From: an uncultured Cellvibrionales bacterium
GTDB lineage: Bacteria > Pseudomonadota > Gammaproteobacteria > Pseudomonadales > Porticoccaceae
Length of the DNA stretch: 64,000 nt
Reading direction: 5' to 3'
Assembly (NCBI GenBank): GCA_913062605.1
Contig: CAJXWQ010000002.1
Coordinates: 4,761 to 68,760 of the forward strand
Shown: in pieces, positions 1 through 64,000 of the stretch
Numbering within the stretch: the first letter of the stretch is position 1
Layout of the letters: each line of letters begins with the position of its first letter
Position numbers and translations under genes: made by a program
The notes under the pieces: model-generated
The model's database searches: none
What the model was told of the DNA's origin: nothing
Seen by the model: only the letters and a program-made list of their open reading frames with translations

Positions 1-1349
1 TCAATCATCTCAAGATTGGCCTCTCCAGGGTTTTCCAAACGATGAGTTTCGCCTATAGGAATAAATGTCGATTCATTCTCAGACAACATAAATGTCTTAT
101 CACCCTTTGTGACTAAAGCCTTTCCGCTAACCACAACCCAATGCTCTGTACGGTGGCGGTGCTTTTGCAAAGACAAACAACCCCCTGGTTTCACAACAAT
201 CCGCTTAACTTGAAACCTGTCACCATTATCGATGGAATCATAGTAGCCCCAAGGACGATAGACTTTGCGATGGAGTTTCGCCTCAACCCTATCCATTGCC
301 TTTAGCCTATTAACTATACCCTTTACATCCTGAACACGATCTTTAGCAGCCACCATAATGGCATCATCGCTTTCTACAATAACGACATTCTCTAAACCAA
401 CCGTGGCAATCAATTTTCGGTCTGACTGTATAAAACAATTTTTAGTATCCAGCGCCAGTATATCGCCCTTGAGCATGTTGCCATCGTTGTCTTTATCAGA
501 AATCTCCCACAATGCAGACCAAGAACCCACGTCTCCCCAGCCACAGTCCATAGGCACCACAACGGCACTTTGTGTTTTTTCCATTACTGCATAATCTATC
601 GAGTCTTCCTGGCAACTTAAAAATATATCTGTATTAGGACGAATAAAATCATGATCAATTTCAGCTGAAGCCATAGCTTGCTCACAGGATTTATAAATAT
701 CAGGCCTATGCTGTTGAAGTTCTTCCAAATAACGGCTTGCCTTAAACATAAATATGCCGCTATTCCATAAGTAATCGCCACTGAAAAAATAAGCGACAGC
801 CGTTTCTTTATTAGGTTTTTCAACAAACTCAGCCACAACCATCGCTATACCATCATCAACCAAACCACCTTGCCTGATATAGCCATAACCAGTTTCTGCC
901 TTACTCGGAACGATGCCAAAGGTAACCAAACTGCCATCCTGCGCATAGGGTAATGCAGATTGAACCACTCGCTGGAAAGCCGATCTATCCTCAATAATAT
1001 GGTCAGCAGCCAGCACAAGTAGAACTGGCTCTTCATCCTCTCTCGAACCATCCAGCGCATGAAATGCTGCCAACGCCACCGCAGGTGCTGTATTTTTGCC
1101 CATTGGCTCAAGAATAATACCTCCCGAAGGATAATCACCAAAGCGCAATTGTTCAGCCACCGTAAAACGATGATCTTCACCACAAATAAAGATCGGCGGC
1201 TGGTGCTCAATACCATTTAAGCGTTCACAGGTATCCTGCAACATTGTATTTTCACTCACCAACGGCAGAAACTGCTTAGGATGCAAAGAGCGCGACAATG
1301 GCCACAAACGGCTACCAGAGCCACCCGCCATGATTATGGGTAAAATCAT
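1..1349 (-). CDS. manC: Mannose-1-phosphate guanylyltransferase / mannose-6-phosphate isomerase (ManC/CpsB type); C-terminus lies beyond the window edge
   Basis: Not in the ORF track because there is no stop inside the window. Reverse strand from ATG at 1349-1347 reads MILPIIMAGGSGSRLWPLSR (nucleotidyltransferase Gly loop). Reverse strand of 59-2 reads PIGETHRLENPGEANLEMI (cupin/PMI motif). It starts 4 nt after the stop of the upstream gene. Confidence 0.9.
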   Translation of the reverse strand, partial: MILPIIMAGGSGSRLWPLSRSLHPKQFLPLVSENTMLQDTCERLNGIEHQPPIFICGEDHRFTVAEQLRFGDYPSGGIILEPMGKNTAPAVALAAFHALDGSREDEEPVLLVLAADHIIEDRSAFQRVVQSALPYAQDGSLVTFGIVPSKAETGYGYIRQGGLVDDGIAMVVAEFVEKPNKETAVAYFFSGDYLWNSGIFMFKASRYLEELQQHRPDIYKSCEQAMASAEIDHDFIRPNTDIFLSCQEDSIDYAVMEKTQSAVVVPMDCGWGDVGSWSALWEISDKDNDGNMLKGDILALDTKNCFIQSDRKLIATVGLENVVIVESDDAIMVAAKDRVQDVKGIVNRLKAMDRVEAKLHRKVYRPWGYYDSIDNGDRFQVKRIVVKPGGCLSLQKHRHRTEHWVVVSGKALVTKGDKTFMLSENESTFIPIGETHRLENPGEANLEMI

Positions 1350-1353
1350 TCTT

Positions 1354-2169
1354 TTATCTATCTCCAGAAAAATAGTTAAACAATCTTTTATAAAAAGGTT
1401 TTGGTTTGGAAAACTTACCTATAATTATCTCTTCATCTGTTGTCTCATTGTGCCACTCTGGTAGCTTAAGACCATTTTCCAAAATACTTTTGTAGCAATT
1501 TAAAGTCACTATACCTTCCGAAGTACTTTCACCAAAAACTGCCCAATTTTCTTGAGTGACATAAGTTCGGTGTGATAAAGGTTTTTTAACCTGCTGTTTA
1601 TGCTTATCCATTATGCTCGCATATGGGATTACATCAGGAAAAGATTCAAAAAGTTGACGAATTACTTTCACTCGCACGAATTGATGTATCCATATCTGTT
1701 CATACCCGCTTCTCTCCAAATAAACGTTATCAGCATCATCCGTAATACTATTACCAGTCAGGTATTTATCTTTTAGCATTCTCCTGACTCGACAAAATAG
1801 CACCCCACTTACACTAGACTGTTCCTGTAGAGAGAGCCATTTATACGTTTGTTCAATTTTAGGAAGATTCAATTCAACTGGATACTTGTCATCAATACAC
1901 CAATAAATCAGTTCTTCATCATGCAAATCCCTCAAAAGCGTTAGGACTGTTTCCTTGATATCTGGCGGAGTTTTTATATATTCCACACCCACCAAGGTTT
2001 CTGATAATTCTTGGTAGGGAACCCTAAATTGAAATGGATGATCTGGCCACACTTCTCTGTATTTCACTATCATATGATCGGTCAGGGTGCGATATTTATC
2101 ATAGGTCAATACAACTGCTTTGATTCTATCCATATCCATATCCATATCCATATCCATATCCATATCCAT
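1354..2169 (-). CDS. Hypothetical protein of the polysaccharide locus with an N-terminal (Met-Asp)7 repeat
   Basis: 271-aa ORF in an operon-like position between fcl and manC. I recognise no motif. The N-terminus is encoded by a hexanucleotide microsatellite. Confidence 0.55.
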   Translation of the reverse strand: MDMDMDMDMDMDMDRIKAVVLTYDKYRTLTDHMIVKYREVWPDHPFQFRVPYQELSETLVGVEYIKTPPDIKETVLTLLRDLHDEELIYWCIDDKYPVELNLPKIEQTYKWLSLQEQSSVSGVLFCRVRRMLKDKYLTGNSITDDADNVYLERSGYEQIWIHQFVRVKVIRQLFESFPDVIPYASIMDKHKQQVKKPLSHRTYVTQENWAVFGESTSEGIVTLNCYKSILENGLKLPEWHNETTDEEIIIGKFSKPKPFYKRLFNYFSGDR

Positions 2170-2172
2170 ATC
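2128..2172. repeat. Hexanucleotide microsatellite (CATATC)n on + strand, equal to (ATGGAT)7 on the coding strand
   Basis: Direct reading of 2128-2172. It encodes MDMDMDMDMDMDMD. The AAGGA Shine-Dalgarno sits 1 nt from the first ATG. Confidence 0.95.
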
Positions 2173-2242
2173 CTTAAGACTTCTATGCTTATAATATTAA
2201 TTTTTCTGTATGAGGGAACATTTTAAATTGATGCGTATAAAC

Positions 2243-3208
2243 TCACTTTCTAAACAAACTTTTATTTTCCAAAAACCACTTGTAAGTCCTAGCCAACCCC
2301 TTCTCTAGCTCAATACTGCAACTCCAACCTAACTTAGCCAATCTATTTACATCCATTAATTTACGCGGTGCACCATCGGGTTTAGAAGCATCAAAAATTA
2401 TAGATCCTTCAAACCCTACAACTTTCTTCATGGTTTCAGCCATTTCACGAATCGTACAATCTACTCCCGTGCCAACATTAACGTGAGACAACATAGCCTC
2501 TGTATTCGCTTGGTAGGCACCCTTATTCAGATTCATTACGTATACACAGGCTGCCGCCATATCATCTACATGTAAAAACTCCCTCATGGGCTTGCCACTG
2601 CCCCAAACAACAACCTCTTTATCACCAGCCAATTTTGCCCCATGAAAACGACGCATCAAAGCAGGTATCACATGGGAATTTTCTAGATGAAAATTATCAT
2701 TCTCACCATACAAATTGGTCGGCATTACACTGCGATAATCACGCCCATACTGACGATTGTACGACTCACACAACTTAATTCCTGCAATTTTGGCAATAGC
2801 GTAAGGCTCATTAGTTGGCTCCAGCAAGCCAGTTAACAATGCATCCTCCCGCATAGGCTGCTCTGCCAATTTAGGGTAAATACAAGAGGAGCCTAAAAAC
2901 AACAATTTATCCACACCAGTCACATGAGCTGCGTGAATAATATTGTTTTGTATCATCAGGTTCTGATAAATGAACTCTGCGGGATATTCATTGTTGGCAT
3001 GTATGCCGCCTACTTTAGCCGCCGCAAGATACACTTGGTCTATCGGTTCAGTTGCAAAAACCCCCATTACATCAGACTGATTAATCAAATCCAACTCCCC
3101 GCGATCTCGGGTAATCACTTCAACATCATTAACCTGTTCAAGTTTACGGGCAATTGCAGAACCAACCATTCCTTTATGACCTGCAACGAATACTCTTATC
3201 TTGTTCAT
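2243..3208 (-). CDS. fcl: GDP-L-fucose synthase (GDP-4-keto-6-deoxymannose 3,5-epimerase/4-reductase), copy 1
   Basis: 321 aa. N-terminal Rossmann motif [11 protein letters not shown]; SDR-type fold; high similarity to the second copy at 15321-16286; adjacent to gmd. Confidence 0.9.
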
Positions 3209-3272
3209 CTACCTTCCAACATAACAAAAAGCCCCAGCGTAAGAGCTGGGGCAAGAAAAATTCTCTCAAAAA

Positions 3273-4394
3273 TCATTCAACAGAGATATTCACACTGTAA
3301 CCATGAGACTTTAGCAAAGCATGCCGTTTAGCCTGTTCCAAGTCGTTAGCCACCATCTCTGCGCACATTTCTTCAACCGTTATTTCTGGCTCCCAACCTA
3401 GGCTATTTTTCGCTTTACTGGGATCACCCAAAAGCGTTTCAACTTCAGCGGGGCGGAAGTAACGCGGATCAACACGCACAACCACATCTCCCACTTGTAA
3501 TAGCGATGCATTATCACCCGTTATTTTGGAAACACTGGCAATTTCATCAACACCTTTACCGCTAAACATCAATTCAATACCCAACTCTTTCGCACTCATA
3601 CGCACAAACTCACGCACTGAAATTTGCTTACCTGTAGCAATAACAAAATCTTCTGGAGTATCTTGCTGGAGCATCATCCATTGCATACGAACATAATCTT
3701 TGGCGTGCCCCCAATCGCGTAAGGCATCCATATTCCCCAAGTACAAACAGTCTTCTAGGCCCTGAGAAATATTGGCCAGTGCTCGAGTTATTTTCCTAGT
3801 AACAAAGGTTTCTCCTCGGCGAGGGGACTCATGATTAAAAAGAATTCCATTACACGCGTACAAACCATAGGCTTCGCGATAATTAACCGTAGTCCAGTAC
3901 GCATACAGTTTTGCCACCGCATAGGGTGAGCGAGGATGAAACGGAGTAGTCTCCGTTTGAGGTGTTTCCTTCACCAGCCCATAAAGTTCTGATGTAGATG
4001 CCTGATAAAACCTGGTTTTCTTCTCCAGACCCAAGAAGCGGATTGCTTCCAGTAGACGTAAAGTGCCTATCGCATCGACATCAGCAGTGTACTCCGGAGA
4101 CTCAAATGATACAGCGACATGAGACTGGGCACCCAGGTTATAAACTTCATCTGGCTGAATTTCTTGCAAAAGACGCGTGAGATTCGACGTATCCGTCAAA
4201 TCACCATAGTGCAAATGTAACTTGGGATTAAGTTCATGAGGATCCTGATAAATATGGTCGATACGCTCAGTATTAAATGAAGAAGAACGACGCTTAACCC
4301 CATGCACCGTGTATCCTTTTTCTAACAAAAATTCAGCTAGATATGAGCCATCTTGGCCAGTGATACCTGTGATTAATGCAACCTTTCCAACCAT
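3273..4394 (-). CDS. gmd: GDP-mannose 4,6-dehydratase, copy 1
   Basis: 373 aa. [24 protein letters not shown]-terminus and the conserved [16 protein letters not shown] segment are typical of Gmd. Confidence 0.93.
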
Positions 4395-4408
4395 AACTAT
4401 CTTACATC

Positions 4409-5644
4409 CTATTTTTTTGTAACAACCCTCTGTAGGTCAACCACAAAACGATCAATGACGGTTTTAATATTAAAATTCTCAATAGCATAACACCGAGCAA
4501 CCTCATTAGTCCGTTGAGTATCTATATTCAGACAGCCTTGCAATTCAGTAACAAAGGCATCTACATTCTCTGGTTCCACACGAGCATATATACCTGGGAA
4601 TCTTTCAGCCACTGAACCTAGCTCGGTATTCGCTTCCGCCGTCACTAATGCGTACCCACCAACGGAAAGTATGTTCGTCAACTTTGAAGGCATCATTGCA
4701 TCAGCAACCCCCTTTTTTTGCACCACTAAATGAATGTCGGCTAAAGCCAACATCTCAGGCACACGCTCCCAAGGCTGCAATGGCATAAAGAAAACATTAT
4801 CCAATTGCTGTTCTTTCGCCATACTTTTTAATGTATCCGCGTATACCCCAGCGCCGACCAATACAAATTTCAATTCTGGAAGAAACGTAAGTTTTTTGGC
4901 GGCATAGAGCAACATTTCCAAGCCTTGCTTACTGCCTATATTACCGGCATACAAAACAACTTTATCATTAGGCCGAAACCCCCATTCGGCTTTAAGCCTA
5001 CTGCCATCTGTTGTTGGGGTAACAAATTCAGTATCTGACCAATTAGGAAAACAAATGACTTGATCTTCACCAACACCTTTACTTATAACATTCTCCATCA
5101 TGCTATAAGAAATAGTAGATACCGCATCAAAGTGACTCATCAACCAGCGCTCGATAAACTTTGCAATACGCGCGGCTTTCCCATTGATCATTAAACCCAG
5201 ACCAAACATGACATCTACTTCAAAGTCCTGAATGTGCATCACCGATTTAGCACCTGTCAACTTACAATACAGCAGCGCCGCAGGTGCGCAAAATAAGGTG
5301 GGCTGCACCAAAAACAGTACATCTGGCTTCAACCTTAGAAGTGTCGCCAAACGCAGTAATGAGCTAAAAGCAAAACTAAACAGGTGAAACAATCGTTTTA
5401 AGGTAGTCGCACGCTTTGGTACATAGAGTGGACAACGATAGACAATGGCACCATCTTCCTCTAACTCTTTCGTCCACCAATTAGCAAAGCCTTTATGACG
5501 TCTCCACTCTGGATAATAGGGTTGAGCTGTAACGACATGAGTTTGAATACCTCGGCATTCAAACTCAGAGGCCAACTCACCATTGTATTTTCCGATACCA
5601 GTTAGTTCCGGCGCATAATTAATACTATATAAAAGAATTTTCAT
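4409..5644 (-). CDS. Group 1 glycosyltransferase, WcaI-like (colanic-acid-type)
   Basis: 411 aa. [20 protein letters not shown]..., [19 protein letters not shown] closely follow the E. coli WcaI pattern as I recall it. Confidence 0.8.
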
Positions 5645-6201
5645 TAATTATTAATACGTGGTTTCATGGGCTTCGCAGGATATCCATAACAAACCATACT
5701 CTCCGGCATATCAGATAACACAGTACTTCTAGCCCCAACAACCGAACCTTTCCCAATAGCTACACCTGGAGCAATAAATACATCAGTAGCAATCCAAGCC
5801 CCATCATTAACTATTATTTTTTGTGCGAAAATATCAAAATTAGGCTTTTCATAATCATGGGAGGCTGCACATAAGTATGATTTCTGACTAATCACCACAT
5901 CATCGCCAATTTCGATCTCACCAAGGCTATAAAGCTCAGCATTATCACCAATCCAAACCCTATTCCCAATCTTTACTTTCCAAGGGTAAGTCACCCGCAC
6001 CGATGGGCGAATCAGCACATCAGCACCTAGCACTGCCCCAAAAGCTTTAAGTAAAAATCGACGCCAACCAAACATGAACTGTGGCGACATCGCAAACAGT
6101 GTTGATTGCACCAACCACCATAATTGCACCACGACTGCAGAGCGACCACGAAAACCTTTTGGCAAGCTAAATTGATTAAGCTTTTGATAGCCCCTATCCA
6201 T
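5644..6201 (-). CDS. Hexapeptide-repeat O-acetyltransferase, WcaF-like
   Basis: 185 aa. LPKGFRGRSAVVVQLWW..., IRPSVRVTYPWKVKIG and SYLCAASHD resemble WcaF. ATGA-type overlap with both neighbours. Confidence 0.8.
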   Translation of the reverse strand: MDRGYQKLNQFSLPKGFRGRSAVVVQLWWLVQSTLFAMSPQFMFGWRRFLLKAFGAVLGADVLIRPSVRVTYPWKVKIGNRVWIGDNAELYSLGEIEIGDDVVISQKSYLCAASHDYEKPNFDIFAQKIIVNDGAWIATDVFIAPGVAIGKGSVVGARSTVLSDMPESMVCYGYPAKPMKPRINN

Positions 6202-7139
6202 CAGAGTTTAATCCCGTGGTCTTCATAAAGGATACGACGTATCTCTTTCACATCACCACCACTTTTCTCTTCAATTTCCATAATCTTCACATCCACCAAC
6301 ATGCGATACCAGTAACCCTGCATAAAATGCCAGACAAACCCTTTACTTCCATCAAGAAAGCCCAAGCGTAAAAAATATCGATAAATAAAGTACAAAGTTG
6401 AACGCAAAGCAAGTGGCAACTTTGAGTACACGTCATCCTTCAAAATACGCTTCCATTTTGCTTGTGGATCATCGTTTTCTTTCAGCGAATCATCACGTTC
6501 AAGCAAGTCGTATTTATTGTTCAGCAAATCCACCATTTCACGTGATGCATAGGAGTTATGTTTATTTATCCAGAAAGTAATACCTTTAAGGTTATCATCT
6601 ACCAAGTGCCCTTTGGGCATTTCAGTCTTTGAGCCTGTAGGTAACAAGATATGCTCATCCATCCAGCGCTGCTCTATACGGCCTTGACCGTTGCGCCAAA
6701 TGCGAAGCAACGTATGCGGGTAAAAGCCACCGTGACGAATCCACTTACCATAAAAGAAAACTTTACGCCGAATATAGAAGCCTGTGATTTCATCGTTCAC
6801 ATCACTCAATGCTTGAGGCAGCTCCTCAAGCAAGTCCGGCTCAAGGTATTCATCGGCATCCATGCGCATCACCCATTCCGAATCAGCACCACAGTTATCC
6901 AGCCCCCACTGGAATTGATCAGCATAATTTTTCCACTTACGTTGCTTTACTTCAGCACCAAGCGACTTAGCTATTTCAACCGTGTTATCCGCTGAAAATG
7001 AGTCCACAATGAATATTCTTGAAGCAATCGTTTGTAATGAACGAATACAACGCTCAATATGAACCTCTTCATTATGCGTGAGAACGACAACGATTAAGGA
7101 CGATTCCCTATTCATATTTCTTCTTCCCTGACTCGGCAA
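6201..7139 (-). CDS. Family 2 glycosyltransferase
   Basis: 312 aa. VVVLTHNEE...IVDSFSADNT...MDADE pattern (GT-A with DxD-like motif). Alternative start ATG at 7115 (MNRESS...) overlaps the upstream stop. Confidence 0.8.
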   Translation of the reverse strand: MPSQGRRNMNRESSLIVVVLTHNEEVHIERCIRSLQTIASRIFIVDSFSADNTVEIAKSLGAEVKQRKWKNYADQFQWGLDNCGADSEWVMRMDADEYLEPDLLEELPQALSDVNDEITGFYIRRKVFFYGKWIRHGGFYPHTLLRIWRNGQGRIEQRWMDEHILLPTGSKTEMPKGHLVDDNLKGITFWINKHNSYASREMVDLLNNKYDLLERDDSLKENDDPQAKWKRILKDDVYSKLPLALRSTLYFIYRYFLRLGFLDGSKGFVWHFMQGYWYRMLVDVKIMEIEEKSGGDVKEIRRILYEDHGIKL

Positions 7140-8268
7140 TCATTTTATAAGCCTCAACCCACTGCTCACCAATCACACCCCAACTATATCGATCTTCCAC
7201 GAATGCCCTAGCTCTTTCCCCTATTTGCATTCTTTCTTCCAACGACCAGTTGCAAGCAATAATAATTGCCTCTGTTAGCGGTTCCAACTCCGGCTCAACA
7301 AGAAGCCCGCCACCCTCTTGCCAATCACTTAAGCCAGTCATCGTCGTCGTAATAGTTGGTGTAAATGAAGCTGTTGATTCCAAGTTGACCAAAGCTACCA
7401 CATCAGAATAGGAAGGGATTACAGTACACCACGCCTTTTGCAGCAGTTCACTTTTCCCATCACCATGCACCGAACCAACAAAAGAAACCTTTCCAGATAA
7501 CCCTAACCTTTCAACCAGAGCCTTTAACTTGGCAGTATAGTCAGCATCAAAATCAGGTCCGGCTATCATTAGTCGAACATTCTCTACGGATGCCTTTTTG
7601 AATGCCCTGATTAACAAATCAACACCTTTTTTGGGGTGAAGCCTGCCAATGAATAACAGAAAATGGTCAGTATCCGGAGCCACCTGATTCGAACTATATT
7701 CTACAAGGTCTATTGCATTGGAGATATGCACTTGAGGCACGTCAGGGAATTCTTGAGCCAACGTAACTGACTCCTGATTAGTAATTACATGAACAAAATC
7801 CACACGACTAAGAAATGGCCTTAAAACAACGACCCAATAGAGCCTTTTCAACCAAAAATAGAGGTGTCCTTTTTGCTTCCACAGCCAAGGCTCAAGCATA
7901 CCGTGTGGACTGATTAAGACAGGCACGCCCTCTCCTTTTGAACCTAATACACCAATAACCTGAATAAATGTCAGAACTCCATGCACATGCACTAGATCCG
8001 GATCAAAACTATTGATTTCCTTCCTTACAGTTGGATACATCCGATGATGAACCCGGAGCATTCTGCCCAAGGAGTTTTTTTGCATTCCTACGCCATAAAC
8101 TGGTAGTTGCTTTACCAAGGATTTATTTTCACATACATCATCAACAGAGTATGCCAAAACCTTAGATTCAAAAAGTGCTGCCGAACAATATTTGATAATA
8201 TGTGTCAAAACTTGTGCCACACCAAAAAGAGTTGATCCATATGATTCAGATATAAATAATATTTTCAT
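7108..8268 (-). CDS. Group 1 (GT4-like) glycosyltransferase
   Basis: 386 aa. GT-B pattern, with MKILFISESYG N-terminus and FIGRLHPKKG plus an E-rich C-terminal half. Confidence 0.75.
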   Translation of the reverse strand: MKILFISESYGSTLFGVAQVLTHIIKYCSAALFESKVLAYSVDDVCENKSLVKQLPVYGVGMQKNSLGRMLRVHHRMYPTVRKEINSFDPDLVHVHGVLTFIQVIGVLGSKGEGVPVLISPHGMLEPWLWKQKGHLYFWLKRLYWVVVLRPFLSRVDFVHVITNQESVTLAQEFPDVPQVHISNAIDLVEYSSNQVAPDTDHFLLFIGRLHPKKGVDLLIRAFKKASVENVRLMIAGPDFDADYTAKLKALVERLGLSGKVSFVGSVHGDGKSELLQKAWCTVIPSYSDVVALVNLESTASFTPTITTTMTGLSDWQEGGGLLVEPELEPLTEAIIIACNWSLEERMQIGERARAFVEDRYSWGVIGEQWVEAYKMIAESGKKKYE

Positions 8269-8271
8269 GAT

Positions 8272-9192
8272 TCAACTGCCCTTCAACCACTTTGGAAGTG
8301 GAGACGAACAAACTTGGTTAATCAACTCCACCAAATTCTTTCTGTCATTTTCATAGTATGCATCTAACAGGCAAACTACCTTATCTGAAAATTTGTTTTC
8401 AGACTTTGATTTATTCAAAGAGTGGTGAATATCTCGAATATTAGATCTAACATGCGGCATTTTACTTAGGGCTGGTTCAAGCATTGCATTGCATTTTAAT
8501 GCGAACCTGTAGATTTTTGGCCATTTTGCATTAATAGTTGGGTTTTCCACTTGGTACTGAAAAGATTTATAGAAAATTGGATCCAAGTTTAAAAAACCAC
8601 AAATTCTTTCCATTTCACCTGCCGGAAAAGCAGCTATATTCTCTGTGAATGTGACATATATTTGATCACGTGGAACTGATGCAATTACATTAGCCAATAG
8701 ATTGGAATATAGACCTCTTTCAATTTCGGTTGATAGCTCTTCCAAATCATCTGAACTGTTAAACATCGAAAGATCAGGCTTATCTTCTAGCATGTTTTCA
8801 ATATAACATTCAAAAGATGTACTATCATCTATAGTTCCAGATCTTTTTATCGCCTTATACGCAGATTGAATGCGATCTACCGGGTTTCGAAGCATCAGTA
8901 TTAGCTTTGCATCAGGGATTAATTCGACAATCCGCTTGGGAATAGTGTCACTCTTTCTCATGTAATTTGGGCTAGCTTCGAGAATGATTTTTTCATAGCC
9001 CTTGTAACCTTTGAAATAGGTTCCGTACTCTTTGATTACTTCACTGGAAGTGTAATGATCATAAAACACATTCAATTCTTTTTTTGCTGCAGTAAATACA
9101 GCTGGATGAGCTGACAAATAGCGAAATAAAGAAGTAGTCCCGCACCGCATAATGCCAACAATAATGGCATTCGGTAGTTTATTCATATTCAT
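8272..9192 (-). CDS. PAPS-dependent sulfotransferase family protein
   Basis: 306 aa. 5'-PSB-like IIVGIMRCGTTSL and 3'-PB-like LRNPVDRIQSAY motifs. Confidence 0.75.
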   Translation of the reverse strand: MNMNKLPNAIIVGIMRCGTTSLFRYLSAHPAVFTAAKKELNVFYDHYTSSEVIKEYGTYFKGYKGYEKIILEASPNYMRKSDTIPKRIVELIPDAKLILMLRNPVDRIQSAYKAIKRSGTIDDSTSFECYIENMLEDKPDLSMFNSSDDLEELSTEIERGLYSNLLANVIASVPRDQIYVTFTENIAAFPAGEMERICGFLNLDPIFYKSFQYQVENPTINAKWPKIYRFALKCNAMLEPALSKMPHVRSNIRDIHHSLNKSKSENKFSDKVVCLLDAYYENDRKNLVELINQVCSSPLPKWLKGS

Positions 9193-9662
9193 ACCCTGTG
9201 AAAAGATGAAAACTCAAATCCACACTCCGGAACACATTGAAGCAAAGGATTCTTAGAAAAAAACTTAATGTGGCCAAAGTCTCGAAGAGGGTGCTCAATA
9301 ACCTCCAGTGAAACTACAATATCAAATTGACCTTTATATTGTTCAGGAAGTTCTTTATTTATATCCTGCTGAAAAAAATCTATTTTAGGGAACTGGTTTT
9401 TAGCAACTTCAACACCCGAAATACTGTGGTCATATGCATTTACTTGACCACCCTCACTCGCCAATCTAGCAGAAAATACTCCGTTTCCGCATCCAAGGTC
9501 TAACATCTTCAACTGTTTACCGGGATACTTGATGACAATTTTCCTAATTTCACTTAAGACATCTGGAGCCAAGTAAGCATGAGAGTCCGGTGTTTCCAAA
9601 TCCACCCAATTAAACTCGTGAGAACTTATCGAACTATTTGAGCCTGTATCAACTTGTTTCAT
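9189..9662 (-). CDS. Class I SAM-dependent methyltransferase, unusually short (possibly internally deleted)
   Basis: 157 aa. Motif I LDLGCGNGVF and EVIEH are present, but the region after EVIEH is much shorter than in related LPS-cluster methyltransferases I recall. 4-nt overlap with the sulfotransferase start. Confidence 0.55.
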   Translation of the reverse strand: MKQVDTGSNSSISSHEFNWVDLETPDSHAYLAPDVLSEIRKIVIKYPGKQLKMLDLGCGNGVFSARLASEGGQVNAYDHSISGVEVAKNQFPKIDFFQQDINKELPEQYKGQFDIVVSLEVIEHPLRDFGHIKFFSKNPLLQCVPECGFEFSSFHRV

Positions 9663-9728
9663 AACCCCTACTGTTTTGATTTAAATTAAAAATAAAATCA
9701 CCAGAAACTCTGTGAAAAAACTCTCTTC

Positions 9729-10463
9729 TCATAACACAAAGCCTTCTTTCCGCTTAAAATACTCATTATCTTGAGACAGTAATTTAATTGGTTTAGCGGG
9801 CACGCCGCCATATAAGAAATTTTCTTGTTCATAAGTTTCTGTTAAGCATGCTGATGCACCTAAAACACAGAAGCTTGGAAGCTTTGATCCTGACAGGAGC
9901 GTCACACTTGTGCTCACAAAGCAATAGTCACCAATTGAAACCGGTGAACTTCTCTGTTTGCTATCCTTTAAATCAATAGCATGTGTAAGAATTTGAGAGC
10001 GAAAGCCCGCAAAAGTAGTGAATTCGCCAATTTCCACCAAATTACAGCAATCTATTAAATGACGATTCGTTATTGCTGAATGTCTTCCAACCAATAGCTC
10101 AGGTCTTCTACCTTCTTCATCCCCAAAGGCCTTAGCCTCAATGGGCACTGCTGTTATCCAATTTAAATTCCCAATAATTCCATACGCGCCAACCTTTAGA
10201 AGAGACAACCCCTTACATAAAGTTAAGTTTCCAATCCTTGAATTTTCTCCCATGATTAAATGCTTAGGATAAATAAGTGATTTACCTATGCGAGCACTCG
10301 AATGTATTTCATAACCTAGGAGTTTCACAAGAAGTAAACGCTTAAAATATTGTGGAAGAAAAATGCTGAATGAAGCAACAATAAACCGAACATTCTTCGA
10401 ACGATTTTTTAAATTACCCTTGCCCATAAATTTTTCCTTTTGCAAGCCTCTCAACCAGTGCAT
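9729..10463 (-). CDS. Left-handed beta-helix (hexapeptide) acyl/acetyltransferase
   Basis: 244 aa with repeated [LIV]G hexapeptide-like segments (IGENSRIGNLT, VGAYGIIGNL, IGDYCFV). The start is uncertain; ATG at 10427 is an alternative. Confidence 0.65.
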   Translation of the reverse strand: MHWLRGLQKEKFMGKGNLKNRSKNVRFIVASFSIFLPQYFKRLLLVKLLGYEIHSSARIGKSLIYPKHLIMGENSRIGNLTLCKGLSLLKVGAYGIIGNLNWITAVPIEAKAFGDEEGRRPELLVGRHSAITNRHLIDCCNLVEIGEFTTFAGFRSQILTHAIDLKDSKQRSSPVSIGDYCFVSTSVTLLSGSKLPSFCVLGASACLTETYEQENFLYGGVPAKPIKLLSQDNEYFKRKEGFVL

Positions 10464-11214
10464 ATGGATTTGAAATATGCTTAATCACCTTCATCAGCAG
10501 CAATAACGGCTTATCATACCATCGCTTTTTCCTTCCCATAATTTCTTGAAACTTCCTCTCACCATAAGCCTTAATCTTCGCGTCCAGTGTGGCTCCGCCT
10601 GTTATGCTCTCAGGATAAAGCCTATACCCACTCCAAAACTCGTTCACTCTGGTGAATTTCCCTCCAACCTGAGCAATATTATAAAAAAGCTCTCCGTCCC
10701 AATTAGAACGATTTTCAACATTAAACCCTATAACTTTTTTATAAGCTGAAGCCTTAAAGAATGTAGATGGCTGAATCAAAACTGTTTGTCCATAAGCATC
10801 ACTAAGTAATGAATACGGATCAGAAAATATTTTTCTATTTTTTTTTCCTTCCCTATCAATAATAAACCCGTGAGCAGATACAACGTCAATATCTCTGTAT
10901 TCTGCAAAAGTGCGCACAGCTGTAGATAGTGCACCCTCGAGAAAAATATCATCCGAGTTCAAAAAACCATAAATATCACCCGTTGCCATGGAAAAACCAC
11001 GGTTTAGACCATCTGCAGGGCCTTTATCGGGCTCTAACACTACATGAGCAATTTGATCACGGTACTTCTCAATAATTTTACGACTTCCATCTGTTGAACC
11101 AGGGTCAACCACGATATATTCAATATCAGGATAATCTTGATTCAACACAGAAAGGATTGCCTCTTCCAAGAATTCAGCTTGATTATAAGAAATAGTTACT
11201 ATGGATATTTTCAC
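10414..11214 (-). CDS. Family 2 glycosyltransferase
   Basis: 266 aa. MKISIVTISYNQAEFLEEAI...VVDPGSTDGS...LNSDD classic GT2 signature. Confidence 0.85.
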   Translation of the reverse strand: MKISIVTISYNQAEFLEEAILSVLNQDYPDIEYIVVDPGSTDGSRKIIEKYRDQIAHVVLEPDKGPADGLNRGFSMATGDIYGFLNSDDIFLEGALSTAVRTFAEYRDIDVVSAHGFIIDREGKKNRKIFSDPYSLLSDAYGQTVLIQPSTFFKASAYKKVIGFNVENRSNWDGELFYNIAQVGGKFTRVNEFWSGYRLYPESITGGATLDAKIKAYGERKFQEIMGRKKRWYDKPLLLLMKVIKHISNPYALVERLAKGKIYGQG

Positions 11215-11412
11215 AGAAGGTTATTCCAGTCAGGATAGAATTTACTCATATACAACTCTGTTTTCGAGGCAATTAGGTCATACTCTCGATTTCATCTCTA
11301 AAACTGAATAAGTATTTATCCATCAAAACACCTTGCCTTAAGATGTGCTCAAATAGATGATTGTTAAGACCTTGCGTTCTAATACTCGCACAGAATGAAA
11401 ATGGGTTTATTA

Positions 11413-12684
11413 TCAGGCACTTTGACCTTTCTTTCTGGTTTTGGTTAGAACTGTCAAAAGCAATATCAACTCCCAGTCCCATAGTAGTCTCATTTCAGAA
11501 CTGAACGGTGAGAATAGTAAGTCCCATACAGCCTTAATACTAACAAATAGGATCAGAACGGACCATGCACGAGGAAACCGCATTGAAGCCATGGCGGAGT
11601 CAGCAATTATTTTCAGAACAACTATCCAGAAAATCGCACCCAACAAACCAGCCCACACCCATGACTGCATTAGGTGAGAATGAGCCGGAATACTGTCTTT
11701 AGACTCAATGAATCGCTTAAGCATATCTTCATCCACATCAACGCCAAAAATGGCATTGATTTCATACAGATATTCTCGATATTTGGGGTCTTCCGCCCAA
11801 GAACCATGCCCAATAATCGGGGAATCAATAACCGCGGGAATTGAAGCAAGCACCTCATTTCTACCGCCTAAAATAAGTCCAAGAGCTCCGAGCGATGAAG
11901 ATTTATTACGTTCATACTTATACTGTGCATTCTCAGGAAGCATCTGTGAATCCCCAACCCACTGATAAGACACAAGGATAAGGAATACTGTTCCAGTGGC
12001 CACTAAAAATAGTCCGATTTTTTTTACTAGATTCGAACGGACAAGAAATAGTTGCTGAAATAGGCGGACTTTGCTGAATCGAAACAATAAGACTGCGAGG
12101 ATTATTGTGCCCCCAAGAGAGCGTCCGTTCAGATAAATACTCAACCCTCCCATCATCAGAAGAATCACTTCTCCCAAAAATGGAATCAAAATCTTTTTCT
12201 CAATTCCCCATACAACCACAAAGATAGTCAGTAACATCACAGGCAAACCAAAACCGAATTTCCATGGCTCTTCTTCAAAACCATAACCTGGATCTATTAG
12301 GCAGCGAAGGAGTCCTCCGAGCGCAAACGCAATGATAAATAACTTTAGTCGTCTGCTATTATCCGATACCAACATATAAAGAGCGGCAAACCCAACAAGA
12401 AAGAATACTATTGATGCCCAGCCTTTTGCTAGAGATGTGAATTCGGTCAGGCGAATCAAGTCAGTGACAATCTGTGAAAACAACCAAAGCAAACCGAAAA
12501 GTAGAATTCGTTTTGGTAAAGGCTCAAAAAGTAAATGCCCATGGCGTTTAAACATAGCCACGAAAACAACGAACAATAATAGTTCGGAAGTATAAAGGTT
12601 ACCTACGACCCTGACATTAACAAACCACAAAATGGCAATTGAAAATGCAAGGGTATCTAGAAAGTTTAATTTGGCGATCCTCAT
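11413..12684 (-). CDS. wzy: Polytopic membrane protein, O-antigen polymerase (Wzy)-like / O-antigen ligase family
   Basis: 423 aa. Many hydrophobic helices, a large loop with GHGSWAE...HSHLMQ (Wzy_C-like), and a position beside the flippase. Confidence 0.65.
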   Translation of the reverse strand: MRIAKLNFLDTLAFSIAILWFVNVRVVGNLYTSELLLFVVFVAMFKRHGHLLFEPLPKRILLFGLLWLFSQIVTDLIRLTEFTSLAKGWASIVFFLVGFAALYMLVSDNSRRLKLFIIAFALGGLLRCLIDPGYGFEEEPWKFGFGLPVMLLTIFVVVWGIEKKILIPFLGEVILLMMGGLSIYLNGRSLGGTIILAVLLFRFSKVRLFQQLFLVRSNLVKKIGLFLVATGTVFLILVSYQWVGDSQMLPENAQYKYERNKSSSLGALGLILGGRNEVLASIPAVIDSPIIGHGSWAEDPKYREYLYEINAIFGVDVDEDMLKRFIESKDSIPAHSHLMQSWVWAGLLGAIFWIVVLKIIADSAMASMRFPRAWSVLILFVSIKAVWDLLFSPFSSEMRLLWDWELILLLTVLTKTRKKGQSA

Positions 12685-14153
12685 TTCACTTTCACCAGAG
12701 ACAACATTTTCTTGCCTACCACAGTCGTGAATACGGCCGGCATTACGATTAAACCGTAGATCACAGCGCCTGCCAGCAAACTATAGATACCTTCCAATTC
12801 AATTGATATGGGTAATAGTATTCCAACAGAAAGCGCTAATAGCACGGCTAATAATATGCGCCTCCCACTGCCCGGCACTATATCTGTCATTGGAATCTTA
12901 TTATCAGAATGGTATCGAACCAGCAAAGGAAGGCTGCCTGCTATCAAACCGACAGCCCATCCTGCAACAACGCCATAACCGCCATAAAGAAAACCGAGTA
13001 TCATACCTAATGTAATATTTAGTCCGCCAATGGAAGCTTGAGCAATAAGGTTGGGGCGCAAGTTGCCGGTTCCCTGATTGAAATAAAAGGCACTCACGAT
13101 AAATGTATTTACCATCCACCCTGCAATTAACAGCCATGAAAAAGTAATAAATTCCTTGTTGATCGCCCCTATCCATAGCTCAGATACGGAAAGAGTAATC
13201 ACAGCAAGGAGCCCAAATAGAATCAGGTTCATCGAGAAAAACAGCTCATATGAACTCAGGTAAAGTGCCTTTACTTTTCGGGGACTGGTTTCAACTATCT
13301 CTGCAACAGCCGGAACAAAGATTTGATTGACGCTAACGATTAGAGAACGAACCTGCATTACCATACGGCTTGCCATCTCATAATAACCCACCATCGAAAG
13401 TCCGCCAAAATAGGACAGCAGACCTTTTGTGACAGGCTCATAGGTCATGGTAATAAAAGAAGTAAACTGAAAGGTAAACGCATAGCGCCATATTTCCAGA
13501 AAGTGTTCTTTTTTCCATTTTGCAACCAAATGAAATGATGGAAGTTCTTTTCTGAGAAATAGCCATGATGCCAACAATAATAGAACAGCCTGAATCAACT
13601 GTGCATAGGCCAGAGCGATAAAGCCAAACTCTGGAAGCAAGGACATAACTAATCCAATATTAATCAAAATACCTGCCATAAGTAAGATATTACGAATATC
13701 CATTCTCTGACAACCATCCAAGCCTGACATCATCACCCCCGAAACTGTATTGATGCAAAGAGAAGTCAATGCATAAGGCAGTAAAAGCAGTGCAAACGAA
13801 AGTTTTCCCTCAGGAACCAGGTAACCTAAAATAATTTGGATTGGGTAATAAACCAGCACTGAAACAATCAGAATCACTGAAAACACTGTAAACACTGCAG
13901 TCTCGGTTATTTCACCTGCTTTAAGTTCATCGCCCTTTGCTCTATATTTGGCAACGAACTTAACAATGCTACTAGCAAAACCCAAATCACTAAGCCTTGC
14001 TGATGCAACGCTTGCAAGCACCAAGGCCCAGACTCCCAATAACTCAACTCCAACTGAAGCAAGTAAATATTTGTATAGGAAAAAGTATGCTGCGCCTGTG
14101 ACCAGAACCTGAAGTAAGGCAAAAATACCATTTCGTTTCAGAATTTCTTTCAT
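12681..14153 (-). CDS. wzx: Polysaccharide flippase (Wzx, MOP superfamily)
   Basis: 490 aa. About 12-14 predicted hydrophobic helices with typical polysaccharide-biosynthesis-protein architecture. 4-nt overlap with the Wzy-like gene. Confidence 0.8.
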   Translation of the reverse strand: MKEILKRNGIFALLQVLVTGAAYFFLYKYLLASVGVELLGVWALVLASVASARLSDLGFASSIVKFVAKYRAKGDELKAGEITETAVFTVFSVILIVSVLVYYPIQIILGYLVPEGKLSFALLLLPYALTSLCINTVSGVMMSGLDGCQRMDIRNILLMAGILINIGLVMSLLPEFGFIALAYAQLIQAVLLLLASWLFLRKELPSFHLVAKWKKEHFLEIWRYAFTFQFTSFITMTYEPVTKGLLSYFGGLSMVGYYEMASRMVMQVRSLIVSVNQIFVPAVAEIVETSPRKVKALYLSSYELFFSMNLILFGLLAVITLSVSELWIGAINKEFITFSWLLIAGWMVNTFIVSAFYFNQGTGNLRPNLIAQASIGGLNITLGMILGFLYGGYGVVAGWAVGLIAGSLPLLVRYHSDNKIPMTDIVPGSGRRILLAVLLALSVGILLPISIELEGIYSLLAGAVIYGLIVMPAVFTTVVGKKMLSLVKVK

Positions 14154-14515
14154 TTTAGTTTTCTAAATTTAACTATAAAGTGATCTTTGGCCGCCGTCCG
14201 ATTCGGCAGAAAATCAGCGAGTTCAGTATATTTTTTAATATCTTTTCCGCCCGTTTCGTGTTTCCTTGCAAGGCGAAATGCAAAGGGTGAAAAATGATAA
14301 ATTAAGTTTACTACAGCCTCTTTCAACTTATTCGTAATTGACAAATTCTTCTGTTTTACATGCGAAAAGTGTGTATTTCAATAAGCCTCTCCATTTAAAG
14401 GTTCCGGCAGATATTTCCCTGCAAAAAAAATATCGCTATATAGCCTCGCTCCAATTAGCCCTGTAAAACCAGACCCACAAGATGGGCAACCTGAAGAACT
14501 ACTATTCTTGTTCAT
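14150..14515 (-). pseudogene. Small reading frame interrupted by an in-frame TGA (CxxC N-terminus), possible gene remnant
   Basis: Reverse strand from ATG 14515 reads MNKNSSSSGCPSCGSGFTGLIGARLYSDIFFAGKYLPEPLNGEAY, then TGA at 14380-14378. The same frame continues into track ORF 14150-14344. Confidence 0.3.
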
Positions 14516-15233
14516 TTCTAAGAAAGATTGCGTCCAAGAACAATGTTCTTCCGTCATCCTGATGGTAATATTGCTCTAAATTTCCAGCATAATAAAAACC
14601 AAGCTTATTCATTTCACTCAATAATTCTAAAAAACTGGACTGACCTTCATACAATTGTTCAATACTAACTTCCAGTATAACTGCACTTGCTAAAGGAATT
14701 ATATTAGAGCCGCCAGCAATAACCTTGCCTTCGAACCCTTGAACATCCATCTTAATTAAAATTCCAGCTTTAAACTCTTCCGTGTAATCTGATAGTGCAA
14801 GATCCAACGTGGTCTGCTCAACATCAATTTGACTCTGATTAGTTGTTTGAGGGAACAACACATCATTCTGCCTGGTTGTTGAAAGTAATGATGACGATGC
14901 AAGGTGGTCTTCATGAAGATTCATTATCACTTTACTTTGCGAATCACCCAATGCGACATTAAATAGCTCAACTTGATTTAAACTTTCTTTCGCCCATTTT
15001 TCCAGGGACATGAAAGCAGAAGGAATCGGTTCGAAACAAAATAATTTTGCTTCAGGAAAAACACTAGCTATATATTTAGCAAACTGGCCAGTATTTGCCC
15101 CAACATCAATAACAGTCTTAATCGGAAGTTTTTTAATCCCTAACAAAGTAGACCTAGGAACGTTGTAGGGCTTCAGATAATAAAGGTTAACCGACTTCAA
15201 TAATATTTTTATCTTGTCTTTCAGTGCTTTCAC
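14502..15233 (-). CDS. FkbM-family SAM-dependent methyltransferase
   Basis: 243 aa. VIDVGANTGQF motif and FkbM-like length. GTG start preceded by AAGGA. Confidence 0.8.
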   Translation of the reverse strand: MKALKDKIKILLKSVNLYYLKPYNVPRSTLLGIKKLPIKTVIDVGANTGQFAKYIASVFPEAKLFCFEPIPSAFMSLEKWAKESLNQVELFNVALGDSQSKVIMNLHEDHLASSSLLSTTRQNDVLFPQTTNQSQIDVEQTTLDLALSDYTEEFKAGILIKMDVQGFEGKVIAGGSNIIPLASAVILEVSIEQLYEGQSSFLELLSEMNKLGFYYAGNLEQYYHQDDGRTLFLDAIFLRNEQE

Positions 15234-15320
15234 AATTAATCCTTAACCTCTTTAAAAAAATTACTTCAATTATTTTTATCGCTTTCTTTGTTCCAGTGAG
15301 GTCAATAATTTTGTCTTGCC

Positions 15321-16286
15321 TTATGCCCTAAACTTATCTTGATTAGCTAAAAACCATTGGTATGTGAACTTCAAGCCTTCTTTCAACTGCGTCGACGCTT
15401 TCCAACCCAACTTTTCCAATCTTGAAATATCAAGCAACTTTCTTGGCGTACCATCTGATTTTGTGGCATCAAACGCCAACTCGCCTTCAAAACCCACCAC
15501 TTCAGCCATGGTTTCTGCCATCTCTCTGATGGTGCAATCAATGCCAGTGCCGACATTAATATGAGATAGCATAGTTTGCGTATGTGCCTGATACGTTTTC
15601 TGATCCAAATTCATCACATGAATCGAAGCTTCTGCCATATCATCCACATACAAAAATTCGCGCATCGGCTTTCCACTACCCCAAACACTTACCTTGGCAT
15701 CATTGTTAAGCTTGGCTTCATGTAACCTGCGCATTAAAGCTGGAATCACATGCGAGTTTTTCGGATGGAAATTATCATTCTCACCATACAGATTGGTAGG
15801 CATTACACTACGATAATCACGTCCATATTGGCGATTGTAACTCTCACACAATTTAATACCTGCAATCTTGGCTATGGCATAAGGTTCGTTGGTGGCTTCC
15901 AATGTGCCTGTTAGCAACGAGACCTCTGTCATCGGCTGTGTTGCTAGTTTTGGGTAAATACAAGACGAGCCTAAAAACAACAATTTCTGCACACCATGGG
16001 AATGTGCTGCATGAATAACATTCGCTTCAATCATCAAGTTTTGATAAATAAACTCAGCTGGGTATTCATTGTTGGCATGAATACCCCCTACCTTTGCTGC
16101 AGCCAAATAAACCTGGTCAATATCATTTTGAGTAAAAAAATAATTAACGGCCTGTTGATTTGTTAAATCAAGTTCATTCCTGTTTGCTGTAATAATTGTA
16201 TTGGTATCATTTTGTTGTAGCCGCCTGATAATGGCAGAGCCAACCATGCCATTGTTGCCTGCGACATATATATTCTGTGACATCAC
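15321..16286 (-). CDS. fcl: GDP-L-fucose synthase, copy 2
   Basis: 321 aa. Collinear with copy 1 over the whole length, with long identical peptide runs such as [28 protein letters not shown]. Confidence 0.9.
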
Positions 16287-17410
16287 TATTCGACACTCAC
16301 CGGAATTTCATGTCCATGCTGTTTTAATAAAGCATGGCGCTGGGCAGCTTTTAAATCTTCTGCGACCATTTCTGTGCACATTTCCTGAACGGTAATTTCA
16401 GGTGTCCAGCCTAACATTTGTTTTGCTTTACTTGGATCACCCAATAAAGTATCAACTTCAGCTGGGCGAAAATAACGCGGATCGACTTGTACAATCACAT
16501 CGCCCACTTTAAGAGCAGGAGTATTATCACCCTCAACAGCAATGACAATCCCTTTTTCTTCTAAGCCTTTACCTTCAAAACGTATCGTTATCCCTAATTC
16601 GCTAGCTGACCATTCTATAAATTGACGCACTGAATATTGTACGCCAGTCGCAATTACAAAATCTTCTGGATCATCTTGTTGTAACATCATCCATTGCATA
16701 CGCACATAATCTTTTGCATGGCCCCAGTCTCGTAGCGCATCCATATTACCCATAAATAAACATTGCTCTAAACCTTGGGCGATATTCGCTAAACCACGTG
16801 TAATTTTACGGGTCACAAAGGTTTCGCCTCGGCGAGGAGATTCGTGATTAAACAAAATTCCATTACAGGCATACATGCCATAAGATTCACGATAGTTCAC
16901 CACAATCCAATGTGCATACATCTTAGCCACGGCATAAGGTGAACGTGGATAAAACGGTGTGGTTTCTTTTTGTGGGGTTTCTTGCACGTCCCCAAACAAT
17001 TCTGACGTGGAGGCTTGATAAAAACGGGTTTTCTTTTCTAGGCCCAGTATTCTAATCGCTTCTAGTAACCGTAATGTGCCAATAGCATCTACATCTGCCG
17101 TGTATTCAGGTGATTCAAAAGAAACTGAAACATGTGATTGTGCACCTAAGTTATAGACTTCGTCTGGCTGAACTTCTTGTAGAATTCGAATCAAGTTTGA
17201 TGCGTCTGTCAAATCACCATAATGAAGAATAAAACTAGCATTACCAACATGAGGATCTTGGTAAATATGGTCAATTCTTTGTGTATTAAAGCTTGAGGCG
17301 CGACGCTTAATGCCATGCACTTCATAACCTTTATCCAATAAAAATTCGGCCAAATACGAGCCATCTTGCCCCGTTACACCGGTTATTAATGCTACTTTAT
17401 TACTTGCCAT
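16286..17410 (-). CDS. gmd: GDP-mannose 4,6-dehydratase, copy 2
   Basis: 374 aa. Collinear with copy 1. Its stop overlaps the fcl copy 2 start. Confidence 0.93.
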
Positions 17411-17855
17411 AAATTATTTCCTTTTGACCCTGTCACGTAGCGACTTAATGGCCCTTCTCTCTTGCTGACTGGCGGTGCTAGCAATGCTTCTCGCTCCCGC
17501 TGGCCCGCCACTTAATCGATGACACCATGACTTTGAGCCTACGGAGCTTAGGCATGTCGGTTTTTGGGCGCTATCGCCAATATTTATAGCTACTACGCTG
17601 GTTATCAAAGGCATTGCACAGGATGGAAATGGGGAAGCTCTCTTGCAGCTTGCGAACCATCGAATATTTTTCAGTTCGTCGGGCATCAAGAGATGCCATA
17701 CCTTTTTTAGAATGTCTTTCTCCACCTCTACGCGTTTCAACTGTTTTTCTAGTTCACGAATTCGGGGCTGAAGTTAGGTCGTGATATTCTAGCCATCGGT
17801 TCACCTGTAAATGTATGAGGTGATGCTATCGCCTCTACTCTGGTGGCCAAATTCA
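17411..17855 (-). mobile_element. Internally deleted, truncated IS3-family insertion sequence remnant
   Basis: All on the reverse strand. Terminal TGAATTTGGCCACC at 17855. OrfA start MARISRPNFSPEF at 17806. A frame jump leads to RIRELEKQLKRVEVEKDILKK. The A6G slippery heptamer is the complement of 17702-17708. The OrfB-like N-terminus KYSMVRKLQESFPISILCNAFDNQRSSYKYW follows, with stops. The element ends abruptly at the gmd RBS. This replaces track ORF 17414-17740. Confidence 0.65.
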
Positions 17856-17937
17856 CTATGCCACTACAACAGCCTGACATCTGTTATTGACAAGAGTTAT
17901 CATCATCCCAACCAATAGTCCTGTTACCCAAAAAACT

Positions 17938-19020
17938 CTAACTCAATGCCGCCTTTCTTTTCTCGACACTTACAACAATTAACGCCACAAAAAACCCAAC
18001 CATCGTACCGAGAACAAGTGACACCAACATTATCACTCTTCGTTTTGGCTTAAGCCTTTTTTCAGGCGGTACTGCTCGAGCATCTATGTTTGCGGTCAAT
18101 ACCGTGCCTTCCTCCAGAACAATCTGTTCCAATTTCATTCGGTGTTCTTTCAGCCCAGCCAAATCCGGTATATACCCTTCAATACTCCCCCTTCTGCGCC
18201 CCAAGATTTCAATTTCTGACGAAAGCGCCTTGCTACCCAGTAAATACAGTGATCTCAGCTCCATCACATTGGTAAAGAATGGCTTATTCGTTACAAGGCT
18301 CTCTGTTGTACGACCGACAGGATTAACAAGACCGTTTTGATCCGCAATTCTTTTGGCTTCCTTAAGCTTAAGCAGTTCTATATCCAGCTGTGACAATGCC
18401 AGCCTCTTTTTCATTTCTATTTTTTCACTAACCTTCTCAACCTTATCCTCGAGGGAAACTCGAATATTTGTGATGAGCTCGCTCCGGGCGCCATTCATTC
18501 CCAACTCAACCCAGGTATTGACCAGTTCAGCCGCCTGAACGGGGTCATGCCACTCAATTGAAACCTCCGTGCTATTTCTTTTCTTTTTTATATCCGGGAA
18601 TAACACCACCATTATCTTCGAAAGTGACACCAACTTATCCAGCTCTGTTGATTCTGGAAAGGCATGGTTTATATATCCAGCAATCGCCGGGCTATTAAGC
18701 AGTGCTTTTTTCACTTCCGTTGATTCTAAATACTGGTTAGTCAGCTCAAAAGCCTTGCTTGGAGAAATATTGGCAACCTCGGTCAATTCAGAAACTGCTG
18801 TCAGCTCAGAAAGCGATGATACTGGCGCCGGAAGCAGGCGAGCCTCTGCTTTGTAGACTTCAGGAGAAAAATAGGCATAGCCTGCCCCGCAGGCTAAAAT
18901 AGTAAGTGTGATGAGCATGATCAGTGTGCGTTTCTGCCAGAGATCAGCACAAAGCTGATACAAGTCTATCTCATCTCCGTAAGAGGGATGGCTGTTGTGA
19001 GAATTTTGCCCCGGTTCCAT
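17938..19020 (-). CDS. wzz: O-antigen chain-length determinant (Wzz, PCP-1 family)
   Basis: 360 aa. N-terminal DEIDLYQL...TM helix, a long coiled-coil periplasmic part, and a C-terminal TM after PKRR. Confidence 0.85.
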   Translation of the reverse strand: MEPGQNSHNSHPSYGDEIDLYQLCADLWQKRTLIMLITLTILACGAGYAYFSPEVYKAEARLLPAPVSSLSELTAVSELTEVANISPSKAFELTNQYLESTEVKKALLNSPAIAGYINHAFPESTELDKLVSLSKIMVVLFPDIKKKRNSTEVSIEWHDPVQAAELVNTWVELGMNGARSELITNIRVSLEDKVEKVSEKIEMKKRLALSQLDIELLKLKEAKRIADQNGLVNPVGRTTESLVTNKPFFTNVMELRSLYLLGSKALSSEIEILGRRRGSIEGYIPDLAGLKEHRMKLEQIVLEEGTVLTANIDARAVPPEKRLKPKRRVIMLVSLVLGTMVGFFVALIVVSVEKRKAALS

Positions 19021-19275
19021 CTACTTAACCCTTTAACCAAGCTGGTGAAAAAATGAAGCCTGAAATTGTAGCAGCACCCCGTATAGACAGATAGGAATAA
19101 TCACCTGTCACATAACTCTTACCGTTCACACTGTGACAGAGTTCTCTCATTACTTTTTTCACCACCTATTTCGAATATTTGGGGGTTGGCCATGCCTGAA
19201 CACTCCCCTGCCTATTGCTTTATCTTCTCTACTTGACCATCATTTCCGGTTTGCCTTTTGGAACCACCTCTCTCC

Positions 19276-22143
19276 ATGAAAAACATCTCTATACGCGGTG
19301 CAAAAACCCACAATTTGAAATCTGTGGATCTGGATCTCCCTCGTGACAAATTGATTGTCATAACGGGCTTATCAGGCTCAGGTAAATCCTCCCTCGCCTT
19401 TGATACGCTGTATGCCGAAGGGCAGCGCCGTTATGTGGAGTCACTATCTGCCTATGCCCGCCAGTTTCTCTCTATGATGGAGAAACCGGACGTAGAGCAT
19501 ATTGAGGGGCTTTCTCCCGCCATATCTATTGAGCAAAAGTCCACATCGCACAATCCTCGCTCTACTGTGGGGACTATCACTGAGATTCACGATTATCTGC
19601 GGCTGCTTTATGCCAGAGTCGGTGAGCCTCGCTGCCCAGACCACAATGAGCCACTGAAGGCTCAAACCATTGGTCAAATGGTCGACCAGGTTCTCGCCCT
19701 ACCTGAAAATTCTAAGTTGATGTTGCTGGCACCTGTCGTTCGCGGCCGAAAGGGTGAACATGCTCATATTTTTCAGAGTCTATTGGCGCAGGGCTTTATC
19801 CGAGCACGTATTGATGGCTTGGTGGTGGATTTGGATGACGCACCAGAGCTGGAGAAAAATAAGAAACATGATATTGAGGTAGTGGTTGACCGCTTTAAGG
19901 TTAAACCTGAGTTACAACTCAGATTGTCCGAATCCTTTGAGGCGGCACTGAATCTTTCTGAAGGCTTGGCAATCATAACCACCATGGATGGCACGCCAAT
20001 TCTTACTTCATCAGCAAATAACGGCTCTTCAATCCATGGTAATCCATCAGAGATACTCTTTTCTGCTCGCTTTGCCTGCCCTGTGTGCAATTACAGTATT
20101 GATGAACTTGAGCCCCGAATGTTCTCCTTTAATAACCCGGCGGGGGCTTGCCCCGGTTGTGACGGCCTAGGGGTTAAGCAGTATTTTGATATTGACCGTG
20201 TTGTTCAATATCCGGAGTGCTCCATTTCAGAGGGTGCCATTCGCAGCTGGGATAGAAAAAACCTTTTTTACTTCAATATGTTGACCTCACTGGCTGATCA
20301 TTACGGGTTTAATGTTGACCACCCCTTTCAGGACTTAGCCCCACAACATCAGCAAGCAGTTCTATTTGGCAGCGGCAAAGAGGTGATTGATTTTAATTAT
20401 GTGAATGACAAAGGCACCGTGTTTAAGCGCTCCCACCAGTTTGAGGGGATCATCCCTAATATGGAACGGCGTTACCGCGAGACTGAGTCTCAAACGGTAC
20501 GAGAAGATCTCACCAAATATATGAACACCCAACACTGCCCGGATTGTAACGGTGCTCGGTTACGAAAATCGGCACGGCATGTGTTTATCGATGAAAAACC
20601 TCTACCGGAGGTGGGCAACATTCCGGTGGGAGAGCTCGCCGACTATTACGAAGGCCTTCATCTGGATGGAAGTCGGGGGGAAATTGCAGAAAAAGTTCTC
20701 AAGGAAATTAGAGATAGACTCAGATTCCTTGTAGATGTGGGTCTAAATTATCTCAATCTGAATCGCAGTGCTGAAACCCTTTCGGGTGGTGAAGCACAAC
20801 GTATTCGTCTGGCCAGTCAAATTGGAGCTGGGTTAGTAGGTGTTATGTATATCCTCGATGAGCCTTCGATTGGCCTACACCAGCGAGATAATGCGCGGTT
20901 ACTTGCCACCTTGACCCGCCTACGTGACTTGGGCAACACCGTTATTATCGTAGAGCACGATGAGGAGGCTATTCGAGAAGCTGACTACATTGTGGACATT
21001 GGTCCTGGCGCCGGTGTTCACGGGGGAGAAATCATCGCTACAGGCTCCTTCGAAAACATTCTCAATGAACCTCGCTCCCTCACCGGCGATTATCTCTCCG
21101 GTCGAAAATCCATTGTCATTCCTGAAAAACGCACCGAACTGACCAGTAAACGACTAAAACTCAGCGGCGCCACCGGTAACAATTTGCAAGAAGTGAATCT
21201 GGATCTCCCCATTGGGCTATTCACCTGTATTACCGGTGTGTCTGGCTCAGGAAAATCTACCCTGATTAACGAAACGCTATATCCCATTGCTGCAACAGAC
21301 TTAAACAAAGCAACGACATTAAAAGCTGCTGCACATCAGCACATTGACGGCATGGAGCACCTCGATAAGTGTGTCGATATTGACCAAAGCCCTATTGGGC
21401 GTACACCACGCTCAAACCCGGCTACGTATACGGGCATCTTCACCCCAATCCGTGAAATGTTTGCCGGCACACAGGAGTCACGTTCCCGAGGCTATAAGCC
21501 CGGCCGCTTCAGCTTTAATGTCAAAGGCGGTCGCTGTGAAGCCTGTCAGGGCGATGGTGTCACCAAGGTGGAGATGCACTTCCTGCCAGACATTTATGTG
21601 CCCTGCGATGTTTGTAAAAGCAAGCGCTATAACAGGGAAACTCTGGAGATTCGCTACAAGGGTAAAAATATTCATGAAGTACTGGAAATGACTGTTGAGG
21701 ATGCCCGGGAGTTTTTTGATGCCGTGCCCTCTATCTCAAGAAAACTGCAAACCCTGATGGATGTAGGGCTTTCCTATATTAAATTGGGGCAATCTGCCAC
21801 TACACTTTCTGGTGGTGAGGCCCAACGGGTTAAGCTCTCAAAGGAGCTCTCCAAGCGGGATACAGGGAATACTCTCTATATTCTCGACGAACCCACCACT
21901 GGTTTACATTTCCACGACATCCAGCAGTTGCTGATCGTACTGCATCGCCTGCGTGATCACGGCAATACCGTGGTGGTGATTGAACACAATCTCGACGTTA
22001 TCAAAACTGCAGACTGGGTAGTGGACCTGGGACCAGAGGGAGGCTCAGGTGGCGGGCAGATTATTGCCACTGGCACCCCAGAGGAGGTTGCCGAAGTCAA
22101 GCACTCCCATACGGGATACTTTTTGAAAAAACTGCTGGCGTGA
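19276..22143 (+). CDS. uvrA: Excinuclease ABC subunit A
   Basis: Track ORF starts at TTG 19258. ATG at 19276 ([15 protein letters not shown]) is the usual UvrA N-terminus. Two ABC modules ([26 protein letters not shown] x2) and zinc-finger cysteines are present. Confidence 0.97.
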
Positions 22144-22179
22144 AACCGTAGAGCACACCTACACGGGGAGTGAAACGGC

Positions 22180-23880
22180 TTACTCCCCGAGCTGTTCCTT
22201 ACACCAAGGTGCCTCATCTCCTTGGTAAGCCGCGAAGCCTGCCTCAACAAGCTTATCGGCCAACCGCGCCTCGTTGATATATACATCTGCCTCCAGCCTG
22301 AAAAAATTGCCAGATTGTTCCCGCTTAAGGCTTCTCAGTTCTACTTTAGGGTGTTTTCTGGTCAACTTATCCAAAAATTTTCGGCCACTCTTCCAAAGGG
22401 CTTTCGCCTCCTCACACTTGTAGCGCCCGGGAAGCGGCCTTTGGATACCTGCCACCTGCACAGGCATACTTTCACCAAAAAATTCTGGCCAACCCTCAAT
22501 ATCAACAACGAGTATTCCTGTTTCTGGCACCCGTACAACAGTGGCACTGAGCACATCGCCATAGTGAAGTACAAAACCATCAAAATGGCTACCTTCCTCG
22601 ACCTTCTGGGATAACCCTAAGAATGCAGCCACGAGAAATACCCCCCCTACCACAAAGAGTCCTAAGTGCTTGAGAGACATTATCTCCATCCAACCAACAA
22701 CTTTTTTCTCCCTAGCTGGCACGCCAAAACCAATGAGCGCCATGGGTAACAGCACACAAAGCATCGTGGAAGAAGGATTAACCAACAGTCGATCGCCATC
22801 AGTCATAAAACCTACTTGCATAGCGATTAATATCACCCCCCACAGCCACAGATGTGGCTGCACAGCCACCTTTCTAAGCAGGCTCAACAATAATCCCACG
22901 TAAAGGACTATTCCCACTAACCCGGTATAGAACCCGTGATTTAGGAGGAAATTGTGATAATGGGCGGCAGTATGACTACTCACTAAATTTTCTGCACTCC
23001 CGGATAAACCATGGCCAAACAGGCGTGTCACTACCGATCCATTAATAGCCTCAATACCGTTCTGCCAGATAGGCAGTCGACCAGCGGTACCACGACCTAG
23101 AACCTTATCCCAGATAGTAAGAATTTCTTGCTGAAACAGAAAAAACACCAGAGCTAACCCCAGTAGGCCTCCCATCATCAGCAGTCCAGTTTTTTTACAC
23201 GGCGACAAAAATAGCAATAGGCCGACACCTACGGTGAACACCATATAGCCACCACGGGCCTGTATAAAAAATGTAACCCCGGTAAAAAATAGCAGCGCTA
23301 ATAAATAAAGGATGCTGTAGGAAAAAGTACGCGCCTGTAGCCATGAGTGGAGCGCAACGATGCTTAGCACCGCCATTATCCAGCCCACCTCAAGGTGGTG
23401 ATTGAAGACTCCTCTGGCTGACTCGATATGCTGCCAGCTCGTCTGAATATACTGCACGCCCTGCCAATCATAGAGAATCAACATTGCCCCAATAAAACCG
23501 AAGACAAGAAGACTATTGATAATCAACGGCATTCGCTCGCGGTGAAACTGGCTAACAAGGAAAATCAGATAAAACAGTGCCAGTACATTCAACTCGCGCC
23601 AAAATAGCTTTAGATCTTTATAAGCCAGACCATCCCACGCCAGGGTCAAGGTCATCCAACCACAGAGCACCAAAAACCACCGGACAGTTATATTTGCCCA
23701 AATTAACCTCAAGTCAGAGGGGCGAAAGCAAAGAATCATAGGCAGCACAATCAACAATCGATAAAGATTGGTAGCACCGGTTCGGTTTGATGGAATAAAG
23801 CAGATCGCAAAAAGAATGGGCAATAGCAGCCAAGCATACTTTTCTCGAAAATTGTCCCTAATTATCGTCAATTTGTTCAT
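22180..23880 (-). CDS. O-antigen ligase family (Wzy_C-like) polytopic membrane protein with a C-terminal OB/SNase-like soluble domain
   Basis: 566 aa. About 400 aa of hydrophobic helices with a GHGLSGSAEN...H loop. A final TM helix is followed by about 140 aa resembling a thermonuclease fold but lacking its catalytic residues. Confidence 0.7.
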   Translation of the reverse strand: MNKLTIIRDNFREKYAWLLLPILFAICFIPSNRTGATNLYRLLIVLPMILCFRPSDLRLIWANITVRWFLVLCGWMTLTLAWDGLAYKDLKLFWRELNVLALFYLIFLVSQFHRERMPLIINSLLVFGFIGAMLILYDWQGVQYIQTSWQHIESARGVFNHHLEVGWIMAVLSIVALHSWLQARTFSYSILYLLALLFFTGVTFFIQARGGYMVFTVGVGLLLFLSPCKKTGLLMMGGLLGLALVFFLFQQEILTIWDKVLGRGTAGRLPIWQNGIEAINGSVVTRLFGHGLSGSAENLVSSHTAAHYHNFLLNHGFYTGLVGIVLYVGLLLSLLRKVAVQPHLWLWGVILIAMQVGFMTDGDRLLVNPSSTMLCVLLPMALIGFGVPAREKKVVGWMEIMSLKHLGLFVVGGVFLVAAFLGLSQKVEEGSHFDGFVLHYGDVLSATVVRVPETGILVVDIEGWPEFFGESMPVQVAGIQRPLPGRYKCEEAKALWKSGRKFLDKLTRKHPKVELRSLKREQSGNFFRLEADVYINEARLADKLVEAGFAAYQGDEAPWCKEQLGE

Positions 23881-24042
23881 ACCCCTTCCAACCTAGGCTG
23901 CCTACTAGACTATCAAGGCCGCAACTATACGAGATTCCCATAAGAAAGGCATCGACAGCCATCACAAAGTCACCCCTACAAAGAAATCAGAACCACCTAA
24001 AAACAACCCTTTCTCTTGTCATTTAAGTAAACACTGTTAATA

Positions 24043-24062
24043 TACTGTATATAAACACATAC
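24043..24062. promoter_or_regulatory. Candidate LexA (SOS) box TACTGTATATAAACACATAC
   Basis: CTGT-N8-ACAT differs from the gammaproteobacterial CTGT-N8-ACAG consensus by one base in the right half-site. It lies 14 nt upstream of a small ORF that has a GGAG RBS. Confidence 0.35.
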
Positions 24063-24075
24063 TGGAGAAATAACC

Positions 24076-24261
24076 ATGTCTCTTACAAAATCACTATACA
24101 GCCTTCGTTCACGTATTCGTTTCGCCCGTTACAATTCCCAGTGCAATCATAAAAGTATCAACCTGTTCCAGCACAAACCACACCCTGTCACACTTGGACC
24201 GGAGAATATCAGTCGGTTTTTTGCATTTGTTGCCAATTCAGAGCGCCCAAGAATTCAATGA
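24076..24261 (+). CDS. Small hypothetical protein (61 aa), possibly SOS-controlled
   Basis: ATG preceded by GGAG at an 8-nt spacing. No recognisable motif. Coding status is uncertain. Confidence 0.3.
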   Translation: MSLTKSLYSLRSRIRFARYNSQCNHKSINLFQHKPHPVTLGPENISRFFAFVANSERPRIQ

Positions 24262-24513
24262 AAATAAATAGTTAGCCCAACGCTATCAGATACACATTAC
24301 GGGAAAGGGATTTCAGTACTGTAACCGGCATCACCAGCTATCTTATTTTCTCTACAGCGCCACCCATTTTAAATACCACCAGCATTCAATTCCCTGCTTA
24401 TTCAGGGAAAATTACTAACCTGTTTTGATACCACCCACCCCCATATTCTTTTCTCCAACAATATCTGTCTCCCACATCTACTGTTAACATATGAAAGACA
24501 TTGGAAATCACCC

Positions 24514-25749
24514 ATGAATTTGTATTTAGTTGGCGGCGCTGTGCGCGACAAACTACTCGGCTACCCGTTCACTGAAAAGGACTGGGTAGTGGTCGGCGCC
24601 ACACCGGAAGAAATGATAGAACAAGGGTTCAGACAGGTGGGGAGTGATTTTCCGGTCTTTTTGCATCCAGAAACCAAAGAAGAACATGCCCTCGCTCGTA
24701 CTGAACGAAAATCCGGCACCGGCTACAAAGGATTTCAGTGTTTCACCGATACCAATGTCACGCTGGAAGAAGACTTATCCCGCCGTGATCTTACTATCAA
24801 CGCCATCGCAGAGGATGATGATGGCAACCTTATCGACCCCTATGGGGGCCAACAGGACCTTGACGATAAAATACTTCGCCATGTTTCAGATGCCTTTGTG
24901 GAAGACCCTCTGAGAGTACTGAGAGTCGCTCGCTTTGCTGCCCGTTATCATCACTTGGGGTTCACTATTGCCCCAGAAACGCTGACATTGATGACTGAGA
25001 TTTCCGCCAGTGGAGAACTACAATACCTCACACCAGAGCGTGTTTGGGTGGAAACAGAAAAGGCTCTGGGAGAACAGTCACCTCGAATCTATATCGAGGT
25101 TTTGCGCCAATGTGATGCACTTAAAGTGCTGTTTCCAGAGGTAGACCAGCTATTTGGTGTGCCACAACGTGCCGACTTTCACCCGGAAGTGGACACTGGC
25201 ATCCACATTTTGATGGCGCTGGATCAAGCAGCCATATTGGGCAATGATCCTGCCGCCCGCTTTGCTGTTCTGGTTCACGATCTAGGCAAAGGCATCACCC
25301 CCGAAGATGTGCTGCCAAAACACTCCGGTCATGAGGAAAGAGGTGTACGGCTGGTCAACACCCTCTGTGATCGATTAAAAGTACCCAACCGTTATCGCGA
25401 GTTAGCCGTAGGGGTAACGCGTTATCATTTGTTATCCCACAAAGCCCCTCATCTACGTCCCGTCACAATATTAAAACTACTGAAAGGTATTGGCGCCCTA
25501 CGACAACCAGAAAAGTTGGCTCAATTTATCCGGTGTTGCGAAGCTGATGCCCGAGGGCGGCTCGGCTTTGAAGATACTGCCTATGCTTCAGGGTTATGGC
25601 TCCAACAGGTATTCGAGGCAATTCAATCTATCGACAACAATGAGTTTATCCAGAAAGGGCTAACCGGAAAAAAACTGGGAGACGCCATTGATCAACGGCG
25701 CCATGAGGTCATTAGCCGCTTCAAGGACAGCCATGAGCCAAAAAGGTAA
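24514..25749 (+). CDS. cca: Multifunctional CCA-adding enzyme (tRNA nucleotidyltransferase with HD domain)
   Basis: 411 aa. MNLYLVGGAVRDKLLG, RDLTINA and the HD-domain segment VLVHDLGK. Confidence 0.93.
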   Translation: MNLYLVGGAVRDKLLGYPFTEKDWVVVGATPEEMIEQGFRQVGSDFPVFLHPETKEEHALARTERKSGTGYKGFQCFTDTNVTLEEDLSRRDLTINAIAEDDDGNLIDPYGGQQDLDDKILRHVSDAFVEDPLRVLRVARFAARYHHLGFTIAPETLTLMTEISASGELQYLTPERVWVETEKALGEQSPRIYIEVLRQCDALKVLFPEVDQLFGVPQRADFHPEVDTGIHILMALDQAAILGNDPAARFAVLVHDLGKGITPEDVLPKHSGHEERGVRLVNTLCDRLKVPNRYRELAVGVTRYHLLSHKAPHLRPVTILKLLKGIGALRQPEKLAQFIRCCEADARGRLGFEDTAYASGLWLQQVFEAIQSIDNNEFIQKGLTGKKLGDAIDQRRHEVISRFKDSHEPKR

Positions 25750-25755
25750 TCACCC

Positions 25756-26493
25756 ATGAGTGCACCGGTTGTACTTATCACAGGTGCTGCCCGCCGTATT
25801 GGTGCAGAAATAACCCGAACCTTTCACCACGAAGGATTCGATATCGCCCTTCACTATAACCATTCGGCACAGGAGGCCAATGCACTGGCCCAGTCGCTCA
25901 ATACCATCAGAAGGGATTCAGCTGCCACCTTTCAAGCAAACTTAACGAGTGTGTCAGCAGTTAAATCAATGGCCACAGAGGTCTTACAATGGAGGGGCAA
26001 ACTAAATGTATTAGTTAATAATGCATCCAGTTTCTACCCCACACCATTAGACAGTGCCAGTGAAGAACAATGGGATGCCTTAATAGGTAGCAACCTGAAA
26101 GGGCCCTATTTCCTCTGCCAATCTGTTGCCAAAAAACTGTGTGAAAGCCAAGGCAGTATTATCAATATTGCTGACATCTACGCGAAAAGCCCATTAGAAG
26201 GCTATAGTATCTACTGCATTGCCAAGGCTGGGAATGTCATGCTGACCAAATCACTGGCCAAAGAGCTGGCCCCTGAGGTACGCGTCAATGGTATCGCCCC
26301 CGGTGTGATTTTATGGCCTAACACCGACAACCAGATGAGTGACGCTATCAAGCATCATGTTATCGAAAACGTACCCCTAGGGCGAACGGGCAGCCCTGCC
26401 GATATTGCTCAATTAGCACTTTTTCTGGCCACACAAGACGGCTATACCACTGGCCAGGTGATTGCTGTTGATGGTGGCAGCTCACTCTCCTAG
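25756..26493 (+). CDS. Short-chain dehydrogenase, pteridine reductase / FolM-like
   Basis: 245 aa. VLITGAARRIGAEI cofactor loop and YxxxK (YCIAKAG). The pteridine assignment is an inference from the family pattern and the nearby folK/folB. Confidence 0.7.
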   Translation: MSAPVVLITGAARRIGAEITRTFHHEGFDIALHYNHSAQEANALAQSLNTIRRDSAATFQANLTSVSAVKSMATEVLQWRGKLNVLVNNASSFYPTPLDSASEEQWDALIGSNLKGPYFLCQSVAKKLCESQGSIINIADIYAKSPLEGYSIYCIAKAGNVMLTKSLAKELAPEVRVNGIAPGVILWPNTDNQMSDAIKHHVIENVPLGRTGSPADIAQLALFLATQDGYTTGQVIAVDGGSSLS

Positions 26494-26600
26494 TTAATTA
26501 TAAAATTCACTGAAATTATTACCCATTGGGCAGCATAGCCAAGCTTTCCACCACCTATTGATCTTGATCAACACACCAATTCAATTACGACCCAGCTTCA

Positions 26601-26630
26601 CTTGAAAAAGTACATCTTCAGGCCCATGTT
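26601..26630 (+). promoter_or_regulatory. Sigma-32 (heat-shock) type promoter upstream of hsp20
   Basis: CTTGAAA (26601-26607), a 14-15 nt spacer, then GCCCATGTT (26622-30). Consensus is CTTGAAA-N13-15-CCCCATnT. Confidence 0.6.
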
Positions 26631-26705
26631 TAAAACTGTGGAGGCTAACAAGCCTTGGTGGTAATTTGTTTTTAATGGTAATTACTCACCGAGCGGAGGT
26701 GTGTT

Positions 26706-27134
26706 ATGACGTTAATACCAAGAGGTAGCTTTTTTGACATTGACCGTTTTTCTGATGTTTTTTGGGCACCTGTTCGCCGAGAAGATAGTCCGGTGGGTTC
26801 ATTTTTTGCTCCTCATGTCGATATCGTAGAACATAACGATCATTATGAAATAACAGCCGAAATGCCCGGTCTTAAAAAAGAGGATATCAAAATCACACTG
26901 GAAGATGGATTGCTTCGATTGGAGGCAGAAACTCGCCAGGAGGAAAAAGAAGAGAAGGAAGGGAAGGTCATCCGACAAGAGCGTCGCTATGGCAAATATA
27001 TCCGCAGCTTTGACCTTGGCAGTAGCGTCCATCAGGAAGATATTAAAGCATCCTTCGAAGATGGGATATTGAAACTAACAGCACCCAAAGTTGCCGAAGA
27101 AGTTCCTCAGCAACGACAAATTGATATCCAATAA
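26706..27134 (+). CDS. Small heat-shock protein (Hsp20/alpha-crystallin family)
   Basis: 142 aa. Alpha-crystallin domain pattern (VDIVEHNDHYEITAEMPGLKKEDIKI ... FEDGILKLTAPK). Confidence 0.9.
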   Translation: MTLIPRGSFFDIDRFSDVFWAPVRREDSPVGSFFAPHVDIVEHNDHYEITAEMPGLKKEDIKITLEDGLLRLEAETRQEEKEEKEGKVIRQERRYGKYIRSFDLGSSVHQEDIKASFEDGILKLTAPKVAEEVPQQRQIDIQ

Positions 27135-27191
27135 TTCACTCACTGCTGGTTTGGCTTCAGTGAGGCCAAGCCACTCATTTCAGAGAATGTT

Positions 27192-27512
27192 ATGACGCCA
27201 GAACTAGCGAATATCAAGAATAGCCTGGAAGAACGCCGAGAAGTTCTCATGCAACGTATTTCACGCGTAAAAACGGGAATGACGGCAGAACACTCTGCCG
27301 ATTGGTCTGAACAGGCACAGGAACGGCAAAACGATGAAGTGCTGGAGGCTATTGGTAATGAGTCCCGGAGCGAACTGACCCAAATTAACCGTGCACTTGA
27401 ACGCATAGAAACGGGCGACTACACCAGCTGTAGTCATTGCGGTGAAGATATTGCGCTGAAACGGCTTGAAGCGGTGCCATACACACACTTTTGCATCAAC
27501 TGTGCTGAATAG
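27192..27512 (+). CDS. DksA/TraR-family C4 zinc-finger protein
   Basis: 106 aa. Coiled-coil N-terminus plus CSHCG-N17-CINC. Confidence 0.8.
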   Translation: MTPELANIKNSLEERREVLMQRISRVKTGMTAEHSADWSEQAQERQNDEVLEAIGNESRSELTQINRALERIETGDYTSCSHCGEDIALKRLEAVPYTHFCINCAE

Positions 27513-27553
27513 TCTTACTGACGCCCAACGACGAAAACTGTGGTCATTGCTCT

Positions 27554-28714
27554 CTATCGCTGGCGTAGGCAGGCAGGAGTGACTTCAGACAACTCACGGC
27601 AGCCCATCAGCTTCATATCCAGCTCAATCTCTGTTCGTAGCAAGTTTAGCGCTCTAGCCACACCCGGCTGACCACCGGCGGCCAGTCCATAGAGATATGG
27701 CCTACCCACCATGCAAGCATCTGCGCCCAAAGCGATCGCCTTCAGGACATGCGTACCCCGACGGATACCGCCATCAAGGATAATCTCTACCTGACCACCC
27801 ACTGTATCGACAATATCTGGCAACACATCAAAGGGCGCAGGTGAGCTATCTAGCTGACGGCCACCATGGTTGGAAATCACAATAGCAGAGGCACCGATCT
27901 CAACTGCCTTTTTAGCATCGGCAACCGACATAATTCCTTTGAGTACAAAGGGCCCGCCCCATTCAGATATCATCCATTCTGCATCTTTCCAAGTCACACT
28001 GGGATCGAATTGGTTGGCAACATACTGCAACAGGTTCGACACTTCACCGGTACCCTCGGTGATTTTGTGCTCCACATTGGCCAGCACAATGGGGCCATTG
28101 GTTAGGTAACGGTAAACCCAGGCTGGGTGAATCAACACGTCAAGAATACTTTTAAGCGTTAACTTTGGCGGAAGTGTCATGCCCGTACGCAGGTCTCGCT
28201 CCCGGTTTCCATGAGCCGGCAGATCTACTGTTAAGCACAAAGCATCGAAGTTCGACGCCTTTGCTCGCTGTACAAACTCCCGGCTTAACTCTCGGTCTTT
28301 GTGAACATAAACCTGGAATATTTTTGGACCATCAGTTTCAACCCCTACATCCTCAATGCTTGTCGTAGACAATGTTGATAGTGAATAGAACGTCCCACTG
28401 TTAGCCGCCTCCCTCGCTACGGCCTTTTCACCCTGATAGTGAAACATTCGGGTCATCCCTGTGGGAGCGCAAATTACGGGCCAATCTATTTTTTTACCCA
28501 GTACAGTGGTGGAGAGGTCTATTTGAGACACATCCACCAATGCCCGCTGCAGAAGGTCATACCGATCAAAGGTGGATGTATTTCGTCTCAATGTCTGCTC
28601 GTCATCCGAGCCTCCATCAATATAGGCAAACAGTGATTCAGGCAACCGCCCCTTTGCCACCTTGCGAAGGTCATCAATATTAAAACATCGCGATAAACGT
28701 CTCGAGTCTGACAC
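27554..28714 (-). CDS. FMN-dependent alpha-hydroxy-acid dehydrogenase/oxidase (L-lactate dehydrogenase LldD-like)
   Basis: 386 aa. TIM-barrel FMN motifs (SNHGGRQLD, GGIRRGTHVLKA). GTG start 11 nt after the folK stop. Confidence 0.85.
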   Translation of the reverse strand: MSDSRRLSRCFNIDDLRKVAKGRLPESLFAYIDGGSDDEQTLRRNTSTFDRYDLLQRALVDVSQIDLSTTVLGKKIDWPVICAPTGMTRMFHYQGEKAVAREAANSGTFYSLSTLSTTSIEDVGVETDGPKIFQVYVHKDRELSREFVQRAKASNFDALCLTVDLPAHGNRERDLRTGMTLPPKLTLKSILDVLIHPAWVYRYLTNGPIVLANVEHKITEGTGEVSNLLQYVANQFDPSVTWKDAEWMISEWGGPFVLKGIMSVADAKKAVEIGASAIVISNHGGRQLDSSPAPFDVLPDIVDTVGGQVEIILDGGIRRGTHVLKAIALGADACMVGRPYLYGLAAGGQPGVARALNLLRTEIELDMKLMGCRELSEVTPACLRQR

Positions 28715-28725
28715 TTAGAGGCCTC

Positions 28726-29262
28726 TCACATTATTATTGGGGCTGTCTTAGATAACTGGGAAAGCTCGGTACCACGCCAAGTAAAACTAATGGGCCACAA
28801 AGACTGACTGGCTTGGTCATAAGTGCGCCACAATTCGGCATAACTCAGCCCCACAACAGGGTGCTTTTCATCAGACACCAATTCAGCCAATGGCCAGAGC
28901 ACAAAGGCATTTTCCAGAATTTCCTGACGGGGCAACAAAACACCACCCACACTACCAGTAATATCATCATAGGTCAGAATATCGATGTCCAAAGTGCGCG
29001 CACTAAAACGCGGACAATCCCGACGGCGACCATGTTGATCCTCAAGAGCCTTGAGGTAGACCGATAGCTCGCCAACACTTAGCGCCGTATCAATACCCAC
29101 CACCAGATTATAAAAGTTGTCTCCATCAAACCCCACAGAAACACTCTCATAAACGGACGAAATTAATAGCTGGCCAAACTGGTCAGCGAGTGCATCCAAA
29201 GCAGCCGTAATATAACGTTGGTGTTCGATATTACTGCCAAGGCTGAGAAAAACCCGCGCCAT
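28726..29262 (-). CDS. folK: 2-amino-4-hydroxy-6-hydroxymethyldihydropteridine pyrophosphokinase
   Basis: 178 aa. VFLSLGSNI N-terminus and RTLDIDIL motif. ATGA overlap with folB. Confidence 0.88.
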   Translation of the reverse strand: MARVFLSLGSNIEHQRYITAALDALADQFGQLLISSVYESVSVGFDGDNFYNLVVGIDTALSVGELSVYLKALEDQHGRRRDCPRFSARTLDIDILTYDDITGSVGGVLLPRQEILENAFVLWPLAELVSDEKHPVVGLSYAELWRTYDQASQSLWPISFTWRGTELSQLSKTAPIIM

Positions 29263-29633
29263 CAGGTTCTCGCTCCCCGTTCAATACCTCCCCTCTCAAT
29301 AATAATACCCACATCCCGAGCACCACGAACAGCACCGGGTTTACCAATTCGTAGCTTCAACCAGGGAACATGAAATTCCTGGCGTACAATATCTGCCACT
29401 TGCTCGGCCATGGTTTCAACCAGCAAAAATTCGCTACCTTCAATAAAATCGATTAATCGTTTTGATACGGCTTTGTAGTCAAGGGCATACTGAATATCGT
29501 CGGTCTCTGCCGCTTTACGGATGTCTGTTCCCATTTCAAGATCAAGACTAATGGTTTGGCGTACTTCTCTTTCCCAGTCATAAATACCGATAATTGTATC
29601 TATGCGTAGATCGCCGATATAAACAATATCCAT
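29262..29633 (-). CDS. folB: Dihydroneopterin aldolase
   Basis: Track ORF extends to 29747. ATG at 29633 (MDIVYIGDLRIDTIIGIYDWER) gives the canonical ~120-aa FolB. Confidence 0.85.
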   Translation of the reverse strand: MDIVYIGDLRIDTIIGIYDWEREVRQTISLDLEMGTDIRKAAETDDIQYALDYKAVSKRLIDFIEGSEFLLVETMAEQVADIVRQEFHVPWLKLRIGKPGAVRGARDVGIIIERGGIERGART

Positions 29634-29650
29634 CGTCCTTACACCTCTAT

Positions 29651-30688
29651 TTACACTGCGGTCAATGGGGGCAGTGTATCCATTGGCCATCGGGGTATCG
29701 CACGAATGGTCAGTGCTTCCTGCTGTCCCGCTAATAACCGCTGGCACCCTGCATAGGCAATCATGGCACCGTTATCGGTACAAAACTCATGACGAGCGTA
29801 GAAAATTTCTCCGTTTACTTTAGCCAAGCTGTCGGACAGTTTTTCTCGCAATCGTGTATTCGCCGATACACCACCAGCAATAATCAACGTCCTCAACCCC
29901 GTCTGCTCCAGTGCCCGACGGCATTTTATCGCCAGAGTATCCACCACTGCTTCCTGAAAGGCACAGGCAATATCAGCCATAGTCTGATCATCTGGCAGCA
30001 CATCGTCACCCCGGTGCTTGGCAATGGTATTCAGGGTATAAGTTTTCAGGCCGGAAAAACTGAAATCAAGACCGGGCCGATCCGTCATCGGTCGCGGAAA
30101 CTTAAATCGACTGGTATCGCCTTGTGTCGCCAGACGGGCAATTTCAGGGCCGCCCGGATAATCCAGGTCGAGCATTTTGGCCGCCTTATCGAAGGCCTCA
30201 CCCGCCGCATCGTCCAGAGACTCACCCAGTATCCGATACTGGCCTATGCTCTTCACCTCAACCAATTGGGTATGACCACCAGATACCAGAAGAGCCACAA
30301 AGGGAAATTCTGGTGGATTTTCTTCCAGCATGGGCGCCAGCAGATGGCCTTCCATATGGTGAACCCCAACCGCAGGCACTTGCCAGGCATAGGCCAGAGA
30401 GCGTCCCATACTCGCACCCACCATCAGAGCCCCTATCAGACCAGGTCCTGCTGTATAGGCTATGCCGCCAATATCTGCTGAGGTTGTATTAGCATCAGCC
30501 AAGACTTCCCTGATTAGAGGTAATAATTTGCGCACATGATCTCGGGAAGCCAGTTCCGGCACGACGCCACCGTATTCCGCATGCACCGCTACCTGACTGT
30601 AGAGCGTATGAGCAAGCAGCCCCTGCTCACTGTCATAAACAGCGACACCTGTCTCATCACAGGAGGTTTCTATCCCCAGTACACGCAT
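29651..30688 (-). CDS. tsaD: tRNA N6-adenosine threonylcarbamoyltransferase
   Basis: Track ORF extends to 30745. ATG at 30688 ([19 protein letters not shown]) is the canonical TsaD start. HHMEGH metal motif is present. Confidence 0.93.
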
Positions 30689-30904
30689 TATTCCAAGCTC
30701 ACTTTGTAGAATGCTCCAAGCCCATTTGTAGAATGTGGAAATCATACGTCAAAAATGCCCCAAATTCATGCGCTTAGCTGCGCTTAAAGCAGCAGACAAA
30801 AGTTTTGCAACTACCCGAGGATATGTATAGAATACGCGCCCTTGCAGTTGTACCGGGTTACTCGGTGCCTAAACCAAAACTAAAGACAACAGGATAGAGG
30901 TTAC

Positions 30905-31120
30905 ATGCCCTTCGTTCGCGTTAAAGAAAACGAGCCTTTTGATGTGGCTCTGCGTCGCTTCAAGCGTTCTTGTGAGAAAGCTGGTGTATTGGCAGAAGTT
31001 CGTCGCCGTGAGTTCTACGAGAAACCCACTTGGGAGCGCAAGCGTAAAGCTGCTGCTGCTGTTAAGCGTCACGCTAAGAAGCAGTCTCGCGAAACCAAGA
31101 AGTTTGTACGCCTGTACTAA
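30905..31120 (+). CDS. rpsU: 30S ribosomal protein S21
   Basis: 71 aa. [27 protein letters not shown]. Confidence 0.97.
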
Positions 31121-31180
31121 ATCTGTACTGATTTATTAGGCTATACCATCTATTAGATAGGTGGTGACATCTATCCTTGA

Positions 31181-31205
31181 AGCGCCGCACTGTCGGCGCT
31201 TTTTG
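31181..31205 (+). terminator. Rho-independent terminator/attenuator after rpsU
   Basis: AGCGCCG-CACTGT-CGGCGCT stem-loop followed by TTTT. Confidence 0.7.
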
Positions 31206-31252
31206 CGTTTGAGACATTTTCCACTGAGAAACACCTACGACAGGAGCAAGCC

Positions 31253-31702
31253 ATGAGCGAATCTCTAAAAGTCCAAATTACCAGTGCCATGAAAGATGCT
31301 ATGCGCGCCAAAGCGAAAGAACGCCTGGGTGCCATTCGCCTTATTCTGGCCGACGTCAAACGAATCGAAGTCGATGAGCGTATTGATGTTGATGATACCC
31401 GACTGCTTGCTGTCCTCGACAAAATGGTCAAACAACGCCGTGACTCTATTCATCAATTTGAAGACGCTGGACGCCAAGAATTGGCCGACAAAGAACAAGC
31501 CGAAATTGATGTCATTCAAGAATTTCTACCCGAAGCACTGAGTGATGAAGAGCTGGCAGCAATGATTGATGCAGCCATTGCCTCTAGCGGTGCTGAGTCT
31601 ATGCGCGATATGGGTAAAGTGATGGGTATCCTCAAGCCTAAAATTCAGGGCCGTGCCGATGCGGGTACTGTCAGCGGTATGGTGAAAGGAAAGCTGGGCT
31701 AA
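31253..31702 (+). CDS. GatB/YqeY domain protein
   Basis: 149 aa. LKxxIxxAMKDAMRAKxKxRLGAIRL pattern. Conserved position between rpsU and dnaG. Confidence 0.88.
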   Translation: MSESLKVQITSAMKDAMRAKAKERLGAIRLILADVKRIEVDERIDVDDTRLLAVLDKMVKQRRDSIHQFEDAGRQELADKEQAEIDVIQEFLPEALSDEELAAMIDAAIASSGAESMRDMGKVMGILKPKIQGRADAGTVSGMVKGKLG

Positions 31703-31891
31703 GCTTGGGTCGAAGCTAAAGAACTCATCAACGGACTGGATACTGACACCTCGTTAGTATTAAGCTGTCTGGATTGCCCCAAGCAGCAACCCAGACAACA
31801 CCATGACAAGAAGCCTGGCTGCGGGCACGAGCCCTTTAGAGTAATACTGATAGCAGACCCAGAACTCATAGCAGACCCAGATACCCCATAA

Positions 31892-33856
31892 ATGGCCGGC
31901 AGAATCCCGCAAACTTTCATCGATGACGTCCTTGACCGGGTTGATATTGTCGATGTGGTGGGAAGTCGGCTAGACCTGAGGAAATCTGGCAAAAACCATT
32001 CGGCCTGCTGCCCTTTTCACGACGAAAAAACCCCTTCCTTTACCGTCAGTCAGGACAAACAGTTCTACTATTGCTTCGGCTGTGGTGCTGGCGGTAATGC
32101 CATTGGCTTCGTCATCGATTTTGACCGGATGTCGTTCCCGGAAGCGATAGAAAATCTTGCCAAACACGTAGGATTGGAAGTCCCTCGGGAGGCCAGTCAT
32201 GATGATGGAGCAAGCCAGCGACGCAAGGCACTCTACGATATCATGGACAAGGCAGATCGATTTTATCGCAGCAGCCTTCGCAATCACCCTGCGGCCCATG
32301 AGGCGGTTGACTATCTCAAGTCCCGTGCACTGAGTGGTGAGGTCGCACGAAACTTCGGTATTGGTTTTGCCCCTCCGGGTTGGGACAACCTGCTACAAAA
32401 TTTGGGGAAAACAGACGAAGAAATCAGTCGACTGAATGAGTCTGGCCTACTGATCGAACGAACCGAAGAAAATAAACGCTACGACCGGTTTCGTCACCGA
32501 ATTATGTTTCCCATCAGGGATGTTCGTGGCCGTACTATCGGCTTTGGTGGACGGGTACTAGGCGACGACAAACCTAAATACCTGAATTCGCCCGAGACAC
32601 CTCTATTCCATAAAGGCCGCGAGCTTTACGGTCTGTTCGAAGCCAATCAAAAACTACGAGATATTCCCAACCTACTCGTTGTTGAGGGCTATATGGATGT
32701 AGCAGCACTGGCCCAGCACGGCATTTACAATGCCGTCGCCACACTGGGAACGGCCGCTACACCCGAGCACCTGGATAAACTGTTCCGTTACACCTCGGAG
32801 GTGATCTACTGTTTCGATGGTGATGACGCCGGTAGAAAGGCGGCCCGTCGCGCTCTGGAAACCAGCCTGCCAGTAATGTTCGATGGCCGCTCAGCTAAAT
32901 TTCTGTTTCTACCTGATGGAGAAGACCCGGACACCCTTGTGCGAGACATAGGCAGCGACAAATTTCTCCGGCTGGTGCAATCCGCCACCCCTATTTCAGA
33001 CTTTTTGTTTGAATCCGTATCAGAGGGGCTCGACGTAGAATCCCTCGATGGTCGCGCCCGATTAAGCAAGCTGGCTGCGCCCATGATCAACCAGATGCCA
33101 CAAGGCGTCTTCAAAGCGCTGATGCTAAAAACCCTGTCCCAGAAAACAGGACTGGATACCGACACCCTCTCCGAATTGATTGAACCCATCGAACCCGCAA
33201 TACCAGAATATGATCAGGAGCCACCCACCCCCGAGGACACTGGTGATTACCCTGAATACTACGGTGATGCAGGCCTAGACACAGGCCATACTTATGATCA
33301 CCAACGCGAGCAAAACATGCCACGTCAGCGTGATGTACTTGCTCGCCGGGAAAAACGGGTAAAAATGCCCCCAACACACACGCTGATCGCCCTACTGGCC
33401 AACCACCCTGAATTAGTCGGTCTCATCACAGACGTAAATACCCTTAGTCATCTTGAAGTAGAAGGTATCGACATACTGGTGCCGTTAGTGAAAGTGATTC
33501 AGAAAAACCCGGCCTACACCCTCAACCATATCCTTGGGTACTGGCGTGGCATCCATGATGTCAGCCAAGCCGAACAACTCACAGAAATCGCAGCAACCGA
33601 CTTATTACGCGCCACACCCAACAGTATTCGTGATAATCACAAAGAGTTTCAGGACATCCTGAGCCAACTATTACGGCGCTCCACCGACAAGCTATTACCA
33701 ATGGATATTCTCCAGCATCTAGCCGCCAAAGAAACCGTCGATGATCAGGATTTAAATAGCTTCTACACGGCCTGGCTGAAGCTGCCGGAAGCTCAACGTA
33801 CCGAGGAAGCAAAAGCTCTTTTTAATCAAATACTTGGAAAGCCGCGTCTTCAGTAA
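31892..33856 (+). CDS. dnaG: DNA primase
   Basis: 654 aa. Zinc ribbon CCPFHDEKTPSF...CFGCG and TOPRIM EGYMDV. Confidence 0.97.
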   Translation: MAGRIPQTFIDDVLDRVDIVDVVGSRLDLRKSGKNHSACCPFHDEKTPSFTVSQDKQFYYCFGCGAGGNAIGFVIDFDRMSFPEAIENLAKHVGLEVPREASHDDGASQRRKALYDIMDKADRFYRSSLRNHPAAHEAVDYLKSRALSGEVARNFGIGFAPPGWDNLLQNLGKTDEEISRLNESGLLIERTEENKRYDRFRHRIMFPIRDVRGRTIGFGGRVLGDDKPKYLNSPETPLFHKGRELYGLFEANQKLRDIPNLLVVEGYMDVAALAQHGIYNAVATLGTAATPEHLDKLFRYTSEVIYCFDGDDAGRKAARRALETSLPVMFDGRSAKFLFLPDGEDPDTLVRDIGSDKFLRLVQSATPISDFLFESVSEGLDVESLDGRARLSKLAAPMINQMPQGVFKALMLKTLSQKTGLDTDTLSELIEPIEPAIPEYDQEPPTPEDTGDYPEYYGDAGLDTGHTYDHQREQNMPRQRDVLARREKRVKMPPTHTLIALLANHPELVGLITDVNTLSHLEVEGIDILVPLVKVIQKNPAYTLNHILGYWRGIHDVSQAEQLTEIAATDLLRATPNSIRDNHKEFQDILSQLLRRSTDKLLPMDILQHLAAKETVDDQDLNSFYTAWLKLPEAQRTEEAKALFNQILGKPRLQ

Positions 33857-33971
33857 CACGTCGTCAGAAATTTACCGCCCTTTTCGCAAACTAGGTAAGA
33901 CAAAACCTGTTTAATCCAGTATAATCCCGCGCTTTATTTCGCCCCCTATTCTCAGTGACAGTAGATCGTAT

Positions 33972-35795
33972 ATGAGCGGTAACGCACAGCAACAATCACG
34001 TATCAAGGAATTGATCTCCCGCGGCAGAGAGCAAGGCTATCTGACCTATACCGAAGTGAATGACCACCTGCCCGAGGATATTTCTGATCCGGATCAGGTT
34101 GAAGATATCATTCAAATGATCAATGACATGGGCATTAATGTCTTTGAGACAGCACCTGATGCCGAACAACTTCTAAGCACCACCGAGTCAACCACTGACG
34201 AGATTGCAGCCGCTGAAGCCGCCGCCGCACTTGCTGCTGTAGAAACCGAAAAGCACCGCACCACTGATCCGGTCCGTATGTACATGCGCGAAATGGGCTC
34301 AGTGGAGCTACTCACTCGTGAAGGCGAAATTGCAATCGCCAAACGCATTGAAGAAGGCATCCGTGAGCTGTTGGCCGCCATGGCTGAATGGCCAACTGCC
34401 GTTGACCACATCCTTGCTGAATACGACCTGATCGAAACTGAAGAACGAAAGCTCGCGGATGTTCTGATTGGCTACTTGAATCCCATGGAGCACGTACCAT
34501 CTGCTCTCGCCCAAGCAGAAGCGGCAAAGAAAGAAGAAGGCGATGATGACGATGACGATGACGACGATGATGATGAGCCTAAAGGCCTCGACCCCATCGA
34601 AGCCAAGGAACGATTTGACACGCTGCGCCTACTGAACACTAAAGCCAAAAAGGCACTCAATAAACATGGGCTGGCTCATAAAACCACCCAAGAACATATG
34701 CTTGCACTTAGCGATCACTTCAAATACCTGAAGCTGGCACCCAAACAATTTGAACCTATGGTTCAAAATGTGCGAGATGCACTTTATGTCGTTCGCGGAG
34801 AAGAACGTAAAATCATGTCTCTTTGCGTACGCCAGGCAAAGATGTCTCGAGCGGACTTCATTCGCACCTTCCCGGGCAATGAAACAGATGAAAGCTGGGT
34901 ATCAAGTCTACTGAAAAGTAAAGAAGCCTACGTCGGTGTCCTGAAGCGACTTGAACCAGAAATTCAGCGATCTCAACGCCGCCTACAGCAAGTGGAAGAT
35001 AGAGCTGGTCTAAAAACAAGCCAGGTTAAAGACATCAACCGCCGTATGTCTATTGGTGAAGCCAAGGCTCGCCGAGCCAAAAAAGAAATGGTTGAAGCCA
35101 ACCTGCGTCTGGTTATTTCTATTGCGAAAAAATACACCAATCGCGGCCTACAATTCCTCGATCTTATCCAGGAAGGCAATATCGGCCTGATGAAAGCAGT
35201 CGACAAGTTTGAATACCGCCGTGGCTACAAATTCTCTACTTATGCGACCTGGTGGATCCGACAGGCCATCACACGATCCATTGCGGATCAGGCACGCACC
35301 ATTCGTATACCCGTGCACATGATTGAGACCATCAACAAACTCAATCGCATCTCTCGCCAAATGCTTCAGGAAATGGGTCGTGAACCTACACCTGAAGAAC
35401 TGGGCGAGCGTATGGAAATGCCAGAAGAAAAAATTCGCAAAGTACTGAAAATTGCCAAAGAACCTATCTCCATGGAAACACCCATTGGTGATGATGAAGA
35501 CTCACACCTGGGTGACTTTATCGAAGATGGCAATGTTCTTTCACCCGTGGACTCTGCCACAGGTGAGAGCCTCACAGAAGCTACCCGTGACGTACTAAAC
35601 GGCCTCACAATACGAGAAGCCAAAGTACTGCGTATGCGCTTCGGTATCGACATGAATACTGACCACACTCTGGAAGAAGTGGGTAAACAGTTTGATGTAA
35701 CTCGTGAGAGAATTCGTCAGATTGAAGCCAAGGCACTGCGTAAGCTACGCCACCCGACGCGTTCAGATCACCTACGAAGCTTCCTGGATGAGTAA
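33972..35795 (+). CDS. rpoD: RNA polymerase sigma-70 factor
   Basis: 607 aa. Acidic spacer with poly-Asp. Regions 2-4 are present ([27 protein letters not shown]). Confidence 0.98.
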
Positions 35796-35951
35796 GCAGT
35801 AAACATATAAATCTAAAAAGAAGTTAAACGCCGGATTTTTGGCTCAATGCAAGGCGCACAATGAATGAACGAAGGAGCATACATCAAGTATGTGACTGAG
35901 AGAGTGAAGCCGTGTAACGCCGCACTGAGCCAAAAAGACAAGTTTAAAAAA

Positions 35952-36028
35952 GGGCCCATAGCTCAGCTGGTTAGAGCAGTCGACTCATAATCGATTGGTC
36001 GAAGGTTCAAGTCCTTCTGGGCCCACCA
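35952..36028 (+). tRNA. tRNA with CAU anticodon, tRNA-Ile2 (lysidine)-like; intact cloverleaf
   Basis: GGGCCCA/TGGGCCC acceptor stem. D, anticodon (CTCATAA loop) and T arms all pair. CCA is encoded. Close resemblance to E. coli ileX as I recall it, including C4-G69/C5-G68. Same position downstream of rpoD. Confidence 0.9.
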
Positions 36029-36162
36029 TTTTCTCTTTATATTTCAATATGTTACCCGACAGCACCCTGCCGAAGCGCGCAAGCCTGCCGCGGTGGTGGT
36101 GTAGCTGGTGGTGACATCTACTTTTGCTTAACCACAAAGGAACGTTAAGAAAACTACAACCA

Positions 36163-36669
36163 CTATACTTCCACAGTACCAAAGCAAATAGCAGCATACT
36201 TCTCTTGTGCGATACTTTTTGTAGCTGCCCCGCCTATTTTCTTTATCTCTTCATCTATCAATGGCAATACTCTTAGCACCGTATTCTTTGCCTCACCTAA
36301 GCACTCTTTATTTCTCTCTGCAAAAGTATTGTCTTGCGCACCCTTACAACTACCAGCTAAATCTTTAATAAAGCTGGAATCATCTGATTTCATTTTCTTG
36401 TAGTTTTTCGAAAACCGGTAAGAACATTCAGAAGATTTAATCACCTCAGTCTCTGAATTTTGGCAATATCTCAGAAAATTAAAAGAATTGAACATTACAT
36501 TAAATCTTTCCTTGTCCACAGTGTAACCTGCATTATCAGCCAGCTTCACACACACACCAATCTTAGACAGCTCCTTTTGGAATTCTGCTTCTGTAAGGTC
36601 TTTTATCTGAGGAGTAGATCTTTCACAGCCAACAAGAACTATAAAAATTACAATTACAAACCTTTTCAT
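36163..36669 (-). CDS. Cysteine-rich putative lipoprotein
   Basis: Track ORF extends to 36747. ATG at 36669 gives MKRFVIVIFIVLVGC (lipobox LVGC). No family recognised. Confidence 0.6.
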   Translation of the reverse strand: MKRFVIVIFIVLVGCERSTPQIKDLTEAEFQKELSKIGVCVKLADNAGYTVDKERFNVMFNSFNFLRYCQNSETEVIKSSECSYRFSKNYKKMKSDDSSFIKDLAGSCKGAQDNTFAERNKECLGEAKNTVLRVLPLIDEEIKKIGGAATKSIAQEKYAAICFGTVEV

Positions 36670-36749
36670 TCTGCCTTCCATGTTGTTATTGGTAGTGTAA
36701 TTATACCAACAAATGAGGCATATATGCCTTAGACACAAATGCCTCATAG

Positions 36750-37004
36750 ATGAACTCTAGGAGGATGGATGAAAAAACTATATTTAAGGCTTTTGGTACT
36801 GTTTTAAAACGGTATAGAAAGGCTCAAAGCACCACGCAAGAGAAGCTGGCCTTAGATACCGGCTTCGATCGCACATTCATTTCCAGAATGGAACGAGGAT
36901 TAACCCAGCCTTCAGTAGCATCGCTTTTTCAGATAGCAAAATCTCTCAAAGTCCCGGCTTCAGATATGATTATTTCAGTTGAAGCAGAATTAAAATCTAA
37001 GTGA
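36750..37004 (+). CDS. XRE-family helix-turn-helix transcriptional regulator
   Basis: 84 aa. QEKLALDTGFDRTFISRMERGLTQPSVASLFQIAKSL is a classic HTH_3 pattern. Alternative start at 36765. Divergent from the lipoprotein gene. Confidence 0.8.
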   Translation: MNSRRMDEKTIFKAFGTVLKRYRKAQSTTQEKLALDTGFDRTFISRMERGLTQPSVASLFQIAKSLKVPASDMIISVEAELKSK

Positions 37005-37282
37005 AATACTCTTCTTGCAAGGAGAAGTGACCTAAGAAGGGGGGTTCCTAGACCAACTTAATATTCGTATAAATTAACCCTTTCCAGATTCCACGGGCTG
37101 CACTGGACCATACGGCGCACCGATTTTAGTGTAGGTTCTAGAAATTATCACCACACGATAGAACCCTTGTAATACCCTATTCAATCCCGCAACCCTAATG
37201 AGGCTAACATTTTTTATAGCAATCTGTTGAATTCGATGCCCCCCCGAAACCCAGGCCATATATGGCTTACAAATCAAAAAAA

Positions 37283-37332
37283 CAGTGACTCTAATCGATT
37301 GGTCGAAGGTTCAAGTCCTTCTGGGCCCACCA
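37283..37332 (+). repeat. Degenerate direct repeat of the tRNA 3' part (att-like scar B)
   Basis: CAGTGACTCTAATCGATTGGTCGAAGGTTCAAGTCCTTCTGGGCCCACCA. Identical to the tRNA from TAATCG to CCA, with two 1-nt gaps upstream of that. Confidence 0.9.
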
Positions 37333-37478
37333 TATTTTACGAATCAATAGCTTATAGTCGTTGGGTCGCCCTACTCTATAGGCAAATGAGTCGGCGACTC
37401 CCTCAGTTCTCCGTAAGTCCCCCAGAACATCTTGTCATAAAATCAAAATAAGTAAGTCTTCGCACAAGGCCATCAACA

Positions 37479-37912
37479 ATGGACACCGTAGACTCAAAAA
37501 AGCGCTCACAAATGATGCCCACCATAAAAGGCAAAGACACCAAGCTTGAGCTAACTATCCGCCGCCCCCTTTATCACCGAGGTTACTGATACCGAACCAA
37601 TGTCAGGTCGCTACCGGGATGCCCCGACCTTGTATTCAAAAAGTACCACTCCGTAATTTTTATAAACAGCTGTTTTGGCACGGCCACAAAAACTGCCACC
37701 TCGCCTACACCCCAAAAACCCGCACGGAATTTTGGGCATCAAAAATATCGGCAACAAAACAGTGGGACAAAAAATGTATCGAAGACCTTGAGTAACTTGA
37801 CTGGCGAGCTCTTTCCGTATGGGAGTGCTGCATTGAAGGCAAAGCCATCAAGAATCTACCAACACTCACAAACCTTATTGAAACATGGCTAAAAAGCAGC
37901 CAAGCCTCCTAG
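37479..37912 (+). pseudogene. vsr: Very-short-patch repair endonuclease (Vsr) pseudogene
   Basis: MDTVDSKKRSQMMPTIKGKDTKLELTIRRPLYHRGY, then TGA, then YRTNVRSLPGMPDLVFKKYHSVIFINSCF. A frameshift leads to WHGHKNCHLAYTPKTRTEFWASKISATKQWDKKCIEDLE, then TAA, then LDWRALSVWECC... No dcm partner is present. Confidence 0.8.
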
Positions 37913-37999
37913 ACACTCAGAGCAAATAAAAGCATTTATGTTGACAAAAATTGAGTAACACTAAAAGATAGTGATCAATTACTATCTTTTGGAGCTGGT

Positions 38000-38608
38000 A
38001 TGCAGCCGAAAAGCAAACACTTGCCCGCAGATGAGCGCCGCGCTGTTACTGTTGAAGCCGTCATTGAGCTCTCGGCAGAACAAAATCCTGGTGATATAAC
38101 TACGTCAGCCATTGCTAGGCACATGAACTTAACTCAAGGTGCACTATTTCGCCATTTCCCCAATAAGGAAGCTATTTGGCAGGCAGTGATGGAATGGGTT
38201 TCGGAACACTTGCTCGCACGGGTAGACAAGGCGATAAAGGCTGAAAAAACACAACTTGCAGCACTGGAAGCGGTGTTTGTAACCCATATCGAATTTGTCG
38301 CAGCGCACCCGGGTGTACCGCGTATGCTGTTTGGTGAATTACAGCGGGCCGAGGATACTGCTCCTAAACGCATGGCGCGAACTCTTCTACGGAAATACGG
38401 TGAACGACTGACTGTATTGATAGAGAAGGGCAAGGCCGAAGGTGAAATTGATTCCGCTGTTGATACTGTGGCTGCGGGAACATTGTTCATAGGCACCATT
38501 CAAGGCTTGGTTATGCAGTCATTGCTAGCCGGGGATACTGGAAGTATGCGAGATAAGGTGCCAAGGGTATTCACAATTTATCGCCGAGGTATCGAGCGCA
38601 GCATATGA
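38000..38608 (+). CDS. TetR/AcrR-family transcriptional regulator
   Basis: 202 aa. N-terminal HTH ITTSAIARHMNLTQGALFRHFPNKEAI. 4-nt overlap with the adaptor gene. Confidence 0.88.
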   Translation: MQPKSKHLPADERRAVTVEAVIELSAEQNPGDITTSAIARHMNLTQGALFRHFPNKEAIWQAVMEWVSEHLLARVDKAIKAEKTQLAALEAVFVTHIEFVAAHPGVPRMLFGELQRAEDTAPKRMARTLLRKYGERLTVLIEKGKAEGEIDSAVDTVAAGTLFIGTIQGLVMQSLLAGDTGSMRDKVPRVFTIYRRGIERSI

Positions 38609-40014
38609 AAAAAATCATTCAGAAGCCGCTTATTCTACCGCTGATTGTTGTCGTTGCCTTGGCGCTGGTTATTTTTAAGGTGAAATCCAAGCCTCCTATT
38701 GAGCATGACGAACTGCAATTTCCCATCAAAACAGTGGAAGTCATTACACTTAAGAAGATTGCCTTTCGCAGTCGTGCCATTGCTTACGGTAATGTAGAGC
38801 CCGCTGTTTTGTTGAAAGCCAAAACTGAAGTTAGCGGCAAGATTAGTTATATTCACCCTTCCTTGAAAAAAGGCGCAAGTCTGGCCAAAGGCACTGTAGT
38901 TTTAAGAATTGAGCCGACCACTTTTGAGTTTTCGCTGGATCAGAGCAAGGCGGGTCTGGCGAGTAGTCAATCGTCCTTAACACAACTGGAAGTTGAGGAA
39001 ACAAGCACTCGCCGCTCTGTCGAAATCGCAGAACATAATTTACAGATTGGTGAAAAAGAATTAGATCGTTTTCGCAGTATTTTAGAGAGACAGTTAATTT
39101 CCCGTTCAGCCGTTGATGCTGAAGAACAGAAAGTATTGCAACTACGTCAGCAGGTTGAAGATTTGCAGGGAAAACTGGCAGGCTTCAGCAGCCGTAAAGC
39201 TGCAATTCAGGCACAAATCAAGCAATCCAAAACTCAGCTAGCTCAAAGTAAAGATACTCTGGGGCGCGCCGAAATTCGTCTGCCTTTTGATGCCCGTATC
39301 GGCGAGGTTTTAGTAGAGAAAGGAGAGTACGCTGCCGTTGGTAGTGTGTTGTTTGAAGCATTAGGTACACAGGCCGTTGAAATTAATGCTCAGTTACCTG
39401 TGCGTCAATTTTACCCACTAATTATGGGTGGTGAAACACGCAGTATCAATTTGCAAAAGCCGGAAGACTTGCAGATTGAATTTTCAAAACTTCAATTGAA
39501 GGCAAACGTTAGGCTGGTCGGGAACGACGCTAGCATTGCAAAATGGCACGGTGAATTGCTACGTATTAGCGAGTCCATTGACCCTGAACGGGATACGATA
39601 GGCCTGGTCGTTGTCGTCAATAATCCCTATGAAAAGGTGATCCCGGGCAAACGTCCACCCTTGCTGAAAGGCATGTATGCAGCCGTTGAAATTAGTGCGC
39701 GCCCTAAAGCCATGTTGGTTTTACCGAGAAAGGCTATCCACCAGGGACGTGTCTACATTGCCAAAGCAAATAATCAGTTAGAAATACGTCCAGTGAATAT
39801 TCTTCACAAACAAGGGCAATTGGTAATTGTTGGCGGTGGAGCCAAAGAGGGTGAGAGAATTATTATCACCGATGTTATTCCTGTAATTGATGGCTTGCCA
39901 CTTAAACCAGTCATGGCAAGGGAATATGAAAAACAGCTGGCTAGAGACGCGCTTGGTGAAGAAAACATAAGCCCAAATAAAATCAATGGGGATAAAAAAG
40001 GTGCGACGGAATGA
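38605..40014 (+). CDS. RND efflux periplasmic adaptor (membrane fusion protein)
   Basis: 469 aa. N-terminal TM, coiled-coil hairpin segment and beta-barrel C-terminal part. Translationally coupled to the RND pump. Confidence 0.8.
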   Translation: MKKIIQKPLILPLIVVVALALVIFKVKSKPPIEHDELQFPIKTVEVITLKKIAFRSRAIAYGNVEPAVLLKAKTEVSGKISYIHPSLKKGASLAKGTVVLRIEPTTFEFSLDQSKAGLASSQSSLTQLEVEETSTRRSVEIAEHNLQIGEKELDRFRSILERQLISRSAVDAEEQKVLQLRQQVEDLQGKLAGFSSRKAAIQAQIKQSKTQLAQSKDTLGRAEIRLPFDARIGEVLVEKGEYAAVGSVLFEALGTQAVEINAQLPVRQFYPLIMGGETRSINLQKPEDLQIEFSKLQLKANVRLVGNDASIAKWHGELLRISESIDPERDTIGLVVVVNNPYEKVIPGKRPPLLKGMYAAVEISARPKAMLVLPRKAIHQGRVYIAKANNQLEIRPVNILHKQGQLVIVGGGAKEGERIIITDVIPVIDGLPLKPVMAREYEKQLARDALGEENISPNKINGDKKGATE

Positions 40015-43000
40015 TTCGCTATTTTGCCGCACATCCCACCATCAGTAATATCCTGATGATGGCAATTATCGCCATTGGTTTTAGTTCATTGAGTGGGCTT
40101 AATAAAGAATCCTTTCCACTACTTAAGCCCAGTAAAGTACAAGTCACGGTTGCCTACCCTGGAGCGGGTCCAGCCGATGTTGAAGATGGCATTTGTAATC
40201 CACTGGAAGATGCCACAGACGGCATCAGCTTTTTAAAAGAGCAGGAGTGTGATGCCCGTGACAATATCGCTATTTTCACATTGGAAATGCAGGAAGCGGG
40301 AAATATACGTGAGTTTACCGATGATATTAAAACTGAAATCGATGCGATCCAGAACTTCCCGGAGAACATCGAAGACCCGGTGATCAAACAATTAGGGCGA
40401 ATTAACCCGGTTGCCAATATTGCCATCACCTCAGATAAATTAACAGCCACTGAATTAAAAGAACTGGCGGAGTATTACCGCGACCGCCTGATCGCCATGC
40501 CACAAATTCCAATTGTGAGTATGGATGGTTTCTCCACGCATCAATTGCAGATATTGATCCGTCCCGATATTCAACAAAAATACCATCTTAGTGTCCAGGA
40601 TATTGCTAACTTAATTGCAGCCCAGGCATTGGAGCTGCCTGCAGGGACATTGGAAGCGACAGAAACCTCCTATCAAATTCGCTTTGATAATGTCAGAAAG
40701 ACTGCCGATGAATTGGCAAATCTTATTATTATCAATACGCCCAAAGGCGGCGAAATCAAACTGGGCGATCTTGCTGAAATTGAGAACAAATTCGAAAAGC
40801 CTGAAGAGCGCATCGAGCTAAACGGTAAACCGGCAGCACTACTCAAAATCAGTAAAAACTCTATTGATGACACACTAAAAGTTGCCGACGCACTGATTGA
40901 GTTTGTTGAAAAAGAAAACAAAATTCTGCCTGAAGGAACACGGCTAACTATTGTGAGTGATGCCTCCACATTAGTGCGTGACAGGTTAAAACTGCTGCTA
41001 ACCAACGGTTGGCAGGGGCTGATTCTGGCAACTTTAATGCTGCTGCTATTTTTTTCATGGCGTTACACTTTCTGGATTGCCTTAGGTCTGCCTATTTCAT
41101 TTTTAGGTGGGCTGGCCATGATGGTGGTGTTTGGCGTGAGTATCAATATGATCTCAATGGTCGCCTTACTGATGGCTATCGGTATTTTAATGGATGATGC
41201 CATCGTACTGTCTGAAAATATTGATAATGAATACCGTAAAGGAAAGACGCCATTGGAAGCGGCGGTTGATGGCACCAAAAAGGTTTTTCGTGGCGTCTTT
41301 TCTTCCTATCTCACGTCTGCTTTTTTATTTGGTAGCTTGTTGATGATGACAGGCGATCTAGGGCAGGTGTTGGGCGTACTGCCTGTCGTTTTACTGTCAG
41401 TGCTTACTATTAGCTTGATTGAGGCATTTCTGGTGTTACCACACCACCTCAAGCACTCACTGAAACATTCGAACCATAAAACACCACCAAAATGGCGGCA
41501 GCAATTTGAAGCTCTGTTTGATCGATTTCGCCATACCGTTGGTCGTGCCGCCACTCTCGCTATGCAGTTCCGCTATATCACTGTTGGCATAGCACTAGCT
41601 ATGTTGATTTTTTCTGTCGGTTTGGTTGCGACTGGAATCGTTAAATTCAAGGCCTTTCCAGATCTGGAAGGCAATAATCTGGAGGCCAGAATTCTACTGC
41701 CGCAAGGCACACCATTGGCCGAAACTGAAAGAGTGGTGGATACATTGCTCGCTTCTCTGGATGAAACCAATAAAACCCTTAGCCAAAATGAGACTGAAGA
41801 ACTGGTTAAAAATGTGCAGCTTTCATATGGCAAGCATGGCGATGTACCTGAGAATGGCACGCATCTGGCAACTCTTAGCATTGATTTGCTCAATACCGAA
41901 GAACGCAACACTAAAATGGATGAGCTCATCCAGCTTTGGAAACAGCAAACCGGGGTGCTACCCGACGTACTCAGTATTCAATACAAAGAACCCAAGGTTG
42001 GTCCAGCGGGACGCGCCATTCATATTCGCCTGAGTGGACAAGATATGGATCAATTGTCACGGGCATCCTGGGAAGTACAAAACTGGCTCAGAGGTTATAT
42101 TGGCGTCAACAATTTGCTGGATGATCTTCGCCCAGGTAAGCCTCAGTACAATATCAAGCTTAAGCCTGGGGCATTAGTCGCAGGCATCGATTCACGTAGT
42201 ATTGCCTCTCAACTCCGATCGGCTTACCTGGAAGTTAAAATCAGTGAGATCTACAAGGGTCGCGAAGCCTATGAAATCATTGCCAAACTGGATAGCCTGC
42301 CAGGTCGTGAGTTACACGATTTTGATAATTTCACGGTATTTTCAAAAACCGGAAAAGAAATTCCCTTAGGCAGTGTCGCCATCATTACCGAGGAGCGTGA
42401 ATTTTCCCGAATAGGGCATATCAACCATCAACGCACAGTTAATATATATGGTGATGTCGATGCCGGCATCGCCAACACATCCGAGATCATTACAAACTTT
42501 CAAAGTGACTTTATAAACACTTTGCAGGAACGCTATCCTGACATCACTTTTAAACTTAAAGGCGAGGTCGAGAACGGCGCGGAAACTAAATTATCGATAC
42601 TCTCAGGCTTCGGGCTTGGCTCTATTGGAGTATTTCTGTTGCTTAGTTTGCAATTTCGCAATTTCCGCGAACCGATTGTTGTAATGGTCAATATTCCTCT
42701 TGCCCTCATCGGCGCGATCTGGGGACATTTGATTATGGGCTTGGATTTCACTTTACCGAGCATGATCGGTTTCGTTTCCCTGGCAGGTATCGTCGTGAAT
42801 GATTCGATCCTGCTGGTCGAATTTGTAAAATATCGAGTGGAAGAGGGTATGGTGCTTCATGATGCTGCAAGGCAAGCAGTATATGATCGTTTTCGAGCCA
42901 TATTTCTTACTTCCGTCACTACCATTGCTGGCATGACACCCTTGCTGTTTGAAACCAGTACACAAGCATTAATTCTTGTCCCGTTGGTGACCAGCATTGT

Positions 43001-43118
43001 ATTTGGCATGCTGACATCCACAGTATTGATTATGCTGGTATTGCCTGCCATGTATGCAATTATGGAAGATATTGGTTTTGTGAAATTGTCGGCAGAACCA
43101 GAGCGGATAGCTGCATAG
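40011..43118 (+). CDS. RND-superfamily efflux permease (AcrB/AcrD/AcrF family)
   Basis: 1035 aa. Twofold TM1-loop-TM2-6 architecture and typical length. No outer-membrane factor gene is adjacent. Confidence 0.9.
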   Translation: MIRYFAAHPTISNILMMAIIAIGFSSLSGLNKESFPLLKPSKVQVTVAYPGAGPADVEDGICNPLEDATDGISFLKEQECDARDNIAIFTLEMQEAGNIREFTDDIKTEIDAIQNFPENIEDPVIKQLGRINPVANIAITSDKLTATELKELAEYYRDRLIAMPQIPIVSMDGFSTHQLQILIRPDIQQKYHLSVQDIANLIAAQALELPAGTLEATETSYQIRFDNVRKTADELANLIIINTPKGGEIKLGDLAEIENKFEKPEERIELNGKPAALLKISKNSIDDTLKVADALIEFVEKENKILPEGTRLTIVSDASTLVRDRLKLLLTNGWQGLILATLMLLLFFSWRYTFWIALGLPISFLGGLAMMVVFGVSINMISMVALLMAIGILMDDAIVLSENIDNEYRKGKTPLEAAVDGTKKVFRGVFSSYLTSAFLFGSLLMMTGDLGQVLGVLPVVLLSVLTISLIEAFLVLPHHLKHSLKHSNHKTPPKWRQQFEALFDRFRHTVGRAATLAMQFRYITVGIALAMLIFSVGLVATGIVKFKAFPDLEGNNLEARILLPQGTPLAETERVVDTLLASLDETNKTLSQNETEELVKNVQLSYGKHGDVPENGTHLATLSIDLLNTEERNTKMDELIQLWKQQTGVLPDVLSIQYKEPKVGPAGRAIHIRLSGQDMDQLSRASWEVQNWLRGYIGVNNLLDDLRPGKPQYNIKLKPGALVAGIDSRSIASQLRSAYLEVKISEIYKGREAYEIIAKLDSLPGRELHDFDNFTVFSKTGKEIPLGSVAIITEEREFSRIGHINHQRTVNIYGDVDAGIANTSEIITNFQSDFINTLQERYPDITFKLKGEVENGAETKLSILSGFGLGSIGVFLLLSLQFRNFREPIVVMVNIPLALIGAIWGHLIMGLDFTLPSMIGFVSLAGIVVNDSILLVEFVKYRVEEGMVLHDAARQAVYDRFRAIFLTSVTTIAGMTPLLFETSTQALILVPLVTSIVFGMLTSTVLIMLVLPAMYAIMEDIGFVKLSAEPERIAA

Positions 43119-43221
43119 TCAAAGCTTGTGAGAATTGAAATATATCCAGGTCAGCCAGCTACAGGTGATATACAACAAATACAATTCTCCATACCGCTTA
43201 TAATCAAATAGAAAGCACACC

Positions 43222-43457
43222 ATGAAAACTTATAAATTACTATCCTCCTAGGGGACAACGGTTCTGAGTGATACACCAGGCACGTTGGGAAGAAACAGTA
43301 AGGCTAGTATTTACGGTCGCCTCGATTGCTCAGCTGAAAATAGAGCTCTCTCGAAAGGTTATGACCAACACCGTGTATTTTTTGCCAATGAACAGAATGC
43401 CATACAAGCGGGATACCGACCTTGTGGAAGCTGTATGAGGAGCAGTACAAAAAATGA
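43222..43457 (+). pseudogene. Ada-type metal-binding-domain small protein, pseudogene (in-frame TAG plus frameshift)
   Basis: MKTYKLLSS, then TAG, then GTTVLSDTPGTLGRNSKASIYGRLDCSAENRALSKGYDQHRVFFANEQNAIQAGYRPCGSCM. The expected ending EEQYKK-stop is in another frame. Track ORF 43285-43776 runs through the tRNA repeat and is an artefact. Confidence 0.6.
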
Positions 43458-43510
43458 AAGTCTGGCCCAGAGGGTGAAGGGAGTTACCCTTGGAGAAAGT
43501 TACCAGACTG

Positions 43511-43857
43511 AAAGCCCCTCCGAGTCCACCAAGTTCGGTTTTCGTTCGGTATTCCGCATACAACTTTCCATACGGTTCATAACCGAATGGCCTGTCGCCA
43601 CTGACTTCCGACGCCAACAAGTTCGGTCATGGTTCGGTCTATTTCCAGCCCACTCCAGCCGCCTCAAAAACCCCTTACAATTCTTCCACTTAGGACAGCC
43701 AAATCAGCAGTCCGTGCTTCTCATAATCGATTGGTCGAAGGTTCAAGTCCTTCTGGGCCCACCATTTCTCTTATAATTCATAGGCTTGCCATAAGCTGAG
43801 CATCCGAGTCTATGGGCAGAGCGGGTGACCTTTTTTTGTGCCTGTCGTCTGGCGACG
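43511..43857 (+). repeat. ~345-bp island-junction repeat unit C (contains tRNA 3' fragment 43720-43764)
   Basis: Collinear with unit D (50773-51116): about 210 bp upstream with GTTCGG/CCGAAC motifs, the 45-bp tRNA core, and about 93 bp downstream (TTTCTCTTATAATTCATAGGCTTGC...GGCGACG). Confidence 0.9.
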
Positions 43858-43939
43858 TGTCGACAGGTGCGTCAATTGTTTGCTCCCTTTTCTTTTTGTG
43901 CTACCTATGGGCTACTTTCAGACAGCTTCAAATCCTGCC

Positions 43940-44011
43940 TCGTAACGCCCAACTAAGGGGCTAAAAAAAGCCCGGCTTTTGACAGCCCATGCATTAAGCG
44001 GCTTGTTATGT
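43940..44011 (-). repeat. attC-like imperfect palindrome 1 (downstream of GNAT gene)
   Basis: Reverse strand: ACATAAC starts 4 nt after the GNAT stop and the element ends in GTTACGA. 72 bp. Shares TAACGCC...AAGGGGC arm sequence with element 2. Confidence 0.5.
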
Positions 44012-44015
44012 GCTT

Positions 44016-44552
44016 TCACCAATATTCCTGTTTATTCAATGCTTTTACGCACTCAGATGAGCCTTCCATTACATCAATCACGCCACTTTGTAGTGATTGG
44101 GCAAGCCAACCTTCAGGCTGTGTTAGTTTTAAAGGCGCTTTTACAATATCTTCGCTGATTTGTTGAAAACCTACTTTAGAGTAAAAGGTTGGATCTCCAT
44201 ATGTGAATACTAGGTCTACATCTTTGAGCCTTAGGTACTCAATACCATACCTGATAAGTTGTTGACCTATTCCTTTTCCCTGTTGTTCTGTAGCAATAGC
44301 AACAGGGGATAGAATAAATGCAATTTTTTCACTCGGAAGTGTAAGGCGGCTGAAGAATATACAACCTACTATTTCTTCTTCCAGAACTGCAACAAAGCCC
44401 AAGATATCACGTTCATCAGTCGTAATGATTAGATCGGACACCAAGCTACCAATTGATTCACCTTCGCCCTGCCCTTCAGAGTCAGAGAACACTTTAGTAA
44501 AGAGATTGATAACATCTGGAGACTGATTTTCACTAAAGGTCGAAATCTTCAT
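44016..44552 (-). CDS. GNAT-family N-acetyltransferase
   Basis: 178 aa. Acetyl-CoA motif QQGKGIGQQLIRYGI. Confidence 0.85.
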   Translation of the reverse strand: MKISTFSENQSPDVINLFTKVFSDSEGQGEGESIGSLVSDLIITTDERDILGFVAVLEEEIVGCIFFSRLTLPSEKIAFILSPVAIATEQQGKGIGQQLIRYGIEYLRLKDVDLVFTYGDPTFYSKVGFQQISEDIVKAPLKLTQPEGWLAQSLQSGVIDVMEGSSECVKALNKQEYW

Positions 44553-44595
44553 CCTTTTAACTCAATCTCATTTTTGTGCCATGAAGTACGCAGAC

Positions 44596-44656
44596 ACATA
44601 ACGCCTAGTTAAGGGGCGCATGGTGTTTTGCGTCCCGCTTGAACGTCTTGTTAGGC
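44596..44656 (-). repeat. attC-like imperfect palindrome 2 (downstream of DUF4405-like gene)
   Basis: Reverse strand: GCCTAAC (RYYYAAC) starts 5 nt after the stop and the element ends in GTTATGT. 61 bp. The arms pair, with bulged G and T bases. Confidence 0.6.
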
Positions 44657-44661
44657 ATGTG

Positions 44662-45045
44662 TTAACGATTATGATGATAATGCTGCGGCCCTCTTTGAAT
44701 ATCAGTAACTGGAGACAAAATCGGAGAAAATGCGAGAGCAATTAAAGCTATTAACCCCAGTACTCCAGCTATTATTCGGTAATATTTTTCTGTTGGGGCC
44801 TTTCCCATTATCACGCTTTTGATGAATTTTGCATGCACTACTAAATGTGCAGACACAAACAACAAAAAAATAACAGAGAGGTAATAATGAACATTACCCC
44901 AATCATGTCTTGATAAGCCCCACACTTCATCTCCACCACTTCTTGGGGGTAGAGTGACTTTTAGAAAAATACCAGTAGAGAGCATGAACATTAATGCTAC
45001 AAAGGAAAGAAAATCTAGGATCTTTGTAATTAAAAATTGGTTCAT
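44662..45045 (-). CDS. Small membrane protein, DUF4405-like (His-containing, cytochrome-b-like helices)
   Basis: 127 aa with 3-4 hydrophobic helices. WGNVHYYLSVIFLLFVSAHLVVH pattern. Family assignment is from memory. Confidence 0.6.
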   Translation of the reverse strand: MNQFLITKILDFLSFVALMFMLSTGIFLKVTLPPRSGGDEVWGLSRHDWGNVHYYLSVIFLLFVSAHLVVHAKFIKSVIMGKAPTEKYYRIIAGVLGLIALIALAFSPILSPVTDIQRGPQHYHHNR

Positions 45046-45064
45046 AGTTCTTCTCTTGTCATGT

Positions 45065-45093
45065 GCCTAACGCCGCATTTTGCGGCGTAACGG
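45065..45093. repeat. Short palindrome GCCTAACGCCGCA-TTT-TGCGGCGTAACGG (degenerate or half attC-like element)
   Basis: Shares the GCCTAAC / TAACGCC motifs with the other elements but is too short for a full attC. Confidence 0.3.
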
Positions 45094-45174
45094 GAAATTT
45101 GTTCGACAACAGTGTCTTGGTATGTATTTACGTTAAGTTACACCGAACTAAGCACAGCCTCCTTGCTTAGCTAT

Positions 45175-45237
45175 ACATAACTCCCCGCCCAAGGGCTTTC
45201 ATCTAGCAAGCCCTTGGTTTGAGGTGGGTGGTTAGAT
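45175..45237 (-). repeat. attC-like imperfect palindrome 4 (downstream of cytochrome c peroxidase gene)
   Basis: Reverse strand: ATCTAAC (RYYYAAC) starts 3 nt after the stop and the element ends in GTTATGT. 63 bp. Central 10-bp perfect stem CCAAGGGCTT/AAGCCCTTGG, with bulged flanks. Confidence 0.6.
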
Positions 45238-45240
45238 GAA

Positions 45241-46227
45241 TTACTCAAAAGGCTTTGGTTTGGGGGTGCTATCTGTGGATGGAGGCAAGATTGGCAATAC
45301 GAAGGTAGGCTGGTCACCAGTGAGTGTTTTAAGGAAGGCGACAATTTTCGCATTTTCCTCAGGGGTGAAATTCTTAGCCAGCTGTAATCTGCCCATGACA
45401 TCAACTGCCTCAGTGAGGGTTTCAGCCTCACCATCATGAAAATAGGGATAGGTCAGTTCCACATTGCGTAGAGTTGGAACTTTGAACCTGAAACGATCAG
45501 TATCTTTTCCGGTAACAGCAACCAAACCCTCAGCTGGATTCTTTGTGTCATATGCTTCAATTACGCCCATTTTCTGGAAAGAAGTACCACCCATCGCAGG
45601 ACCATTGTGGCAGGCCTGACAACCCGAATTTTGGAATAGTTGGTAGCCAGCAGTTTCATCAACGGATAGCACGTCCTTATCGCCCAAGAGCCATTGATCG
45701 AATCGAGAATTTGGTGTGACTAATGTTTTTTCAAATTCGGCAATCGCCTGTGTGACCTGATCAATATCGATCTTGTTTTTGCCAAACACTTGTTTGAATT
45801 CTGCTATATATTGTGGAATTGACTCTAATACATTAATAGCAAGGGCATGAGTTGATGCCATTTCGCCGGGGTTTTCGATGGGCCCGCCAGCTTGGGCCTT
45901 TAGATCTGCTGCGCGACCATCCCAAAACTGGGCAATATTCATACTAGAGTTAAGTACAGTCGGAGCGTTGATAGGGCCCTGTTGCCAATTATGTCCTATG
46001 GAAGTCTTCAGGTTATCTGTTCCACCCAGACTAAGGTTATGGCATGAGTTACAGGAAATAAACCCAGACTTGGATAACCTGGGATCAAAATACAACTTCT
46101 TGCCTAATTCAACTTGTGCAAGATTCAATTCTTTTGCGGGCACTATCGGCTCTATTGCTAACGCCCCAATTATAAAACCCAATAGCCCCACACTAATGAA
46201 TGATAAAACAAGTAGATTTTTCTTCAC
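45241..46227 (-). CDS. Di-heme cytochrome c peroxidase (CcpA/MauG family)
   Basis: Two CxxCH motifs (CNSCH, CQACH) and a signal-anchor N-terminus. GTG start at 46227 preceded by GGAG; the track ORF extends to 46281. Confidence 0.88.
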   Translation of the reverse strand: MKKNLLVLSFISVGLLGFIIGALAIEPIVPAKELNLAQVELGKKLYFDPRLSKSGFISCNSCHNLSLGGTDNLKTSIGHNWQQGPINAPTVLNSSMNIAQFWDGRAADLKAQAGGPIENPGEMASTHALAINVLESIPQYIAEFKQVFGKNKIDIDQVTQAIAEFEKTLVTPNSRFDQWLLGDKDVLSVDETAGYQLFQNSGCQACHNGPAMGGTSFQKMGVIEAYDTKNPAEGLVAVTGKDTDRFRFKVPTLRNVELTYPYFHDGEAETLTEAVDVMGRLQLAKNFTPEENAKIVAFLKTLTGDQPTFVLPILPPSTDSTPKPKPFE

Positions 46228-46317
46228 AACTAACTCCGATTTTTTGATAAAAATAAGGTGTCTTAATTCAACACATGACACCTAGTGCTGCGACTGGAAC
46301 ATCTTGTCCTGCACATT

Positions 46318-46605
46318 TTATTTGTGGGCAATAAGTTTATCCGTAAACAAATAATCTTTTAGCTCTTTATCAAAGCTAGGGTCTTTTCTTCTTATCCATT
46401 CAAGAACCATTGCTGCATGCTCTTTCTCCTCATCTCTATTATGAGCAAGGATTGCTTTTAATTCTTCATCTTTACATGCATCTACTCGTTGATTGTACCA
46501 ATCTACGGCTTCAAGCTCTTCCATCAGCGATATAATAGCTCTATGCATATCTCTTGTTTCGTTTGTAAGCTCTTCTATAGGCTCGTGATAACCTTCATTT
46601 GACAT
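46318..46605 (-). CDS. Encapsulated-ferritin-like (EncFtn family) protein lacking a C-terminal encapsulin targeting peptide
   Basis: 95 aa. HRAIISLMEELEAVDWYNQRVDACKDEELKAILAHNRDEEKEHAAMVLEWIRR closely matches the EncFtn core as I recall it from Rhodospirillum rubrum, including the Glu/Glu-x-x-His iron ligands. The protein ends at LFTDKLIAHK. Confidence 0.75.
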   Translation of the reverse strand: MSNEGYHEPIEELTNETRDMHRAIISLMEELEAVDWYNQRVDACKDEELKAILAHNRDEEKEHAAMVLEWIRRKDPSFDKELKDYLFTDKLIAHK

Positions 46606-46778
46606 GTTTTTTCCTCGGTAATTGGATGGCTTCGATAATTCATAACGGTTTGCCGTTCAGCAGCTGCGACCTCAGCCAACTGCCCGCCCTATCGGGGTGT
46701 GATCTGACTTTCCTTTATTTTTTATTTTCCAAGCCTAAAACTATTTGCCCACTTAGTGGCGTGAAATCAAACGTCTCT

Positions 46779-47795
46779 TTACTCCATAGCAGCTGTGTAC
46801 TGGCCATACCTCGCCACACCATTTAGCTTGGCTCGCTTATACAACGCCGCTTGCATTTGTTTTGCATTGGCCGCATTCCCTTTCCAAGCAACCAAAGCTG
46901 GATGTTGCAACGCGCGCCCATAAGAAAAACTCAGCTCCCATGGATGCAGCCCGATTTGGTTCATTGCATTCAGATATTCGGTTGATGCTTCATCCGACAG
47001 CCCACCAGAAAGAAAATGAATAGAGGGTACTGCCGCTGGCACCGTTCTTCTTAAAATCTTAACTGTCTCGTGAGCGATTTCTTCTGGGGTGGCTTGTTTC
47101 GTACAATCCTTCCCCGGAACAATCATATTGGGTTTTAGTAGGATATGCTCCAGAGTAACCCCCTCTTGCACTAGAGCTTGGAACACAGCATGTTGAACAG
47201 CTTCTGTTACTTTCGCGCACTGCTCCATGGTGTGGTCACCATCCATCAATACTTCGGGCTCTACAATCGGCACCATACCCGCTTCCTGACAAACCTTCGC
47301 GTAACGCGCTAACACCTTAGCGTTCTCATCAATAGCCAGTTGACTCGGCGTGTGTTGGGAAATGGTATACACGTCACGCCACTTGGCAAATCGCGCCCCT
47401 TGTTTTTTATAGCCGTCTAAACGCTCAGCCAAACCTTCTAGACCTACAGTAATTTCGTCGCCAAGCTCACCGCCCTCGAGAGAAATCTTACCTTTATCAA
47501 CCTTAATGCCAGGCACGACGCCCTGCTTAACCAATAATTCAGGAATAGGAACACCATTGTCATCAAACTGCCCTAACGTCTCTTCGAACAAGATGACACC
47601 GCTAATAAATTCGCCAAGACCGGGCGTTGATAGCAATAAACTGCGGTAAGCACGACGCTTTTCCTCCGTCGATTCGACCTCAATGGCAGTAAAGCGTTTA
47701 GCTATTGTTGGGCTACTTTCATCCGCCGCCAAAATACCTTTGCCTTTAGCGGCTAATGCATCAACCGTCGTCTGAAGTTGCTGAACTCTATTCAT
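46779..47795 (-). CDS. Class I fructose-bisphosphate aldolase
   Basis: 338 aa. GKGILAADES, LLKPNM (Schiff-base Lys region) and LSGG motifs. Confidence 0.88.
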   Translation of the reverse strand: MNRVQQLQTTVDALAAKGKGILAADESSPTIAKRFTAIEVESTEEKRRAYRSLLLSTPGLGEFISGVILFEETLGQFDDNGVPIPELLVKQGVVPGIKVDKGKISLEGGELGDEITVGLEGLAERLDGYKKQGARFAKWRDVYTISQHTPSQLAIDENAKVLARYAKVCQEAGMVPIVEPEVLMDGDHTMEQCAKVTEAVQHAVFQALVQEGVTLEHILLKPNMIVPGKDCTKQATPEEIAHETVKILRRTVPAAVPSIHFLSGGLSDEASTEYLNAMNQIGLHPWELSFSYGRALQHPALVAWKGNAANAKQMQAALYKRAKLNGVARYGQYTAAME

Positions 47796-47972
47796 AAGCT
47801 ATGTCCTCTCACTTTACGATAATCGGATTAATGCCTTGACGACAGTGGCCGCCAAAGATATCGACAACAATACCAATAATACTATCAGGCGGGTTTCCAC
47901 GCTGGATACTTGGCTTATGCCTTTGGCATCTCTAGTGCCGGCACTTTATATTATATATATCTAATCTATATT

Positions 47973-47987
47973 TATCTAATTTAGATA
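47973..47987. promoter_or_regulatory. Palindrome TATCTAA-T-TTAGATA, candidate ArsR/BigR operator
   Basis: Perfect 7-1-7 inverted repeat about 40 nt upstream of the ArsR-family gene start, within an AT-rich promoter region. Confidence 0.45.
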
Positions 47988-48025
47988 CATGTGATATAGT
48001 TGACTCCAAGATTGGAGAATAATGT

Positions 48026-48352
48026 ATGACAACAAACCAAGATGTTATGACTAAAGATATGGCTGCGTTACAAAAACACGCCAAGGATGCTGCTAATTTA
48101 TTAAAAACGCTAGGCAACGAACATCGATTGCTCGTGCTGTGTACGCTAATGAATAGCGAGCTATCCGTCGGTGAACTGAATGACATGATACCTTTGAGCC
48201 AATCGTCACTATCCCAACATCTGGCCTCGCTGAGAAAGGCGGGACTGGTGCAAACACGCAGAGAGTCTCAAACCATTTATTACCGCCTGTGTGGCGACGA
48301 GGCCATTAGAATTATTTCTGTTCTTCAGTCAATTTATTGTCCCGATTTATAA
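48026..48352 (+). CDS. ArsR/SmtB-family repressor (BigR-like)
   Basis: 108 aa. LKTLGNEHRLLVLCTL...ELSVGEL...SQSSLSQHLASLRKAGLV winged-HTH. Heads a sulfur-related operon. Confidence 0.85.
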   Translation: MTTNQDVMTKDMAALQKHAKDAANLLKTLGNEHRLLVLCTLMNSELSVGELNDMIPLSQSSLSQHLASLRKAGLVQTRRESQTIYYRLCGDEAIRIISVLQSIYCPDL

Positions 48353-48364
48353 ACGAGGTATACC

Positions 48365-48910
48365 ATGACCAACCCACAAACAACAATTTCTGTAACTGAT
48401 TTTGCATCCCTAATCGATTCGAATAGCAACGTAACCATTGTTGATGTTCGCACCAAAGCAGAAATTGATAACGAATTTCTTGAGGGCTGCCTGAACGTAC
48501 CATTGCAAGATATTACCGCGGCCACCTTTGAATCGGCGGTGGCCCATTGTGACACTGCAGACACTATTTACTTGTTGTGCGGCAGTGGATTACGGGCCCA
48601 AAAAGCTACCGAACAGCTGCAAGGTGCAATTGCCAACCCCCTAGTGGTTGTTTCAGGAGGTATTCAGGCGATGAAGCAGGCCGGAATTAGCCTGAAGAAA
48701 GGCCGTGGTAATGTAATTTCACTGGAACGACAAGTTCGTATTACTGCGGGCTCACTGGTTGTACTGGGGGTCATTTTAGGCAGCTTGGTTACACCGGGGC
48801 TTTATGGTCTATCTGCTTTTGTTGGTATAGGGCTCGTTTTTTCCGGTGTCACAGATACTTGTGGTATGGGAATGATCATGGCTCGTATGCCATGGAATCG
48901 CTCAGCTTAG
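48365..48910 (+). CDS. Rhodanese-domain protein with C-terminal DUF2892-type membrane domain (YgaP-like)
   Basis: 181 aa. Active-site loop CGSGLRA. C-terminal hydrophobic hairpin with GVTDTCGMG. Confidence 0.8.
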   Translation: MTNPQTTISVTDFASLIDSNSNVTIVDVRTKAEIDNEFLEGCLNVPLQDITAATFESAVAHCDTADTIYLLCGSGLRAQKATEQLQGAIANPLVVVSGGIQAMKQAGISLKKGRGNVISLERQVRITAGSLVVLGVILGSLVTPGLYGLSAFVGIGLVFSGVTDTCGMGMIMARMPWNRSA

Positions 48911-48920
48911 GTCACGCTCT

Positions 48921-49751
48921 ATGGCACTGTTAATTGGTATGGTGATTGGCTTGGTACTTGGTCTGACCGGTGCGGGGGGATCTGTGTTTGCTGTACCACT
49001 GCTTATCCTGCTGCTGTCACTACCCGTCAGTGATGCCATAGGTATCGCTCTGGGCGCTGTCGCCATCAGCGCACTCTACGGCACTATCAATAACTGGCGC
49101 TACAAAAGTATTTTATGGATTCCTTCCATCATTCTGGGGACGACTGGCGTCTTGTTCGCCCCTCTGGGTAAATTGATCGGTAATCAGCTATCTCCCTCAC
49201 TACTGCTAGTAGGCTTTAACGGTTTGGCCATTATGGTTGCACTGCACATGTGGCGACAAGCATCCAAACACCCGGAGCAAACCAGCATTGTTCGTTCTGG
49301 CCATATGACACCAGAAAATTTTGTGGGCCCTGCATGCCGTATGAGTACCACTGGGCAGTTCGAGTGGCGACCTCGCTGCGTGGGTAGTCTGGCAGCTGGA
49401 GGAATGATCGTGGGGTTACTAACCGGTTTATTTGGCGTGGGGGGTGGCTTTTTAATTGTGCCATTACTGATATTCCTCAGCCAGGTCTCCATGCAGCAGG
49501 CAGTGGGAACCTCTCTGCTGATCATCACCGCGGTTGCCACGTCAGGGTTTTTAAGCTTTACCGCCACTGCACCCAATGTGAATTGGGCCCTTCTAGGGCT
49601 TATCGCCACTGGAGGAGTTGTGGGTATGTTTATTGGCCGCCTAGTGAGTCACAAGATCGCCAGCCCGCAATTGCAAAAGATATTTTCCATCAGCCTAATT
49701 GCCATTGCCCTTATAACCCTAGCCCATCAATGGACAGCCAGCCCACCTTAA
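48921..49751 (+). CDS. TauE/SafE-family sulfite/anion exporter
   Basis: 276 aa. Two repeats of a GxGGG-containing 4-TM unit (LTGAGGSVF, LFGVGGGFL). Confidence 0.8.
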   Translation: MALLIGMVIGLVLGLTGAGGSVFAVPLLILLLSLPVSDAIGIALGAVAISALYGTINNWRYKSILWIPSIILGTTGVLFAPLGKLIGNQLSPSLLLVGFNGLAIMVALHMWRQASKHPEQTSIVRSGHMTPENFVGPACRMSTTGQFEWRPRCVGSLAAGGMIVGLLTGLFGVGGGFLIVPLLIFLSQVSMQQAVGTSLLIITAVATSGFLSFTATAPNVNWALLGLIATGGVVGMFIGRLVSHKIASPQLQKIFSISLIAIALITLAHQWTASPP

Positions 49752-49768
49752 ATGATCGGGAGCCCGCT

Positions 49769-50467
49769 ATGATTTTTAGACAACTATTCGATATCCAATC
49801 ATCTACCTACACTTACTTGATAGCCGATGAGGATACAGGTGAAGCCGCCCTGATCGACCCCGTCATCGATAAGACTGATGACTACCTGATGTTACTGATG
49901 CAACTAGAGCTTAAGTTAATTGTTGCTGCCGACACCCATACCCACGCTGATCACATCACTGCATTGGGCCTGTTACGGGAGCATACAGGCTGCCAGACAA
50001 TGGTGGGGCAGCAATCTATTGCGGAATGTGTGTCCAGTAAATTTTCAGCAGGTGATCATATTGTGGTTGGCAAACTTAGCCTGGAAATTCTGTACACGCC
50101 GGGGCATACGGATGACTCCTACAGCTTTTATCTGTCATCCGACGGTCGGTCAATGTTGTTTACTGGTGATACCTTACTGATTCGTGGTACCGGGCGTACA
50201 GATTTTCAAAGTGGTGATCCCCGACAACAATACGACAGCTTATTTGGAAGTTTACTGACATTCACCGGTGATACGCTGGTATATCCAGGCCATGATTATA
50301 AAGGCTGGTCAGTGAGCACCATTGATGAAGAAAGAACTCACAACCCGCGACTGCAAGTGACCAATAGCGATGCTTATGCCGAACTAATGGATGGTTTGAT
50401 GTTGCCCAACCCTAAATTGATGGATGTGGCCGTGCCGGCCAATCAGAAGTGTGGAAATACTCGGTAG
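49769..50467 (+). CDS. Metallo-beta-lactamase-fold persulfide (sulfur) dioxygenase, ETHE1/Blh-like
   Basis: Track ORF starts at 49583 inside the previous gene. ATG at 49769 (MIFRQLFDIQSSTYTYLI) is the usual start. THTHADH motif is present. Confidence 0.85.
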   Translation: MIFRQLFDIQSSTYTYLIADEDTGEAALIDPVIDKTDDYLMLLMQLELKLIVAADTHTHADHITALGLLREHTGCQTMVGQQSIAECVSSKFSAGDHIVVGKLSLEILYTPGHTDDSYSFYLSSDGRSMLFTGDTLLIRGTGRTDFQSGDPRQQYDSLFGSLLTFTGDTLVYPGHDYKGWSVSTIDEERTHNPRLQVTNSDAYAELMDGLMLPNPKLMDVAVPANQKCGNTR

Positions 50468-50772
50468 GCATGGTAAGTTTTTGCCAGATTCAGAACCAAT
50501 ATCGAGGCATTAGATCAAGCGACAGAAATTTTTCGAGCAGCCAAAGGTGCTTCTTATGAGGACGCCCTTAGGATGGCTACCAAAGGAAACTGCAAGCTCC
50601 TGGTAAAAAAGTTTCTGAGACTTTTCGGACAAGTTGTCAACGGCAAAATTCACCAAGATGAGCAATGGAGGACTGAAGGGATTAACGGTATAAAGGAAAT
50701 TCAAGCCAAGCTTGGAAAAGCTGATTGTTGGGATTCGGTTTGACTAGCAGTCTCTCAGAACCAAAATACTAC

Positions 50773-51116
50773 CAAAGCCCTAACCTACCAGGTTCGGTTT
50801 TCGTTCGGTGTTCTACATACAGCTTCCCATGCAGCTCATAACCGAATGACCGATTAAAACCAACTTCTGACTCCAGCAAGTTCGGCCATGGTTCGGCTAG
50901 CGGTCGACACACACCAGCAACCTCAAAAACTCCTTACACTTCTTTCCCTTACGACGCCCAAAACCAACAGTGCGAGGTACTCATAATCGATTGGTCGAAG
51001 GTTCAAGTCCTTCTGGGCCCACCATTTCTCTTATAATTCATAGGCTTGCTATAAGCTGAGCATCCGACTCTATGGGCAGAGCGGGTGGCCTTTTTTGTGC
51101 CTGTCGTTTGGCGACG
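50773..51116 (+). repeat. ~345-bp island-junction repeat unit D (contains tRNA 3' fragment 50979-51024)
   Basis: Collinear with unit C. Same GTTCGG motif layout and same 3' flank. Confidence 0.9.
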
Positions 51117-51170
51117 CCAGCACCCGCCGGCTCTAAAGCATCAAGAATACTCTCTGAACAACCACTACAG

Positions 51171-51216
51171 ACTCATAATCGGCAGGTCCCCAGTTCAAGT
51201 CTGGGAAGGCCCACCA
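51171..51216 (+). repeat. 3' fragment of a different tRNA(CAU) allele
   Basis: ACTCATAATCGGCAGGTCCCCAGTTCAAGTCTGGGAAGGCCCACCA. It has its own T arm (CCCAG/CTGGG) and the acceptor 3' strand AAGGCCC. No 5' half is present. Confidence 0.8.
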
Positions 51217-51221
51217 ATATG

Positions 51222-51249
51222 CCTCAGCCTGATAAGGTTGAGGTTTTTT
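51222..51249 (+). terminator. Rho-independent terminator attached to the heterologous tRNA fragment
   Basis: CCTCAGCC-TGATAA-GGTTGAGG followed by TTTTTT. Confidence 0.7.
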
Positions 51250-51885
51250 CTTTGCCCGCATATTGCGGCGAACAAATACACTTACACAAACCGCCAGAAC
51301 ATGCACGATAATTGCAGTCGAAAATAACCTGTACCGAGAGCCTGAGAAAGCCTAGAAGCGCTAATATCTATAGCTGAGGATGTTGGATTGGTGTGCAACA
51401 ACGCCCACAACCGGCTCCTGAGTCGAACCTGAGGTCAACGGCTAGTATTAGTTCCAACACCGAATATCTTTCTGGACAACTTCTTTAGGCAAGATTCACG
51501 CCTGAGCAACCAATCTATATGGATACATATAGAGCGACAGGTTTAACCACCCCCTTAAATTTTCGACAAGTGATTAATCATCACCCATTTTTCTACTTCA
51601 TATCAAATGCTCTCTCAGATAATAAGCCCTAGCTGAAGCGGTTTTGACAACAGCATCTTTGCCCTTGCCAACATTAACTGATAGCGATTAGAATCGCTGA
51701 CTTAGGGCAAAAAATCAGTGAGCCTAATACTCAAATCGTATAGTTAATTGCAGATCGCCCTTGACCAGCTCCCAGGAACGACTTGCTGAGCCACTGAAAA
51801 AGAATGGTATCGGAACTACCTTCAGCAAGTAACAAAACAAGGAGCATTTAGCACACGATGAGAAGCCACTGGGGGAAAACGTTTA

Positions 51886-52683
51886 ATGAGAGGCGCAATG
51901 AATGGATATCGCTTAGGTGCTACTTTTATTAAATGTATTAGTGCTGAGGTATTGGGTTCTGCTGCGGTAAACCACCCATATTTGCAAGCAATGCGTGAGG
52001 GTGATTTCCCCAATATTGACTTGGCGTTTAAGGATTTTGCATTTCAGTACGGTTTATATAGCACTATGTTTACCCGTTATGTATCAGCAGTGATTAAGAA
52101 CCTCAGTAATACTGAACACAAGAAAGTTCTTCTGGCCAATCTAGCCGAAGAACAAGGCGATACTCACGATGTTGATCTACCTCCCGGTGTGCTGGCCAGC
52201 GTAGTCGGACAACCACACGCAAGCTTATATCGCCGCTTTCAAGAAGCTCTGGGGATTGATGCCGATTACTGCAAAACTGCACAACAGTGCCAAACAAGCC
52301 TGTTGTGGGGTCAACAGTTTTTACAGCTGTGTAAGATGAACGAGTGTGTCGGTGTGGGCGCTATCGGTATTGGTACCGAACTTGTCGTTTCCCCTATTTA
52401 TGATCAGATTCTTGAAGGGCTTAAAACACATAGCAACCTGACGATGACACAACGTGTGTTCTTTGATTTGCACAGCCAATGTGATGAAGAGCATGCTGCC
52501 CAAATGCTATTGATTACCGAAGATTTGGCTCAGGATCGCACTGCTTGTGAACAAATTGAATATGGCGCTAGAATGGCTATCAACATGCGAGTTGCCTTTT
52601 GGGACAAAATGCTAGAACGTGCCCATAACTTTCCCGCCTCCACCCTCCCTGCTATTGAGAAGTTATCTGCCGTTGGATACTGA
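51886..52683 (+). CDS. Heme-oxygenase-like fold, iron-containing redox enzyme family protein (putative diiron oxidase/oxygenase)
   Basis: 265 aa, all-helical pattern. NLAEEQGD, PHASLYRRF, GTELVV and FFDLHSQCDEEHA match the E/H/E/H-D-H ligand layout of the PF14518-type family. A GGGGGA RBS lies 9 nt upstream. Confidence 0.75.
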   Translation: MRGAMNGYRLGATFIKCISAEVLGSAAVNHPYLQAMREGDFPNIDLAFKDFAFQYGLYSTMFTRYVSAVIKNLSNTEHKKVLLANLAEEQGDTHDVDLPPGVLASVVGQPHASLYRRFQEALGIDADYCKTAQQCQTSLLWGQQFLQLCKMNECVGVGAIGIGTELVVSPIYDQILEGLKTHSNLTMTQRVFFDLHSQCDEEHAAQMLLITEDLAQDRTACEQIEYGARMAINMRVAFWDKMLERAHNFPASTLPAIEKLSAVGY

Positions 52684-53419
52684 AAAAGTCTATAACGACA
52701 ATGCCGAGAAGTGGTTGCGCTTAGCACCGAGCTCCCTGTCTGATTTTACTGCGCGCCCTTTGGTGTTTGAGACCTGTGGTGAGTTAAAAGCTCGCTCAGT
52801 GTTAGACATTGGCTGCGGCGAAGGCTATTGCGCACGGGAGCTGAAGCGTCGTGGCGCTGGCGATTACCTGGGCGTGGATTTGTCTGAAGAAATGATTAAA
52901 GCTGCTCAGGCGCAGGAAGTAAAAGATCAATATGGAATCGAGTACTGTGCCTGTAATGTGGTGGAGTTTAGTCCTGACCGGCAATTTGACCTTTGCATTG
53001 CGGTGTTCTTGTTTAACTATCTGCGGGTAGAAGAAATGCAGCGCGTGTTTTCGATGGTATATGAGGCATTGCAGCCCCAGGGCCAGTTTATTTTTAGTGT
53101 ACCCCATCCTTTCTTTCCCTTTGTACGTTCTGATCAGACGGCACCCTTTTACTTTGCCTCCACAGGAAAGAACTACTTTGCAGATGTGGATCAACAATTT
53201 GAGGGAGAAATTTGGAAGCGGAGTGGAGAGCCTTTACACGTGCAGTGCGTACACAAAACCTTTGGTGATTATTTTGATAACTTACGCCTTGCAGGCTTTA
53301 CCAACATGCCCGAAATGAAAGAGCTAACCGTTACACCCGAGCTGGTCGCAATGGACGAGGCCTTCTTCTCACCACTGTTAAATGAGCCGTTACATCTGCT
53401 GTTTAAAATTTCCAAATAA
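52673..53419 (+). CDS. Class I SAM-dependent methyltransferase
   Basis: VLDIGCGEGYCARELKRRG motif I and DLCIAVFLFNYL. The start is uncertain: there is no ATG, and the track uses 52619. TTG at 52673 overlaps the upstream stop by 11 nt. Confidence 0.75.
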   Translation: MDTEKVYNDNAEKWLRLAPSSLSDFTARPLVFETCGELKARSVLDIGCGEGYCARELKRRGAGDYLGVDLSEEMIKAAQAQEVKDQYGIEYCACNVVEFSPDRQFDLCIAVFLFNYLRVEEMQRVFSMVYEALQPQGQFIFSVPHPFFPFVRSDQTAPFYFASTGKNYFADVDQQFEGEIWKRSGEPLHVQCVHKTFGDYFDNLRLAGFTNMPEMKELTVTPELVAMDEAFFSPLLNEPLHLLFKISK

Positions 53420-53444
53420 TGACGGCTGCCCCTAGGTCAACACA

Positions 53445-56186
53445 ATGCCAACGCCCAACTCGTTGATCGAACGTCTCTTTCATTACGAAGAAAATAACCC
53501 CGCTCATGAGGCAGTTGTAACCCCAACGTTTACATTGTCTTATGCCCAACTGGCCCAACTTGTAAGGGCGCAGGTAAAAGCATTTAACAATGCAGGCATT
53601 TCGGGCAACGCTATTATCGGGATCAAGTGCGCCGATGATATACAACACTTGGTGGTGTGCCTCGCCACTACTCATATTGGCGCTACATCGTGCACAATTC
53701 CCACGTACGAGGCTGCTCAAACACAAAATTCCATCATCAGTCATTGCGGCGTTACCCATACAGTTGATGAGAAGATAGCTGTAGACCCAACATCTATAGA
53801 AAAAAGGCCTCAGGAAAGCAGGCCATTAGAAAACAACGCCAATTCAATAGTAGTAGAGACACCTGCATCTGAGGCGCAGCTTTTGTTTTCCACCTCAGGT
53901 ACAACGGGTGAACCTAAACTGGTGATTCATCATGACAGCGATCTGGTAGCGCAAGCCCATCGCCACATTGTTTCTAAACAGGAACGCTTTGCCTGCCTGG
54001 CACCGATGGAGCACAACTTTGCCAAGCGTCACCGCCTCTACTGTGTAGCAGCAGGAGCGACCAATGTATTTCTTAGCGCGGAGCCGGAATCACTGGTCAC
54101 CCAAAGCCAGTCGCTAAACGTTAACGTCATGCATGTATCTGCCTTTCAGGCACAAGAATTATTAGCGATGCCTGACATCAGTAAGCTATCCAATATCCGG
54201 TTGAAGCTTGGTGGCTCGCATGTTCCCTTATCACTCCGACAGCAACTGCGAGACACCATCACCAATAATCTGCAAGCCGGCTACGGCACCACTGAAACAG
54301 GTGCAATTGCATTTACTGATCCAAATGATTTGAACGCAGGTGAAAGCGTCGGCCAATCATTGCCCGGAATAGAAATACGCGTAGTCACACCGGAAAGAAA
54401 ACCTCTTGGCATTGGTAAGCGTGGAGAATTAGCCGTTCGTTGTGAAGGTATGTTCCGCGGTTACCTCGGCAAATCCGACCTGGCTGCTACCCGGCTTGGG
54501 GATGGCTGGTTCCATACGGGTGACATCGGCTATCTGGATAGCCAACAGCGTATTCATCTGTGTGGCCGATCCGACGACATGTTTGTGTTCAACAGCATGA
54601 ACATTTACCCCCAGGATATTGAGTCTGAGATTCGTCAATATCCGGGGATCATCGATGCTGTAGTGCTTCCTAAAAAATCATCTGTACACGGTAACATTCC
54701 AGTGGCCCTAGTTGTTTTCGCCAAGCATGTGAAACAGCATCTACCCGCATTAAAAAAGTTTGTACAGAAGCGGGTTGGCGTTCGCAGCCCACGACAGTAC
54801 ATTATCGTTGATGAAATCCCGAAAAATCCCTCCGGCAAAATTTCTCGTCTAAAAGCAATGAACCTGCCAGCAAAGAGCGGCCAAATTCGTAGCGACATTA
54901 TTGATATGCTTGATCCACGCATAACAAAGCACTTGAAACCCTCGCTAATCACTGCCTTTAAAAATGGTGATCAAGATATAACTTTCCGTGAACTCAGAAT
55001 GGATTCACTGGCTCGCATGGATTTTTTGGTCGCACTAGAAACAAATTATGACACCGTCATTACACTACGAGAGTTTGCTGGGTTTCGCTACCTTGGTAAC
55101 ATTGCCGCCCATGTTTTATCGCCATCATCGCAACACGGGCTGGAAGAAGACTCTACCCTTCCAACAAGCAGTTCAAGCGACTCAAGCCACATAGCAATCC
55201 AGGCAGATTCCCTTCCCTACGTAGTGCGCTTTTTTCAACGTATCTTTAGTTATTGCCACACAGCTGCACAATTGAATAGAGCGTTCTCTACACTGGAACA
55301 CCGCTTAACTCCAATGGAAGTAGAGTGCCTATATGACTGGCACCTTAACAGCCAACTTATCCCAACAGAGGCAGCAACAAAATTCCAAACAGCGGCTTCC
55401 AACTGGCTAAAAGAAATGAAAAACTTGATGCTGAACAGTGGAAAACAGGCGCCAGAACCATTTTTTTCACGCAGGGTTGCACCTAATGCCACTCTTTTTT
55501 CTGGCGCGGGATTACCAACTGACAAGACGCTATTGATCTGCTTTCCACCGGGGGGTATTCGTCACCTGACGATACCCAATGCCACGTTAATGCAACACAC
55601 AAACTCAGCGCGTTTTGACCTATTAATTATCTCGGATCCTTTTAAGGAAGGTTATCGACTTGGTACTCCTCCATTTGGTAAATACCAGAGTGAAGTTATT
55701 GAGCAGCTAGCCAACCGAAATTTGATTAGCAAATATAGCAGTATTCGCACCTTGGGGTTCAGTGCCGGAGCCTACCCAGCACTGATAGCAGGCTATCTTT
55801 TGAAGGCAGAAATGGCTCTCAGCATAAGTGGCCGCTTCCATCGTAAAAAGAACATCCTCAAAAATTTGGATAAAGTGATTACAACTTGGAAAATGGTGCG
55901 CAAGGGGCGCTGTTCACGAGTGCTGATAAGCTACTCCACAGACCATTCTCGCGACCAAAAATATGCCAGAATCATTGGCAAAATCTCTGGTGGCAGTAAG
56001 GTTGCTATCGAAATTAAAAATGAAAAAACCAGACATTTAATTCTTCAGCGGTTGCTAGAACGTGGTGAATTAGCAGCATTCCTAGCGCGCACTATTTTTG
56101 CGGAAATGGATGACAAGCTAATTGCCACCGAACGGACAAACGTAATCATGTCCTTCCCTGCCGCCCAAATACGGCCGTCTGAGTAG
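53445..56186 (+). CDS. Adenylate-forming enzyme (ANL) - carrier protein - unknown linker - alpha/beta-hydrolase-like fusion protein
   Basis: 913 aa. Adenylation motifs FSTSGTTGEPK, GYGTTETG, WFHTGDIGYLD and PKNPSGKISR. Carrier motif ELRMDSLARMDFLVALE. C-terminal region with GFSAG nucleophile elbow. Confidence 0.8.
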   Translation: MPTPNSLIERLFHYEENNPAHEAVVTPTFTLSYAQLAQLVRAQVKAFNNAGISGNAIIGIKCADDIQHLVVCLATTHIGATSCTIPTYEAAQTQNSIISHCGVTHTVDEKIAVDPTSIEKRPQESRPLENNANSIVVETPASEAQLLFSTSGTTGEPKLVIHHDSDLVAQAHRHIVSKQERFACLAPMEHNFAKRHRLYCVAAGATNVFLSAEPESLVTQSQSLNVNVMHVSAFQAQELLAMPDISKLSNIRLKLGGSHVPLSLRQQLRDTITNNLQAGYGTTETGAIAFTDPNDLNAGESVGQSLPGIEIRVVTPERKPLGIGKRGELAVRCEGMFRGYLGKSDLAATRLGDGWFHTGDIGYLDSQQRIHLCGRSDDMFVFNSMNIYPQDIESEIRQYPGIIDAVVLPKKSSVHGNIPVALVVFAKHVKQHLPALKKFVQKRVGVRSPRQYIIVDEIPKNPSGKISRLKAMNLPAKSGQIRSDIIDMLDPRITKHLKPSLITAFKNGDQDITFRELRMDSLARMDFLVALETNYDTVITLREFAGFRYLGNIAAHVLSPSSQHGLEEDSTLPTSSSSDSSHIAIQADSLPYVVRFFQRIFSYCHTAAQLNRAFSTLEHRLTPMEVECLYDWHLNSQLIPTEAATKFQTAASNWLKEMKNLMLNSGKQAPEPFFSRRVAPNATLFSGAGLPTDKTLLICFPPGGIRHLTIPNATLMQHTNSARFDLLIISDPFKEGYRLGTPPFGKYQSEVIEQLANRNLISKYSSIRTLGFSAGAYPALIAGYLLKAEMALSISGRFHRKKNILKNLDKVITTWKMVRKGRCSRVLISYSTDHSRDQKYARIIGKISGGSKVAIEIKNEKTRHLILQRLLERGELAAFLARTIFAEMDDKLIATERTNVIMSFPAAQIRPSE

Positions 56187-56553
56187 CACGAACAGTCGAC
56201 TGAAACCATCGATAAAGGTGTATCTATCCCACTTGCGTACTGAAGCCATGGCTCTGTATCTATCCATCCGTTTAATTTAGCTTAATCCATAAATGGCTGC
56301 CCACATGTGACAAGGGCAGCTAAAACCCACAGCACAAGCTTTCGACATCACAGGTTGATACGGCCTCTCTAGCGGGATTGCCCCCCAGTCTCCCCCCTCA
56401 AGTACGCTATCGAGGGCTAAACAAGATGTATACAAGGCGAGACAGGCTTTTAAGATAAGTTACTAGTAGCAAGGGCTAGTGAGCTTGAGCGCTACGATAA
56501 AGAACGAGGTTTACCCCGTTTCGAGTAGCAAGGTATAAAAAGTAGTTCCAAGA

Positions 56554-56630
56554 GAGCCCTTAGCTCAGTTGGCTAGAGCGCTCGACTCATAATCGATTGG
56601 TCGAAGGTTCAAGTCCTTCTGGGCCCACCA
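56554..56630 (+). tRNA. Second tRNA(CAU)-like copy, chimeric: divergent 5' third, 3' 50 nt identical to the first copy; acceptor stem mispaired
   Basis: GAGCCCTTAGCTCAGTTGGCTAGAGCGCTCGACTCATAATCG... With the 3' strand TGGGCCC this gives A2.C71 and T7.T66 mismatches plus C27.T43. It may be a pseudo-tRNA. Confidence 0.6.
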
Positions 56631-56850
56631 CTTGTATTATCTATCTGCTTGTTACAACTTCCCGAATACTTCAATATTCATAGGTTAGTTCATCTCAAAT
56701 GATCATGATCTTATCTCTGATCCTCCAGAAACAAATCACTTAACCCTTATTTATTTCAGTATATTGCTCGACTTGAACCCCGTGAACTAACGGTTCATGA
56801 TCATAACTAGACGCTCACCACTTTAATCTGCAAGTTATTGGAGCTACGTT

Positions 56851-57588
56851 ATGAGTAACCTCAAAGCTCACCTGGTTTGGGACGCGAATATCCGCTGGTT
56901 TCACTGGATTAATTTCCTATGTCTACTCGGGCTAATTGCCGTGGGTGTGGTCATCCTTAACAGTAAGACTCTCGGTGTCACCAATGAGGGGAAAATCTTA
57001 CTTAAGACAGTGCATGTTTGGATTGGCTATGTGTTCTCACTCAACCTGTTGTGGCGTCTGGTTTGGGCCTTTATTGGTGGACCCTATGCGCGATGGCGGG
57101 CAATTCTGCCCGGTGGGAAAGGCTATATGAGTGAAGCCTGTGACTACATCGGTGACGTCAAAGCCGGGCGTCCACGTCAGTATCTCGGCCACAACCCCAT
57201 TGGGCGCATCGCCGTTACCCTGCTACTTTTTCTGTTACTCGTACAAGCCATCACAGGGCTGATGCTGGCCGGTACGGATCTGTTCTACCCACCCATCGGT
57301 TCATGGATTGCTAGCTGGATAGCCAGCTCTGGAGTTGATCCAGCGACACTCGTACCCTATGCAAAGGAAATGTATGACGAGACAGCCTATGAGGCGATGC
57401 GGGCCTTCCGTAAACCCGTGATTACCATTCACTACTACAATTTCTTCGTGCTTCTCAGCATTATCCTGATACATATTCTCGCTGTCGTCGTGACCGAACT
57501 ACGTGAAGGAGGAAACCTGATCTCAGCGATGTTTTCGGGTAAGAAGATACTGAGAGAACTATCGGCTGAGCACACAAAAGATGATTGA
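56851..57588 (+). CDS. Cytochrome b-type membrane protein (Ni/Fe-hydrogenase b-type cytochrome subunit / cytochrome b561 family)
   Basis: 245 aa. Four hydrophobic helices with conserved His (RWFHWINF, TVHVWIGY, YLGHNPIG, HYYNF...HILAV). Confidence 0.75.
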   Translation: MSNLKAHLVWDANIRWFHWINFLCLLGLIAVGVVILNSKTLGVTNEGKILLKTVHVWIGYVFSLNLLWRLVWAFIGGPYARWRAILPGGKGYMSEACDYIGDVKAGRPRQYLGHNPIGRIAVTLLLFLLLVQAITGLMLAGTDLFYPPIGSWIASWIASSGVDPATLVPYAKEMYDETAYEAMRAFRKPVITIHYYNFFVLLSIILIHILAVVVTELREGGNLISAMFSGKKILRELSAEHTKDD

Positions 57589-57660
57589 GATTCAGCAGAA
57601 GAGCTAGCGACATAGCTTCAACTCAATTAGTTGGTAAACCAACCTATCAAACCCACCAAG

Positions 57661-57694
57661 AAAAAAGGCTTAGAGATAGCTCTCTAAGCCTTTT
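57661..57694. terminator. Bidirectional rho-independent terminator
   Basis: AAAAAA-GGCTTAGAGA-TAGC-TCTCTAAGCC-TTTT. Perfect 10-bp stem between convergent genes. Confidence 0.85.
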
Positions 57695-57746
57695 AATATA
57701 TTTACCGCTTGGTTGCGCAGGTTTAATCACCACAGTATTCGCAACC

Positions 57747-57914
57747 TTATTTTGGGAATAAAAAAATCACCTCCAAACGAAAACCCCAGTCTTCCGTACC
57801 AAGCGTGGGTGACTCAGCCCAATGCCGGACACCACCACCAACTTGAAATAGCTGATCACCCGCTTTTAGCATTTGCATGACACTAAAATTGTATACAGAC
57901 AAAGCTCTACTCAT
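57747..57914 (-). CDS. 55-aa ORF translationally coupled to the pseudouridine synthase gene; resembles the C-terminal strands of an outer-membrane barrel (possible remnant)
   Basis: Below the track length cutoff. Reverse strand reads MSRALSVYNFSVMQMLKAGDQLFQVGGGVRHWAESPTLGTEDWGFRLEVIFLFPK. TGATG stop/start overlap at 57914. Confidence 0.25.
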   Translation of the reverse strand: MSRALSVYNFSVMQMLKAGDQLFQVGGGVRHWAESPTLGTEDWGFRLEVIFLFPK

Positions 57915-58627
57915 CAGGCCCTTGAAATATTAATCACTTCCCTGCCCGTTAGCGCTCTACTTTGACCTGGAGATAATGAGGGGTCTAACGATAAGTTACC
58001 GATAGCAATGCGGTGCAGTGTTAATACCTCATTATCAAACTGCCCAAACATTCGTTTAATCTGGTGGTAGCGCCCTTCCATAAGGCTCACCTCAGCCACA
58101 TAATCAGAAACAATGTGCAGTTTCACTGGCCGAGTGGTTATATCTTCAAAAGGAAAATACATCCCGTCAGAAAATGCCTGAATATAGGCTTCTGTCACCG
58201 GCTTCTCCAGGGTGACCCGATACAGCTTGGCAATGTTATTTTCCGGAGTTGTCAGTTGCCTTGACCACCGACCATCATTCGTGAGTAATAATAACCCCGA
58301 GGAATTAAAGTCCAGTCGTCCCACAATATGTAAATGGTGACGATCTGGTCTGTCCAGTAGATCAATCACTGTTTTGTGCTGTTCATCCTTGGTGGCGCTC
58401 ACCACACCGGTTGGTTTATTCATCATCACATAACTAGGGGTATTGTCCTGCAACACCTGGTCATCCAGTGTCACATGGGAGAACTTGTCGATTACATGGT
58501 TTATATCAGTGGCGGGAGAGCCATCCACAACAATACGCTTCTGAGCCAATAATGGCCTTACATCTCGACGGTTAATGCCCATCTGTTCGCTGATAAAACG
58601 GTCCAGCCTGGCGCGCTTTGATTGCAT
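57914..58627 (-). CDS. rsuA: RsuA-family rRNA pseudouridine synthase with S4 domain
   Basis: 237 aa. S4 N-terminus (RLDRFISEQMGINRRDV), catalytic VGRLDFNSSGLLLLTNDG, and YHQIKRMF. Confidence 0.85.
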   Translation of the reverse strand: MQSKRARLDRFISEQMGINRRDVRPLLAQKRIVVDGSPATDINHVIDKFSHVTLDDQVLQDNTPSYVMMNKPTGVVSATKDEQHKTVIDLLDRPDRHHLHIVGRLDFNSSGLLLLTNDGRWSRQLTTPENNIAKLYRVTLEKPVTEAYIQAFSDGMYFPFEDITTRPVKLHIVSDYVAEVSLMEGRYHQIKRMFGQFDNEVLTLHRIAIGNLSLDPSLSPGQSRALTGREVINISRA

Positions 58628-58651
58628 GGCTTCATGAATCCGGTGAAGTCG

Positions 58652-59071
58652 TTACTCTGTCACACTGCGCCGCAGTGCTTTGGTCTTACTCCGCAGAGCT
58701 TTGCCGTCCAAACGTCTTTTCTGAGAACCTTTCGTCGGCTTGGTTGGTCGCCTGACTTTCTGTATGACAGTAACGCTCTTAATAAGTACCTGCAGACGCT
58801 CTAGAGCATCCTCTCGGTTTTTCTCTTGAGTTCGAAACTTTTGCGCCTTGATCACAACGACACCCTCTTTACTGATACGGCGATCTCGCAAGCTTAATAG
58901 CCGTTGCTTATAAAGCTCAGCTAAAGAAGATTCATTGATATCAAAACGAAGATGAATGGCTGAAGAAACCTTATTAACATTTTGGCCACCAGCTCCCTGA
59001 GCACGGATCGCTGAAATATCAATTTCATTATCAGGAAGGGAAATAGTTGGAGTGATGATCAGCACAGCCAT
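58652..59071 (-). CDS. arfB: Alternative ribosome-rescue factor ArfB (peptidyl-tRNA hydrolase, YaeJ)
   Basis: 139 aa. GGQ motif (RAQGAGGQNVNKVSSAIHLRF) and a basic C-terminal tail. Confidence 0.92.
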   Translation of the reverse strand: MAVLIITPTISLPDNEIDISAIRAQGAGGQNVNKVSSAIHLRFDINESSLAELYKQRLLSLRDRRISKEGVVVIKAQKFRTQEKNREDALERLQVLIKSVTVIQKVRRPTKPTKGSQKRRLDGKALRSKTKALRRSVTE

Positions 59072-59077
59072 ACCTCT

Positions 59078-59129
59078 ATAGGTGTTTCTTCATAGGTGTT
59101 TCTTCATAGGTGTTCCTGACATAGGCTCC
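59078..59129. repeat. 14-bp tandem repeat ATAGGTGTTTCTTC x2 plus two degenerate units, in the arfB leader
   Basis: Direct reading of 59078-59129, between the stop of the upstream ORF (59134) and the arfB start (59071). Confidence 0.9.
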
Positions 59130-59133
59130 TTGG

Positions 59134-59388
59134 CTAGAGGGGCATATCTTCAAGTTCATGAATTAATTGCTGAATTGTGGCTTTCATATCTCTGCTAAAG
59201 GGTTTTCCTCCGCCATTTTTTAAAGCACGCTTTATGAGCTCCACCATCTCTTCTCGGACACTTTCCATCAGCTCATCCTGGTAGTTATTCATCGCAAAAT
59301 ACTCCCACTCTCGCGTTGTGTAGGATTGATCTGCTACTTTATTCAAGAAAACTAAAAGCTCTTTTTGAAGCTCTTGTTTAATATTCAT
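59134..59388 (-). CDS. Hypothetical small helical protein
   Basis: 84-aa ORF in an operon-like position. No motif recognised. Confidence 0.5.
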   Translation of the reverse strand: MNIKQELQKELLVFLNKVADQSYTTREWEYFAMNNYQDELMESVREEMVELIKRALKNGGGKPFSRDMKATIQQLIHELEDMPL

Positions 59389-59432
59389 GTATAGCGCCTT
59401 TTATCGTACAAATTATCGTGTAAATAAAATGC

Positions 59433-59645
59433 CTATGTCAGTTGTACGCGAAACTTCTCATCACCAAACTCGATAATATCGCCTGAGACTATTTTCTTTC
59501 GCTTTCTGGTTTCCACCTCGCCATTAACCAGTACCTGGCCATCATCGATAACAGCCTTTGCTGCACCGCCATTCTCGACCAAGCCTTCAAATTTCAGAAT
59601 CTTATAGAGCTCAACAGGCTCTCTGGTAATCTCAACGTCTCTCAT
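59433..59645 (-). CDS. S4-like RNA-binding protein YbcJ family
   Basis: 70 aa. VELYKILKFEGLVENGGAAKAVIDDGQVLVNGEVETRKRKKI parallels E. coli YbcJ. Confidence 0.85.
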   Translation of the reverse strand: MRDVEITREPVELYKILKFEGLVENGGAAKAVIDDGQVLVNGEVETRKRKKIVSGDIIEFGDEKFRVQLT

Positions 59646-59726
59646 ATTATTCGCTACTTATTCCAATCTCAGTGATGTCATGCCGGGGAAGCATCATTTT
59701 TAACCCTTTCATTTATAACCAGTCAC

Positions 59727-60263
59727 CTATAACAATAGATCTTCTTCGATAGGATGATAGGTGCTGGCAGCATTAATAAGGGAGCCGGCTGTAAGTGCAG
59801 GGACACCATAAACTTCGGCCTTAACCCCATAATCTTTTTTGATTTTTTCTAACAGCAGATCAAAGTCACCATCGCCCGATAACAAAATGACCGCATCAAC
59901 CTCTTTTGCCGTTTCCATCACATCAATAGCTATACCCACATCCCAATCACCTTTAGCAGAACCATCACTGCGTTGAATGTAGGGTTTAAGCTTTACTGTA
60001 AAGCCTATGTGCTTCAGGGCATCCTGGAATTTAAGCTGGCCATCATCACCCCGATGAATGGCATAGGCTGTCGCTGAAGTAACCTCACCCTCAGAGCTTA
60101 TACGTTGCCAGAGCTTTCGGTAATTAAACTGTCGACCATAAGCTTGACGGGTGGTGTAATAGATATTTTGCACATCGACAAAGATAGCGATTTTTTTCAC
60201 GATGGAGCCCACTAGCGGTTCACCTACCCAAGAGGGGTGCGACACTACAGGAGTCTGTAGCAA
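59727..60263 (-). CDS. NYN-domain (LabA-like) protein
   Basis: 178 aa. KIAIFVDVQNIYY ... VILLSGDGDF pattern. GTG at 60200 is a possible alternative start. Confidence 0.75.
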   Translation of the reverse strand: MLQTPVVSHPSWVGEPLVGSIVKKIAIFVDVQNIYYTTRQAYGRQFNYRKLWQRISSEGEVTSATAYAIHRGDDGQLKFQDALKHIGFTVKLKPYIQRSDGSAKGDWDVGIAIDVMETAKEVDAVILLSGDGDFDLLLEKIKKDYGVKAEVYGVPALTAGSLINAASTYHPIEEDLLL

Positions 60264-60537
60264 CTGTTAAGTCATGCAACCAATATCATGGAGACCACAA
60301 CCCCTACATTTGTCTATATAGAGACCTACCCGCTACCGGCTACCGGCTGAACAGCTGCCCAATCACGGGTTCATAACAGCGACACATCCAATTGGAGTAG
60401 CTGGGTAGAGGTCGCCGTCACTGATTCTGGTGGTGGAGGCGGTGGCGGCGACAAACCGTGCAGAGGTAAGAGGTGTAATCTATAACAACGAAAAGAGGCC
60501 GAAAGGCCCCTTTTTTGTCACCTCTCTACTAGCTACC

Positions 60538-60554
60538 TGCGACAATTTGTCGCA
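60538..60554. promoter_or_regulatory. Perfect 8-1-8 palindrome TGCGACAA-T-TTGTCGCA, candidate operator upstream of the His-rich OMP gene
   Basis: Direct reading. Located 64 nt upstream of ATG 60618. Confidence 0.4.
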
Positions 60555-60617
60555 CCCACATCCTCAATTATTTCTCTATGATGGCCCCTGTTTTAATTCA
60601 CATGTTGACCACTATTC

Positions 60618-61676
60618 ATGACACTTAGTAAATCGACCTTTATTGCCTCCAGTCTTATGCTTGCCTCTCTGCCAATATTGGCTGACCACCCATCATTAGG
60701 GATTAACAGCGGTTATGGCGGTGCTATCGTCGGTCAATCTGCGACGACATTACCTGAGGGGGCTTTCAGCTTTTCTATCAAGCAGGAATCTATTAAAAAC
60801 AATACATTCTCAGACAGAAAGTTGAGTGAGTTTGGTGAAGCCGGCCAGGATGTTCATAGTGTGGAATCGTTGGATGTCATCAACCTGAATGCCGCCTGGG
60901 GCTTCTCTAAAAAGCTGACCCTTGGCCTATCTCTGCCAGTCATCAGTCGTAATAACATTTCACAGGCACCGCATCATCATGAAGAGGAGCATCACGAGGA
61001 GGAAGAAGAGGAGCACCATGAAGAAAGCACCCCCTCAGCCGATTCCTTGGGGGATTCATCAGGGATTGGCGATCTGACTGCTTACGGCCAATATCAATTT
61101 TTTTCCAGCGCTGACAACCGTCGCCTGGCTGCCATCTATTTCGGGGTCAAATTACCCACAGGAAAAACTGACCAAAAAACTGATCAGGGTGAAACTTTTG
61201 AAGCCGAACATCAACCTGGTTCCGGCTCTGTAGATGGCTTGCTCGGACTATCCTACAGCCAGCATTTGAATCGTTGGTCACTGGACAGCAGCATTCTCGC
61301 CTCCTTGGCAACAGAGGGCACCCAGGACACAGATCTAGGTAATGCACTCAATTATGATCTGGCCCTGTCCCACCCGCTGATGGCCACAGGGGAATCTCAC
61401 AGCCACCATAACCACCATCACACTCCATCCTTAATTTCAGCTGCCACACTGGTATTTGAGCTGAATGGAGAGTGGCGGGACAAAGTTGATGTAGATGGAA
61501 CAACGCAGGCCCACACGGGAGGAAATCTTGTGTATCTCACTGCCGGTGTACGTGTGAACTTTGGCCAACAATGGTCAGCCACCCTGTCCGGAGGCATTCC
61601 AGTGGTCGAAAACCTAAATGGTCAGCAGTCCGACCCCAACTGGCGCGGAGGCCTAGTATTATCGCGGTCTTTCTAA
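60618..61676 (+). CDS. Outer-membrane beta-barrel protein (MetA-pathway/transporter-like family) with His/Glu-rich loops
   Basis: 352 aa. Signal peptide (SSLMLASLPILA), alternating beta-strand pattern, C-terminal ...LSRSF. Contains PHHHEEEHHEEEEEEHHEE and SHSHHNHHH insertions. Confidence 0.7.
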   Translation: MTLSKSTFIASSLMLASLPILADHPSLGINSGYGGAIVGQSATTLPEGAFSFSIKQESIKNNTFSDRKLSEFGEAGQDVHSVESLDVINLNAAWGFSKKLTLGLSLPVISRNNISQAPHHHEEEHHEEEEEEHHEESTPSADSLGDSSGIGDLTAYGQYQFFSSADNRRLAAIYFGVKLPTGKTDQKTDQGETFEAEHQPGSGSVDGLLGLSYSQHLNRWSLDSSILASLATEGTQDTDLGNALNYDLALSHPLMATGESHSHHNHHHTPSLISAATLVFELNGEWRDKVDVDGTTQAHTGGNLVYLTAGVRVNFGQQWSATLSGGIPVVENLNGQQSDPNWRGGLVLSRSF

Positions 61677-61844
61677 CCACCAAAGATCGAACTAACCGGC
61701 CTGCCGCAATAGAATACAGCTCTGCTAGTTCACTTCCAGAGAACGGTCATAAGGGTAAATCTAGCTTAAATAGCCAAAATTCAGCAATTATTCAGATTTT
61801 AGATAGACTATTAGTGTACTGATAAATTATTTGGATCAGGTGCA

Positions 61845-62705
61845 ATGGCTATTAATCTCGCTGATTTTTCAAAACGACTGGCAGCAGTTGTCGCCAGTAT
61901 CGGTCAGGAATCTCTCCCTGACCACTTGATGGTCTTTTTTAAAAAACAGGTCGATATTGATAATGCTGTTATCCTGTTTTACAACCGGGAGCATCCCCCA
62001 AAAGTCACTTATAACGATTTACCATCAGTAAACCAGTCAACCCATATCACCCTATTCTTGAAAGGAGCTTACCTGTTAGACCCCTGTTATCGAGCTGCCA
62101 GAGAGGGTTTCAATGGCTATTATCAGCTGGACCAATTGGCACCGACGGGCTTCAGAAAAAGTGAGTACTACAAAAACTATTTTCGTTATACGGGGCTCAT
62201 TGATGAGTGTGGTTATATTTTTAAATTAGGGCCGGATCACTTTCTCAATGTATCGCTTGGCCGGGACGAATCTTCACAACGCTTTAACCTGTCACAGCAA
62301 CGTTTACTCAAAGAACTCACACCGCTGATAAAGGAAATCTGCCTGGCCCATTGGCGCACTCAGGACTTCTACACTCAGAAAGACACTCACGAACATATTG
62401 GCCACAGTGAAGACAGCCTCCATACTCAACTGGAATCGGCACTAAACAGCTTTGGCACCTCTATCCTGACCGATAGAGAGTCTCAGGTAATCCAGCTTTT
62501 TCTTCATGGCCATTCGACAAAATCTATTGCTGAAAAACTGGGGATCTCACCAGAGACCGTGAAGCTACATCGTAAAAACAGTTATGCAAAACTGGATGTA
62601 CGTTCTCAGGCAGAATTGTTTTTCTTGTTTATTGATGCGCTGTCTAGCATGGATAATTACACTGGCGGCGATCCATTAACCGGTTATCTAAACCACGAAA
62701 AATAA
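61845..62705 (+). CDS. LuxR/FixJ-type HTH transcriptional regulator with an uncharacterised N-terminal domain
   Basis: 286 aa. C-terminal LTDRESQVIQLFLHGHSTKSIAEKLGISPETVKLHRKNSYAKL. Confidence 0.85.
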   Translation: MAINLADFSKRLAAVVASIGQESLPDHLMVFFKKQVDIDNAVILFYNREHPPKVTYNDLPSVNQSTHITLFLKGAYLLDPCYRAAREGFNGYYQLDQLAPTGFRKSEYYKNYFRYTGLIDECGYIFKLGPDHFLNVSLGRDESSQRFNLSQQRLLKELTPLIKEICLAHWRTQDFYTQKDTHEHIGHSEDSLHTQLESALNSFGTSILTDRESQVIQLFLHGHSTKSIAEKLGISPETVKLHRKNSYAKLDVRSQAELFFLFIDALSSMDNYTGGDPLTGYLNHEK

Positions 62706-62850
62706 CCCCTCTCTTTTTCTTTTCTCTCAAAGATAGCAGCAACTATCTGTTAGCTGCTGCCCCTAAATTCAGCACCAACCCCAATGGGGTATACGGCCAA
62801 GAACACTAATGCCATAACCTGTGCATACCTGACCACACTACAGGTGTCTT

Positions 62851-64000
62851 ATGGCGGCTACTAACAAAGCAGGTTTCAACCAATTTGATACCAAAGCGCT
62901 AAACCAGCAAGACAAGGCGCACCTACTACACCCCTGGCAAGTCTTTGATGTGTTCAACAAAGAAGGGGCAATGCCAATTGCCGCAGGGGATGGAGCCTAT
63001 ATCTATGACAGCGATGGCAACCGATACCTTGATGCCGTTGGTGGGCTATGGTGTACCAATATCGGTTTGGGCCGTAAAGAGATGGCCGATGCCATTGCTG
63101 AGCAGGTTTGCACCATGGCTTATGCTAACCCCTTTGTGGATATGACCAATGTCCCTGCGGTTAAACTGGCGGCCAAGCTGGCCGACCTGGCGCCGGGTGA
63201 CCTGAACCATGTGATGTTTACCTGTAGTGGTTCCGCTGCGGTAGATACCGCGTTCAGACTGATACAGTTCTACCAAAACTGTCGTGGAAAACACGATAAA
63301 AAACATATTATTTCACGCAAAAATTCCTACCATGGTTCCACTTATGCTGCCATGTCCATTGGAGGAAAACCCGGTGATCACCCACCGGAATTCGACTTCA
63401 TCACAGATACCATTCACCATATTTCCACACCTAATTTTTATCGTGCAGAACAGATAAAAAATGAAAAAGAATTCCTGAATTTCTTACTCAAGGAATTGGA
63501 AGAAAAAATATTATCTATTGGACCAGAAAAAGTTGCCGCTTTTTTTGCCGAACCGGTTATGGGTGCAGGTGGCGTGATTATCCCACCCGAGGGTTATCAT
63601 CAGGGCACCTGGAAAATATGCCAGAAATACGATGTGCTTTATGTGTCCGATGAAGTGGTCACAGGTTTTGGCCGACTCGGTCACTGGTTCTGCTCTAAAG
63701 AGGTGTTTGGCATCCAACCAGACATTCTTATCACAGCCAAAGGCATCACCTCTGGCTACCTCCCGCTTGGCGCAGCCATTTACTCAGACCGCATTCATAA
63801 TGTCATCAGCGAGGAAGGTAAAGGGCGTTGCTTCAGCCACGGCTTCACCTATTCAGGCCACCCCGTTGCTTGTGCCGCTGCCTTAAAAAATATCGAGATT
63901 ATGGAACAAGAAAATATTCTCGGTCATGTAAAACACATTGCACCCTATTTCTTGACTCAACTTAAAACCCTACTGGATTTACCCATCGTGGGTGATGTCA
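62851..64000 (+). CDS. Class III pyridoxal-phosphate aminotransferase (omega-amino acid / polyamine:pyruvate type), 3' end beyond window
   Basis: Not in the track because there is no stop. ATG 62851 gives MAATNKAGFNQFDTKALNQQDKAHLLHPW...YLDAVGGLWCTNIGLGR...SGSAAVDTA...DEVVTGFGRLG...ITAKGITSGY. Confidence 0.88.
   Translation, partial: MAATNKAGFNQFDTKALNQQDKAHLLHPWQVFDVFNKEGAMPIAAGDGAYIYDSDGNRYLDAVGGLWCTNIGLGRKEMADAIAEQVCTMAYANPFVDMTNVPAVKLAAKLADLAPGDLNHVMFTCSGSAAVDTAFRLIQFYQNCRGKHDKKHIISRKNSYHGSTYAAMSIGGKPGDHPPEFDFITDTIHHISTPNFYRAEQIKNEKEFLNFLLKELEEKILSIGPEKVAAFFAEPVMGAGGVIIPPEGYHQGTWKICQKYDVLYVSDEVVTGFGRLGHWFCSKEVFGIQPDILITAKGITSGYLPLGAAIYSDRIHNVISEEGKGRCFSHGFTYSGHPVACAAALKNIEIMEQENILGHVKHIAPYFLTQLKTLLDLPIVGDV

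Follow-up and report, generated by a model that had tools for sequence, protein, structure and literature searches.

Direct copies of a tRNA-Ile2 3' end divide an integrase-less gene array beside rpoD in a Porticoccus-like marine gammaproteobacterium

Results

Organization of the locus

The window, i.e., the whole analyzed stretch of 64,000 nt, belongs to a Porticoccus-like marine gammaproteobacterium and may come from a metagenome-assembled contig. It was compared with loci of relatives and other metagenome contigs (labels of the type L001-L113), and copies of the tRNA 3' segment, the core, are labelled c1-c6 (Table 1). The order rpsU-yqeY-dnaG-rpoD-tRNA on the left is kept in L001, L101, L104 and L106. 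Homology to the closest relatives, L112 and L113 (~90% nucleotide identity), restarts on the right at 56757-56772, 126 nt past c5, so the outer limits proposed for the array in the first-pass annotation were approximately right.

ARAGORN detected two full tRNA(CAU) genes in the window (35952-36028 and 56554-56630). A repeat search placed a 45-47-nt tRNA 3' segment, spanning the anticodon loop to CCA, in direct orientation at 35982-36028, 37286-37332, 43718-43764, 50978-51024 and 56584-56630. The five copy ends reported earlier were thus all recovered, but a sixth, divergent copy (c6) had been missed. All tRNA fragments begin at one common point in the anticodon loop, and four of the five core copies are identical over 45 nt, the exception being c2. 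The segments between the five copies, 1.3, 6.4, 7.3 and 5.6 kb long, have different contents.

Table 1. Features of the rpoD-linked array and its flanks (window coordinates)
Feature	Position	Strand	Basis and remarks
rpoD	33972..35795	+	All sigma-70 regions by Pfam; conserved left anchor
c1, functional-looking tRNA-Ile2-type gene (anticodon CAU)	35952..36028	+	ARAGORN; Rfam tRNA 74.1 bits
Islet 1, 1.3 kb	36029..37287	.	Two ORFs
194-aa protein, lipoprotein-like N-terminus	36163-36747	-	N-terminus judged from translation
XRE-type HTH protein	36750-37004	+	Pfam HTH_3 1.4e-12
c2, tRNA 3'-half fragment	37288..37332	+	One base missing in anticodon-loop part (CTC-TAAT)
Islet 2, 6.4 kb	37333..43719	.	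Weak P'-like left end, P arm at right end
vsr pseudogene	about 37479-37890		Pfam Vsr E = 2.4e-19
TetR	38000-38608		Pfam; islet 2
Membrane-fusion protein (MFP)	38605-40014		Pfam; islet 2
RND pump	40011-43118		Pfam; islet 2
Ada-like pseudogene	43222-43460		Pfam Ada_Zn_binding 1.3e-5
P arm of c3 with GTTCGG repeats	43528-43719		Motif positions; right end of islet 2
c3, tRNA 3'-half fragment	43720..43764	+	45/45 vs c1; centre of attP-like junction
P'-type arm remnant after c3, ~90-120 nt	43765..43885	+	93% identical to post-c4 sequence
63-nt segment	43886..43948	+	blastn 89-91% to L091, L096, L097, L099
Block 3 cargo	44016..50467	.	Pfam and translation
GNAT, DUF4405, di-haem cytochrome c peroxidase, EncFtn-like protein	within 44016..50467		Pfam; block 3
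Class-I fructose-bisphosphate aldolase	46779-47795	-	Pfam; block 3
ArsR-like regulator (putative)	48026-48352		Reading of translation only; block 3
Rhodanese/YgaP, TauE, metallo-beta-lactamase-fold protein	within 44016..50467		Pfam; block 3
P arm of c4 junction	50787..50979	+	GTTCGG pairs -188/-177 and -100/-89 from core
c4, tRNA 3'-half fragment	50980..51024	+	45/45 vs c1
P' arm (~90 nt) and 55 nt between c4 and c6	51025..51171	+	147-nt shell
c6, 3' half of different tRNA-Ile2 allele	about 51170/51172-51216	+	Repeat search, 72% identity
Terminator hairpin, 10 bp	51221-51244		Directly 3' of c6
Block 4	51599..56186	+	Pfam; three genes
Haem-oxygenase-like protein	51886-52683	+	Pfam; block 4
Methyltransferase	52619-53419	+	Pfam; block 4
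AMP-binding/PCP protein	53445-56186	+	Pfam; block 4
c5, full-length hybrid tRNA-like gene	56554..56630	+	ARAGORN; 3' 45 nt = c1
Conserved right flank	56757..59071	.	89-92% nt identity to L112 and L113, also common to L086 and L101
Cytochrome b561	56851-57588		Pfam; right flank
Pseudouridine synthase	57914-58627	-	Pfam; right flank
RF-1-domain protein	58652-59071	-	Pfam; right flank

The predicted fold of c1 retains the acceptor, anticodon and T stems, and its last 45 nt form the att core. Both L104 and many metagenome contigs have an identical tRNA behind rpoD. The last copy, ending at 56630 and previously taken for a plain 3'-end copy, is actually a whole, mismatched hybrid tRNA. The 5' half of c5 differs from c1 at six of 32 positions, which results in the mismatches A2.C71 and U7.U66, and is unpaired with its own 3' half. 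Its Rfam score of 57.1 bits is 17 bits below that of c1, and its minimum-energy fold is no cloverleaf. No identical match to this 5' half was found in any locus compared or in viral contigs. L101 has an intact tRNA whose 3' half is identical (45/45) to the core of c6, the L022 counterpart differs from this core by one base, and the hairpin behind c6 is the best-scoring terminator-like hairpin within 43400-57000.

Junctions and arm motifs

While c1, c2, c5 and c6 have only the core in common, c3 and c4 each lie within an attP-like unit of ~330 nt. Upstream, these two have ~190-240 nt in common at 80% identity, and their 3' flanks are 93% identical over ~90 nt. The earlier observation that the sequences 3' of the copies are related therefore holds for c3 and c4, with a weaker relation between those of c1 (36028) and c2 (37332). 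The upstream arm of c2 is unrelated to the arms of c3 and c4, and no GTTCGG motifs were found upstream of c2. In c3 and c4, as well as in L084 and L089, two other metagenome contigs carrying the same phased unit, GTTCGG repeats stand at -188, -177, -100 and -89 from the core, against a background of 0.44 per kb. These positions are constant across the four junctions, from three sources, despite diverged spacers. None of the six occurrences of a GTTCGG-type P arm (two in the window, and L084, L089, L101 and L112) adjoins a tyrosine integrase.

The P'-type remnant behind c3 is also related to the flanks of the L084 and L089 fragments, and the counterpart of the 63-nt segment that follows it lies, in relatives, directly behind the terminator of the intact tRNA. 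Decayed orthologous att relics occur in L101 (8025-8171) and L112 (4013-4119), where they correspond to the P arm of c4. As only a P' arm and 55 nt separate c4 from c6, this stretch is best read as the shell of an emptied element. L101 has one decayed core at the corresponding place, and this orthologous relic carries three core substitutions and mutated arm motifs.

Recombinase search and gene decay

In Pfam searches, none of the main ORFs matched a tyrosine or serine recombinase, a transposase or an excisionase, and tblastn with three integrases from the same tRNA site in relatives gave no matches in the window. Six-frame reading frames of at least 45 aa in the junction regions yielded no recombinase or excisionase remnant, as judged by reading the translations, most of them without a profile search. 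These results agree with the first-pass annotation, which reported no integrase in the array, and the islets yielded no trace of an integrase, an excisionase or an element backbone. The border genes are decayed, as also noted earlier: vsr by one stop and one frameshift, across which the translation was stitched for the Pfam match, and the Ada-like gene by an in-frame stop at codon 10.

Distribution of the cargo

The 194-aa protein of islet 1 matched no Pfam family, and the islet showed no homology to any relative locus compared. The TetR-MFP-RND module of islet 2 (37910-43118) has 83-86% nucleotide identity to L107-L111, where it lies in other genomic contexts, and its sharp edges are unrelated to att sites; by these alignments, the module has a distribution of its own in unrelated contexts. 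The block 3 aldolase gene is 92% identical at nucleotide level to that of L113, there adjoining cytochrome b561, and its product is 85% identical in L099, 4 kb from the tRNA. Block 4 has 85% nucleotide identity to L101 8259-12759. Its cluster is found directly behind rpoD-tRNA-terminator in L102/L104 and near the tRNA in L101 and L106, and is absent from this place in L112/L113. The "fourth islet" is a cassette resident in this island and common among relatives, not a private insertion. The contents of the four cargo blocks do differ. A division into four equivalent islets is too simple.

The same site in relatives

Three different tyrosine integrases were found at this tRNA among relatives. 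L001 carries an 8.8-kb island whose repeat is 47 nt long and whose integrase has Arm-DNA-bind_3 and Phage_integrase domains, L086 has an integrase 274 nt upstream of an identical core fragment, and in L090/L092 a P4-type integrase lies directly 3' of the tRNA. The integrases of L001 and L086, the only pair compared directly, are 22% identical. Such islands, bounded by repeats of 45-47 nt, bear out the earlier view of the copies as att-type cores and not a segmental duplication. L007 holds another integrase-less islet (4.2 kb, perfect 45-nt repeats).

The variability expected among relatives was also seen. The gene adjoining the tRNA differs in nearly every relative, and window positions 47891-56756 are absent from the closest relatives, among them L113, the closest of all; the L113 breakpoint at 47890 is not a core. 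In the unoccupied state, the tRNA and terminator are followed by the haem-oxygenase-like/methyltransferase/AMP-binding cluster (L102/L104) or by YdjM (L100), and the order of these cassettes is permuted between L101 and L104. None of the relatives showed the predicted empty site, in which cytochrome b would come straight after the tRNA. Compared in this way, the relatives show a hypervariable integration hotspot. The rpoD-tRNA spacer of the window has 91-92% identity to the c1-type clade vs. 68% to L101.

Discussion

The region from ~36.0 to 56.8 kb is probably a flexible genomic island that the rpoD-linked tRNA-Ile2-type gene has seeded. The best reading of the array, with a probability of roughly 0.7, is serial site-specific integration with subsequent integrase loss and then reshuffling. 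Tyrosine integrases with arm-binding domains would have recombined an element attP, carrying its own copy of the anticodon-loop-to-CCA segment, with that segment of the tRNA. Each integration would restore the tRNA and shift the older 3' half, and everything behind it, downstream, and repetition would produce c1 through c4 in turn. Where neighboring elements meet, the junction would then resemble attP, with a P arm bearing phased GTTCGG sites, a core and a P' arm. Later, the integrase and backbone genes would have been deleted, the vsr and Ada-like border genes would have decayed, and one element would have shrunk to the 147-nt shell between c4 and c6, leaving cargo islets flanked by att sites. 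As no islet retains an integrase, excisionase or backbone remnant, we infer loss by deletion and did not observe it. The divergent c6 may be the displaced tRNA 3' end of another allele with its terminator still attached, and c5 an attL-type hybrid of a foreign or old 5' half and the common core. Other recombination has probably also relocated cassettes, including the haem-oxygenase-like cluster, the aldolase gene and the RND module.

Under simple accretion, the 5' half of c1 should match the allele of c6, the core lying most distally, and c1 is instead a coherent c1-type tRNA. Given this coherence and the spacer identities (91-92% to the c1-type clade vs. 68% to L101), homologous replacement would also be needed. 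Blocks 3 and 4 hold genes resident in the same region of relatives, which runs against serial integration, as do the off-core L113 breakpoint at 47890, the TetR-MFP-RND edges unrelated to att sites and the lack of a tyrosine integrase beside any of the six GTTCGG-type P arms.

The array might mostly have arisen by homologous recombination, i.e., related strains would have supplied island stretches that already bore old att scars, exchanged via conserved flanks (rpoD, the pseudouridine synthase gene), with few or no integrations in this lineage. As a full account this is doubtful, even though relatedness shifts sharply at the rpoD end (spacer and tRNA 91-92% vs. 68%), two tRNA alleles occur in a single locus and the L113 breakpoint at 47890 is off-core. 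In addition, L101 shares the att relics located upstream of the haem-oxygenase-like cluster, and these relics would therefore be older than the split. However, the origin of cores and arms is left unexplained, and site-specific integration somewhere is still required; homologous recombination complements serial integration and does not replace it. Less probable still, and rather unlikely, is that the islets remain mobile, with an integrase from another part of the genome or from an incoming element recognizing conserved P arm-core-P' sites, and integrase-less segments being excised, reordered or co-transferred, CIME-style in cis or integron-like in trans. CIME mobilization is documented in other bacteria (PMC5704250), and from the conserved arm sites at 43764, 51024 and on two other contigs, mobilization in trans may be possible. 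The cores of c3, c4 and c5 are 45/45 identical to c1, whereas the L101 relic has three substitutions and mutated arm motifs; GTTCGG positions are exact in four junctions from three sources although spacers have diverged; 0/4 of these junctions have a linked integrase; and the permuted order of the YdjM and haem-oxygenase-like cassettes between L101 and L104 is expected if segments move between cores. On the other hand, core identity carries little weight, given a length of just 45 nt and a tRNA conserved throughout the clade. None of the islets was found in identical form at a second position or in a second genome, and islets 1-3 have no counterpart in any locus compared, save the aldolase gene and the RND module, which are not att-bounded elsewhere.

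An assembly artefact, in which metagenome assembly joined alternative islets of co-existing strains end to end at the tRNA core they share, is very improbable. Proteins identical to those of the window are recorded on only two contigs, close cluster relatives of the window proteins come from Porticoccus or Porticoccaceae MAGs, and many metagenome contigs end at this tRNA. Nevertheless, the exact repeat is just 45 nt with unique sequence on both sides of every junction, the c3 unit diverges from the c4 unit by 7-20%, an assembler would need reads running across each junction, and the relic common to L101 represents the c4 junction in an independent assembly. Duplication of a tRNA-containing stretch, in place of att recombination, is hardly credible. 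The ~330 nt common to c3 and c4 do extend beyond the core, but c1, c2, c5 and c6 share the core only, every fragment starts at the same anticodon-loop point and the cargo between copies is unrelated. The c3/c4-type unit is also present in other genomes, and its flanks diverge like independent att arms (P arm 80%, P' 93%, motifs conserved). Segmental duplication is already contradicted by the core and flank alignments.

Comparison with known systems

Like the present array, integron cassette arrays are an ordered series of cargo units that are poor in promoters and have a recombination site at their end, the recombinase lying outside them. However, the window sites consist of tRNA 3' halves bearing arm-type repeats, in place of attC hairpins, the units comprise several genes together with regulators of their own, and IntI, attI and Pc are absent from the array. 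Islands of P4-type and other tyrosine integrases, with the anticodon-loop-to-3'-end sublocation, share the direct tRNA 3' repeats at both junctions and arm-type repeats near the core. Relatives have such integrases at exactly this tRNA, whereas the window array has no integrase gene or remnant.

By definition, CIMEs are decayed elements retaining attL and attR (PMC5704250). CIMEs and tandem accretion at the 3' ends of tRNA or other genes are known from Streptococcus thermophilus (ICESt1/ICESt3-related) and S. agalactiae (tRNA-Lys islands), and like these, the array consists of segments with attL/attR-type boundaries and without integration and transfer genes. It differs in its marine gammaproteobacterial host, its target, a tRNA-Ile2 beside rpoD, and its displaced core of another tRNA allele and hybrid full-length tRNA. 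Further, no ICE/IME backbone remnant here shows islet ancestry, and mobilization is putative.

Marine islands have been described in which partial tRNAs lie between integrations in tandem, and degenerate remnants are described as well (bioRxiv 10.1101/2020.12.28.424599). In the tycheposon-seeded islands of Prochlorococcus, likewise, nothing but partial tRNA copies separates neighboring elements, and additional partial tRNAs occur dispersed through the island along with degenerate remnants (bioRxiv 10.1101/2020.12.28.424599). Tycheposons belong to a different lineage and have hallmark genes (integrase, replication module) that the window array lacks, but the conserved island position beside a tRNA is shared, and cassette content varies among relatives, as in additive flexible islands. 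From this variability and the literature on such islands, we take the array to be of the additive flexible island type. Overall, the array appears to match decayed CIME-like elements and flexible tRNA islands, and is a clear but ordinary case of tRNA-linked genomic islands growing and decaying.

Results

Copies of the tRNA 3' end

The last 45-47 nt of the tRNA gene behind rpoD, from the anticodon loop to the CCA end, are repeated in direct orientation. We take this gene (c1) to be of the tRNA-Ile2 type, by its position and its similarity to E. coli ileX. Five direct copies of the tRNA 3' end (the core) had been listed in the first-pass annotation, and the repeat search recovered all of them, four identical and c2 one base short; a sixth, c6, was absent from that list. 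As in islands integrated at a tRNA gene, the inserted DNA carries the 3' part of that tRNA as a direct repeat at each of its ends.

Coordinates and content of the tRNA copies, islets and further features of the window
Feature	Position	Strand or orientation	Content or identity	Basis
Polysaccharide/O-antigen-type cluster	845-23880		left third of the window
c1, tRNA(CAU) gene	35952-36028	+	156 nt after rpoD (Pfam)	ARAGORN
Islet 1 (c1-c2)	36029-37287		194-aa protein with lipoprotein-like N-terminus; XRE-type HTH protein	Pfam scan
c2	ends 37332	direct	one base missing (CTC-TAAT)	repeat search
Islet 2 (c2-c3)	37333-43719		vsr remnant, TetR, membrane-fusion protein, RND pump, Ada-like remnant	Pfam scan
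TetR, membrane-fusion and RND module	37910-43118		5.2 kb
c3	ends 43764	direct	45/45 identical to c1
63-nt segment	43886-43948		122 nt after c3
Block 3 cargo	44016-50467		GNAT, DUF4405, cytochrome c peroxidase, EncFtn-like, class-I aldolase, rhodanese/YgaP, TauE, metallo-beta-lactamase-fold protein	Pfam scan
Peroxidase and ferritin-like genes	44662-46605	-	DUF4405 membrane protein, di-haem cytochrome c peroxidase, 95-aa EncFtn-like ferritin
Putative detoxification operon	48026-50467		ArsR/BigR-like regulator, rhodanese/YgaP, TauE exporter, metallo-beta-lactamase-fold protein
c4	ends 51024	direct	45/45 identical to c1
c6	51172-51216	direct	72% identity to core; another tRNA-Ile2 allele
Block 4	51599-56186		haem-oxygenase-like protein, methyltransferase, AMP-binding/PCP protein	Pfam scan
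c5, full-length tRNA(CAU)-like gene	56554-56630	+	core 45/45 identical to c1	ARAGORN

The sixth copy is the displaced 3' end of another tRNA-Ile2 allele with its terminator still attached, because it matches the working tRNA of a relative, L101, exactly over the 3' half (the tRNA of L022 is one base off), the best-scoring terminator-like hairpin of 43400-57000 follows directly, and beyond this hairpin the sequence is continuous with block 4, the same as in L101. The identity to the L101 tRNA 3' half, together with the terminator, rules out a chance tRNA-like match. The gap between c4 and c6 is only 147 nt (the P' arm downstream of the core plus 55 nt) and is therefore read as an emptied element. 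In L101, the equivalent position is taken by a single relic core of c1 type, which is flanked by c6-type sequence, carries three substitutions and is accompanied by arm motifs with mutations; this would be the expected product of a c4-by-c6 deletion and subsequent decay.

In the alignment with c1, six positions of the c5 5' half are changed, and with the shared 3' half these give A2.C71 and U7.U66 in the acceptor stem. The Rfam tRNA score is 57.1 bits for c5 versus 74.1 for c1, and the minimum-energy fold of c5 has no cloverleaf. The closest 5' half among the data compared is that of Nitrincola, with three mismatches remaining. The flanks of c5 (56187-56756) have no homologue in any relative locus compared, and viral contigs contain no exact match to the 40-nt core or to the c5 5' half. 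This copy is best read as an attL-type hybrid, in which a foreign or old 5' half is joined to the common core. By eye, a promoter-like TTTACC-18-TATAAA lies upstream of c5, and a motif resembling the start of P' (TTCAATATTCATAGG) is found 40 nt 3' of its CCA.

Cargo and absence of a recombinase

The Pfam scan detected no integrase, transposase or excisionase domain in sizeable ORFs of 36029-56553, and tblastn with the integrases of three same-site elements (L001, L086 and L090) returned nothing below E = 0.1 in the window. No recombinase remnant was recognised in six-frame junction frames of at least 45 aa, which were read by eye and in a minority profile-searched. The earlier claim that the array has no integrase is thus borne out, and so is the reported decay of border genes: the stitched vsr translation hits the Pfam Vsr family at 2.4e-19, and the Ada-like gene has an in-frame stop at codon 10. 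The ORF 43285-43776 was rejected as a real Ada-like gene reaching the tRNA fragment, as only its first ~50 residues match Ada_Zn_binding and the true start is at 43222, in a frame broken by a stop.

Sizeable ORFs in the rest of the window likewise contain no recombinase among the polysaccharide cluster, uvrA, Wzy_C and a MetA-pathway phenol-degradation-family protein. The polysaccharide cluster includes glycosyltransferases, a Wzx-like flippase, Wzz, GDP-mannose dehydratase and epimerases, and is followed by uvrA and the Wzy_C (O-antigen ligase-like) gene. Clusters of this type commonly form a further variable region.

The islets are mosaics in their own right. The TetR, membrane-fusion and RND genes of islet 2 form a discrete module, whose homology to other contigs ends precisely at the RND stop codon. 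The module has 83-86% nucleotide identity to a Porticoccaceae MAG and other contigs, where it lies in unrelated contexts and in one case beside IS91 fragments. Proteins 82-91% identical to those of the module are found in Methyloprofundus, Emcibacter, Thioploca-like and other distant taxa, which is far above the rpoD-based expectation. In block 3, the genes from the ArsR/BigR-like regulator onwards look like a putative sulfide or sulfite detoxification operon, and they are absent from the closest relative, L113. No encapsulin shell gene was found near the EncFtn-like ferritin.

Junction units and arm motifs

Upstream of c3 and c4, ~190-240 nt are shared (80%), and ~90 nt are shared downstream (93%). 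The upstream sequence, or P arm, contains GTTCGG at -187/-176 and -99/-88 relative to the core start in c3, and at -188/-177 and -100/-89 in c4. Identical core fragments in the metagenome contigs L084 and L089 are preceded by the same phasing, with diverged spacers. In the window, the mean density of GTTCGG is 0.44 per kb, and GTTCGGT occurs 18 times versus 4.6 expected. Arm-type repeats with 11-nt spacing therefore accompany the core in c3, c4, L084 and L089, and these pairs, one helical turn apart at a fixed distance from the core, are putative arm sites of a tyrosine integrase. The ~90 nt of P' are related among the same four junctions, with a weaker resemblance after c2 and in L093. In the tandem array, c3 and c4 are thus attP-like units, in which the core stands between the right arm of one element and the left arm of the element behind it.

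c2 has arms unrelated to those of c3 and c4, and c1, c5 and c6 have the core alone in common; the repeats can therefore not be parts of a segmental duplication. The junction units were also rejected as small RNAs: at a permissive threshold, Rfam gives tRNA matches only in 35000-58000, plus below-threshold Plastid-ycf2 hits on the tRNA copies.

Two further shared segments were noted near junctions. L084 and L089 have an identical stretch of ~190 nt that ends ~200 nt before the core, with divergent sequence afterwards; in L084 it adjoins an IS256-family transposase, and it may be an IS end. The 63-nt segment after c3 (CTTTTCTTTTTGTGCTACCTAT..GCTACTTTCAGACAGCTTCAAATCC), which has no Rfam match, is kept right after the tRNA terminator in L091, L096, L097 and L099, and the genes beyond it differ.

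The tRNA site in relatives

The organism is placed near Porticoccus by rpoD: the closest of the rpoD matches listed is that of MAG NORP89 (L001; 85% protein identity), the only close one among mostly distant Gammaproteobacteria. Synteny with relatives was used to place the conserved core genes up to dnaG. L001 has an 8.8-kb island at the same tRNA. Its 47-nt repeat has an identical start position, and it contains DUF3987 and DUF5681 genes and, beside the distal repeat, a 436-aa integrase (Arm-DNA-bind_3 and Phage_integrase).

A scan of metagenome contigs with the 40-nt core gave 20 contigs, 17 with the full tRNA (rpoD is visible upstream in at least 12) and three with fragments only. These contigs were chosen by an exact match to the c1-type core, and that allele is therefore over-represented among them. 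L086 carries a 413-aa integrase 274 nt upstream of a core fragment, followed by YdjM and, further on, the right-flank genes of the window. In L090 and L092, the gene immediately 3' of the tRNA encodes a P4-type integrase. Integrase-bearing elements in L001, L086 and L090/L092 thus use the same attB, and the L001 and L086 integrases, the sole pair directly compared, are 22% identical. The ORF after the tRNA in L093, considered as a further integrase, encodes a coiled-coil protein.

The first-pass annotation had proposed a comparison of related genomes, and this shows the site to be variable. The tRNA-adjacent gene differs in almost every contig (MFS transporter, GspE-like ATPase, ATP-grasp, acyltransferase, P-type ATPase or YdjM; putative, as read from translations). 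In L091 and L096-L100, a terminator hairpin lies directly 3' of the tRNA, and L100, L102 and L104 are unoccupied, with tRNA, terminator and resident genes. L007, a Pseudomonadales MAG, has a 4.2-kb islet (12929-17133) downstream of the tRNA that accompanies its rpoD. Perfect 45-nt repeats with the same start position delimit this islet; it contains an esterase, a cytochrome P460-like protein and an amidohydrolase, and no integrase.

The cytochrome b561 gene on the right of the array led to L113 and L112 (89-92% nucleotide identity), and the members of its cluster carry Porticoccus or Porticoccaceae names. L113 lacks the sequence corresponding to 47891-56756 and has no core; its aldolase gene lies 315 nt from cytochrome b561. 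L112 has YdjM ahead of cytochrome b561 and, behind an RND gene, a P-arm relic without core. Homology to both resumes at 56757-56772, 126 nt past c5. Content between the tRNA and the pseudouridine synthase/RF-1 genes differs among L086, L094, L099, L100, L101, L104, L106, L112, L113 and the window, i.e., the same position holds differing cassettes, as in a flexible (additive) island. Since the closest relatives differ between the tRNA and cytochrome b561, this whole interval is variable, in agreement with the outer limits first proposed for the array. Some differences from relatives do not map to a core.

Block 4 in relatives

Homologues of the 913-aa AMP-binding protein led to L101, L102, L104 and L106. 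In L101, rpoD and the tRNA with its terminator are followed by YdjM, then by a P arm and a c1-type core, both decayed (8025-8217), and then by the block 4 genes (85% nucleotide identity to the window); pseudouridine synthase and RF-1-domain genes lie further along. In L102 and L104, rpoD, a tRNA of exact c1 sequence and the terminator are followed directly by the three genes of block 4 and then YdjM. L106 has a c6-type tRNA, a glutaredoxin gene and the block 4 cluster. Because it is present near the tRNA in these four loci, block 4 is a resident cassette of the region in several lineages; the same arrangements rule out an insertion private to the genome of the window. The succession of tRNA, terminator and block 4 cluster is one unoccupied state of the site.

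The three-gene cluster, encoding a haem-oxygenase-like iron enzyme, a SAM methyltransferase and the AMP-binding/PCP protein, is widespread in marine Gammaproteobacteria, with more than 1000 homologues at E <= 1e-20. The last of these proteins (~900 aa) has a long C-terminal region with no Pfam match. The position of the cluster relative to YdjM varies between relatives.

Discussion

Serial integration followed by loss of the integrases is the best-supported account of the array. Elements with tyrosine integrases and arm-binding domains would have integrated one after the other at the segment from the anticodon loop to the 3' end of the tRNA. Their integrases and backbones would then have been deleted, with decay of the border genes, and later reshuffling would have occurred by recombination between cores and by homologous exchange. 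Such exchange is indicated at the rpoD end, because the rpoD-tRNA spacer plus tRNA (35796-36028) is 91-92% identical to the c1-type clade (L085, L091 and L094) versus 68% to L101, whereas by dnaG and rpoD the window stands at about the same distance from either; this pattern suggests a recombination breakpoint. Every single ordered history that we tried for c1, c4, c6 and L101 needs at least one extra homologous replacement or core-core deletion. The window may come from a metagenome assembly.

The integrase-less islets may have remained mobile, through an enzyme provided in trans. The cores are intact, the cassette order is permuted among relatives, and arm motifs are kept at four junctions from three sources, none of them linked to an integrase. 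However, no islet was found as a unit elsewhere among the relative loci compared. A stronger form of this alternative, which we consider improbable, is that the ~330-nt unit of P arm with four phased GTTCGG, core and P' is the recombination site of integrase-less Porticoccaceae cassettes, moved and reordered at the rpoD-linked tRNA by an integrase encoded elsewhere. If true, the tRNA would be the basis of an integron-like cassette system that could take up resident genes and, to judge from c5 and c6, even halves of tRNAs. The phased arm motifs offer a concrete handle for tracing the partner integrase.

With serial integration and decay as the preferred account, a single essential tRNA gene beside rpoD seeds a variable region of ~20 kb in an uncultured-type marine Porticoccus lineage, with cargo for efflux, sulfur and peroxide stress functions and a small adenylation-enzyme cluster. 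Stages of decay are seen side by side, from integrase-bearing islands in relatives to integrase-less islets, the emptied 147-nt shell and eroded relics. Two tRNA alleles and a hybrid tRNA at one locus indicate that hotspots mix DNA of lineages with differing tRNA sequences. Current understanding is unchanged by these results; they provide a clean example that can help with the annotation of flexible islands at tRNA genes in marine Gammaproteobacteria.

Flexible tRNA-linked islands have been described in marine bacteria, and the pattern of the array matches them. The array differs from an intact tyrosine-integrase island at a tRNA, which has its integrase gene inside the element. Integrons are defined by IntI, attI and attC-bounded cassettes, and the array has none of these: no integrase domain was detected, Rfam reports tRNA only, and the repeats are tRNA halves. 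In Prochlorococcus islands, partial tRNAs stand between adjacent elements, and the island also contains scattered degenerate remnants (bioRxiv 10.1101/2020.12.28.424599). The array also has partial tRNAs, but its likeness to tycheposons is confined to the island-remnant pattern, as the tyrosine recombinase and the replication or packaging hallmark genes are absent by Pfam. CIMEs are decayed elements that keep attL and attR (PMC5704250). As to a possible descent from an ICE or IME, the vsr and Ada-like border pseudogenes show decay, but no remnant of a backbone gene that would identify an ancestor was found. Islets 1-3 each lie between two cores, and recombinase and conjugation domains are absent from them, i.e., att sites are kept and integration and transfer genes are lacking, and the array thus matches CIMEs and their tandem accretion.

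Follow-up and report, generated by a model that had tools for sequence, protein, structure and literature searches.

Arrays of the CALIN type are an already known and common kind of element. [quoted passage not shown] 2016, PMC4889954). The locus described here lies in a 64-kb stretch of DNA, hereafter the window, where positions 43940-45125 of the minus strand very probably constitute a small integron cassette array without integrase and with three attC sites. It is an ordinary CALIN, real but in itself nothing unusual, with two clear cassettes, those of a DUF4405 gene and a GNAT gene, and it is partly decayed.

The large ORFs between ~38000 and 50500 run from TetR, a membrane-fusion protein and an RND-type pump, through the array, to an aldolase, ArsR, a rhodanese and products of TauE and metallo-beta-lactamase type; the pump was named from its own sequence, the last two types from Pfam matches of the orthologues in L105, a locus of a Porticoccaceae metagenome-assembled genome. 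The array also adjoins a tRNA-Met island hotspot. The GC content of the two cassettes is 39-40%, as against 48% for the aldolase and sulfur genes that flank them, and a consensus scan of the gene strand found no promoter-like site within or ahead of either cassette.

Sites were sought with an attC covariance model (R2) trained on seven attCs of the class 1 integron of pSTM6-275 and seven attCs of marine arrays, a training set that holds no site from the window and none following a GNAT gene. It is a home-made stand-in for the attC model of IntegronFinder with a shortened calibration, obtained by realigning the real sites with a cruder bootstrap model (R1) that was itself made from a gap-free, normalised, arms-only alignment; this alignment was built because MAFFT misplaced the 3' arms of full-length attCs. 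With filters off, and over 128 kb of strand (64 kb, both strands), the three best matches of the window all fall in 1.2 kb of the minus strand, oriented as the genes: attC2 (44596-44656, 61 nt, 54.3 bits, E=1.5e-11), attC-b (45065-45125, 61 nt, 22.3 bits, E=0.0025) and attC3 (43940-44011, 72 nt, 15.0 bits, E=0.2). No other attC-like copy in the window scores above 12.3 bits. The R'' (RYYYAAC) and R' (GTTRRRY) ends of the sites lie within the span of 57-141 nt, the AAC of attC-b being mutated in the window.

An earlier, sequence-only reading of this DNA had drawn attention to four palindromes, three of which, with core-like ends, it placed 3-5 nt past consecutive stop codons and took to be attCs. 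All four elements are present, and the distances from stop codon to site were measured as 3, 5 and 4 nt. A search of the array with an attC covariance model, which that reading had proposed, does return three matches with our model in place of the curated one; these matches bear out the palindrome after the DUF4405 gene strongly (attC2) and that after the GNAT gene weakly (attC3), and there is no match to the one after the peroxidase gene. The fourth element, described as a half-length copy at 45065-45093, proves to be the 3' half of attC-b, which is complete but decayed.

Control searches put these scores in context. Across 95.9 kb of unrelated loci, searched with filters off, the maximum was 14.5 bits, and a default-filter search of peroxidase loci (1.33 Mb) returned a single match of at least 15 bits (15.1) besides a probable real attC of 27.0 bits in one locus (L048). 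Held-out genuine attCs of GNAT cassettes score 14.9-40.4 bits; attC3 is borderline taken alone, yet it falls inside this range. In a comparison of 31 attC sites the paired cells amount to 86.5%, while shuffling lowers this to 66% and sliding the partners to 30-41%, and compensatory changes are seen in eight of the nine L-stem pairs of the main helix. Other screens were of less use: Rfam, in both gathering and permissive scans, returned nothing attC-like, only two tRNAs and noise, and a search by regular expression and folding energy for core-flanked palindromes was too noisy to discriminate, with 608 candidates in the window. Unconstrained DNA folding was rejected as a test for attCs, several genuine ones folding no better than shuffles, and the same holds for attC3 and for the two attCs of L105.

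Judged by the model, attC2 is a textbook attC. Its boxes are R'' GCCTAAC, L'' GTTCAAG, L' CTTAAC and R' GTTATGT, it forms six of seven R-box and twelve of twelve L-stem pairs of the model, and the cruder bootstrap model also recovers it (42.2 bits, E=1.9e-08). The bottom-strand 3' arm carries three single-base bulges, G, G and T, 3 bp apart, with a 5/5-nt spacer, a pattern seen also in the attCs of three other loci (L001, L002 and L098); the z-score of the canonical fold is modest. The model score and the pairing make it look fully functional. The site closes a cassette of 469 bp (44602-45070, GC 39.2%) whose single ORF (45045-44662, 127 aa, Pfam PF14358) encodes a small membrane protein with a distant likeness to cytochrome b561 and ferric reductase. 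Homologues of the DUF4405 product at 57-93% identity occur in Porticoccaceae, other Gammaproteobacteria and Zetaproteobacteria, and one of them, 76% identical, lies inside an array with at least 11 same-strand attC matches (L108), where it is followed by an attC homologous to attC2.

The GNAT cassette (43946-44601, 656 bp) runs from TTATGTGTC to the G of the R' of attC3, its GC content being 40.5% as against 45% for the window. Its ORF (44552-44016, 178 aa, Pfam PF13508/PF00583/PF13527) has 2093 homologues, and nearly all of the best 120 are also of 178 aa; an exact-sequence look-up of the window's own GNAT gave no match. attC3 has the ends R'' ACATAAC and R' GTTACGA, fits five of the twelve L-stem pairs of the model and holds an inner AAAAGCC-N3-GGCTTTT hairpin with a T run. 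The canonical extrahelical bases, which the sequence-only reading had proposed as a check, are found in attC2 and not in attC3, where the extra bases are on the correct arm but are the atypical A, A and ATG in a hand alignment that the MFE fold does not reproduce. The gene also behaves as a cassette gene elsewhere. An attC follows the GNAT stop codon in six other contexts (L001, L088, L089, L090, L096 and L098), at the same place as attC3, whose R'' begins 4 nt past the stop; in Amphritea sp. HPY the GNAT homologue stands fourth in an array whose attCs are canonical, and metagenome contigs carry it with an attC of its own past the stop. These attCs differ greatly from array to array. The 5' end of the cassette, TTATGTGTC.GCGT..TCATGGCA, is common to GNAT cassettes in other arrays, and in L088, L089, L090 and the window it comes after the G of attCs that are unrelated, giving the boundary G|TTATGTGTC. 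The ORF and its attC thus behave as a unit, its boundary being the G|TT in the core site before it. A GNAT and a toxin-antitoxin cassette also lie as a pair between ABC transporter and peptidase M16 genes in six loci (L002-L007).

Comparison with the relative sets the cassette boundaries to the base. Four loci (L104-L107) share window positions 46693-44597 at 95% identity, and in L105 the block comprising an EncFtn-like gene, a cytochrome c peroxidase gene, the DUF4405 gene and attC2 (L105:8337-10450, 95% identical) lies in another genomic context. The homology stops at the GTTATG of the R' of attC2, exactly where the GNAT cassette of the window starts, and no GNAT cassette is present past attC2 in any of the four. 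Both upstream sites have orthologues there, that of attC2 (L105:10390-10451) scoring 29.4 bits. The region is rearranged between the window and L105 and the flanks beyond the arrays are not homologous, so that an insertion of the GNAT cassette is indistinguishable from a loss, no empty site being at hand for comparison. The nearest relatives of the aldolase were also considered as a comparison for the array and set aside, one contig ending at the gene and the homology of the other stopping at the aldolase stop codon. The proposal that this is an integrase-less, CALIN-like cassette array is accordingly supported by the covariance model, by the cassettes elsewhere and by the homology break at attC2.

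Site anatomy, cassette boundaries, the cassette behaviour of the same genes elsewhere and the relative's array lacking the GNAT gene can all be read from the sequences compared; the history behind them would be that of established integron biology. Each cassette would once have been a promoterless circle of an ORF and its attC, which an integron integrase would have inserted through the folded bottom strand (the plus strand of the window) at the G|TT of a core site. Expression of the DUF4405 and GNAT genes would rely on read-through from the EncFtn and peroxidase transcript. An integrase acting in trans, whether encoded in another part of the genome or acquired later, could still use attC2 and perhaps attC3. 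In attC-b the R'' is mutated to ACATACC, with loss of the conserved AAC, and the R' is GTTAGGC; it forms four of seven R-box and eight of twelve L-stem pairs of the model and its bulged-hairpin fold is only partly attainable, whereas the orthologue in L105 (9905-9976) is intact, with 72 nt, an R'' of ACATAAC, 32.9 bits and E=3.2e-06. Given the lack of an integrase in the window and the mutation of the conserved triplet in attC-b, the array is probably a remnant in decay.

Upstream of the two clear cassettes, and ahead of attC-b, is a unit (45071-46693) of the EncFtn-like gene (46605-46318, 95 aa, Pfam PF22277) and the di-haem cytochrome c peroxidase gene (46227-45241, 328 aa, Pfam PF03150). 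It may tentatively be proposed, as a reading that is on balance unlikely, that these two genes form a genuine cassette of ~1.6 kb (46645-45071) closed by attC-b, which lies 115 nt past the peroxidase stop codon and is the attC that would close the unit if any does. The linkage of the unit to attC-b is seen in two different settings, those of the window and L105. The block common with L105 starts at ~46693 and its left end (46640-46693) finishes in GCTGCTGAAC-GGCAAACC-GTTATGA, an R'-like motif 41 nt before the EncFtn ATG; this stretch may be a leftover 3' half from an upstream attC that was truncated, a likeness judged by eye, and the covariance model gives no match there. The array has no clean left boundary, with neither an attI nor a complete attC upstream. 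The 80 peroxidase homologues compared (73-82% identity) are ordinary chromosomal genes, mostly followed by hairpin or T-run terminators, and none of the 80 loci has an attC directly after the peroxidase. Two apparent exceptions were rejected: the attC matches of L048 are part of another small array, 4 kb from the peroxidase gene, which is itself in a Fur-CCP-purU context, and weak matches around the EncFtn gene of L010 lie within GC-rich coding sequence of an operon that pairs an Fe-S oxidoreductase with EncFtn and in which the next ORF is, read by eye, DUF3501-like. Were the unit a cassette, the order EncFtn-peroxidase-DUF4405, found in two genomes, would represent a module for peroxide and iron stress that integron recombination had put together and spread, and in which the small cytochrome b-like DUF4405 membrane protein would serve the periplasmic peroxidase; whether this gene pair travels as a cassette is the point of wider interest at the locus.

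The lack of an integrase holds for the 64-kb window of this genome. No integron integrase was found in it by tblastn with a partial IntI1 or by Pfam scans of 30 ORFs, and no tyrosine recombinase is among those 30; the query was a truncated IntI1 of 288 aa, of which ~235 aa are authentic and the rest is read-through into IS26. The single weak tblastn match (E=0.028) is to an ORF of 61 aa at 24076-24261, 20 kb off. It was rejected as an intI remnant: it bears a weak likeness to the IntI N-terminus, but it belongs to a conserved family of proteins of 60-88 aa and is not a pseudogene. With no intI found and no recognisable attI at the left end of the block (46693) a complete integron is not seen here, as the sequence-only reading had supposed in calling the array integrase-less. 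The array might nevertheless be one arm of a complete integron whose integrase and attI lie elsewhere, split off by rearrangement or by insertions at the tRNA-Met island, and might still be shuffled. Rearrangements can split integrons, and about half of CALIN are in replicons or genomes that also encode IntI (PMC4889954); here comparison with the Porticoccaceae relative shows clear rearrangement of the region, the array sits beside the island hotspot and attC2 has the predicted features of a working site. Against this, the 64 kb hold no integron integrase, the sole faint IntI-like ORF is a member of a conserved small-protein family, attC-b is decayed in the window and intact in the relative, and no IntI is found in the 20-kb loci of the relative. 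We regard a split of this kind as rather unlikely, and keep to the decaying remnant.

It would seem more doubtful still that all four palindromes are attCs, so that the array would comprise a peroxidase unit, an ORF-less mini-cassette of ~110 bp and the DUF4405 and GNAT cassettes; we consider this improbable. It depends on the 63-nt palindrome directly after the peroxidase stop codon (45175-45237, minus strand), which matches RYYYAAC perfectly at one end (ATCTAAC) and has a near-consensus GTTATGT at the other, carries its extra bases on the correct arm (the bottom-strand 3' arm), lies 50 nt from the confirmed attC-b and has the best folding energy per base of the 608 core-flanked candidates in the window (DNA fold z-score -2.25). 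Neither covariance model matches it on its strand at E<=10, however, and it has a 2/2-nt internal loop in place of a 5-6 nt unpaired spacer and a 6-nt bulge in place of single extrahelical bases. In L105 the R''-like end is ATCAAAC, and strict conservation is limited to an inner 10-bp hairpin, CCAAGGGCTT-N9-AAGCCCTTGG, the changes in the outer arms being one-sided. The implied mini-cassette would have no ORF, and peroxidase homologues elsewhere end in plain hairpins, the ordinary terminators described above. The element is most likely a plain hairpin and not an attC; as the first attC of the sequence-only reading it is not supported.

It is very improbable that the palindromes are no more than intergenic hairpins of an ordinary kind, be they terminators or members of a REP-like family, with core-like ends by coincidence. 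In favour of this, each sits just past a stop codon where terminators sit, attC3 contains a hairpin with a T run and the folding z-scores are modest. Against it, attC2 reaches 54 bits with a model whose training set came from class 1 integron and marine attCs; on the gene strand a simple scan for terminators picks out none of the sites; the same genes elsewhere lie in arrays with different attCs at the same place; the L105 homology ends at the G|TT crossover point; and neither the window nor 1.3 Mb of control loci contains other copies. The hairpin of the first palindrome is seen in relatives only at the orthologous position, and with no further copies in the window this is not a REP family.

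The CALIN reading adds a documented small array from a poorly sampled marine lineage related to Porticoccaceae. It is a routine case of chromosomal cassette remnants that store accessory genes, here GNAT and DUF4405, circulating widely among marine bacteria, and it indicates that integron recombination sites can be recognised by a reader from raw sequence.

Amongst known systems the mobile class 1 integron offers a close likeness for a single site. Both attC2 (GCCTAAC-AAGAC-GTTCAAGC...CTTAAC-TAGGC-GTTATGT) and the aadA1 attC of pSTM6-275 (GTCTAAC-AATTC-GTTCAAGC...CTTAAC-TCAAGC-GTTAGAT) have the full box architecture, are ~60 nt long, have much sequence in common and carry an extrahelical G in the bottom-strand L box; the bulged bases are three in attC2 and two in the aadA sites. 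Unlike a class 1 integron the window has no intI1, attI1 or 3' conserved segment, and its cassettes are environmental genes.

The likeness to sedentary chromosomal arrays of marine Gammaproteobacteria, represented by Amphritea sp. HPY and L108, extends to the genes themselves (GNAT 84%, DUF4405 76%), to the style of the attCs and to the orientation of genes and attCs, the difference being one of size, with three attCs in the window and at least 11 matches in L108. No integrase is seen in either locus, and these loci therefore do not show a complete integron.

The insertion of cassettes by the integrase at secondary genomic sites, outside att sites, is described in a preprint (bioRxiv 10.1101/2022.09.11.507474), and the present case is similar in having cassettes outside a complete integron and beside housekeeping genes, as with the GNAT and toxin-antitoxin pair of L002-L007. 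The window differs in that the GNAT cassette comes after a proper attC; an ordinary attC x attC event therefore suffices and insertion at a secondary site is not needed.

From CALIN as defined by Cury et al. (PMC4889954) the array differs in nothing essential: one of its three attCs is visibly decayed, and it adjoins the two-gene EncFtn-like and peroxidase unit, be this a cassette or not. It corresponds in having at least two attCs, spaced by less than 4 kb on the same strand with integrase absent nearby, a small size, genes that are not resistance genes and whose functions are poorly known, and small, promoterless, single-ORF cassettes (469 and 656 bp) co-oriented with their own attCs.

Read on the minus strand, the region runs from a class I aldolase gene (47795-46779; PF00274) through genes for an EncFtn-like protein of 95 aa (46605-46318; PF22277), a di-haem cytochrome c peroxidase of 328 aa (46227-45241; PF03150) and a DUF4405 membrane protein of 127 aa (45045-44662; PF14358) to one for a GNAT acetyltransferase of 178 aa (44552-44016; PF13508 and related), with a GC content lower in the cassettes (39-40%) than in the flanks (48%). 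The imperfect palindromes of the sequence-only reading are all present with the ends it described; its proposal that the three full ones are attC sites holds for those after the DUF4405 gene (attC2) and the GNAT gene (attC3), and is not supported for the 63-nt palindrome after the peroxidase gene.

As Rfam gave no attC-like match for the window, covariance models were built from outside sites. Seven came from a textbook class 1 integron, namely the estX-psp-aadA2-cmlA1-aadA1 array and one further site on plasmid pSTM6-275, this plasmid having been reached via the aadA attC, a sequence present at ≥99% identity in 1941 or more plasmid records; seven marine sites came from cassette arrays around homologues of the GNAT gene, the attCs directly after GNAT genes being left out so that the test of attC3 stayed independent. 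The real sites were then realigned with a bootstrap model (R1), itself made from a normalised alignment, and the result served to build the final model, R2. When R2 was run over the entire window on both strands with filters off, the three best matches were attC2 (44656-44596, minus; 54.3 bits, E=1.5e-11), attC-b, which lies between the peroxidase and DUF4405 genes (45125-45065, minus; 22.3 bits, E=0.0025), and attC3 (44011-43940, minus; 15.0 bits, E=0.2), followed by a match elsewhere (16168-16142, minus; 12.3 bits, E=1). Genuine attCs kept out of the training set came out at 14.9-40.4 bits. In 95.9 kb of unrelated loci, also with filters off, the maximum was 14.5 bits, and the 8 matches at E<10 show the E-values to be roughly calibrated; across 1.33 Mb of peroxidase loci there was a single match at 15.1 bits and, in one locus, L048, what is probably a real attC. 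L048, from a Gammaproteobacteria MAG, has two matches (36-140 and 3773-3845; 27.0 and 20.2 bits) situated 4 kb upstream of its Fur-peroxidase-purU genes; with a Tse2-like ADP-ribosyltransferase toxin ORF among those between them, they are an unrelated small CALIN, that is, a cluster of attC sites lacking an integron-integrase.

In the model attC2 pairs at 6 of 7 R-box and all 12 L-stem positions, and its bottom strand (the plus strand of the window) combines an unpaired spacer of 5/5 nt with three single-base bulges (G, G and T) on the 3' arm, a pattern matched in attCs of three other loci (L001, L002 and L098). The expected extrahelical bases are found in attC2, and the post-peroxidase palindrome has no single ones. 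Across 31 aligned sites 86.5% of cells pair, against 66% when shuffled and 30-41% with slid partners, and 8 of the 9 pairs of the main-helix L-stem show compensatory changes, both figures coming from an alignment that was itself fitted to the model; a structure shared by these sites is strongly supported. In attC3 the R box, spacer and first two short stems fit the model, and further inward come bigger bulges and an internal AAAAGCC/GGCTTTT hairpin. The conserved AAC is gone from attC-b (ACATACC), as are some 11 nt of internal sequence.

Both cassette genes are found in arrays elsewhere. The 2093 GNAT relatives, nearly all of 178 aa among the best 120 listed, come from Amphritea, Halioglobus, Desulfobulbia and numerous short metagenome contigs; in Amphritea sp. 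HPY the gene is the fourth of an array whose first cassettes finish in canonical attCs, and in five contigs (L088, L089, L090, L096, L098) ACATAAC and a complete attC, which varies between contigs, come 3-4 nt after the GNAT stop. In metagenome contigs the 5' end of the cassette is constant (TTATGTGTC.GCGT..TCATGGCA) directly after the G of any preceding attC. This is how a mobile cassette behaves, and it places the 5' boundary of the window's copy at 44601. Upstream of the first Amphritea cassette (L001:8150-8500) are about 2.5 copies of a direct repeat, CACGACAGTTGTTGCGCGTTTA, several GCGCATGCGC palindromes and, at the end, a lone GTTAGGC; the stretch may have an attI-like or regulatory role, and an integrase is absent within 8 kb in that locus. 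In six further loci (L002-L007, ~9290-10565) an 86%-identical GNAT cassette is flanked by an ABC transporter operon and, in convergent orientation, a peptidase M16 gene, part of the contigs having a toxin-antitoxin-like (HTH_3 antitoxin) cassette and its canonical attC upstream, and the GNAT attC ends abruptly after R''-AAGCTGC; these may be cassettes at a secondary site.

DUF4405 relatives (57-93% identity) occur in Porticoccaceae, other Gammaproteobacteria and Zetaproteobacteria, and one of them (76%; L108) is part of an array that has 11 or more attC matches on the same strand; the attC after this gene is plainly a homologue of attC2. The gene order EncFtn-like, peroxidase, DUF4405 is kept in a Porticoccaceae MAG (GCA_002746985.1) and three metagenome scaffolds, in one of which, L105, positions 8337-10450 are 95% identical to 46693-44597 of the window, whereas shared housekeeping-type genes (aldolase; ArsR-rhodanese-TauE-MBL) are only 84-91% identical and differently arranged. 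The identity breaks off in the attC2 core site, at GTTATG, past which the window has the GNAT cassette and the relative unrelated sequence, the kind of junction that an integrase should leave on adding or removing a single cassette. An intact orthologue of attC-b is likewise present in the relative (72 nt, R'' ACATAAC, 32.9 bits), and therefore attC-b in the window is a decayed real attC, of which the fourth, "half-length" copy of the sequence-only reading is really the 3' half. In another locus (L102:3766-4460; aldolase 85% identical) homology to the window ends at the aldolase stop codon and is followed by a 69-aa ORF and an R''-like half-site, CGCTAACAAGCG, a full attC being absent; the region downstream of the aldolase seems to be variable in this lineage.

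The EncFtn-like and peroxidase genes may themselves be a cassette, though we lean somewhat against it. In its favour the unit is followed by attC-b, accompanies the array in two different contexts, and has 41 nt before its start an R'-like GTTATGA after sequence resembling an attC 3' half (GCTGCTGAAC-GGCAAACC), a site that gave no covariance-model match. Against it, 80 peroxidase homologues (73-82% identity; sampled from Gamma-, Beta- and Alphaproteobacteria and Scalindua) are mostly followed by ordinary hairpin or T-run terminators, none by an attC, and none adjoins a same-orientation EncFtn gene. Close EncFtn homologues elsewhere (84-89%; e.g. L010:7508-7795) lie between an Fe-S oxidoreductase gene and an ORF judged by eye to be DUF3501-like, on the opposite strand to the peroxidase and ~3 kb away; direct pairing of EncFtn and peroxidase genes is a peculiarity of the window and of the Porticoccaceae relative. 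No encapsulin shell gene lies next to the EncFtn-like gene. The 63-nt palindrome (45237-45175) has good core-like ends and its extra bases on the correct arm, but no spacer, and gave no match on its own strand with R1 or R2; the relative has ATCAAAC at the R''-like end, and strict conservation is confined to the inner hairpin of 10 bp. The likeliest reading is a plain hairpin, or else a site that died long ago.

No integrase was recognised in the window. A tblastn search of the window with IntI1 (a truncated 288-aa query, ~235 aa authentic and the remainder read-through into IS26) gave nothing significant, none of the 30 ORFs scanned with Pfam was a tyrosine recombinase, and near the array none was recognised. 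The one faint match, of a 61-aa ORF (24076-24261, plus) to the IntI N-terminus (tblastn E=0.028; NCBIfam NF011946 'integron integrase', E=0.049), is not an intI pseudogene because the ORF is one of a conserved protein family whose members are 60-88 aa long and share the motif HPVTLGPEQ(I/L)SRFF; a LexA-box-like CTGTATATAAACACAT lies just upstream.

A 45-nt copy of a tRNA-Met 3' end (43720-43764), with the same sequence as that end of both intact tRNA-Met genes (35952-36028 and 56554-56630), lies 176 nt past the last palindrome, and 36029-43719 is a 7.7-kb island in tRNA-Met with a TetR regulator, a membrane-fusion protein and an RND pump; the array thus adjoins the displaced end of an island-split tRNA gene. 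A second tRNA-like 3' fragment (~51168-51211; CAT anticodon loop, T arm and CCA end) is present, for which ARAGORN makes no call. Segment 50518-56770 (a haem-oxygenase-like gene, a methyltransferase gene, a 913-aa ORF and the second tRNA-Met) is missing from L105, where a metallo-beta-lactamase gene abuts a cytochrome b561 gene, and looks like another island. Elsewhere, a GDP-mannose 4,6-dehydratase and epimerase gene pair is present twice (2243-4394 and 15321-17410) within a large polysaccharide/O-antigen cluster (~1350-23900) of glycosyltransferases, a sulfotransferase, Wzz and an O-antigen ligase.

The model matches, the occurrence of the GNAT and DUF4405 genes as cassettes elsewhere, the junction in the relative and the lack of a recognised integrase in the window together bear out the earlier suggestion of a CALIN-like array. 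With the integrase search covering the window, the element is a CALIN by the published definition of at least two attCs <4 kb apart on one strand with no integrase (PMC4889954). The kind is common, 279 having been counted in the genome set of that paper (PMC4889954), and a further example of so well known a type is of modest interest. Its best site closely resembles that of a well-known system, the boxes of attC2 being near-identical to those of the class 1 integron aadA1 attC (GTTCAAGC/CTTAAC) and the spacers measuring 5 nt and 5-6 nt.

What the first reader, a model, noticed from the sequence alone, without database searches (positions are those of the whole stretch)
51886..56186. Orphan three-gene module: heme-oxygenase-like diiron enzyme + SAM methyltransferase + adenylation-carrier-hydrolase fusion as sole cargo of an islet
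Seen in sequence, three genes are tightly packed.
- The first encodes a helical protein with the ligand layout of heme-oxygenase-like diiron oxidases/oxygenases (NLAEEQGD, PHASLY, GTELVV, DLHSQCDEEH).
- The second encodes a class I methyltransferase (DIGCGEG).
- The third encodes a 913-aa protein. It has a complete adenylation motif set, a carrier motif (RMDSL) and a ~330-aa C-terminal region whose only landmark is a GFSAG nucleophile elbow.

There is no condensation domain, regulator or transporter. A 550-bp non-coding leader precedes the module.

Established knowledge: characterised enzymes of this fold (SznF, UndA, BesC, CADD, AetD) catalyse N-oxygenation, desaturation or C-C cleavage.

Inference:
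- A carrier-tethered acid or amino acid may be oxidatively tailored and methylated, then released by the fused hydrolase.
- The methyltransferase-plus-hydrolase pairing also recalls the BioC/BioH methyl-ester masking logic.
- I cannot assign this gene combination to any described pathway.
Basis: partly seen in the sequence, partly recalled or inferred. Interest (0 to 1): 0.75.

Follow-up and report, generated by a model that had tools for sequence, protein, structure and literature searches.

The report
Conserved diiron-oxidase, methyltransferase, acid-loading operon
Three tightly packed genes (a heme-oxygenase-like dimetal oxidase, a SAM methyltransferase and an acid-activating/carrier/serine-hydrolase fusion) form a self-contained operon of unknown product that recurs in the same order in many marine proteobacteria, so it is a good target for finding a new metabolite and new enzymes, but it is not an orphan and probably not island cargo.

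Summary
The window has an HDO gene (51886/51898-52683), a class I methyltransferase gene (52673-53419, TTG start) and a 913-aa gene (53445-56186). The last encodes an ANL adenylation domain, a carrier domain (Ser521) and a C-terminal alpha/beta-hydrolase with a Ser773-Asp837-His864 triad.

All predicted metal ligands, the carrier serine and the triad are invariant in orthologues.

The module is not orphan. The three genes occur in the same order in 17 of 17 loci with enough upstream DNA, from several gammaproteobacterial lineages and Methylophilaceae. No other gene is conserved nearby.

The hydrolase domain matches no Pfam or NCBIfam model. It belongs to a large family (1156 clusters at 50% identity) that followed an adenylating enzyme and a carrier protein in all five contexts read.

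The islet reading is only partly supported:
- The triad is flanked by 47-nt tRNA-Met repeats and shows low synonymous divergence.
- It is also the conserved neighbour of the rpoD-linked tRNA-Met in five related genomes.
- It has backbone composition and no integrase.
- Most of the long leader is integration scar.

I found no described pathway. The likely function is carrier-dependent oxidation, methylation and off-loading of a carboxylic acid. Substrate and product are unknown.

The parts
51886..52683 (+). [quoted passage not shown] 265 aa from ATG 51886; the more likely start is ATG 51898, giving 261 aa. Predicted ligands are E88, H111, E165, H196, D200 and H203. A family-specific insertion of about 17 residues (D92-Q109) splits the first ligand helix.
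   Evidence: PF14518 at 6.9e-22. AF2 model pLDDT 89. Foldseek TM about 0.7 to CADD, BesC, HrmI, UndA and FlcD. Ligands align to CADD E81/H88/E142/H174/D178/H181 and are invariant in 27 orthologues.
52673..53419 (+). Class I SAM-dependent methyltransferase gene, 248 aa from TTG 52673. The longest ORF starts at GTG 52619. Motif I, DIGCGEG, lies at 52805-52825. The gene overlaps the HDO stop codon by 11 nt.
   Evidence: Methyltransf_25/11. Orthologues are mostly 248 aa (248-268) and 75-91% identical. tblastn alignments start at residue 20 of the GTG ORF in 15 of the 16 loci with the MT 5' end. Nearest solved structure is ToxA, 4e-21.
53445..56186 (+). 913-aa fusion gene: ANL adenylation domain, carrier domain and alpha/beta-hydrolase-fold domain.
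   Evidence: At least 120 homologue clusters of about 900 aa, almost all full length, at 48-100% identity.
53445..54884 (+). Adenylation (ANL) domain, aa 1-480. Motifs: SGTTGEPK 53895-53918, PMEHNF (A4, acyl/aryl-CoA-ligase type) 54003-54020, GYGTTE 54279-54296, PSGKISR (A10 lysine) 54828-54848.
   Evidence: AMP-binding at 4.1e-44 and AMP-binding_C. Best NCBIfam models are FACS and MenE. Best PDB matches are 4CL, FACS, malonyl-CoA synthetase and MenE. Motif coordinates.
54913..55124 (+). Carrier (phosphopantetheine-binding) domain. The attachment serine Ser521 is codon 55005-55007, within RMDSL. A Ser-rich linker follows.
   Evidence: PP-binding at 26.1 bits against a cut-off of 20.8. D520 and S521 are in the top conservation class (at least 97%) across 118 homologues. 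Codon position.
55213..56183 (+). C-terminal alpha/beta-hydrolase-fold domain with an N-terminal four-helix subdomain. Catalytic triad: Ser773 (55761-55763, in GFSAG), Asp837 (55953-55955), His864 (56034-56036).
   Evidence: AF2 pLDDT 88. Foldseek probability 1.0 but TM only 0.40-0.45 to DHPON hydrolase, AntI, esterases and PETases. The triad residues are present in every representative whose alignment covers them (147, 143 and 142 of 149; one has Pro for the His). No Pfam or NCBIfam hit at E<=10.
51599..51801 (+). Upstream segment conserved only with the closest relative (79% to L001). It contains the best sigma-70-like promoter match, TTGCCA-18-TAGAAT at 51665-51694.
   Evidence: No Rfam match in 50400-52000.
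50978..51024 (+). 47-nt copy of the tRNA-Met 3' half (attR-like). It is the left direct repeat flanking the triad unit, and the right end of the last of three integrase-less islands.
51170..51244 (+). A second, divergent tRNA-Met 3'-half fragment (51170-51216). It is identical to the 3' half of relative L001's tRNA-Met. A hairpin terminator follows at 51221-51244. Read as integration scar.
56554..56630 (+). tRNA-Met(CAT) copy 2, 368 nt downstream of the operon. Its 3' 47 nt are identical to copy 1 and form the right direct repeat. The 5' half gives three stem mismatches, so the gene is probably chimeric.
   Evidence: (57 vs 74 bits). Stem pairing read directly from the sequence.
35952..36028 (+). 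tRNA-Met(CAT) copy 1, just downstream of rpoD. It is the anchor of the island array 36029-51024. Further 3'-half repeats lie at 37286-37332 and 43718-43764.
   Evidence: An identical tRNA lies directly upstream of the triad in L025.

Best explanation
The region is a conserved, self-contained three-gene operon in the order HDO, methyltransferase, adenylation-carrier-hydrolase. It most likely forms a minimal carrier-protein-dependent line that turns a carboxylic acid into an oxidised, methylated product.

Shown by computation:
- The HDO has the heme-oxygenase-like fold and a complete, invariant 3-His/3-carboxylate dimetal site.
- The methyltransferase is a class I SAM enzyme.
- The fusion has an acyl/aryl-CoA-ligase-type adenylation domain, a carrier domain with an invariant DS(L) serine, and an alpha/beta-hydrolase-fold domain with an invariant Ser-Asp-His triad.
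- In all five unfused or partly fused contexts read, that hydrolase family is encoded directly after an adenylating enzyme and a carrier protein.

Inferred:
1. The adenylation domain activates a carboxylic acid that lacks an alpha-amino group and thioesterifies it to the phosphopantetheine arm on Ser521.
2. The HDO uses O2 to oxidise the substrate (hydroxylation, desaturation, C-C cleavage or N-oxygenation). The methyltransferase methylates it. Either step could occur on the carrier or before loading.
3. Ser773 takes over the acyl group and releases it by hydrolysis, or passes it to an acceptor.

The substrate and product cannot be named from sequence.

Genomically, the operon is the conserved right-hand neighbour of the tRNA-Met downstream of rpoD. 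In this window, about 15 kb of integrase-less islands have been inserted between the two.
For: Domains and folds:
- Domain assignments.
- Structure models with pLDDT 88-89, and fold matches.
- Ligand alignment to CADD.

Conservation:
- Ligands, carrier serine and triad are invariant.
- The gene order is identical in 17 of 17 informative loci, from several gammaproteobacterial lineages and Methylophilaceae.
- No other conserved neighbour exists.
- Gene overlap or tight spacing implies co-translation.

Cassette:
- The adenylating-enzyme, carrier and hydrolase genes recur as separate, translationally coupled genes with varying partner enzymes in L019-L024.
- The A4 motif PMEH is of the acyl/aryl-CoA-ligase type (plus established ANL motif knowledge).

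Synteny:
- rpoD, tRNA-Met, triad in L001, L015, L025 and L027.
- Composition equals the backbone.
Against: - No substrate, product or activity is known for any of the three proteins.
- The HDO is only 11-18% identical to any characterised HDO.
- Per the 2026 review's summary (PMC13108848), characterised HDOs have predominantly been linked to fatty- or amino-acid substrates. As far as I recall, none acts on a carrier-bound substrate, so on-carrier oxidation would be unprecedented.
- Hydrolytic release cannot be told apart from acyl transfer or C-C lyase chemistry. The top fold hits, DHPON hydrolase and AntI, are C-C-cleaving enzymes, but TM is only about 0.4.
- The window was not checked for a phosphopantetheinyl transferase; none is conserved next to the triad.
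- Low synonymous divergence of the triad relative to its flanks shows it is not simply vertically inherited backbone.
Confidence: 0.55

Rival explanations
1. The C-terminal Ser-Asp-His domain is an acyltransferase rather than a releasing thioesterase. The operon would decorate a lipid, sugar or cell-surface polymer with an oxidised, methylated acyl group. This would resemble the alpha/beta-hydrolase shuttles SyrC, CmaE and CouN7, which move carrier-bound acyl groups to other acceptors (from my own knowledge).
For: - In the wider family, the hydrolase gene is fused to Sulfotransfer_4 or GT2 domains.
- It also lies next to GT28, GT41 and sulfotransferase genes, which suggests glycoconjugate or lipid tailoring.
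- No exporter accompanies the triad.
- Cutinase/PETase-like folds are among the structural matches.
Against: - No glycosyltransferase, acceptor-forming enzyme or membrane protein is conserved next to the HDO-MT version of the cassette.
- None of the three proteins has an evident membrane-anchoring family match.
- Sequence alone cannot distinguish transfer from hydrolysis.
Confidence: 0.25
2. The triad is the cargo of a small mobile islet integrated at tRNA-Met, and is not native backbone.
For: - Perfect 47-nt direct repeats of the tRNA-Met 3' half flank the 5.5-kb unit, at 50978-51024 and 56584-56630. The same repeat delimits three neighbouring islands.
- Synonymous divergence between this genome and relatives is pS 0.23-0.46 for the triad, against 0.51-0.75 for flanking housekeeping genes.
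- tRNA 3' fragments of the 'other' genome's type lie beside the triad in both the window and L001.
- The order of the triad and the YdjM gene is swapped between L001 and L025.
- A tRNA gene lies within about 2.5 kb of the triad in several loci, including the unrelated L006 and L011.
- The triad occurs in several gammaproteobacterial lineages and in Methylophilaceae, in unrelated contexts.
Against: - All five related genomes carry the triad at the same place. In L025 it follows the intact tRNA directly, 128 nt away, with no repeat on its far side.
- No integrase or excisionase lies anywhere in 36-57 kb.
- GC content and tetranucleotide usage are indistinguishable from the backbone.
- In the standard tRNA-integration geometry, an island lies 3' of the intact tRNA. 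The triad lies 5' of tRNA copy 2.
Confidence: 0.15
3. The HDO works like its nearest characterised relatives CADD and NePabS. It would be a self-sacrificing or tyrosine-cleaving synthase of an aromatic acid such as p-aminobenzoate. That acid would then be methylated, activated by the aryl-acid-type ligase and released.
For: - CADD and NePabS are the best sequence and fold matches: profile E 1e-8 and 2e-5, TM about 0.69 (query-normalised) and 0.84 (target-normalised).
- The TIGR04305 CADD model is the only NCBIfam hit.
- 4-coumarate- and benzoate-type ligases are among the best matches of the adenylation domain.
- The nearest solved methyltransferase, ToxA, is an N-methyltransferase (its function is from my own knowledge).
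- Many Tyr and Trp residues are invariant in the HDO.
Against: - TIGR04305 scores 71.7 bits against a cut-off of 200.
- The sacrificial residues Tyr27 and Lys152 of CADD align to Leu33 and Ile175 (with residue roles from PMC13108848).
- Identity to CADD is only 18%.
Confidence: 0.07
4. BioC/BioH-type methyl-ester masking: the methyltransferase caps a free carboxylate of a carrier-bound dicarboxylate, and the hydrolase later removes the methyl ester.
For: - The pairing of a class I methyltransferase with a serine hydrolase and a carrier domain fits the logic.
- BioC appears among the weak NCBIfam hits at 1.5e-11.
Against: - The BioC equivalog scores 44.6 bits against a cut-off of 184.95. UbiG, CpaM and others score the same or better.
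- The hydrolase matches no BioH, BioG or other abhydrolase model.
- No ketosynthase or fatty-acid-synthesis link exists.
- The scheme gives the HDO no role.
- The same hydrolase family occurs in cassettes that lack any methyltransferase.
Confidence: 0.03

Closest known systems
CtCADD / NePabS (HDO-type p-aminobenzoate synthases; PDB 1RCW, 8VA9, 9PJ4)
   Same: Seven-helix heme-oxygenase-like fold. Same 3-His/3-carboxylate ligand pattern: E..H on helix 1, E on helix 2, HxxxDxxH on helix 3. These are the best sequence and structure matches.
   Different: Only about 18% identical. The sacrificial Tyr27 and Lys152 are not conserved. A 16-17-residue insertion lies between the first Glu and His ligands. 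The protein scores far below the TIGR04305 cut-off. It is encoded with a methyltransferase and an adenylation-carrier-hydrolase protein, not in a folate context.
Other characterised HDOs: UndA, BesC, HrmI, SznF, FlcD/E, AetD, PolF, MboA
   Same: Same fold, TM about 0.7. The same dimetal-O2 chemistry is expected. Like most of them, the gene sits in a small biosynthetic cluster.
   Different: 11-17% identity. Per the 2026 review (PMC13108848), characterised HDOs have predominantly been linked to fatty- or amino-acid substrates. The reviewed passages mention none paired with a carrier-domain protein of this architecture.
Stand-alone 'NRPS-like' loading and release modules: A-T-TE, FAAL-ACP, and aryl-acid:ACP ligases such as XanA2 (from my own knowledge)
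   Same: An ANL adenylation domain is fused to a carrier domain and followed by an off-loading domain. There is no condensation domain.
   Different: The off-loading domain is not a PF00975 thioesterase, a reductase or any modelled abhydrolase. It belongs to an unmodelled family with its own N-terminal helical subdomain. The adenylation domain is of the acyl/aryl-CoA-ligase type, not the amino-acid type.
FrsA / DHPON hydrolase / AntI group of alpha/beta-hydrolases (PDB 2JBW, 6HXA, 4I4C)
   Same: Best Foldseek matches to the C-terminal domain. They share an alpha/beta-hydrolase core preceded by a helical N-terminal subdomain and a Ser-Asp-His triad. AntI acts on a carrier-bound polyketide (function from my own knowledge).
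   Different: TM is only 0.40-0.44 with 12-14% identity. There is no sequence-level relationship. Nothing shows C-C hydrolase or lyase chemistry here.
BioC/BioH methyl-ester masking in biotin synthesis
   Same: A SAM methyltransferase, a serine hydrolase and a carrier-bound acyl group appear in one scheme.
   Different: Neither protein reaches the family thresholds. There is no link to fatty-acid synthesis. The HDO is unexplained by this scheme.

Membership tests
[quoted passage not shown] | Scores above the Pfam gathering threshold | tested here: met
   78.5 bits against a cut-off of 28.9, covering model positions 2-176 of 177.
[quoted passage not shown] | All-helical heme-oxygenase-like fold | tested here: met
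   AF2 model with pLDDT 89 and 12 helices. Foldseek TM 0.68-0.76 to CADD, BesC, HrmI, UndA and FlcD.
[quoted passage not shown] | 3-His/3-carboxylate ligand set on three core helices | tested here: met
   E88, H111, E165, H196, D200 and H203 align to CADD E81, H88, E142, H174, D178 and H181. All six are invariant in 27 orthologues. Caveat: a 16-17-residue insertion precedes H111, and nearly invariant H94 is an alternative ligand.
[quoted passage not shown] | Binds Fe/Fe or Fe/Mn and activates O2 | not testable with these tools
   Needs metal analysis, Mossbauer or stopped-flow measurements.
CADD-type p-aminobenzoate synthase (NCBIfam TIGR04305) | Scores above the family cut-off | tested here: not met
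   71.7 bits against a cut-off of 200.
CADD-type p-aminobenzoate synthase (NCBIfam TIGR04305) | Sacrificial Tyr27 and Lys152 (PMC13108848) | tested here: not met
   They align to Leu33 and Ile175.
ANL adenylate-forming enzyme with a cis carrier domain (NRPS-like loading module) | AMP-binding N- and C-terminal subdomains with core motifs, including the A10 lysine | tested here: met
   PF00501 at 151 bits and PF13193 at 34.7 bits. Motifs SGTTGEPK, GYGTTE and PSGKISR located and conserved.
ANL adenylate-forming enzyme with a cis carrier domain (NRPS-like loading module) | Carrier domain with a conserved phosphopantetheine-attachment serine | tested here: met
   PF00550 at 26.1 bits against a cut-off of 20.8. 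D520 and S521 are in the top conservation class (at least 97%) across 118 homologues.
ANL adenylate-forming enzyme with a cis carrier domain (NRPS-like loading module) | Amino-acid-type adenylation domain (A4 FDxS aspartate that binds the alpha-amino group) | tested here: not met
   A4 is LAPMEHNF, the PMFH type. The TIGR01733 amino-acid adenylation model scores 134.6 bits against a cut-off of 317, below the scores for the FACS (217) and MenE (175.6) models.
Alpha/beta-hydrolase-fold serine enzymes (thioesterase/acyltransferase) | Alpha/beta-hydrolase fold | tested here: met
   Foldseek probability 1.0 with 333 PDB matches at E<=1e-3; those listed are all alpha/beta-hydrolases. TM is only 0.40-0.45.
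Alpha/beta-hydrolase-fold serine enzymes (thioesterase/acyltransferase) | GxSxG nucleophile elbow followed by acid and histidine in Ser-Asp-His order | tested here: met
   G771-x-S773-x-G775, D837 and H864 are invariant in the aligned orthologues and present in all covering members of 149 representatives of the wider family.
Alpha/beta-hydrolase-fold serine enzymes (thioesterase/acyltransferase) | Membership of a curated thioesterase or abhydrolase family (PF00975, Abhydrolase_x, BioH and similar) | tested here: not met
   No Pfam or NCBIfam hit even at E<=10. No PDB sequence hit.
BioC/BioH methyl-ester masking pair | The methyltransferase is a BioC equivalog | tested here: not met
   TIGR02072 scores 44.6 bits against a cut-off of 184.95. 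NF007610 scores 30.9 against 342.
tRNA-integrated genomic island | Flanking direct repeats of the tRNA 3' end | tested here: met
   47-nt perfect repeats at 50978-51024 and 56584-56630.
tRNA-integrated genomic island | Integrase or excisionase gene | tested here: not met
   No integrase family in any of the larger ORFs (ten scanned, plus the three triad proteins) between 36 and 57.6 kb.
tRNA-integrated genomic island | Deviating base composition | tested here: not met
   GC is 0.468 against a window mean of 0.450 (sd 0.031). The tetranucleotide distance lies within the backbone distribution.
tRNA-integrated genomic island | Presence/absence polymorphism among relatives | tested here: not met
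   The triad is present next to the rpoD-linked tRNA-Met in all five related genomes found. The sample is small, and each relative was retrieved by homology to the triad's fusion protein, so triad-less relatives could not have been found.

The most novel reading that the evidence does not exclude
The triad makes a so-far-unknown methylated, oxidised acid (or acyl modification) that is widespread in marine proteobacteria. Under this reading its HDO is the first of the superfamily to work with a carrier-protein-bound substrate. Its C-terminal domain would also be the founding member of a large, unmodelled family of carrier-protein-dependent Ser-Asp-His enzymes. That family has over 1000 clusters at 50% identity and, in the contexts read, is always partnered with an adenylating enzyme and a carrier protein. 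It would constitute a new type of off-loading or transfer domain.
Probability: 0.3. Interest if true: 0.8.

Novelty: new variant of a known kind. Interest (0 to 1): 0.6.

Why it matters
Only about a dozen HDOs have an assigned reaction, and the review notes that most of their transformations were previously unprecedented for diiron catalysts (PMC13108848). This HDO subfamily is tight and well conserved. It has a fixed genetic context that directly supplies the tools needed to find its substrate: a dedicated ligase, a carrier and a methyltransferase.

The operon is small at 4.3 kb and self-contained. It is present in cultured strains (Zhongshania aquimaris, Litorivivens lipolytica, Porticoccus sp. 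W117) and common in marine metagenomes. That makes heterologous expression and knock-outs straightforward, and any product is potentially relevant to ocean chemistry.

Separately, the work exposes an unannotated alpha/beta-hydrolase family tied to adenylation and carrier proteins. Current domain libraries miss it, so genome-mining tools that depend on them probably miss it too.

Tried and rejected
1. Exact-sequence look-up of the 913-aa protein and of P0001 found no contig.
2. Riboswitch or leader RNA: Rfam at gathering and at E<=1 found nothing in 50400-52000 apart from the tRNA fragment. Upstream regions of 14 loci share no sequence outside the closest pairs. Rejected as a conserved regulatory leader.
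3. PADLOC scan, to test whether a hotspot-borne triad is a defence system: only a generic methyltransferase-domain hit. Rejected.
4. Sequence search of the C-terminal domain against the PDB gave only noise, with E above 0.4. Pfam and NCBIfam at E<=10 gave nothing.
5. Five full-text literature searches found no paper describing the triad. Targeted reading of the 2026 HDO review, the mangotoxin HDO paper, the SznF structure paper and a DMSP review also found nothing. I had considered DMSP-type chemistry (S-methylation plus oxidative decarboxylation) but found no support.
6. BioC/BioH and CADD/pABA membership were tested and not met (see the membership table).
7. UndA-like alkene formation was considered. 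UndA is a fold match at only 11-12% identity and gives no sequence-level hit. It is neither supported nor excluded.
8. MIBiG and antiSMASH could not be queried with these tools.
9. I could not obtain model coordinates, so active-site pockets and the H94-versus-H111 ligand question remain open.

Full report

Yes.

Pfam assigns them as follows:
- ORF1: PF14518, "iron-containing redox enzyme", 78.5 bits against a cut-off of 28.9.
- ORF2: class I SAM methyltransferases (Methyltransf_25/11).
- ORF3: AMP-binding, AMP-binding_C and PP-binding. About 330 C-terminal residues match nothing.

Two gene starts need correcting:
- The methyltransferase almost certainly starts at TTG 52673, giving 248 aa and overlapping the HDO stop by 11 nt. 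Nearly all listed orthologues are 248 aa. tblastn alignments begin at residue 20 of the longer ORF in all but one informative locus. The same 11-nt overlap is called in relative L001.
- The HDO probably starts at ATG 51898.

**2. The three proteins**

*HDO.*
- An AF2 model built on 27 orthologues has pLDDT 89 and is all-helical.
- It superposes on CADD, BesC, HrmI, UndA and FlcD at TM about 0.7, with only 11-18% identity.
- Pairwise and profile alignments put E88, H111, E165, H196, D200 and H203 on the six CADD ligands. All six are invariant.
- A 16-17-residue insertion (D92-Q109, containing nearly invariant H94) separates the first Glu from the His. I take H111 as the ligand because its context (PH..LYRRF) matches CADD's (NH..LWKQF). 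H94 is not excluded.
- The protein is not a CADD-type pABA synthase. TIGR04305 scores 71.7 against a cut-off of 200. The sacrificial Tyr27 and Lys152 (PMC13108848) align to Leu33 and Ile175.

*Methyltransferase.*
- It is a generic class I fold. The nearest solved structure is the toxoflavin N-methyltransferase ToxA at 4e-21.
- BioC, UbiG and CpaM models all score far below their cut-offs.
- It is the most conserved of the three proteins, at 72-91% identity across the loci examined.

*Fusion protein.*
- The adenylation domain belongs to the acyl/aryl-CoA-ligase branch. Its best matches are FACS, MenE, 4CL and malonyl-CoA synthetase.
- Its A4 motif is LAPMEHNF, the PMFH type, not the FDxS type that binds an alpha-amino group. 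This points to a carboxylic acid rather than an alpha-amino acid.
- The carrier domain's D520 and S521 are in the top conservation class (at least 97%) across 118 homologues.
- The C-terminal domain modelled well, with pLDDT 88. It is an alpha/beta-hydrolase with a four-helix N-terminal subdomain. Foldseek gives probability 1.0 but TM only 0.40-0.45. The best hits are DHPON hydrolase, AntI, FrsA, esterases and PETases.
- G771-x-S773-x-G775, D837 and H864 are invariant.

**3. It is not an orphan**

- The fusion protein has at least 120 homologue clusters of about 900 aa at 48-100% identity.
- A genome scan using the C-terminal domain returned 17 loci from Thiotrichaceae, Kangiellaceae, Woeseiaceae, Piscirickettsiaceae, Oceanicoccus, Porticoccus, Pseudomonadales and Methylophilaceae.
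- Together with loci from exact-protein look-ups, HDO, methyltransferase and fusion genes occur in that order in 17 of 17 loci with enough upstream DNA. The truncated loci are consistent with this.
- All-against-all clustering of flanking ORFs found no other conserved gene. The operon is self-contained, with no regulator, transporter, condensation domain or ketosynthase.
- HDO homologues detectable by the word-based search number only 228, and the 120 listed are all orthologue-grade, 59-90% identical. The subfamily appears tight and tied to this context.

**4. A wider cassette**

- A profile of the C-terminal domain, searched against 1.84 billion representatives, found 1156 proteins at E<=1e-3 and 638 at E<=1e-10. 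They come as fused forms of about 900 aa, carrier-hydrolase didomains of about 430 aa, and stand-alone proteins of about 300 aa. A few are fused to Sulfotransfer_4 or GT2 domains.
- Ser, Asp and His are present in every one of the 149 best representatives whose alignment covers them; one has Pro in place of the His.
- No Pfam or NCBIfam model detects the domain, even at E<=10.
- In all five unfused or partly fused contexts read, the gene is immediately preceded by an AMP-binding gene of 470-485 aa. A separate carrier-protein gene of 88-90 aa lies between them, or the carrier is fused to the hydrolase as a didomain. Starts and stops usually overlap.
- The partner genes vary: sulfotransferases with GT41, BKACE/GNAT, GT28 with TauE, acyl-CoA dehydrogenases, or none.
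- So adenylating enzyme, carrier and hydrolase form a recurrent unit. HDO plus methyltransferase is the accessory set specific to the fused version.

**5. Genomic setting: the 'islet'**

*The island array.*
- The window has two tRNA-Met(CAT) genes, at 35952-36028 and 56554-56630.
- 47-nt copies of the tRNA 3' half lie at 37286, 43718 and 50978. A divergent copy lies at 51170.
- The repeats delimit three segments between 36029 and 51024. These carry TetR plus an RND efflux system, a GNAT, a cytochrome c peroxidase and a class I aldolase. By my reading of the translations, they also carry ArsR-, rhodanese-, TauE- and MBL-like genes. No integrase is present.
- The triad follows, and it is itself flanked by perfect 47-nt repeats.

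*Comparison with relatives*.
- L025 and L026 have an identical tRNA-Met followed by a terminator, 128 nt and the triad; in L025, what appears to be the 3' end of rpoD precedes the tRNA.
- L001 has rpoD, tRNA-Met, YdjM, a window-type tRNA fragment, then the triad.
- L027 and L015 have rpoD and tRNA-Met with 0.8-2.4 kb before the triad.

The simplest reading is that the triad is the native right-hand flank of this tRNA, and that islands have been wedged in between. Base composition agrees with that.

*Three observations keep the mobile reading alive.*
- Synonymous divergence of the triad is pS 0.23-0.46. Flanking genes in the same genome pairs give 0.51-0.75.
- The window carries an L001-type tRNA fragment, and L001 carries a window-type fragment.
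- Unrelated loci have the triad next to tRNA-Met or tRNA-Phe.

I conclude the triad lies in a recombination hotspot and has been exchanged between lineages. It is not demonstrably the cargo of a discrete islet.

*The leader.* The '550-bp leader' is largely scar. Only 51599-51801, which contains the best promoter match at 51665-51694, is shared, and only with L001. No Rfam family matches.

**6. How it most likely works**

Shown by computation: the domain identities, the catalytic residues, the strict three-gene linkage, and the dependence of the hydrolase family on an adenylating enzyme and a carrier.

Inferred:
- The adenylation domain loads a carboxylic acid onto Ser521-phosphopantetheine.
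- The HDO oxidises the substrate and the methyltransferase methylates it, either on the carrier or before loading.
- Ser773 off-loads it by hydrolysis or transfer.

I put 0.55 on this general scheme. Within it, I consider hydrolytic release only modestly more likely than acyl transfer; I give the acyl-transfer rival 0.25.

Less likely alternatives:
- CADD-like aromatic-acid synthesis: 0.07.
- BioC/BioH-type masking: 0.03.
- UndA-like alkene formation is neither supported nor excluded.

**7. Comparison with what is known, and novelty**

- Each part belongs to a known superfamily: HDO, class I methyltransferase, ANL enzyme with carrier, and alpha/beta-hydrolase.
- The HDO subfamily has no characterised member.
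- The off-loading domain belongs to no curated family.
- The combination was not found in five full-text searches or in the 2026 HDO review.
- I rate it a new variant of a known kind: a minimal NRPS-like loading and release line with unusual tailoring enzymes and an unusual release domain.

**Limits**
- There was no access to MIBiG or antiSMASH.
- No experimental data exist for any of the three proteins.
- The literature library covers open-access papers only.

Noticed in passing
window 35952-51024: There is a tandem array of three integrase-less segments: 36029-37332, 37333-43764 and 43765-51024. Each ends in a 41-47-nt copy of the tRNA-Met 3' half. The ends of segments 2 and 3 are also similar to each other (43528-43857 vs 50787-51116, 80-96%). 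Cargo confirmed by Pfam includes a TetR regulator with an RND efflux pump, an Ada-like zinc protein, a GNAT, DUF4405, a di-haem cytochrome c peroxidase and a class I FBP aldolase. An ArsR/rhodanese/TauE/MBL-like set at 48026-50467 is my reading of the ORF translations only.
   Followed up: partly
window 56554-56630: tRNA-Met copy 2 looks chimeric. Its 3' 47 nt are identical to copy 1, but its 5' half gives mismatches at 2:71 (A.C), 7:66 (T.T) and 27:43 (C.T). Its Rfam score is 57 bits against 74 for copy 1. It may be a recombination product and a poorly functional tRNA.
   Followed up: partly
window 51170-51216; L001 8172-8217: The two genomes carry reciprocal tRNA-Met 3'-half fragments. The window has a fragment identical to the 3' half of L001's tRNA-Met. 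L001 has a window-type fragment with 3 mismatches just upstream of its triad. This implies DNA exchange between the two lineages at this hotspot.
   Followed up: partly
window 51886-56186 vs L001, L025: The triad genes show much lower synonymous divergence (pS 0.23-0.46) than the flanking rpoD, rluA-like, arfB and NYN genes (0.51-0.75) in the same genome pairs. In the more distant L027, only rpoD could be compared as a flank, and the two are similar.
   Followed up: yes
L019-L024 (loci from metagenomes and genomes): A recurrent, unannotated cassette consists of an AMP-binding enzyme, a carrier protein of 88-90 aa (or a carrier domain fused to the hydrolase) and a Ser-Asp-His alpha/beta-hydrolase. 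The hydrolase matches no Pfam or NCBIfam model. The cassette is found with sulfotransferases and GT41, BKACE/GNAT, or GT28 and TauE. Some hydrolases are fused to Sulfotransfer_4 or GT2 domains.
   Followed up: partly
window 52159-52212 (HDO residues 92-109): A family-specific insertion of 16-17 residues lies between the first Glu and His metal ligands. It contains nearly invariant His94 and Pro99 and is absent from CADD. It might contribute an extra ligand or a substrate lid.
   Followed up: no
L001 6918-7934 vs L025 6355-7356: A YdjM-family gene lies between the tRNA-Met and the triad in L001 but downstream of the triad in L025. This shows cassette-like reshuffling of units around the triad.
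   Followed up: no
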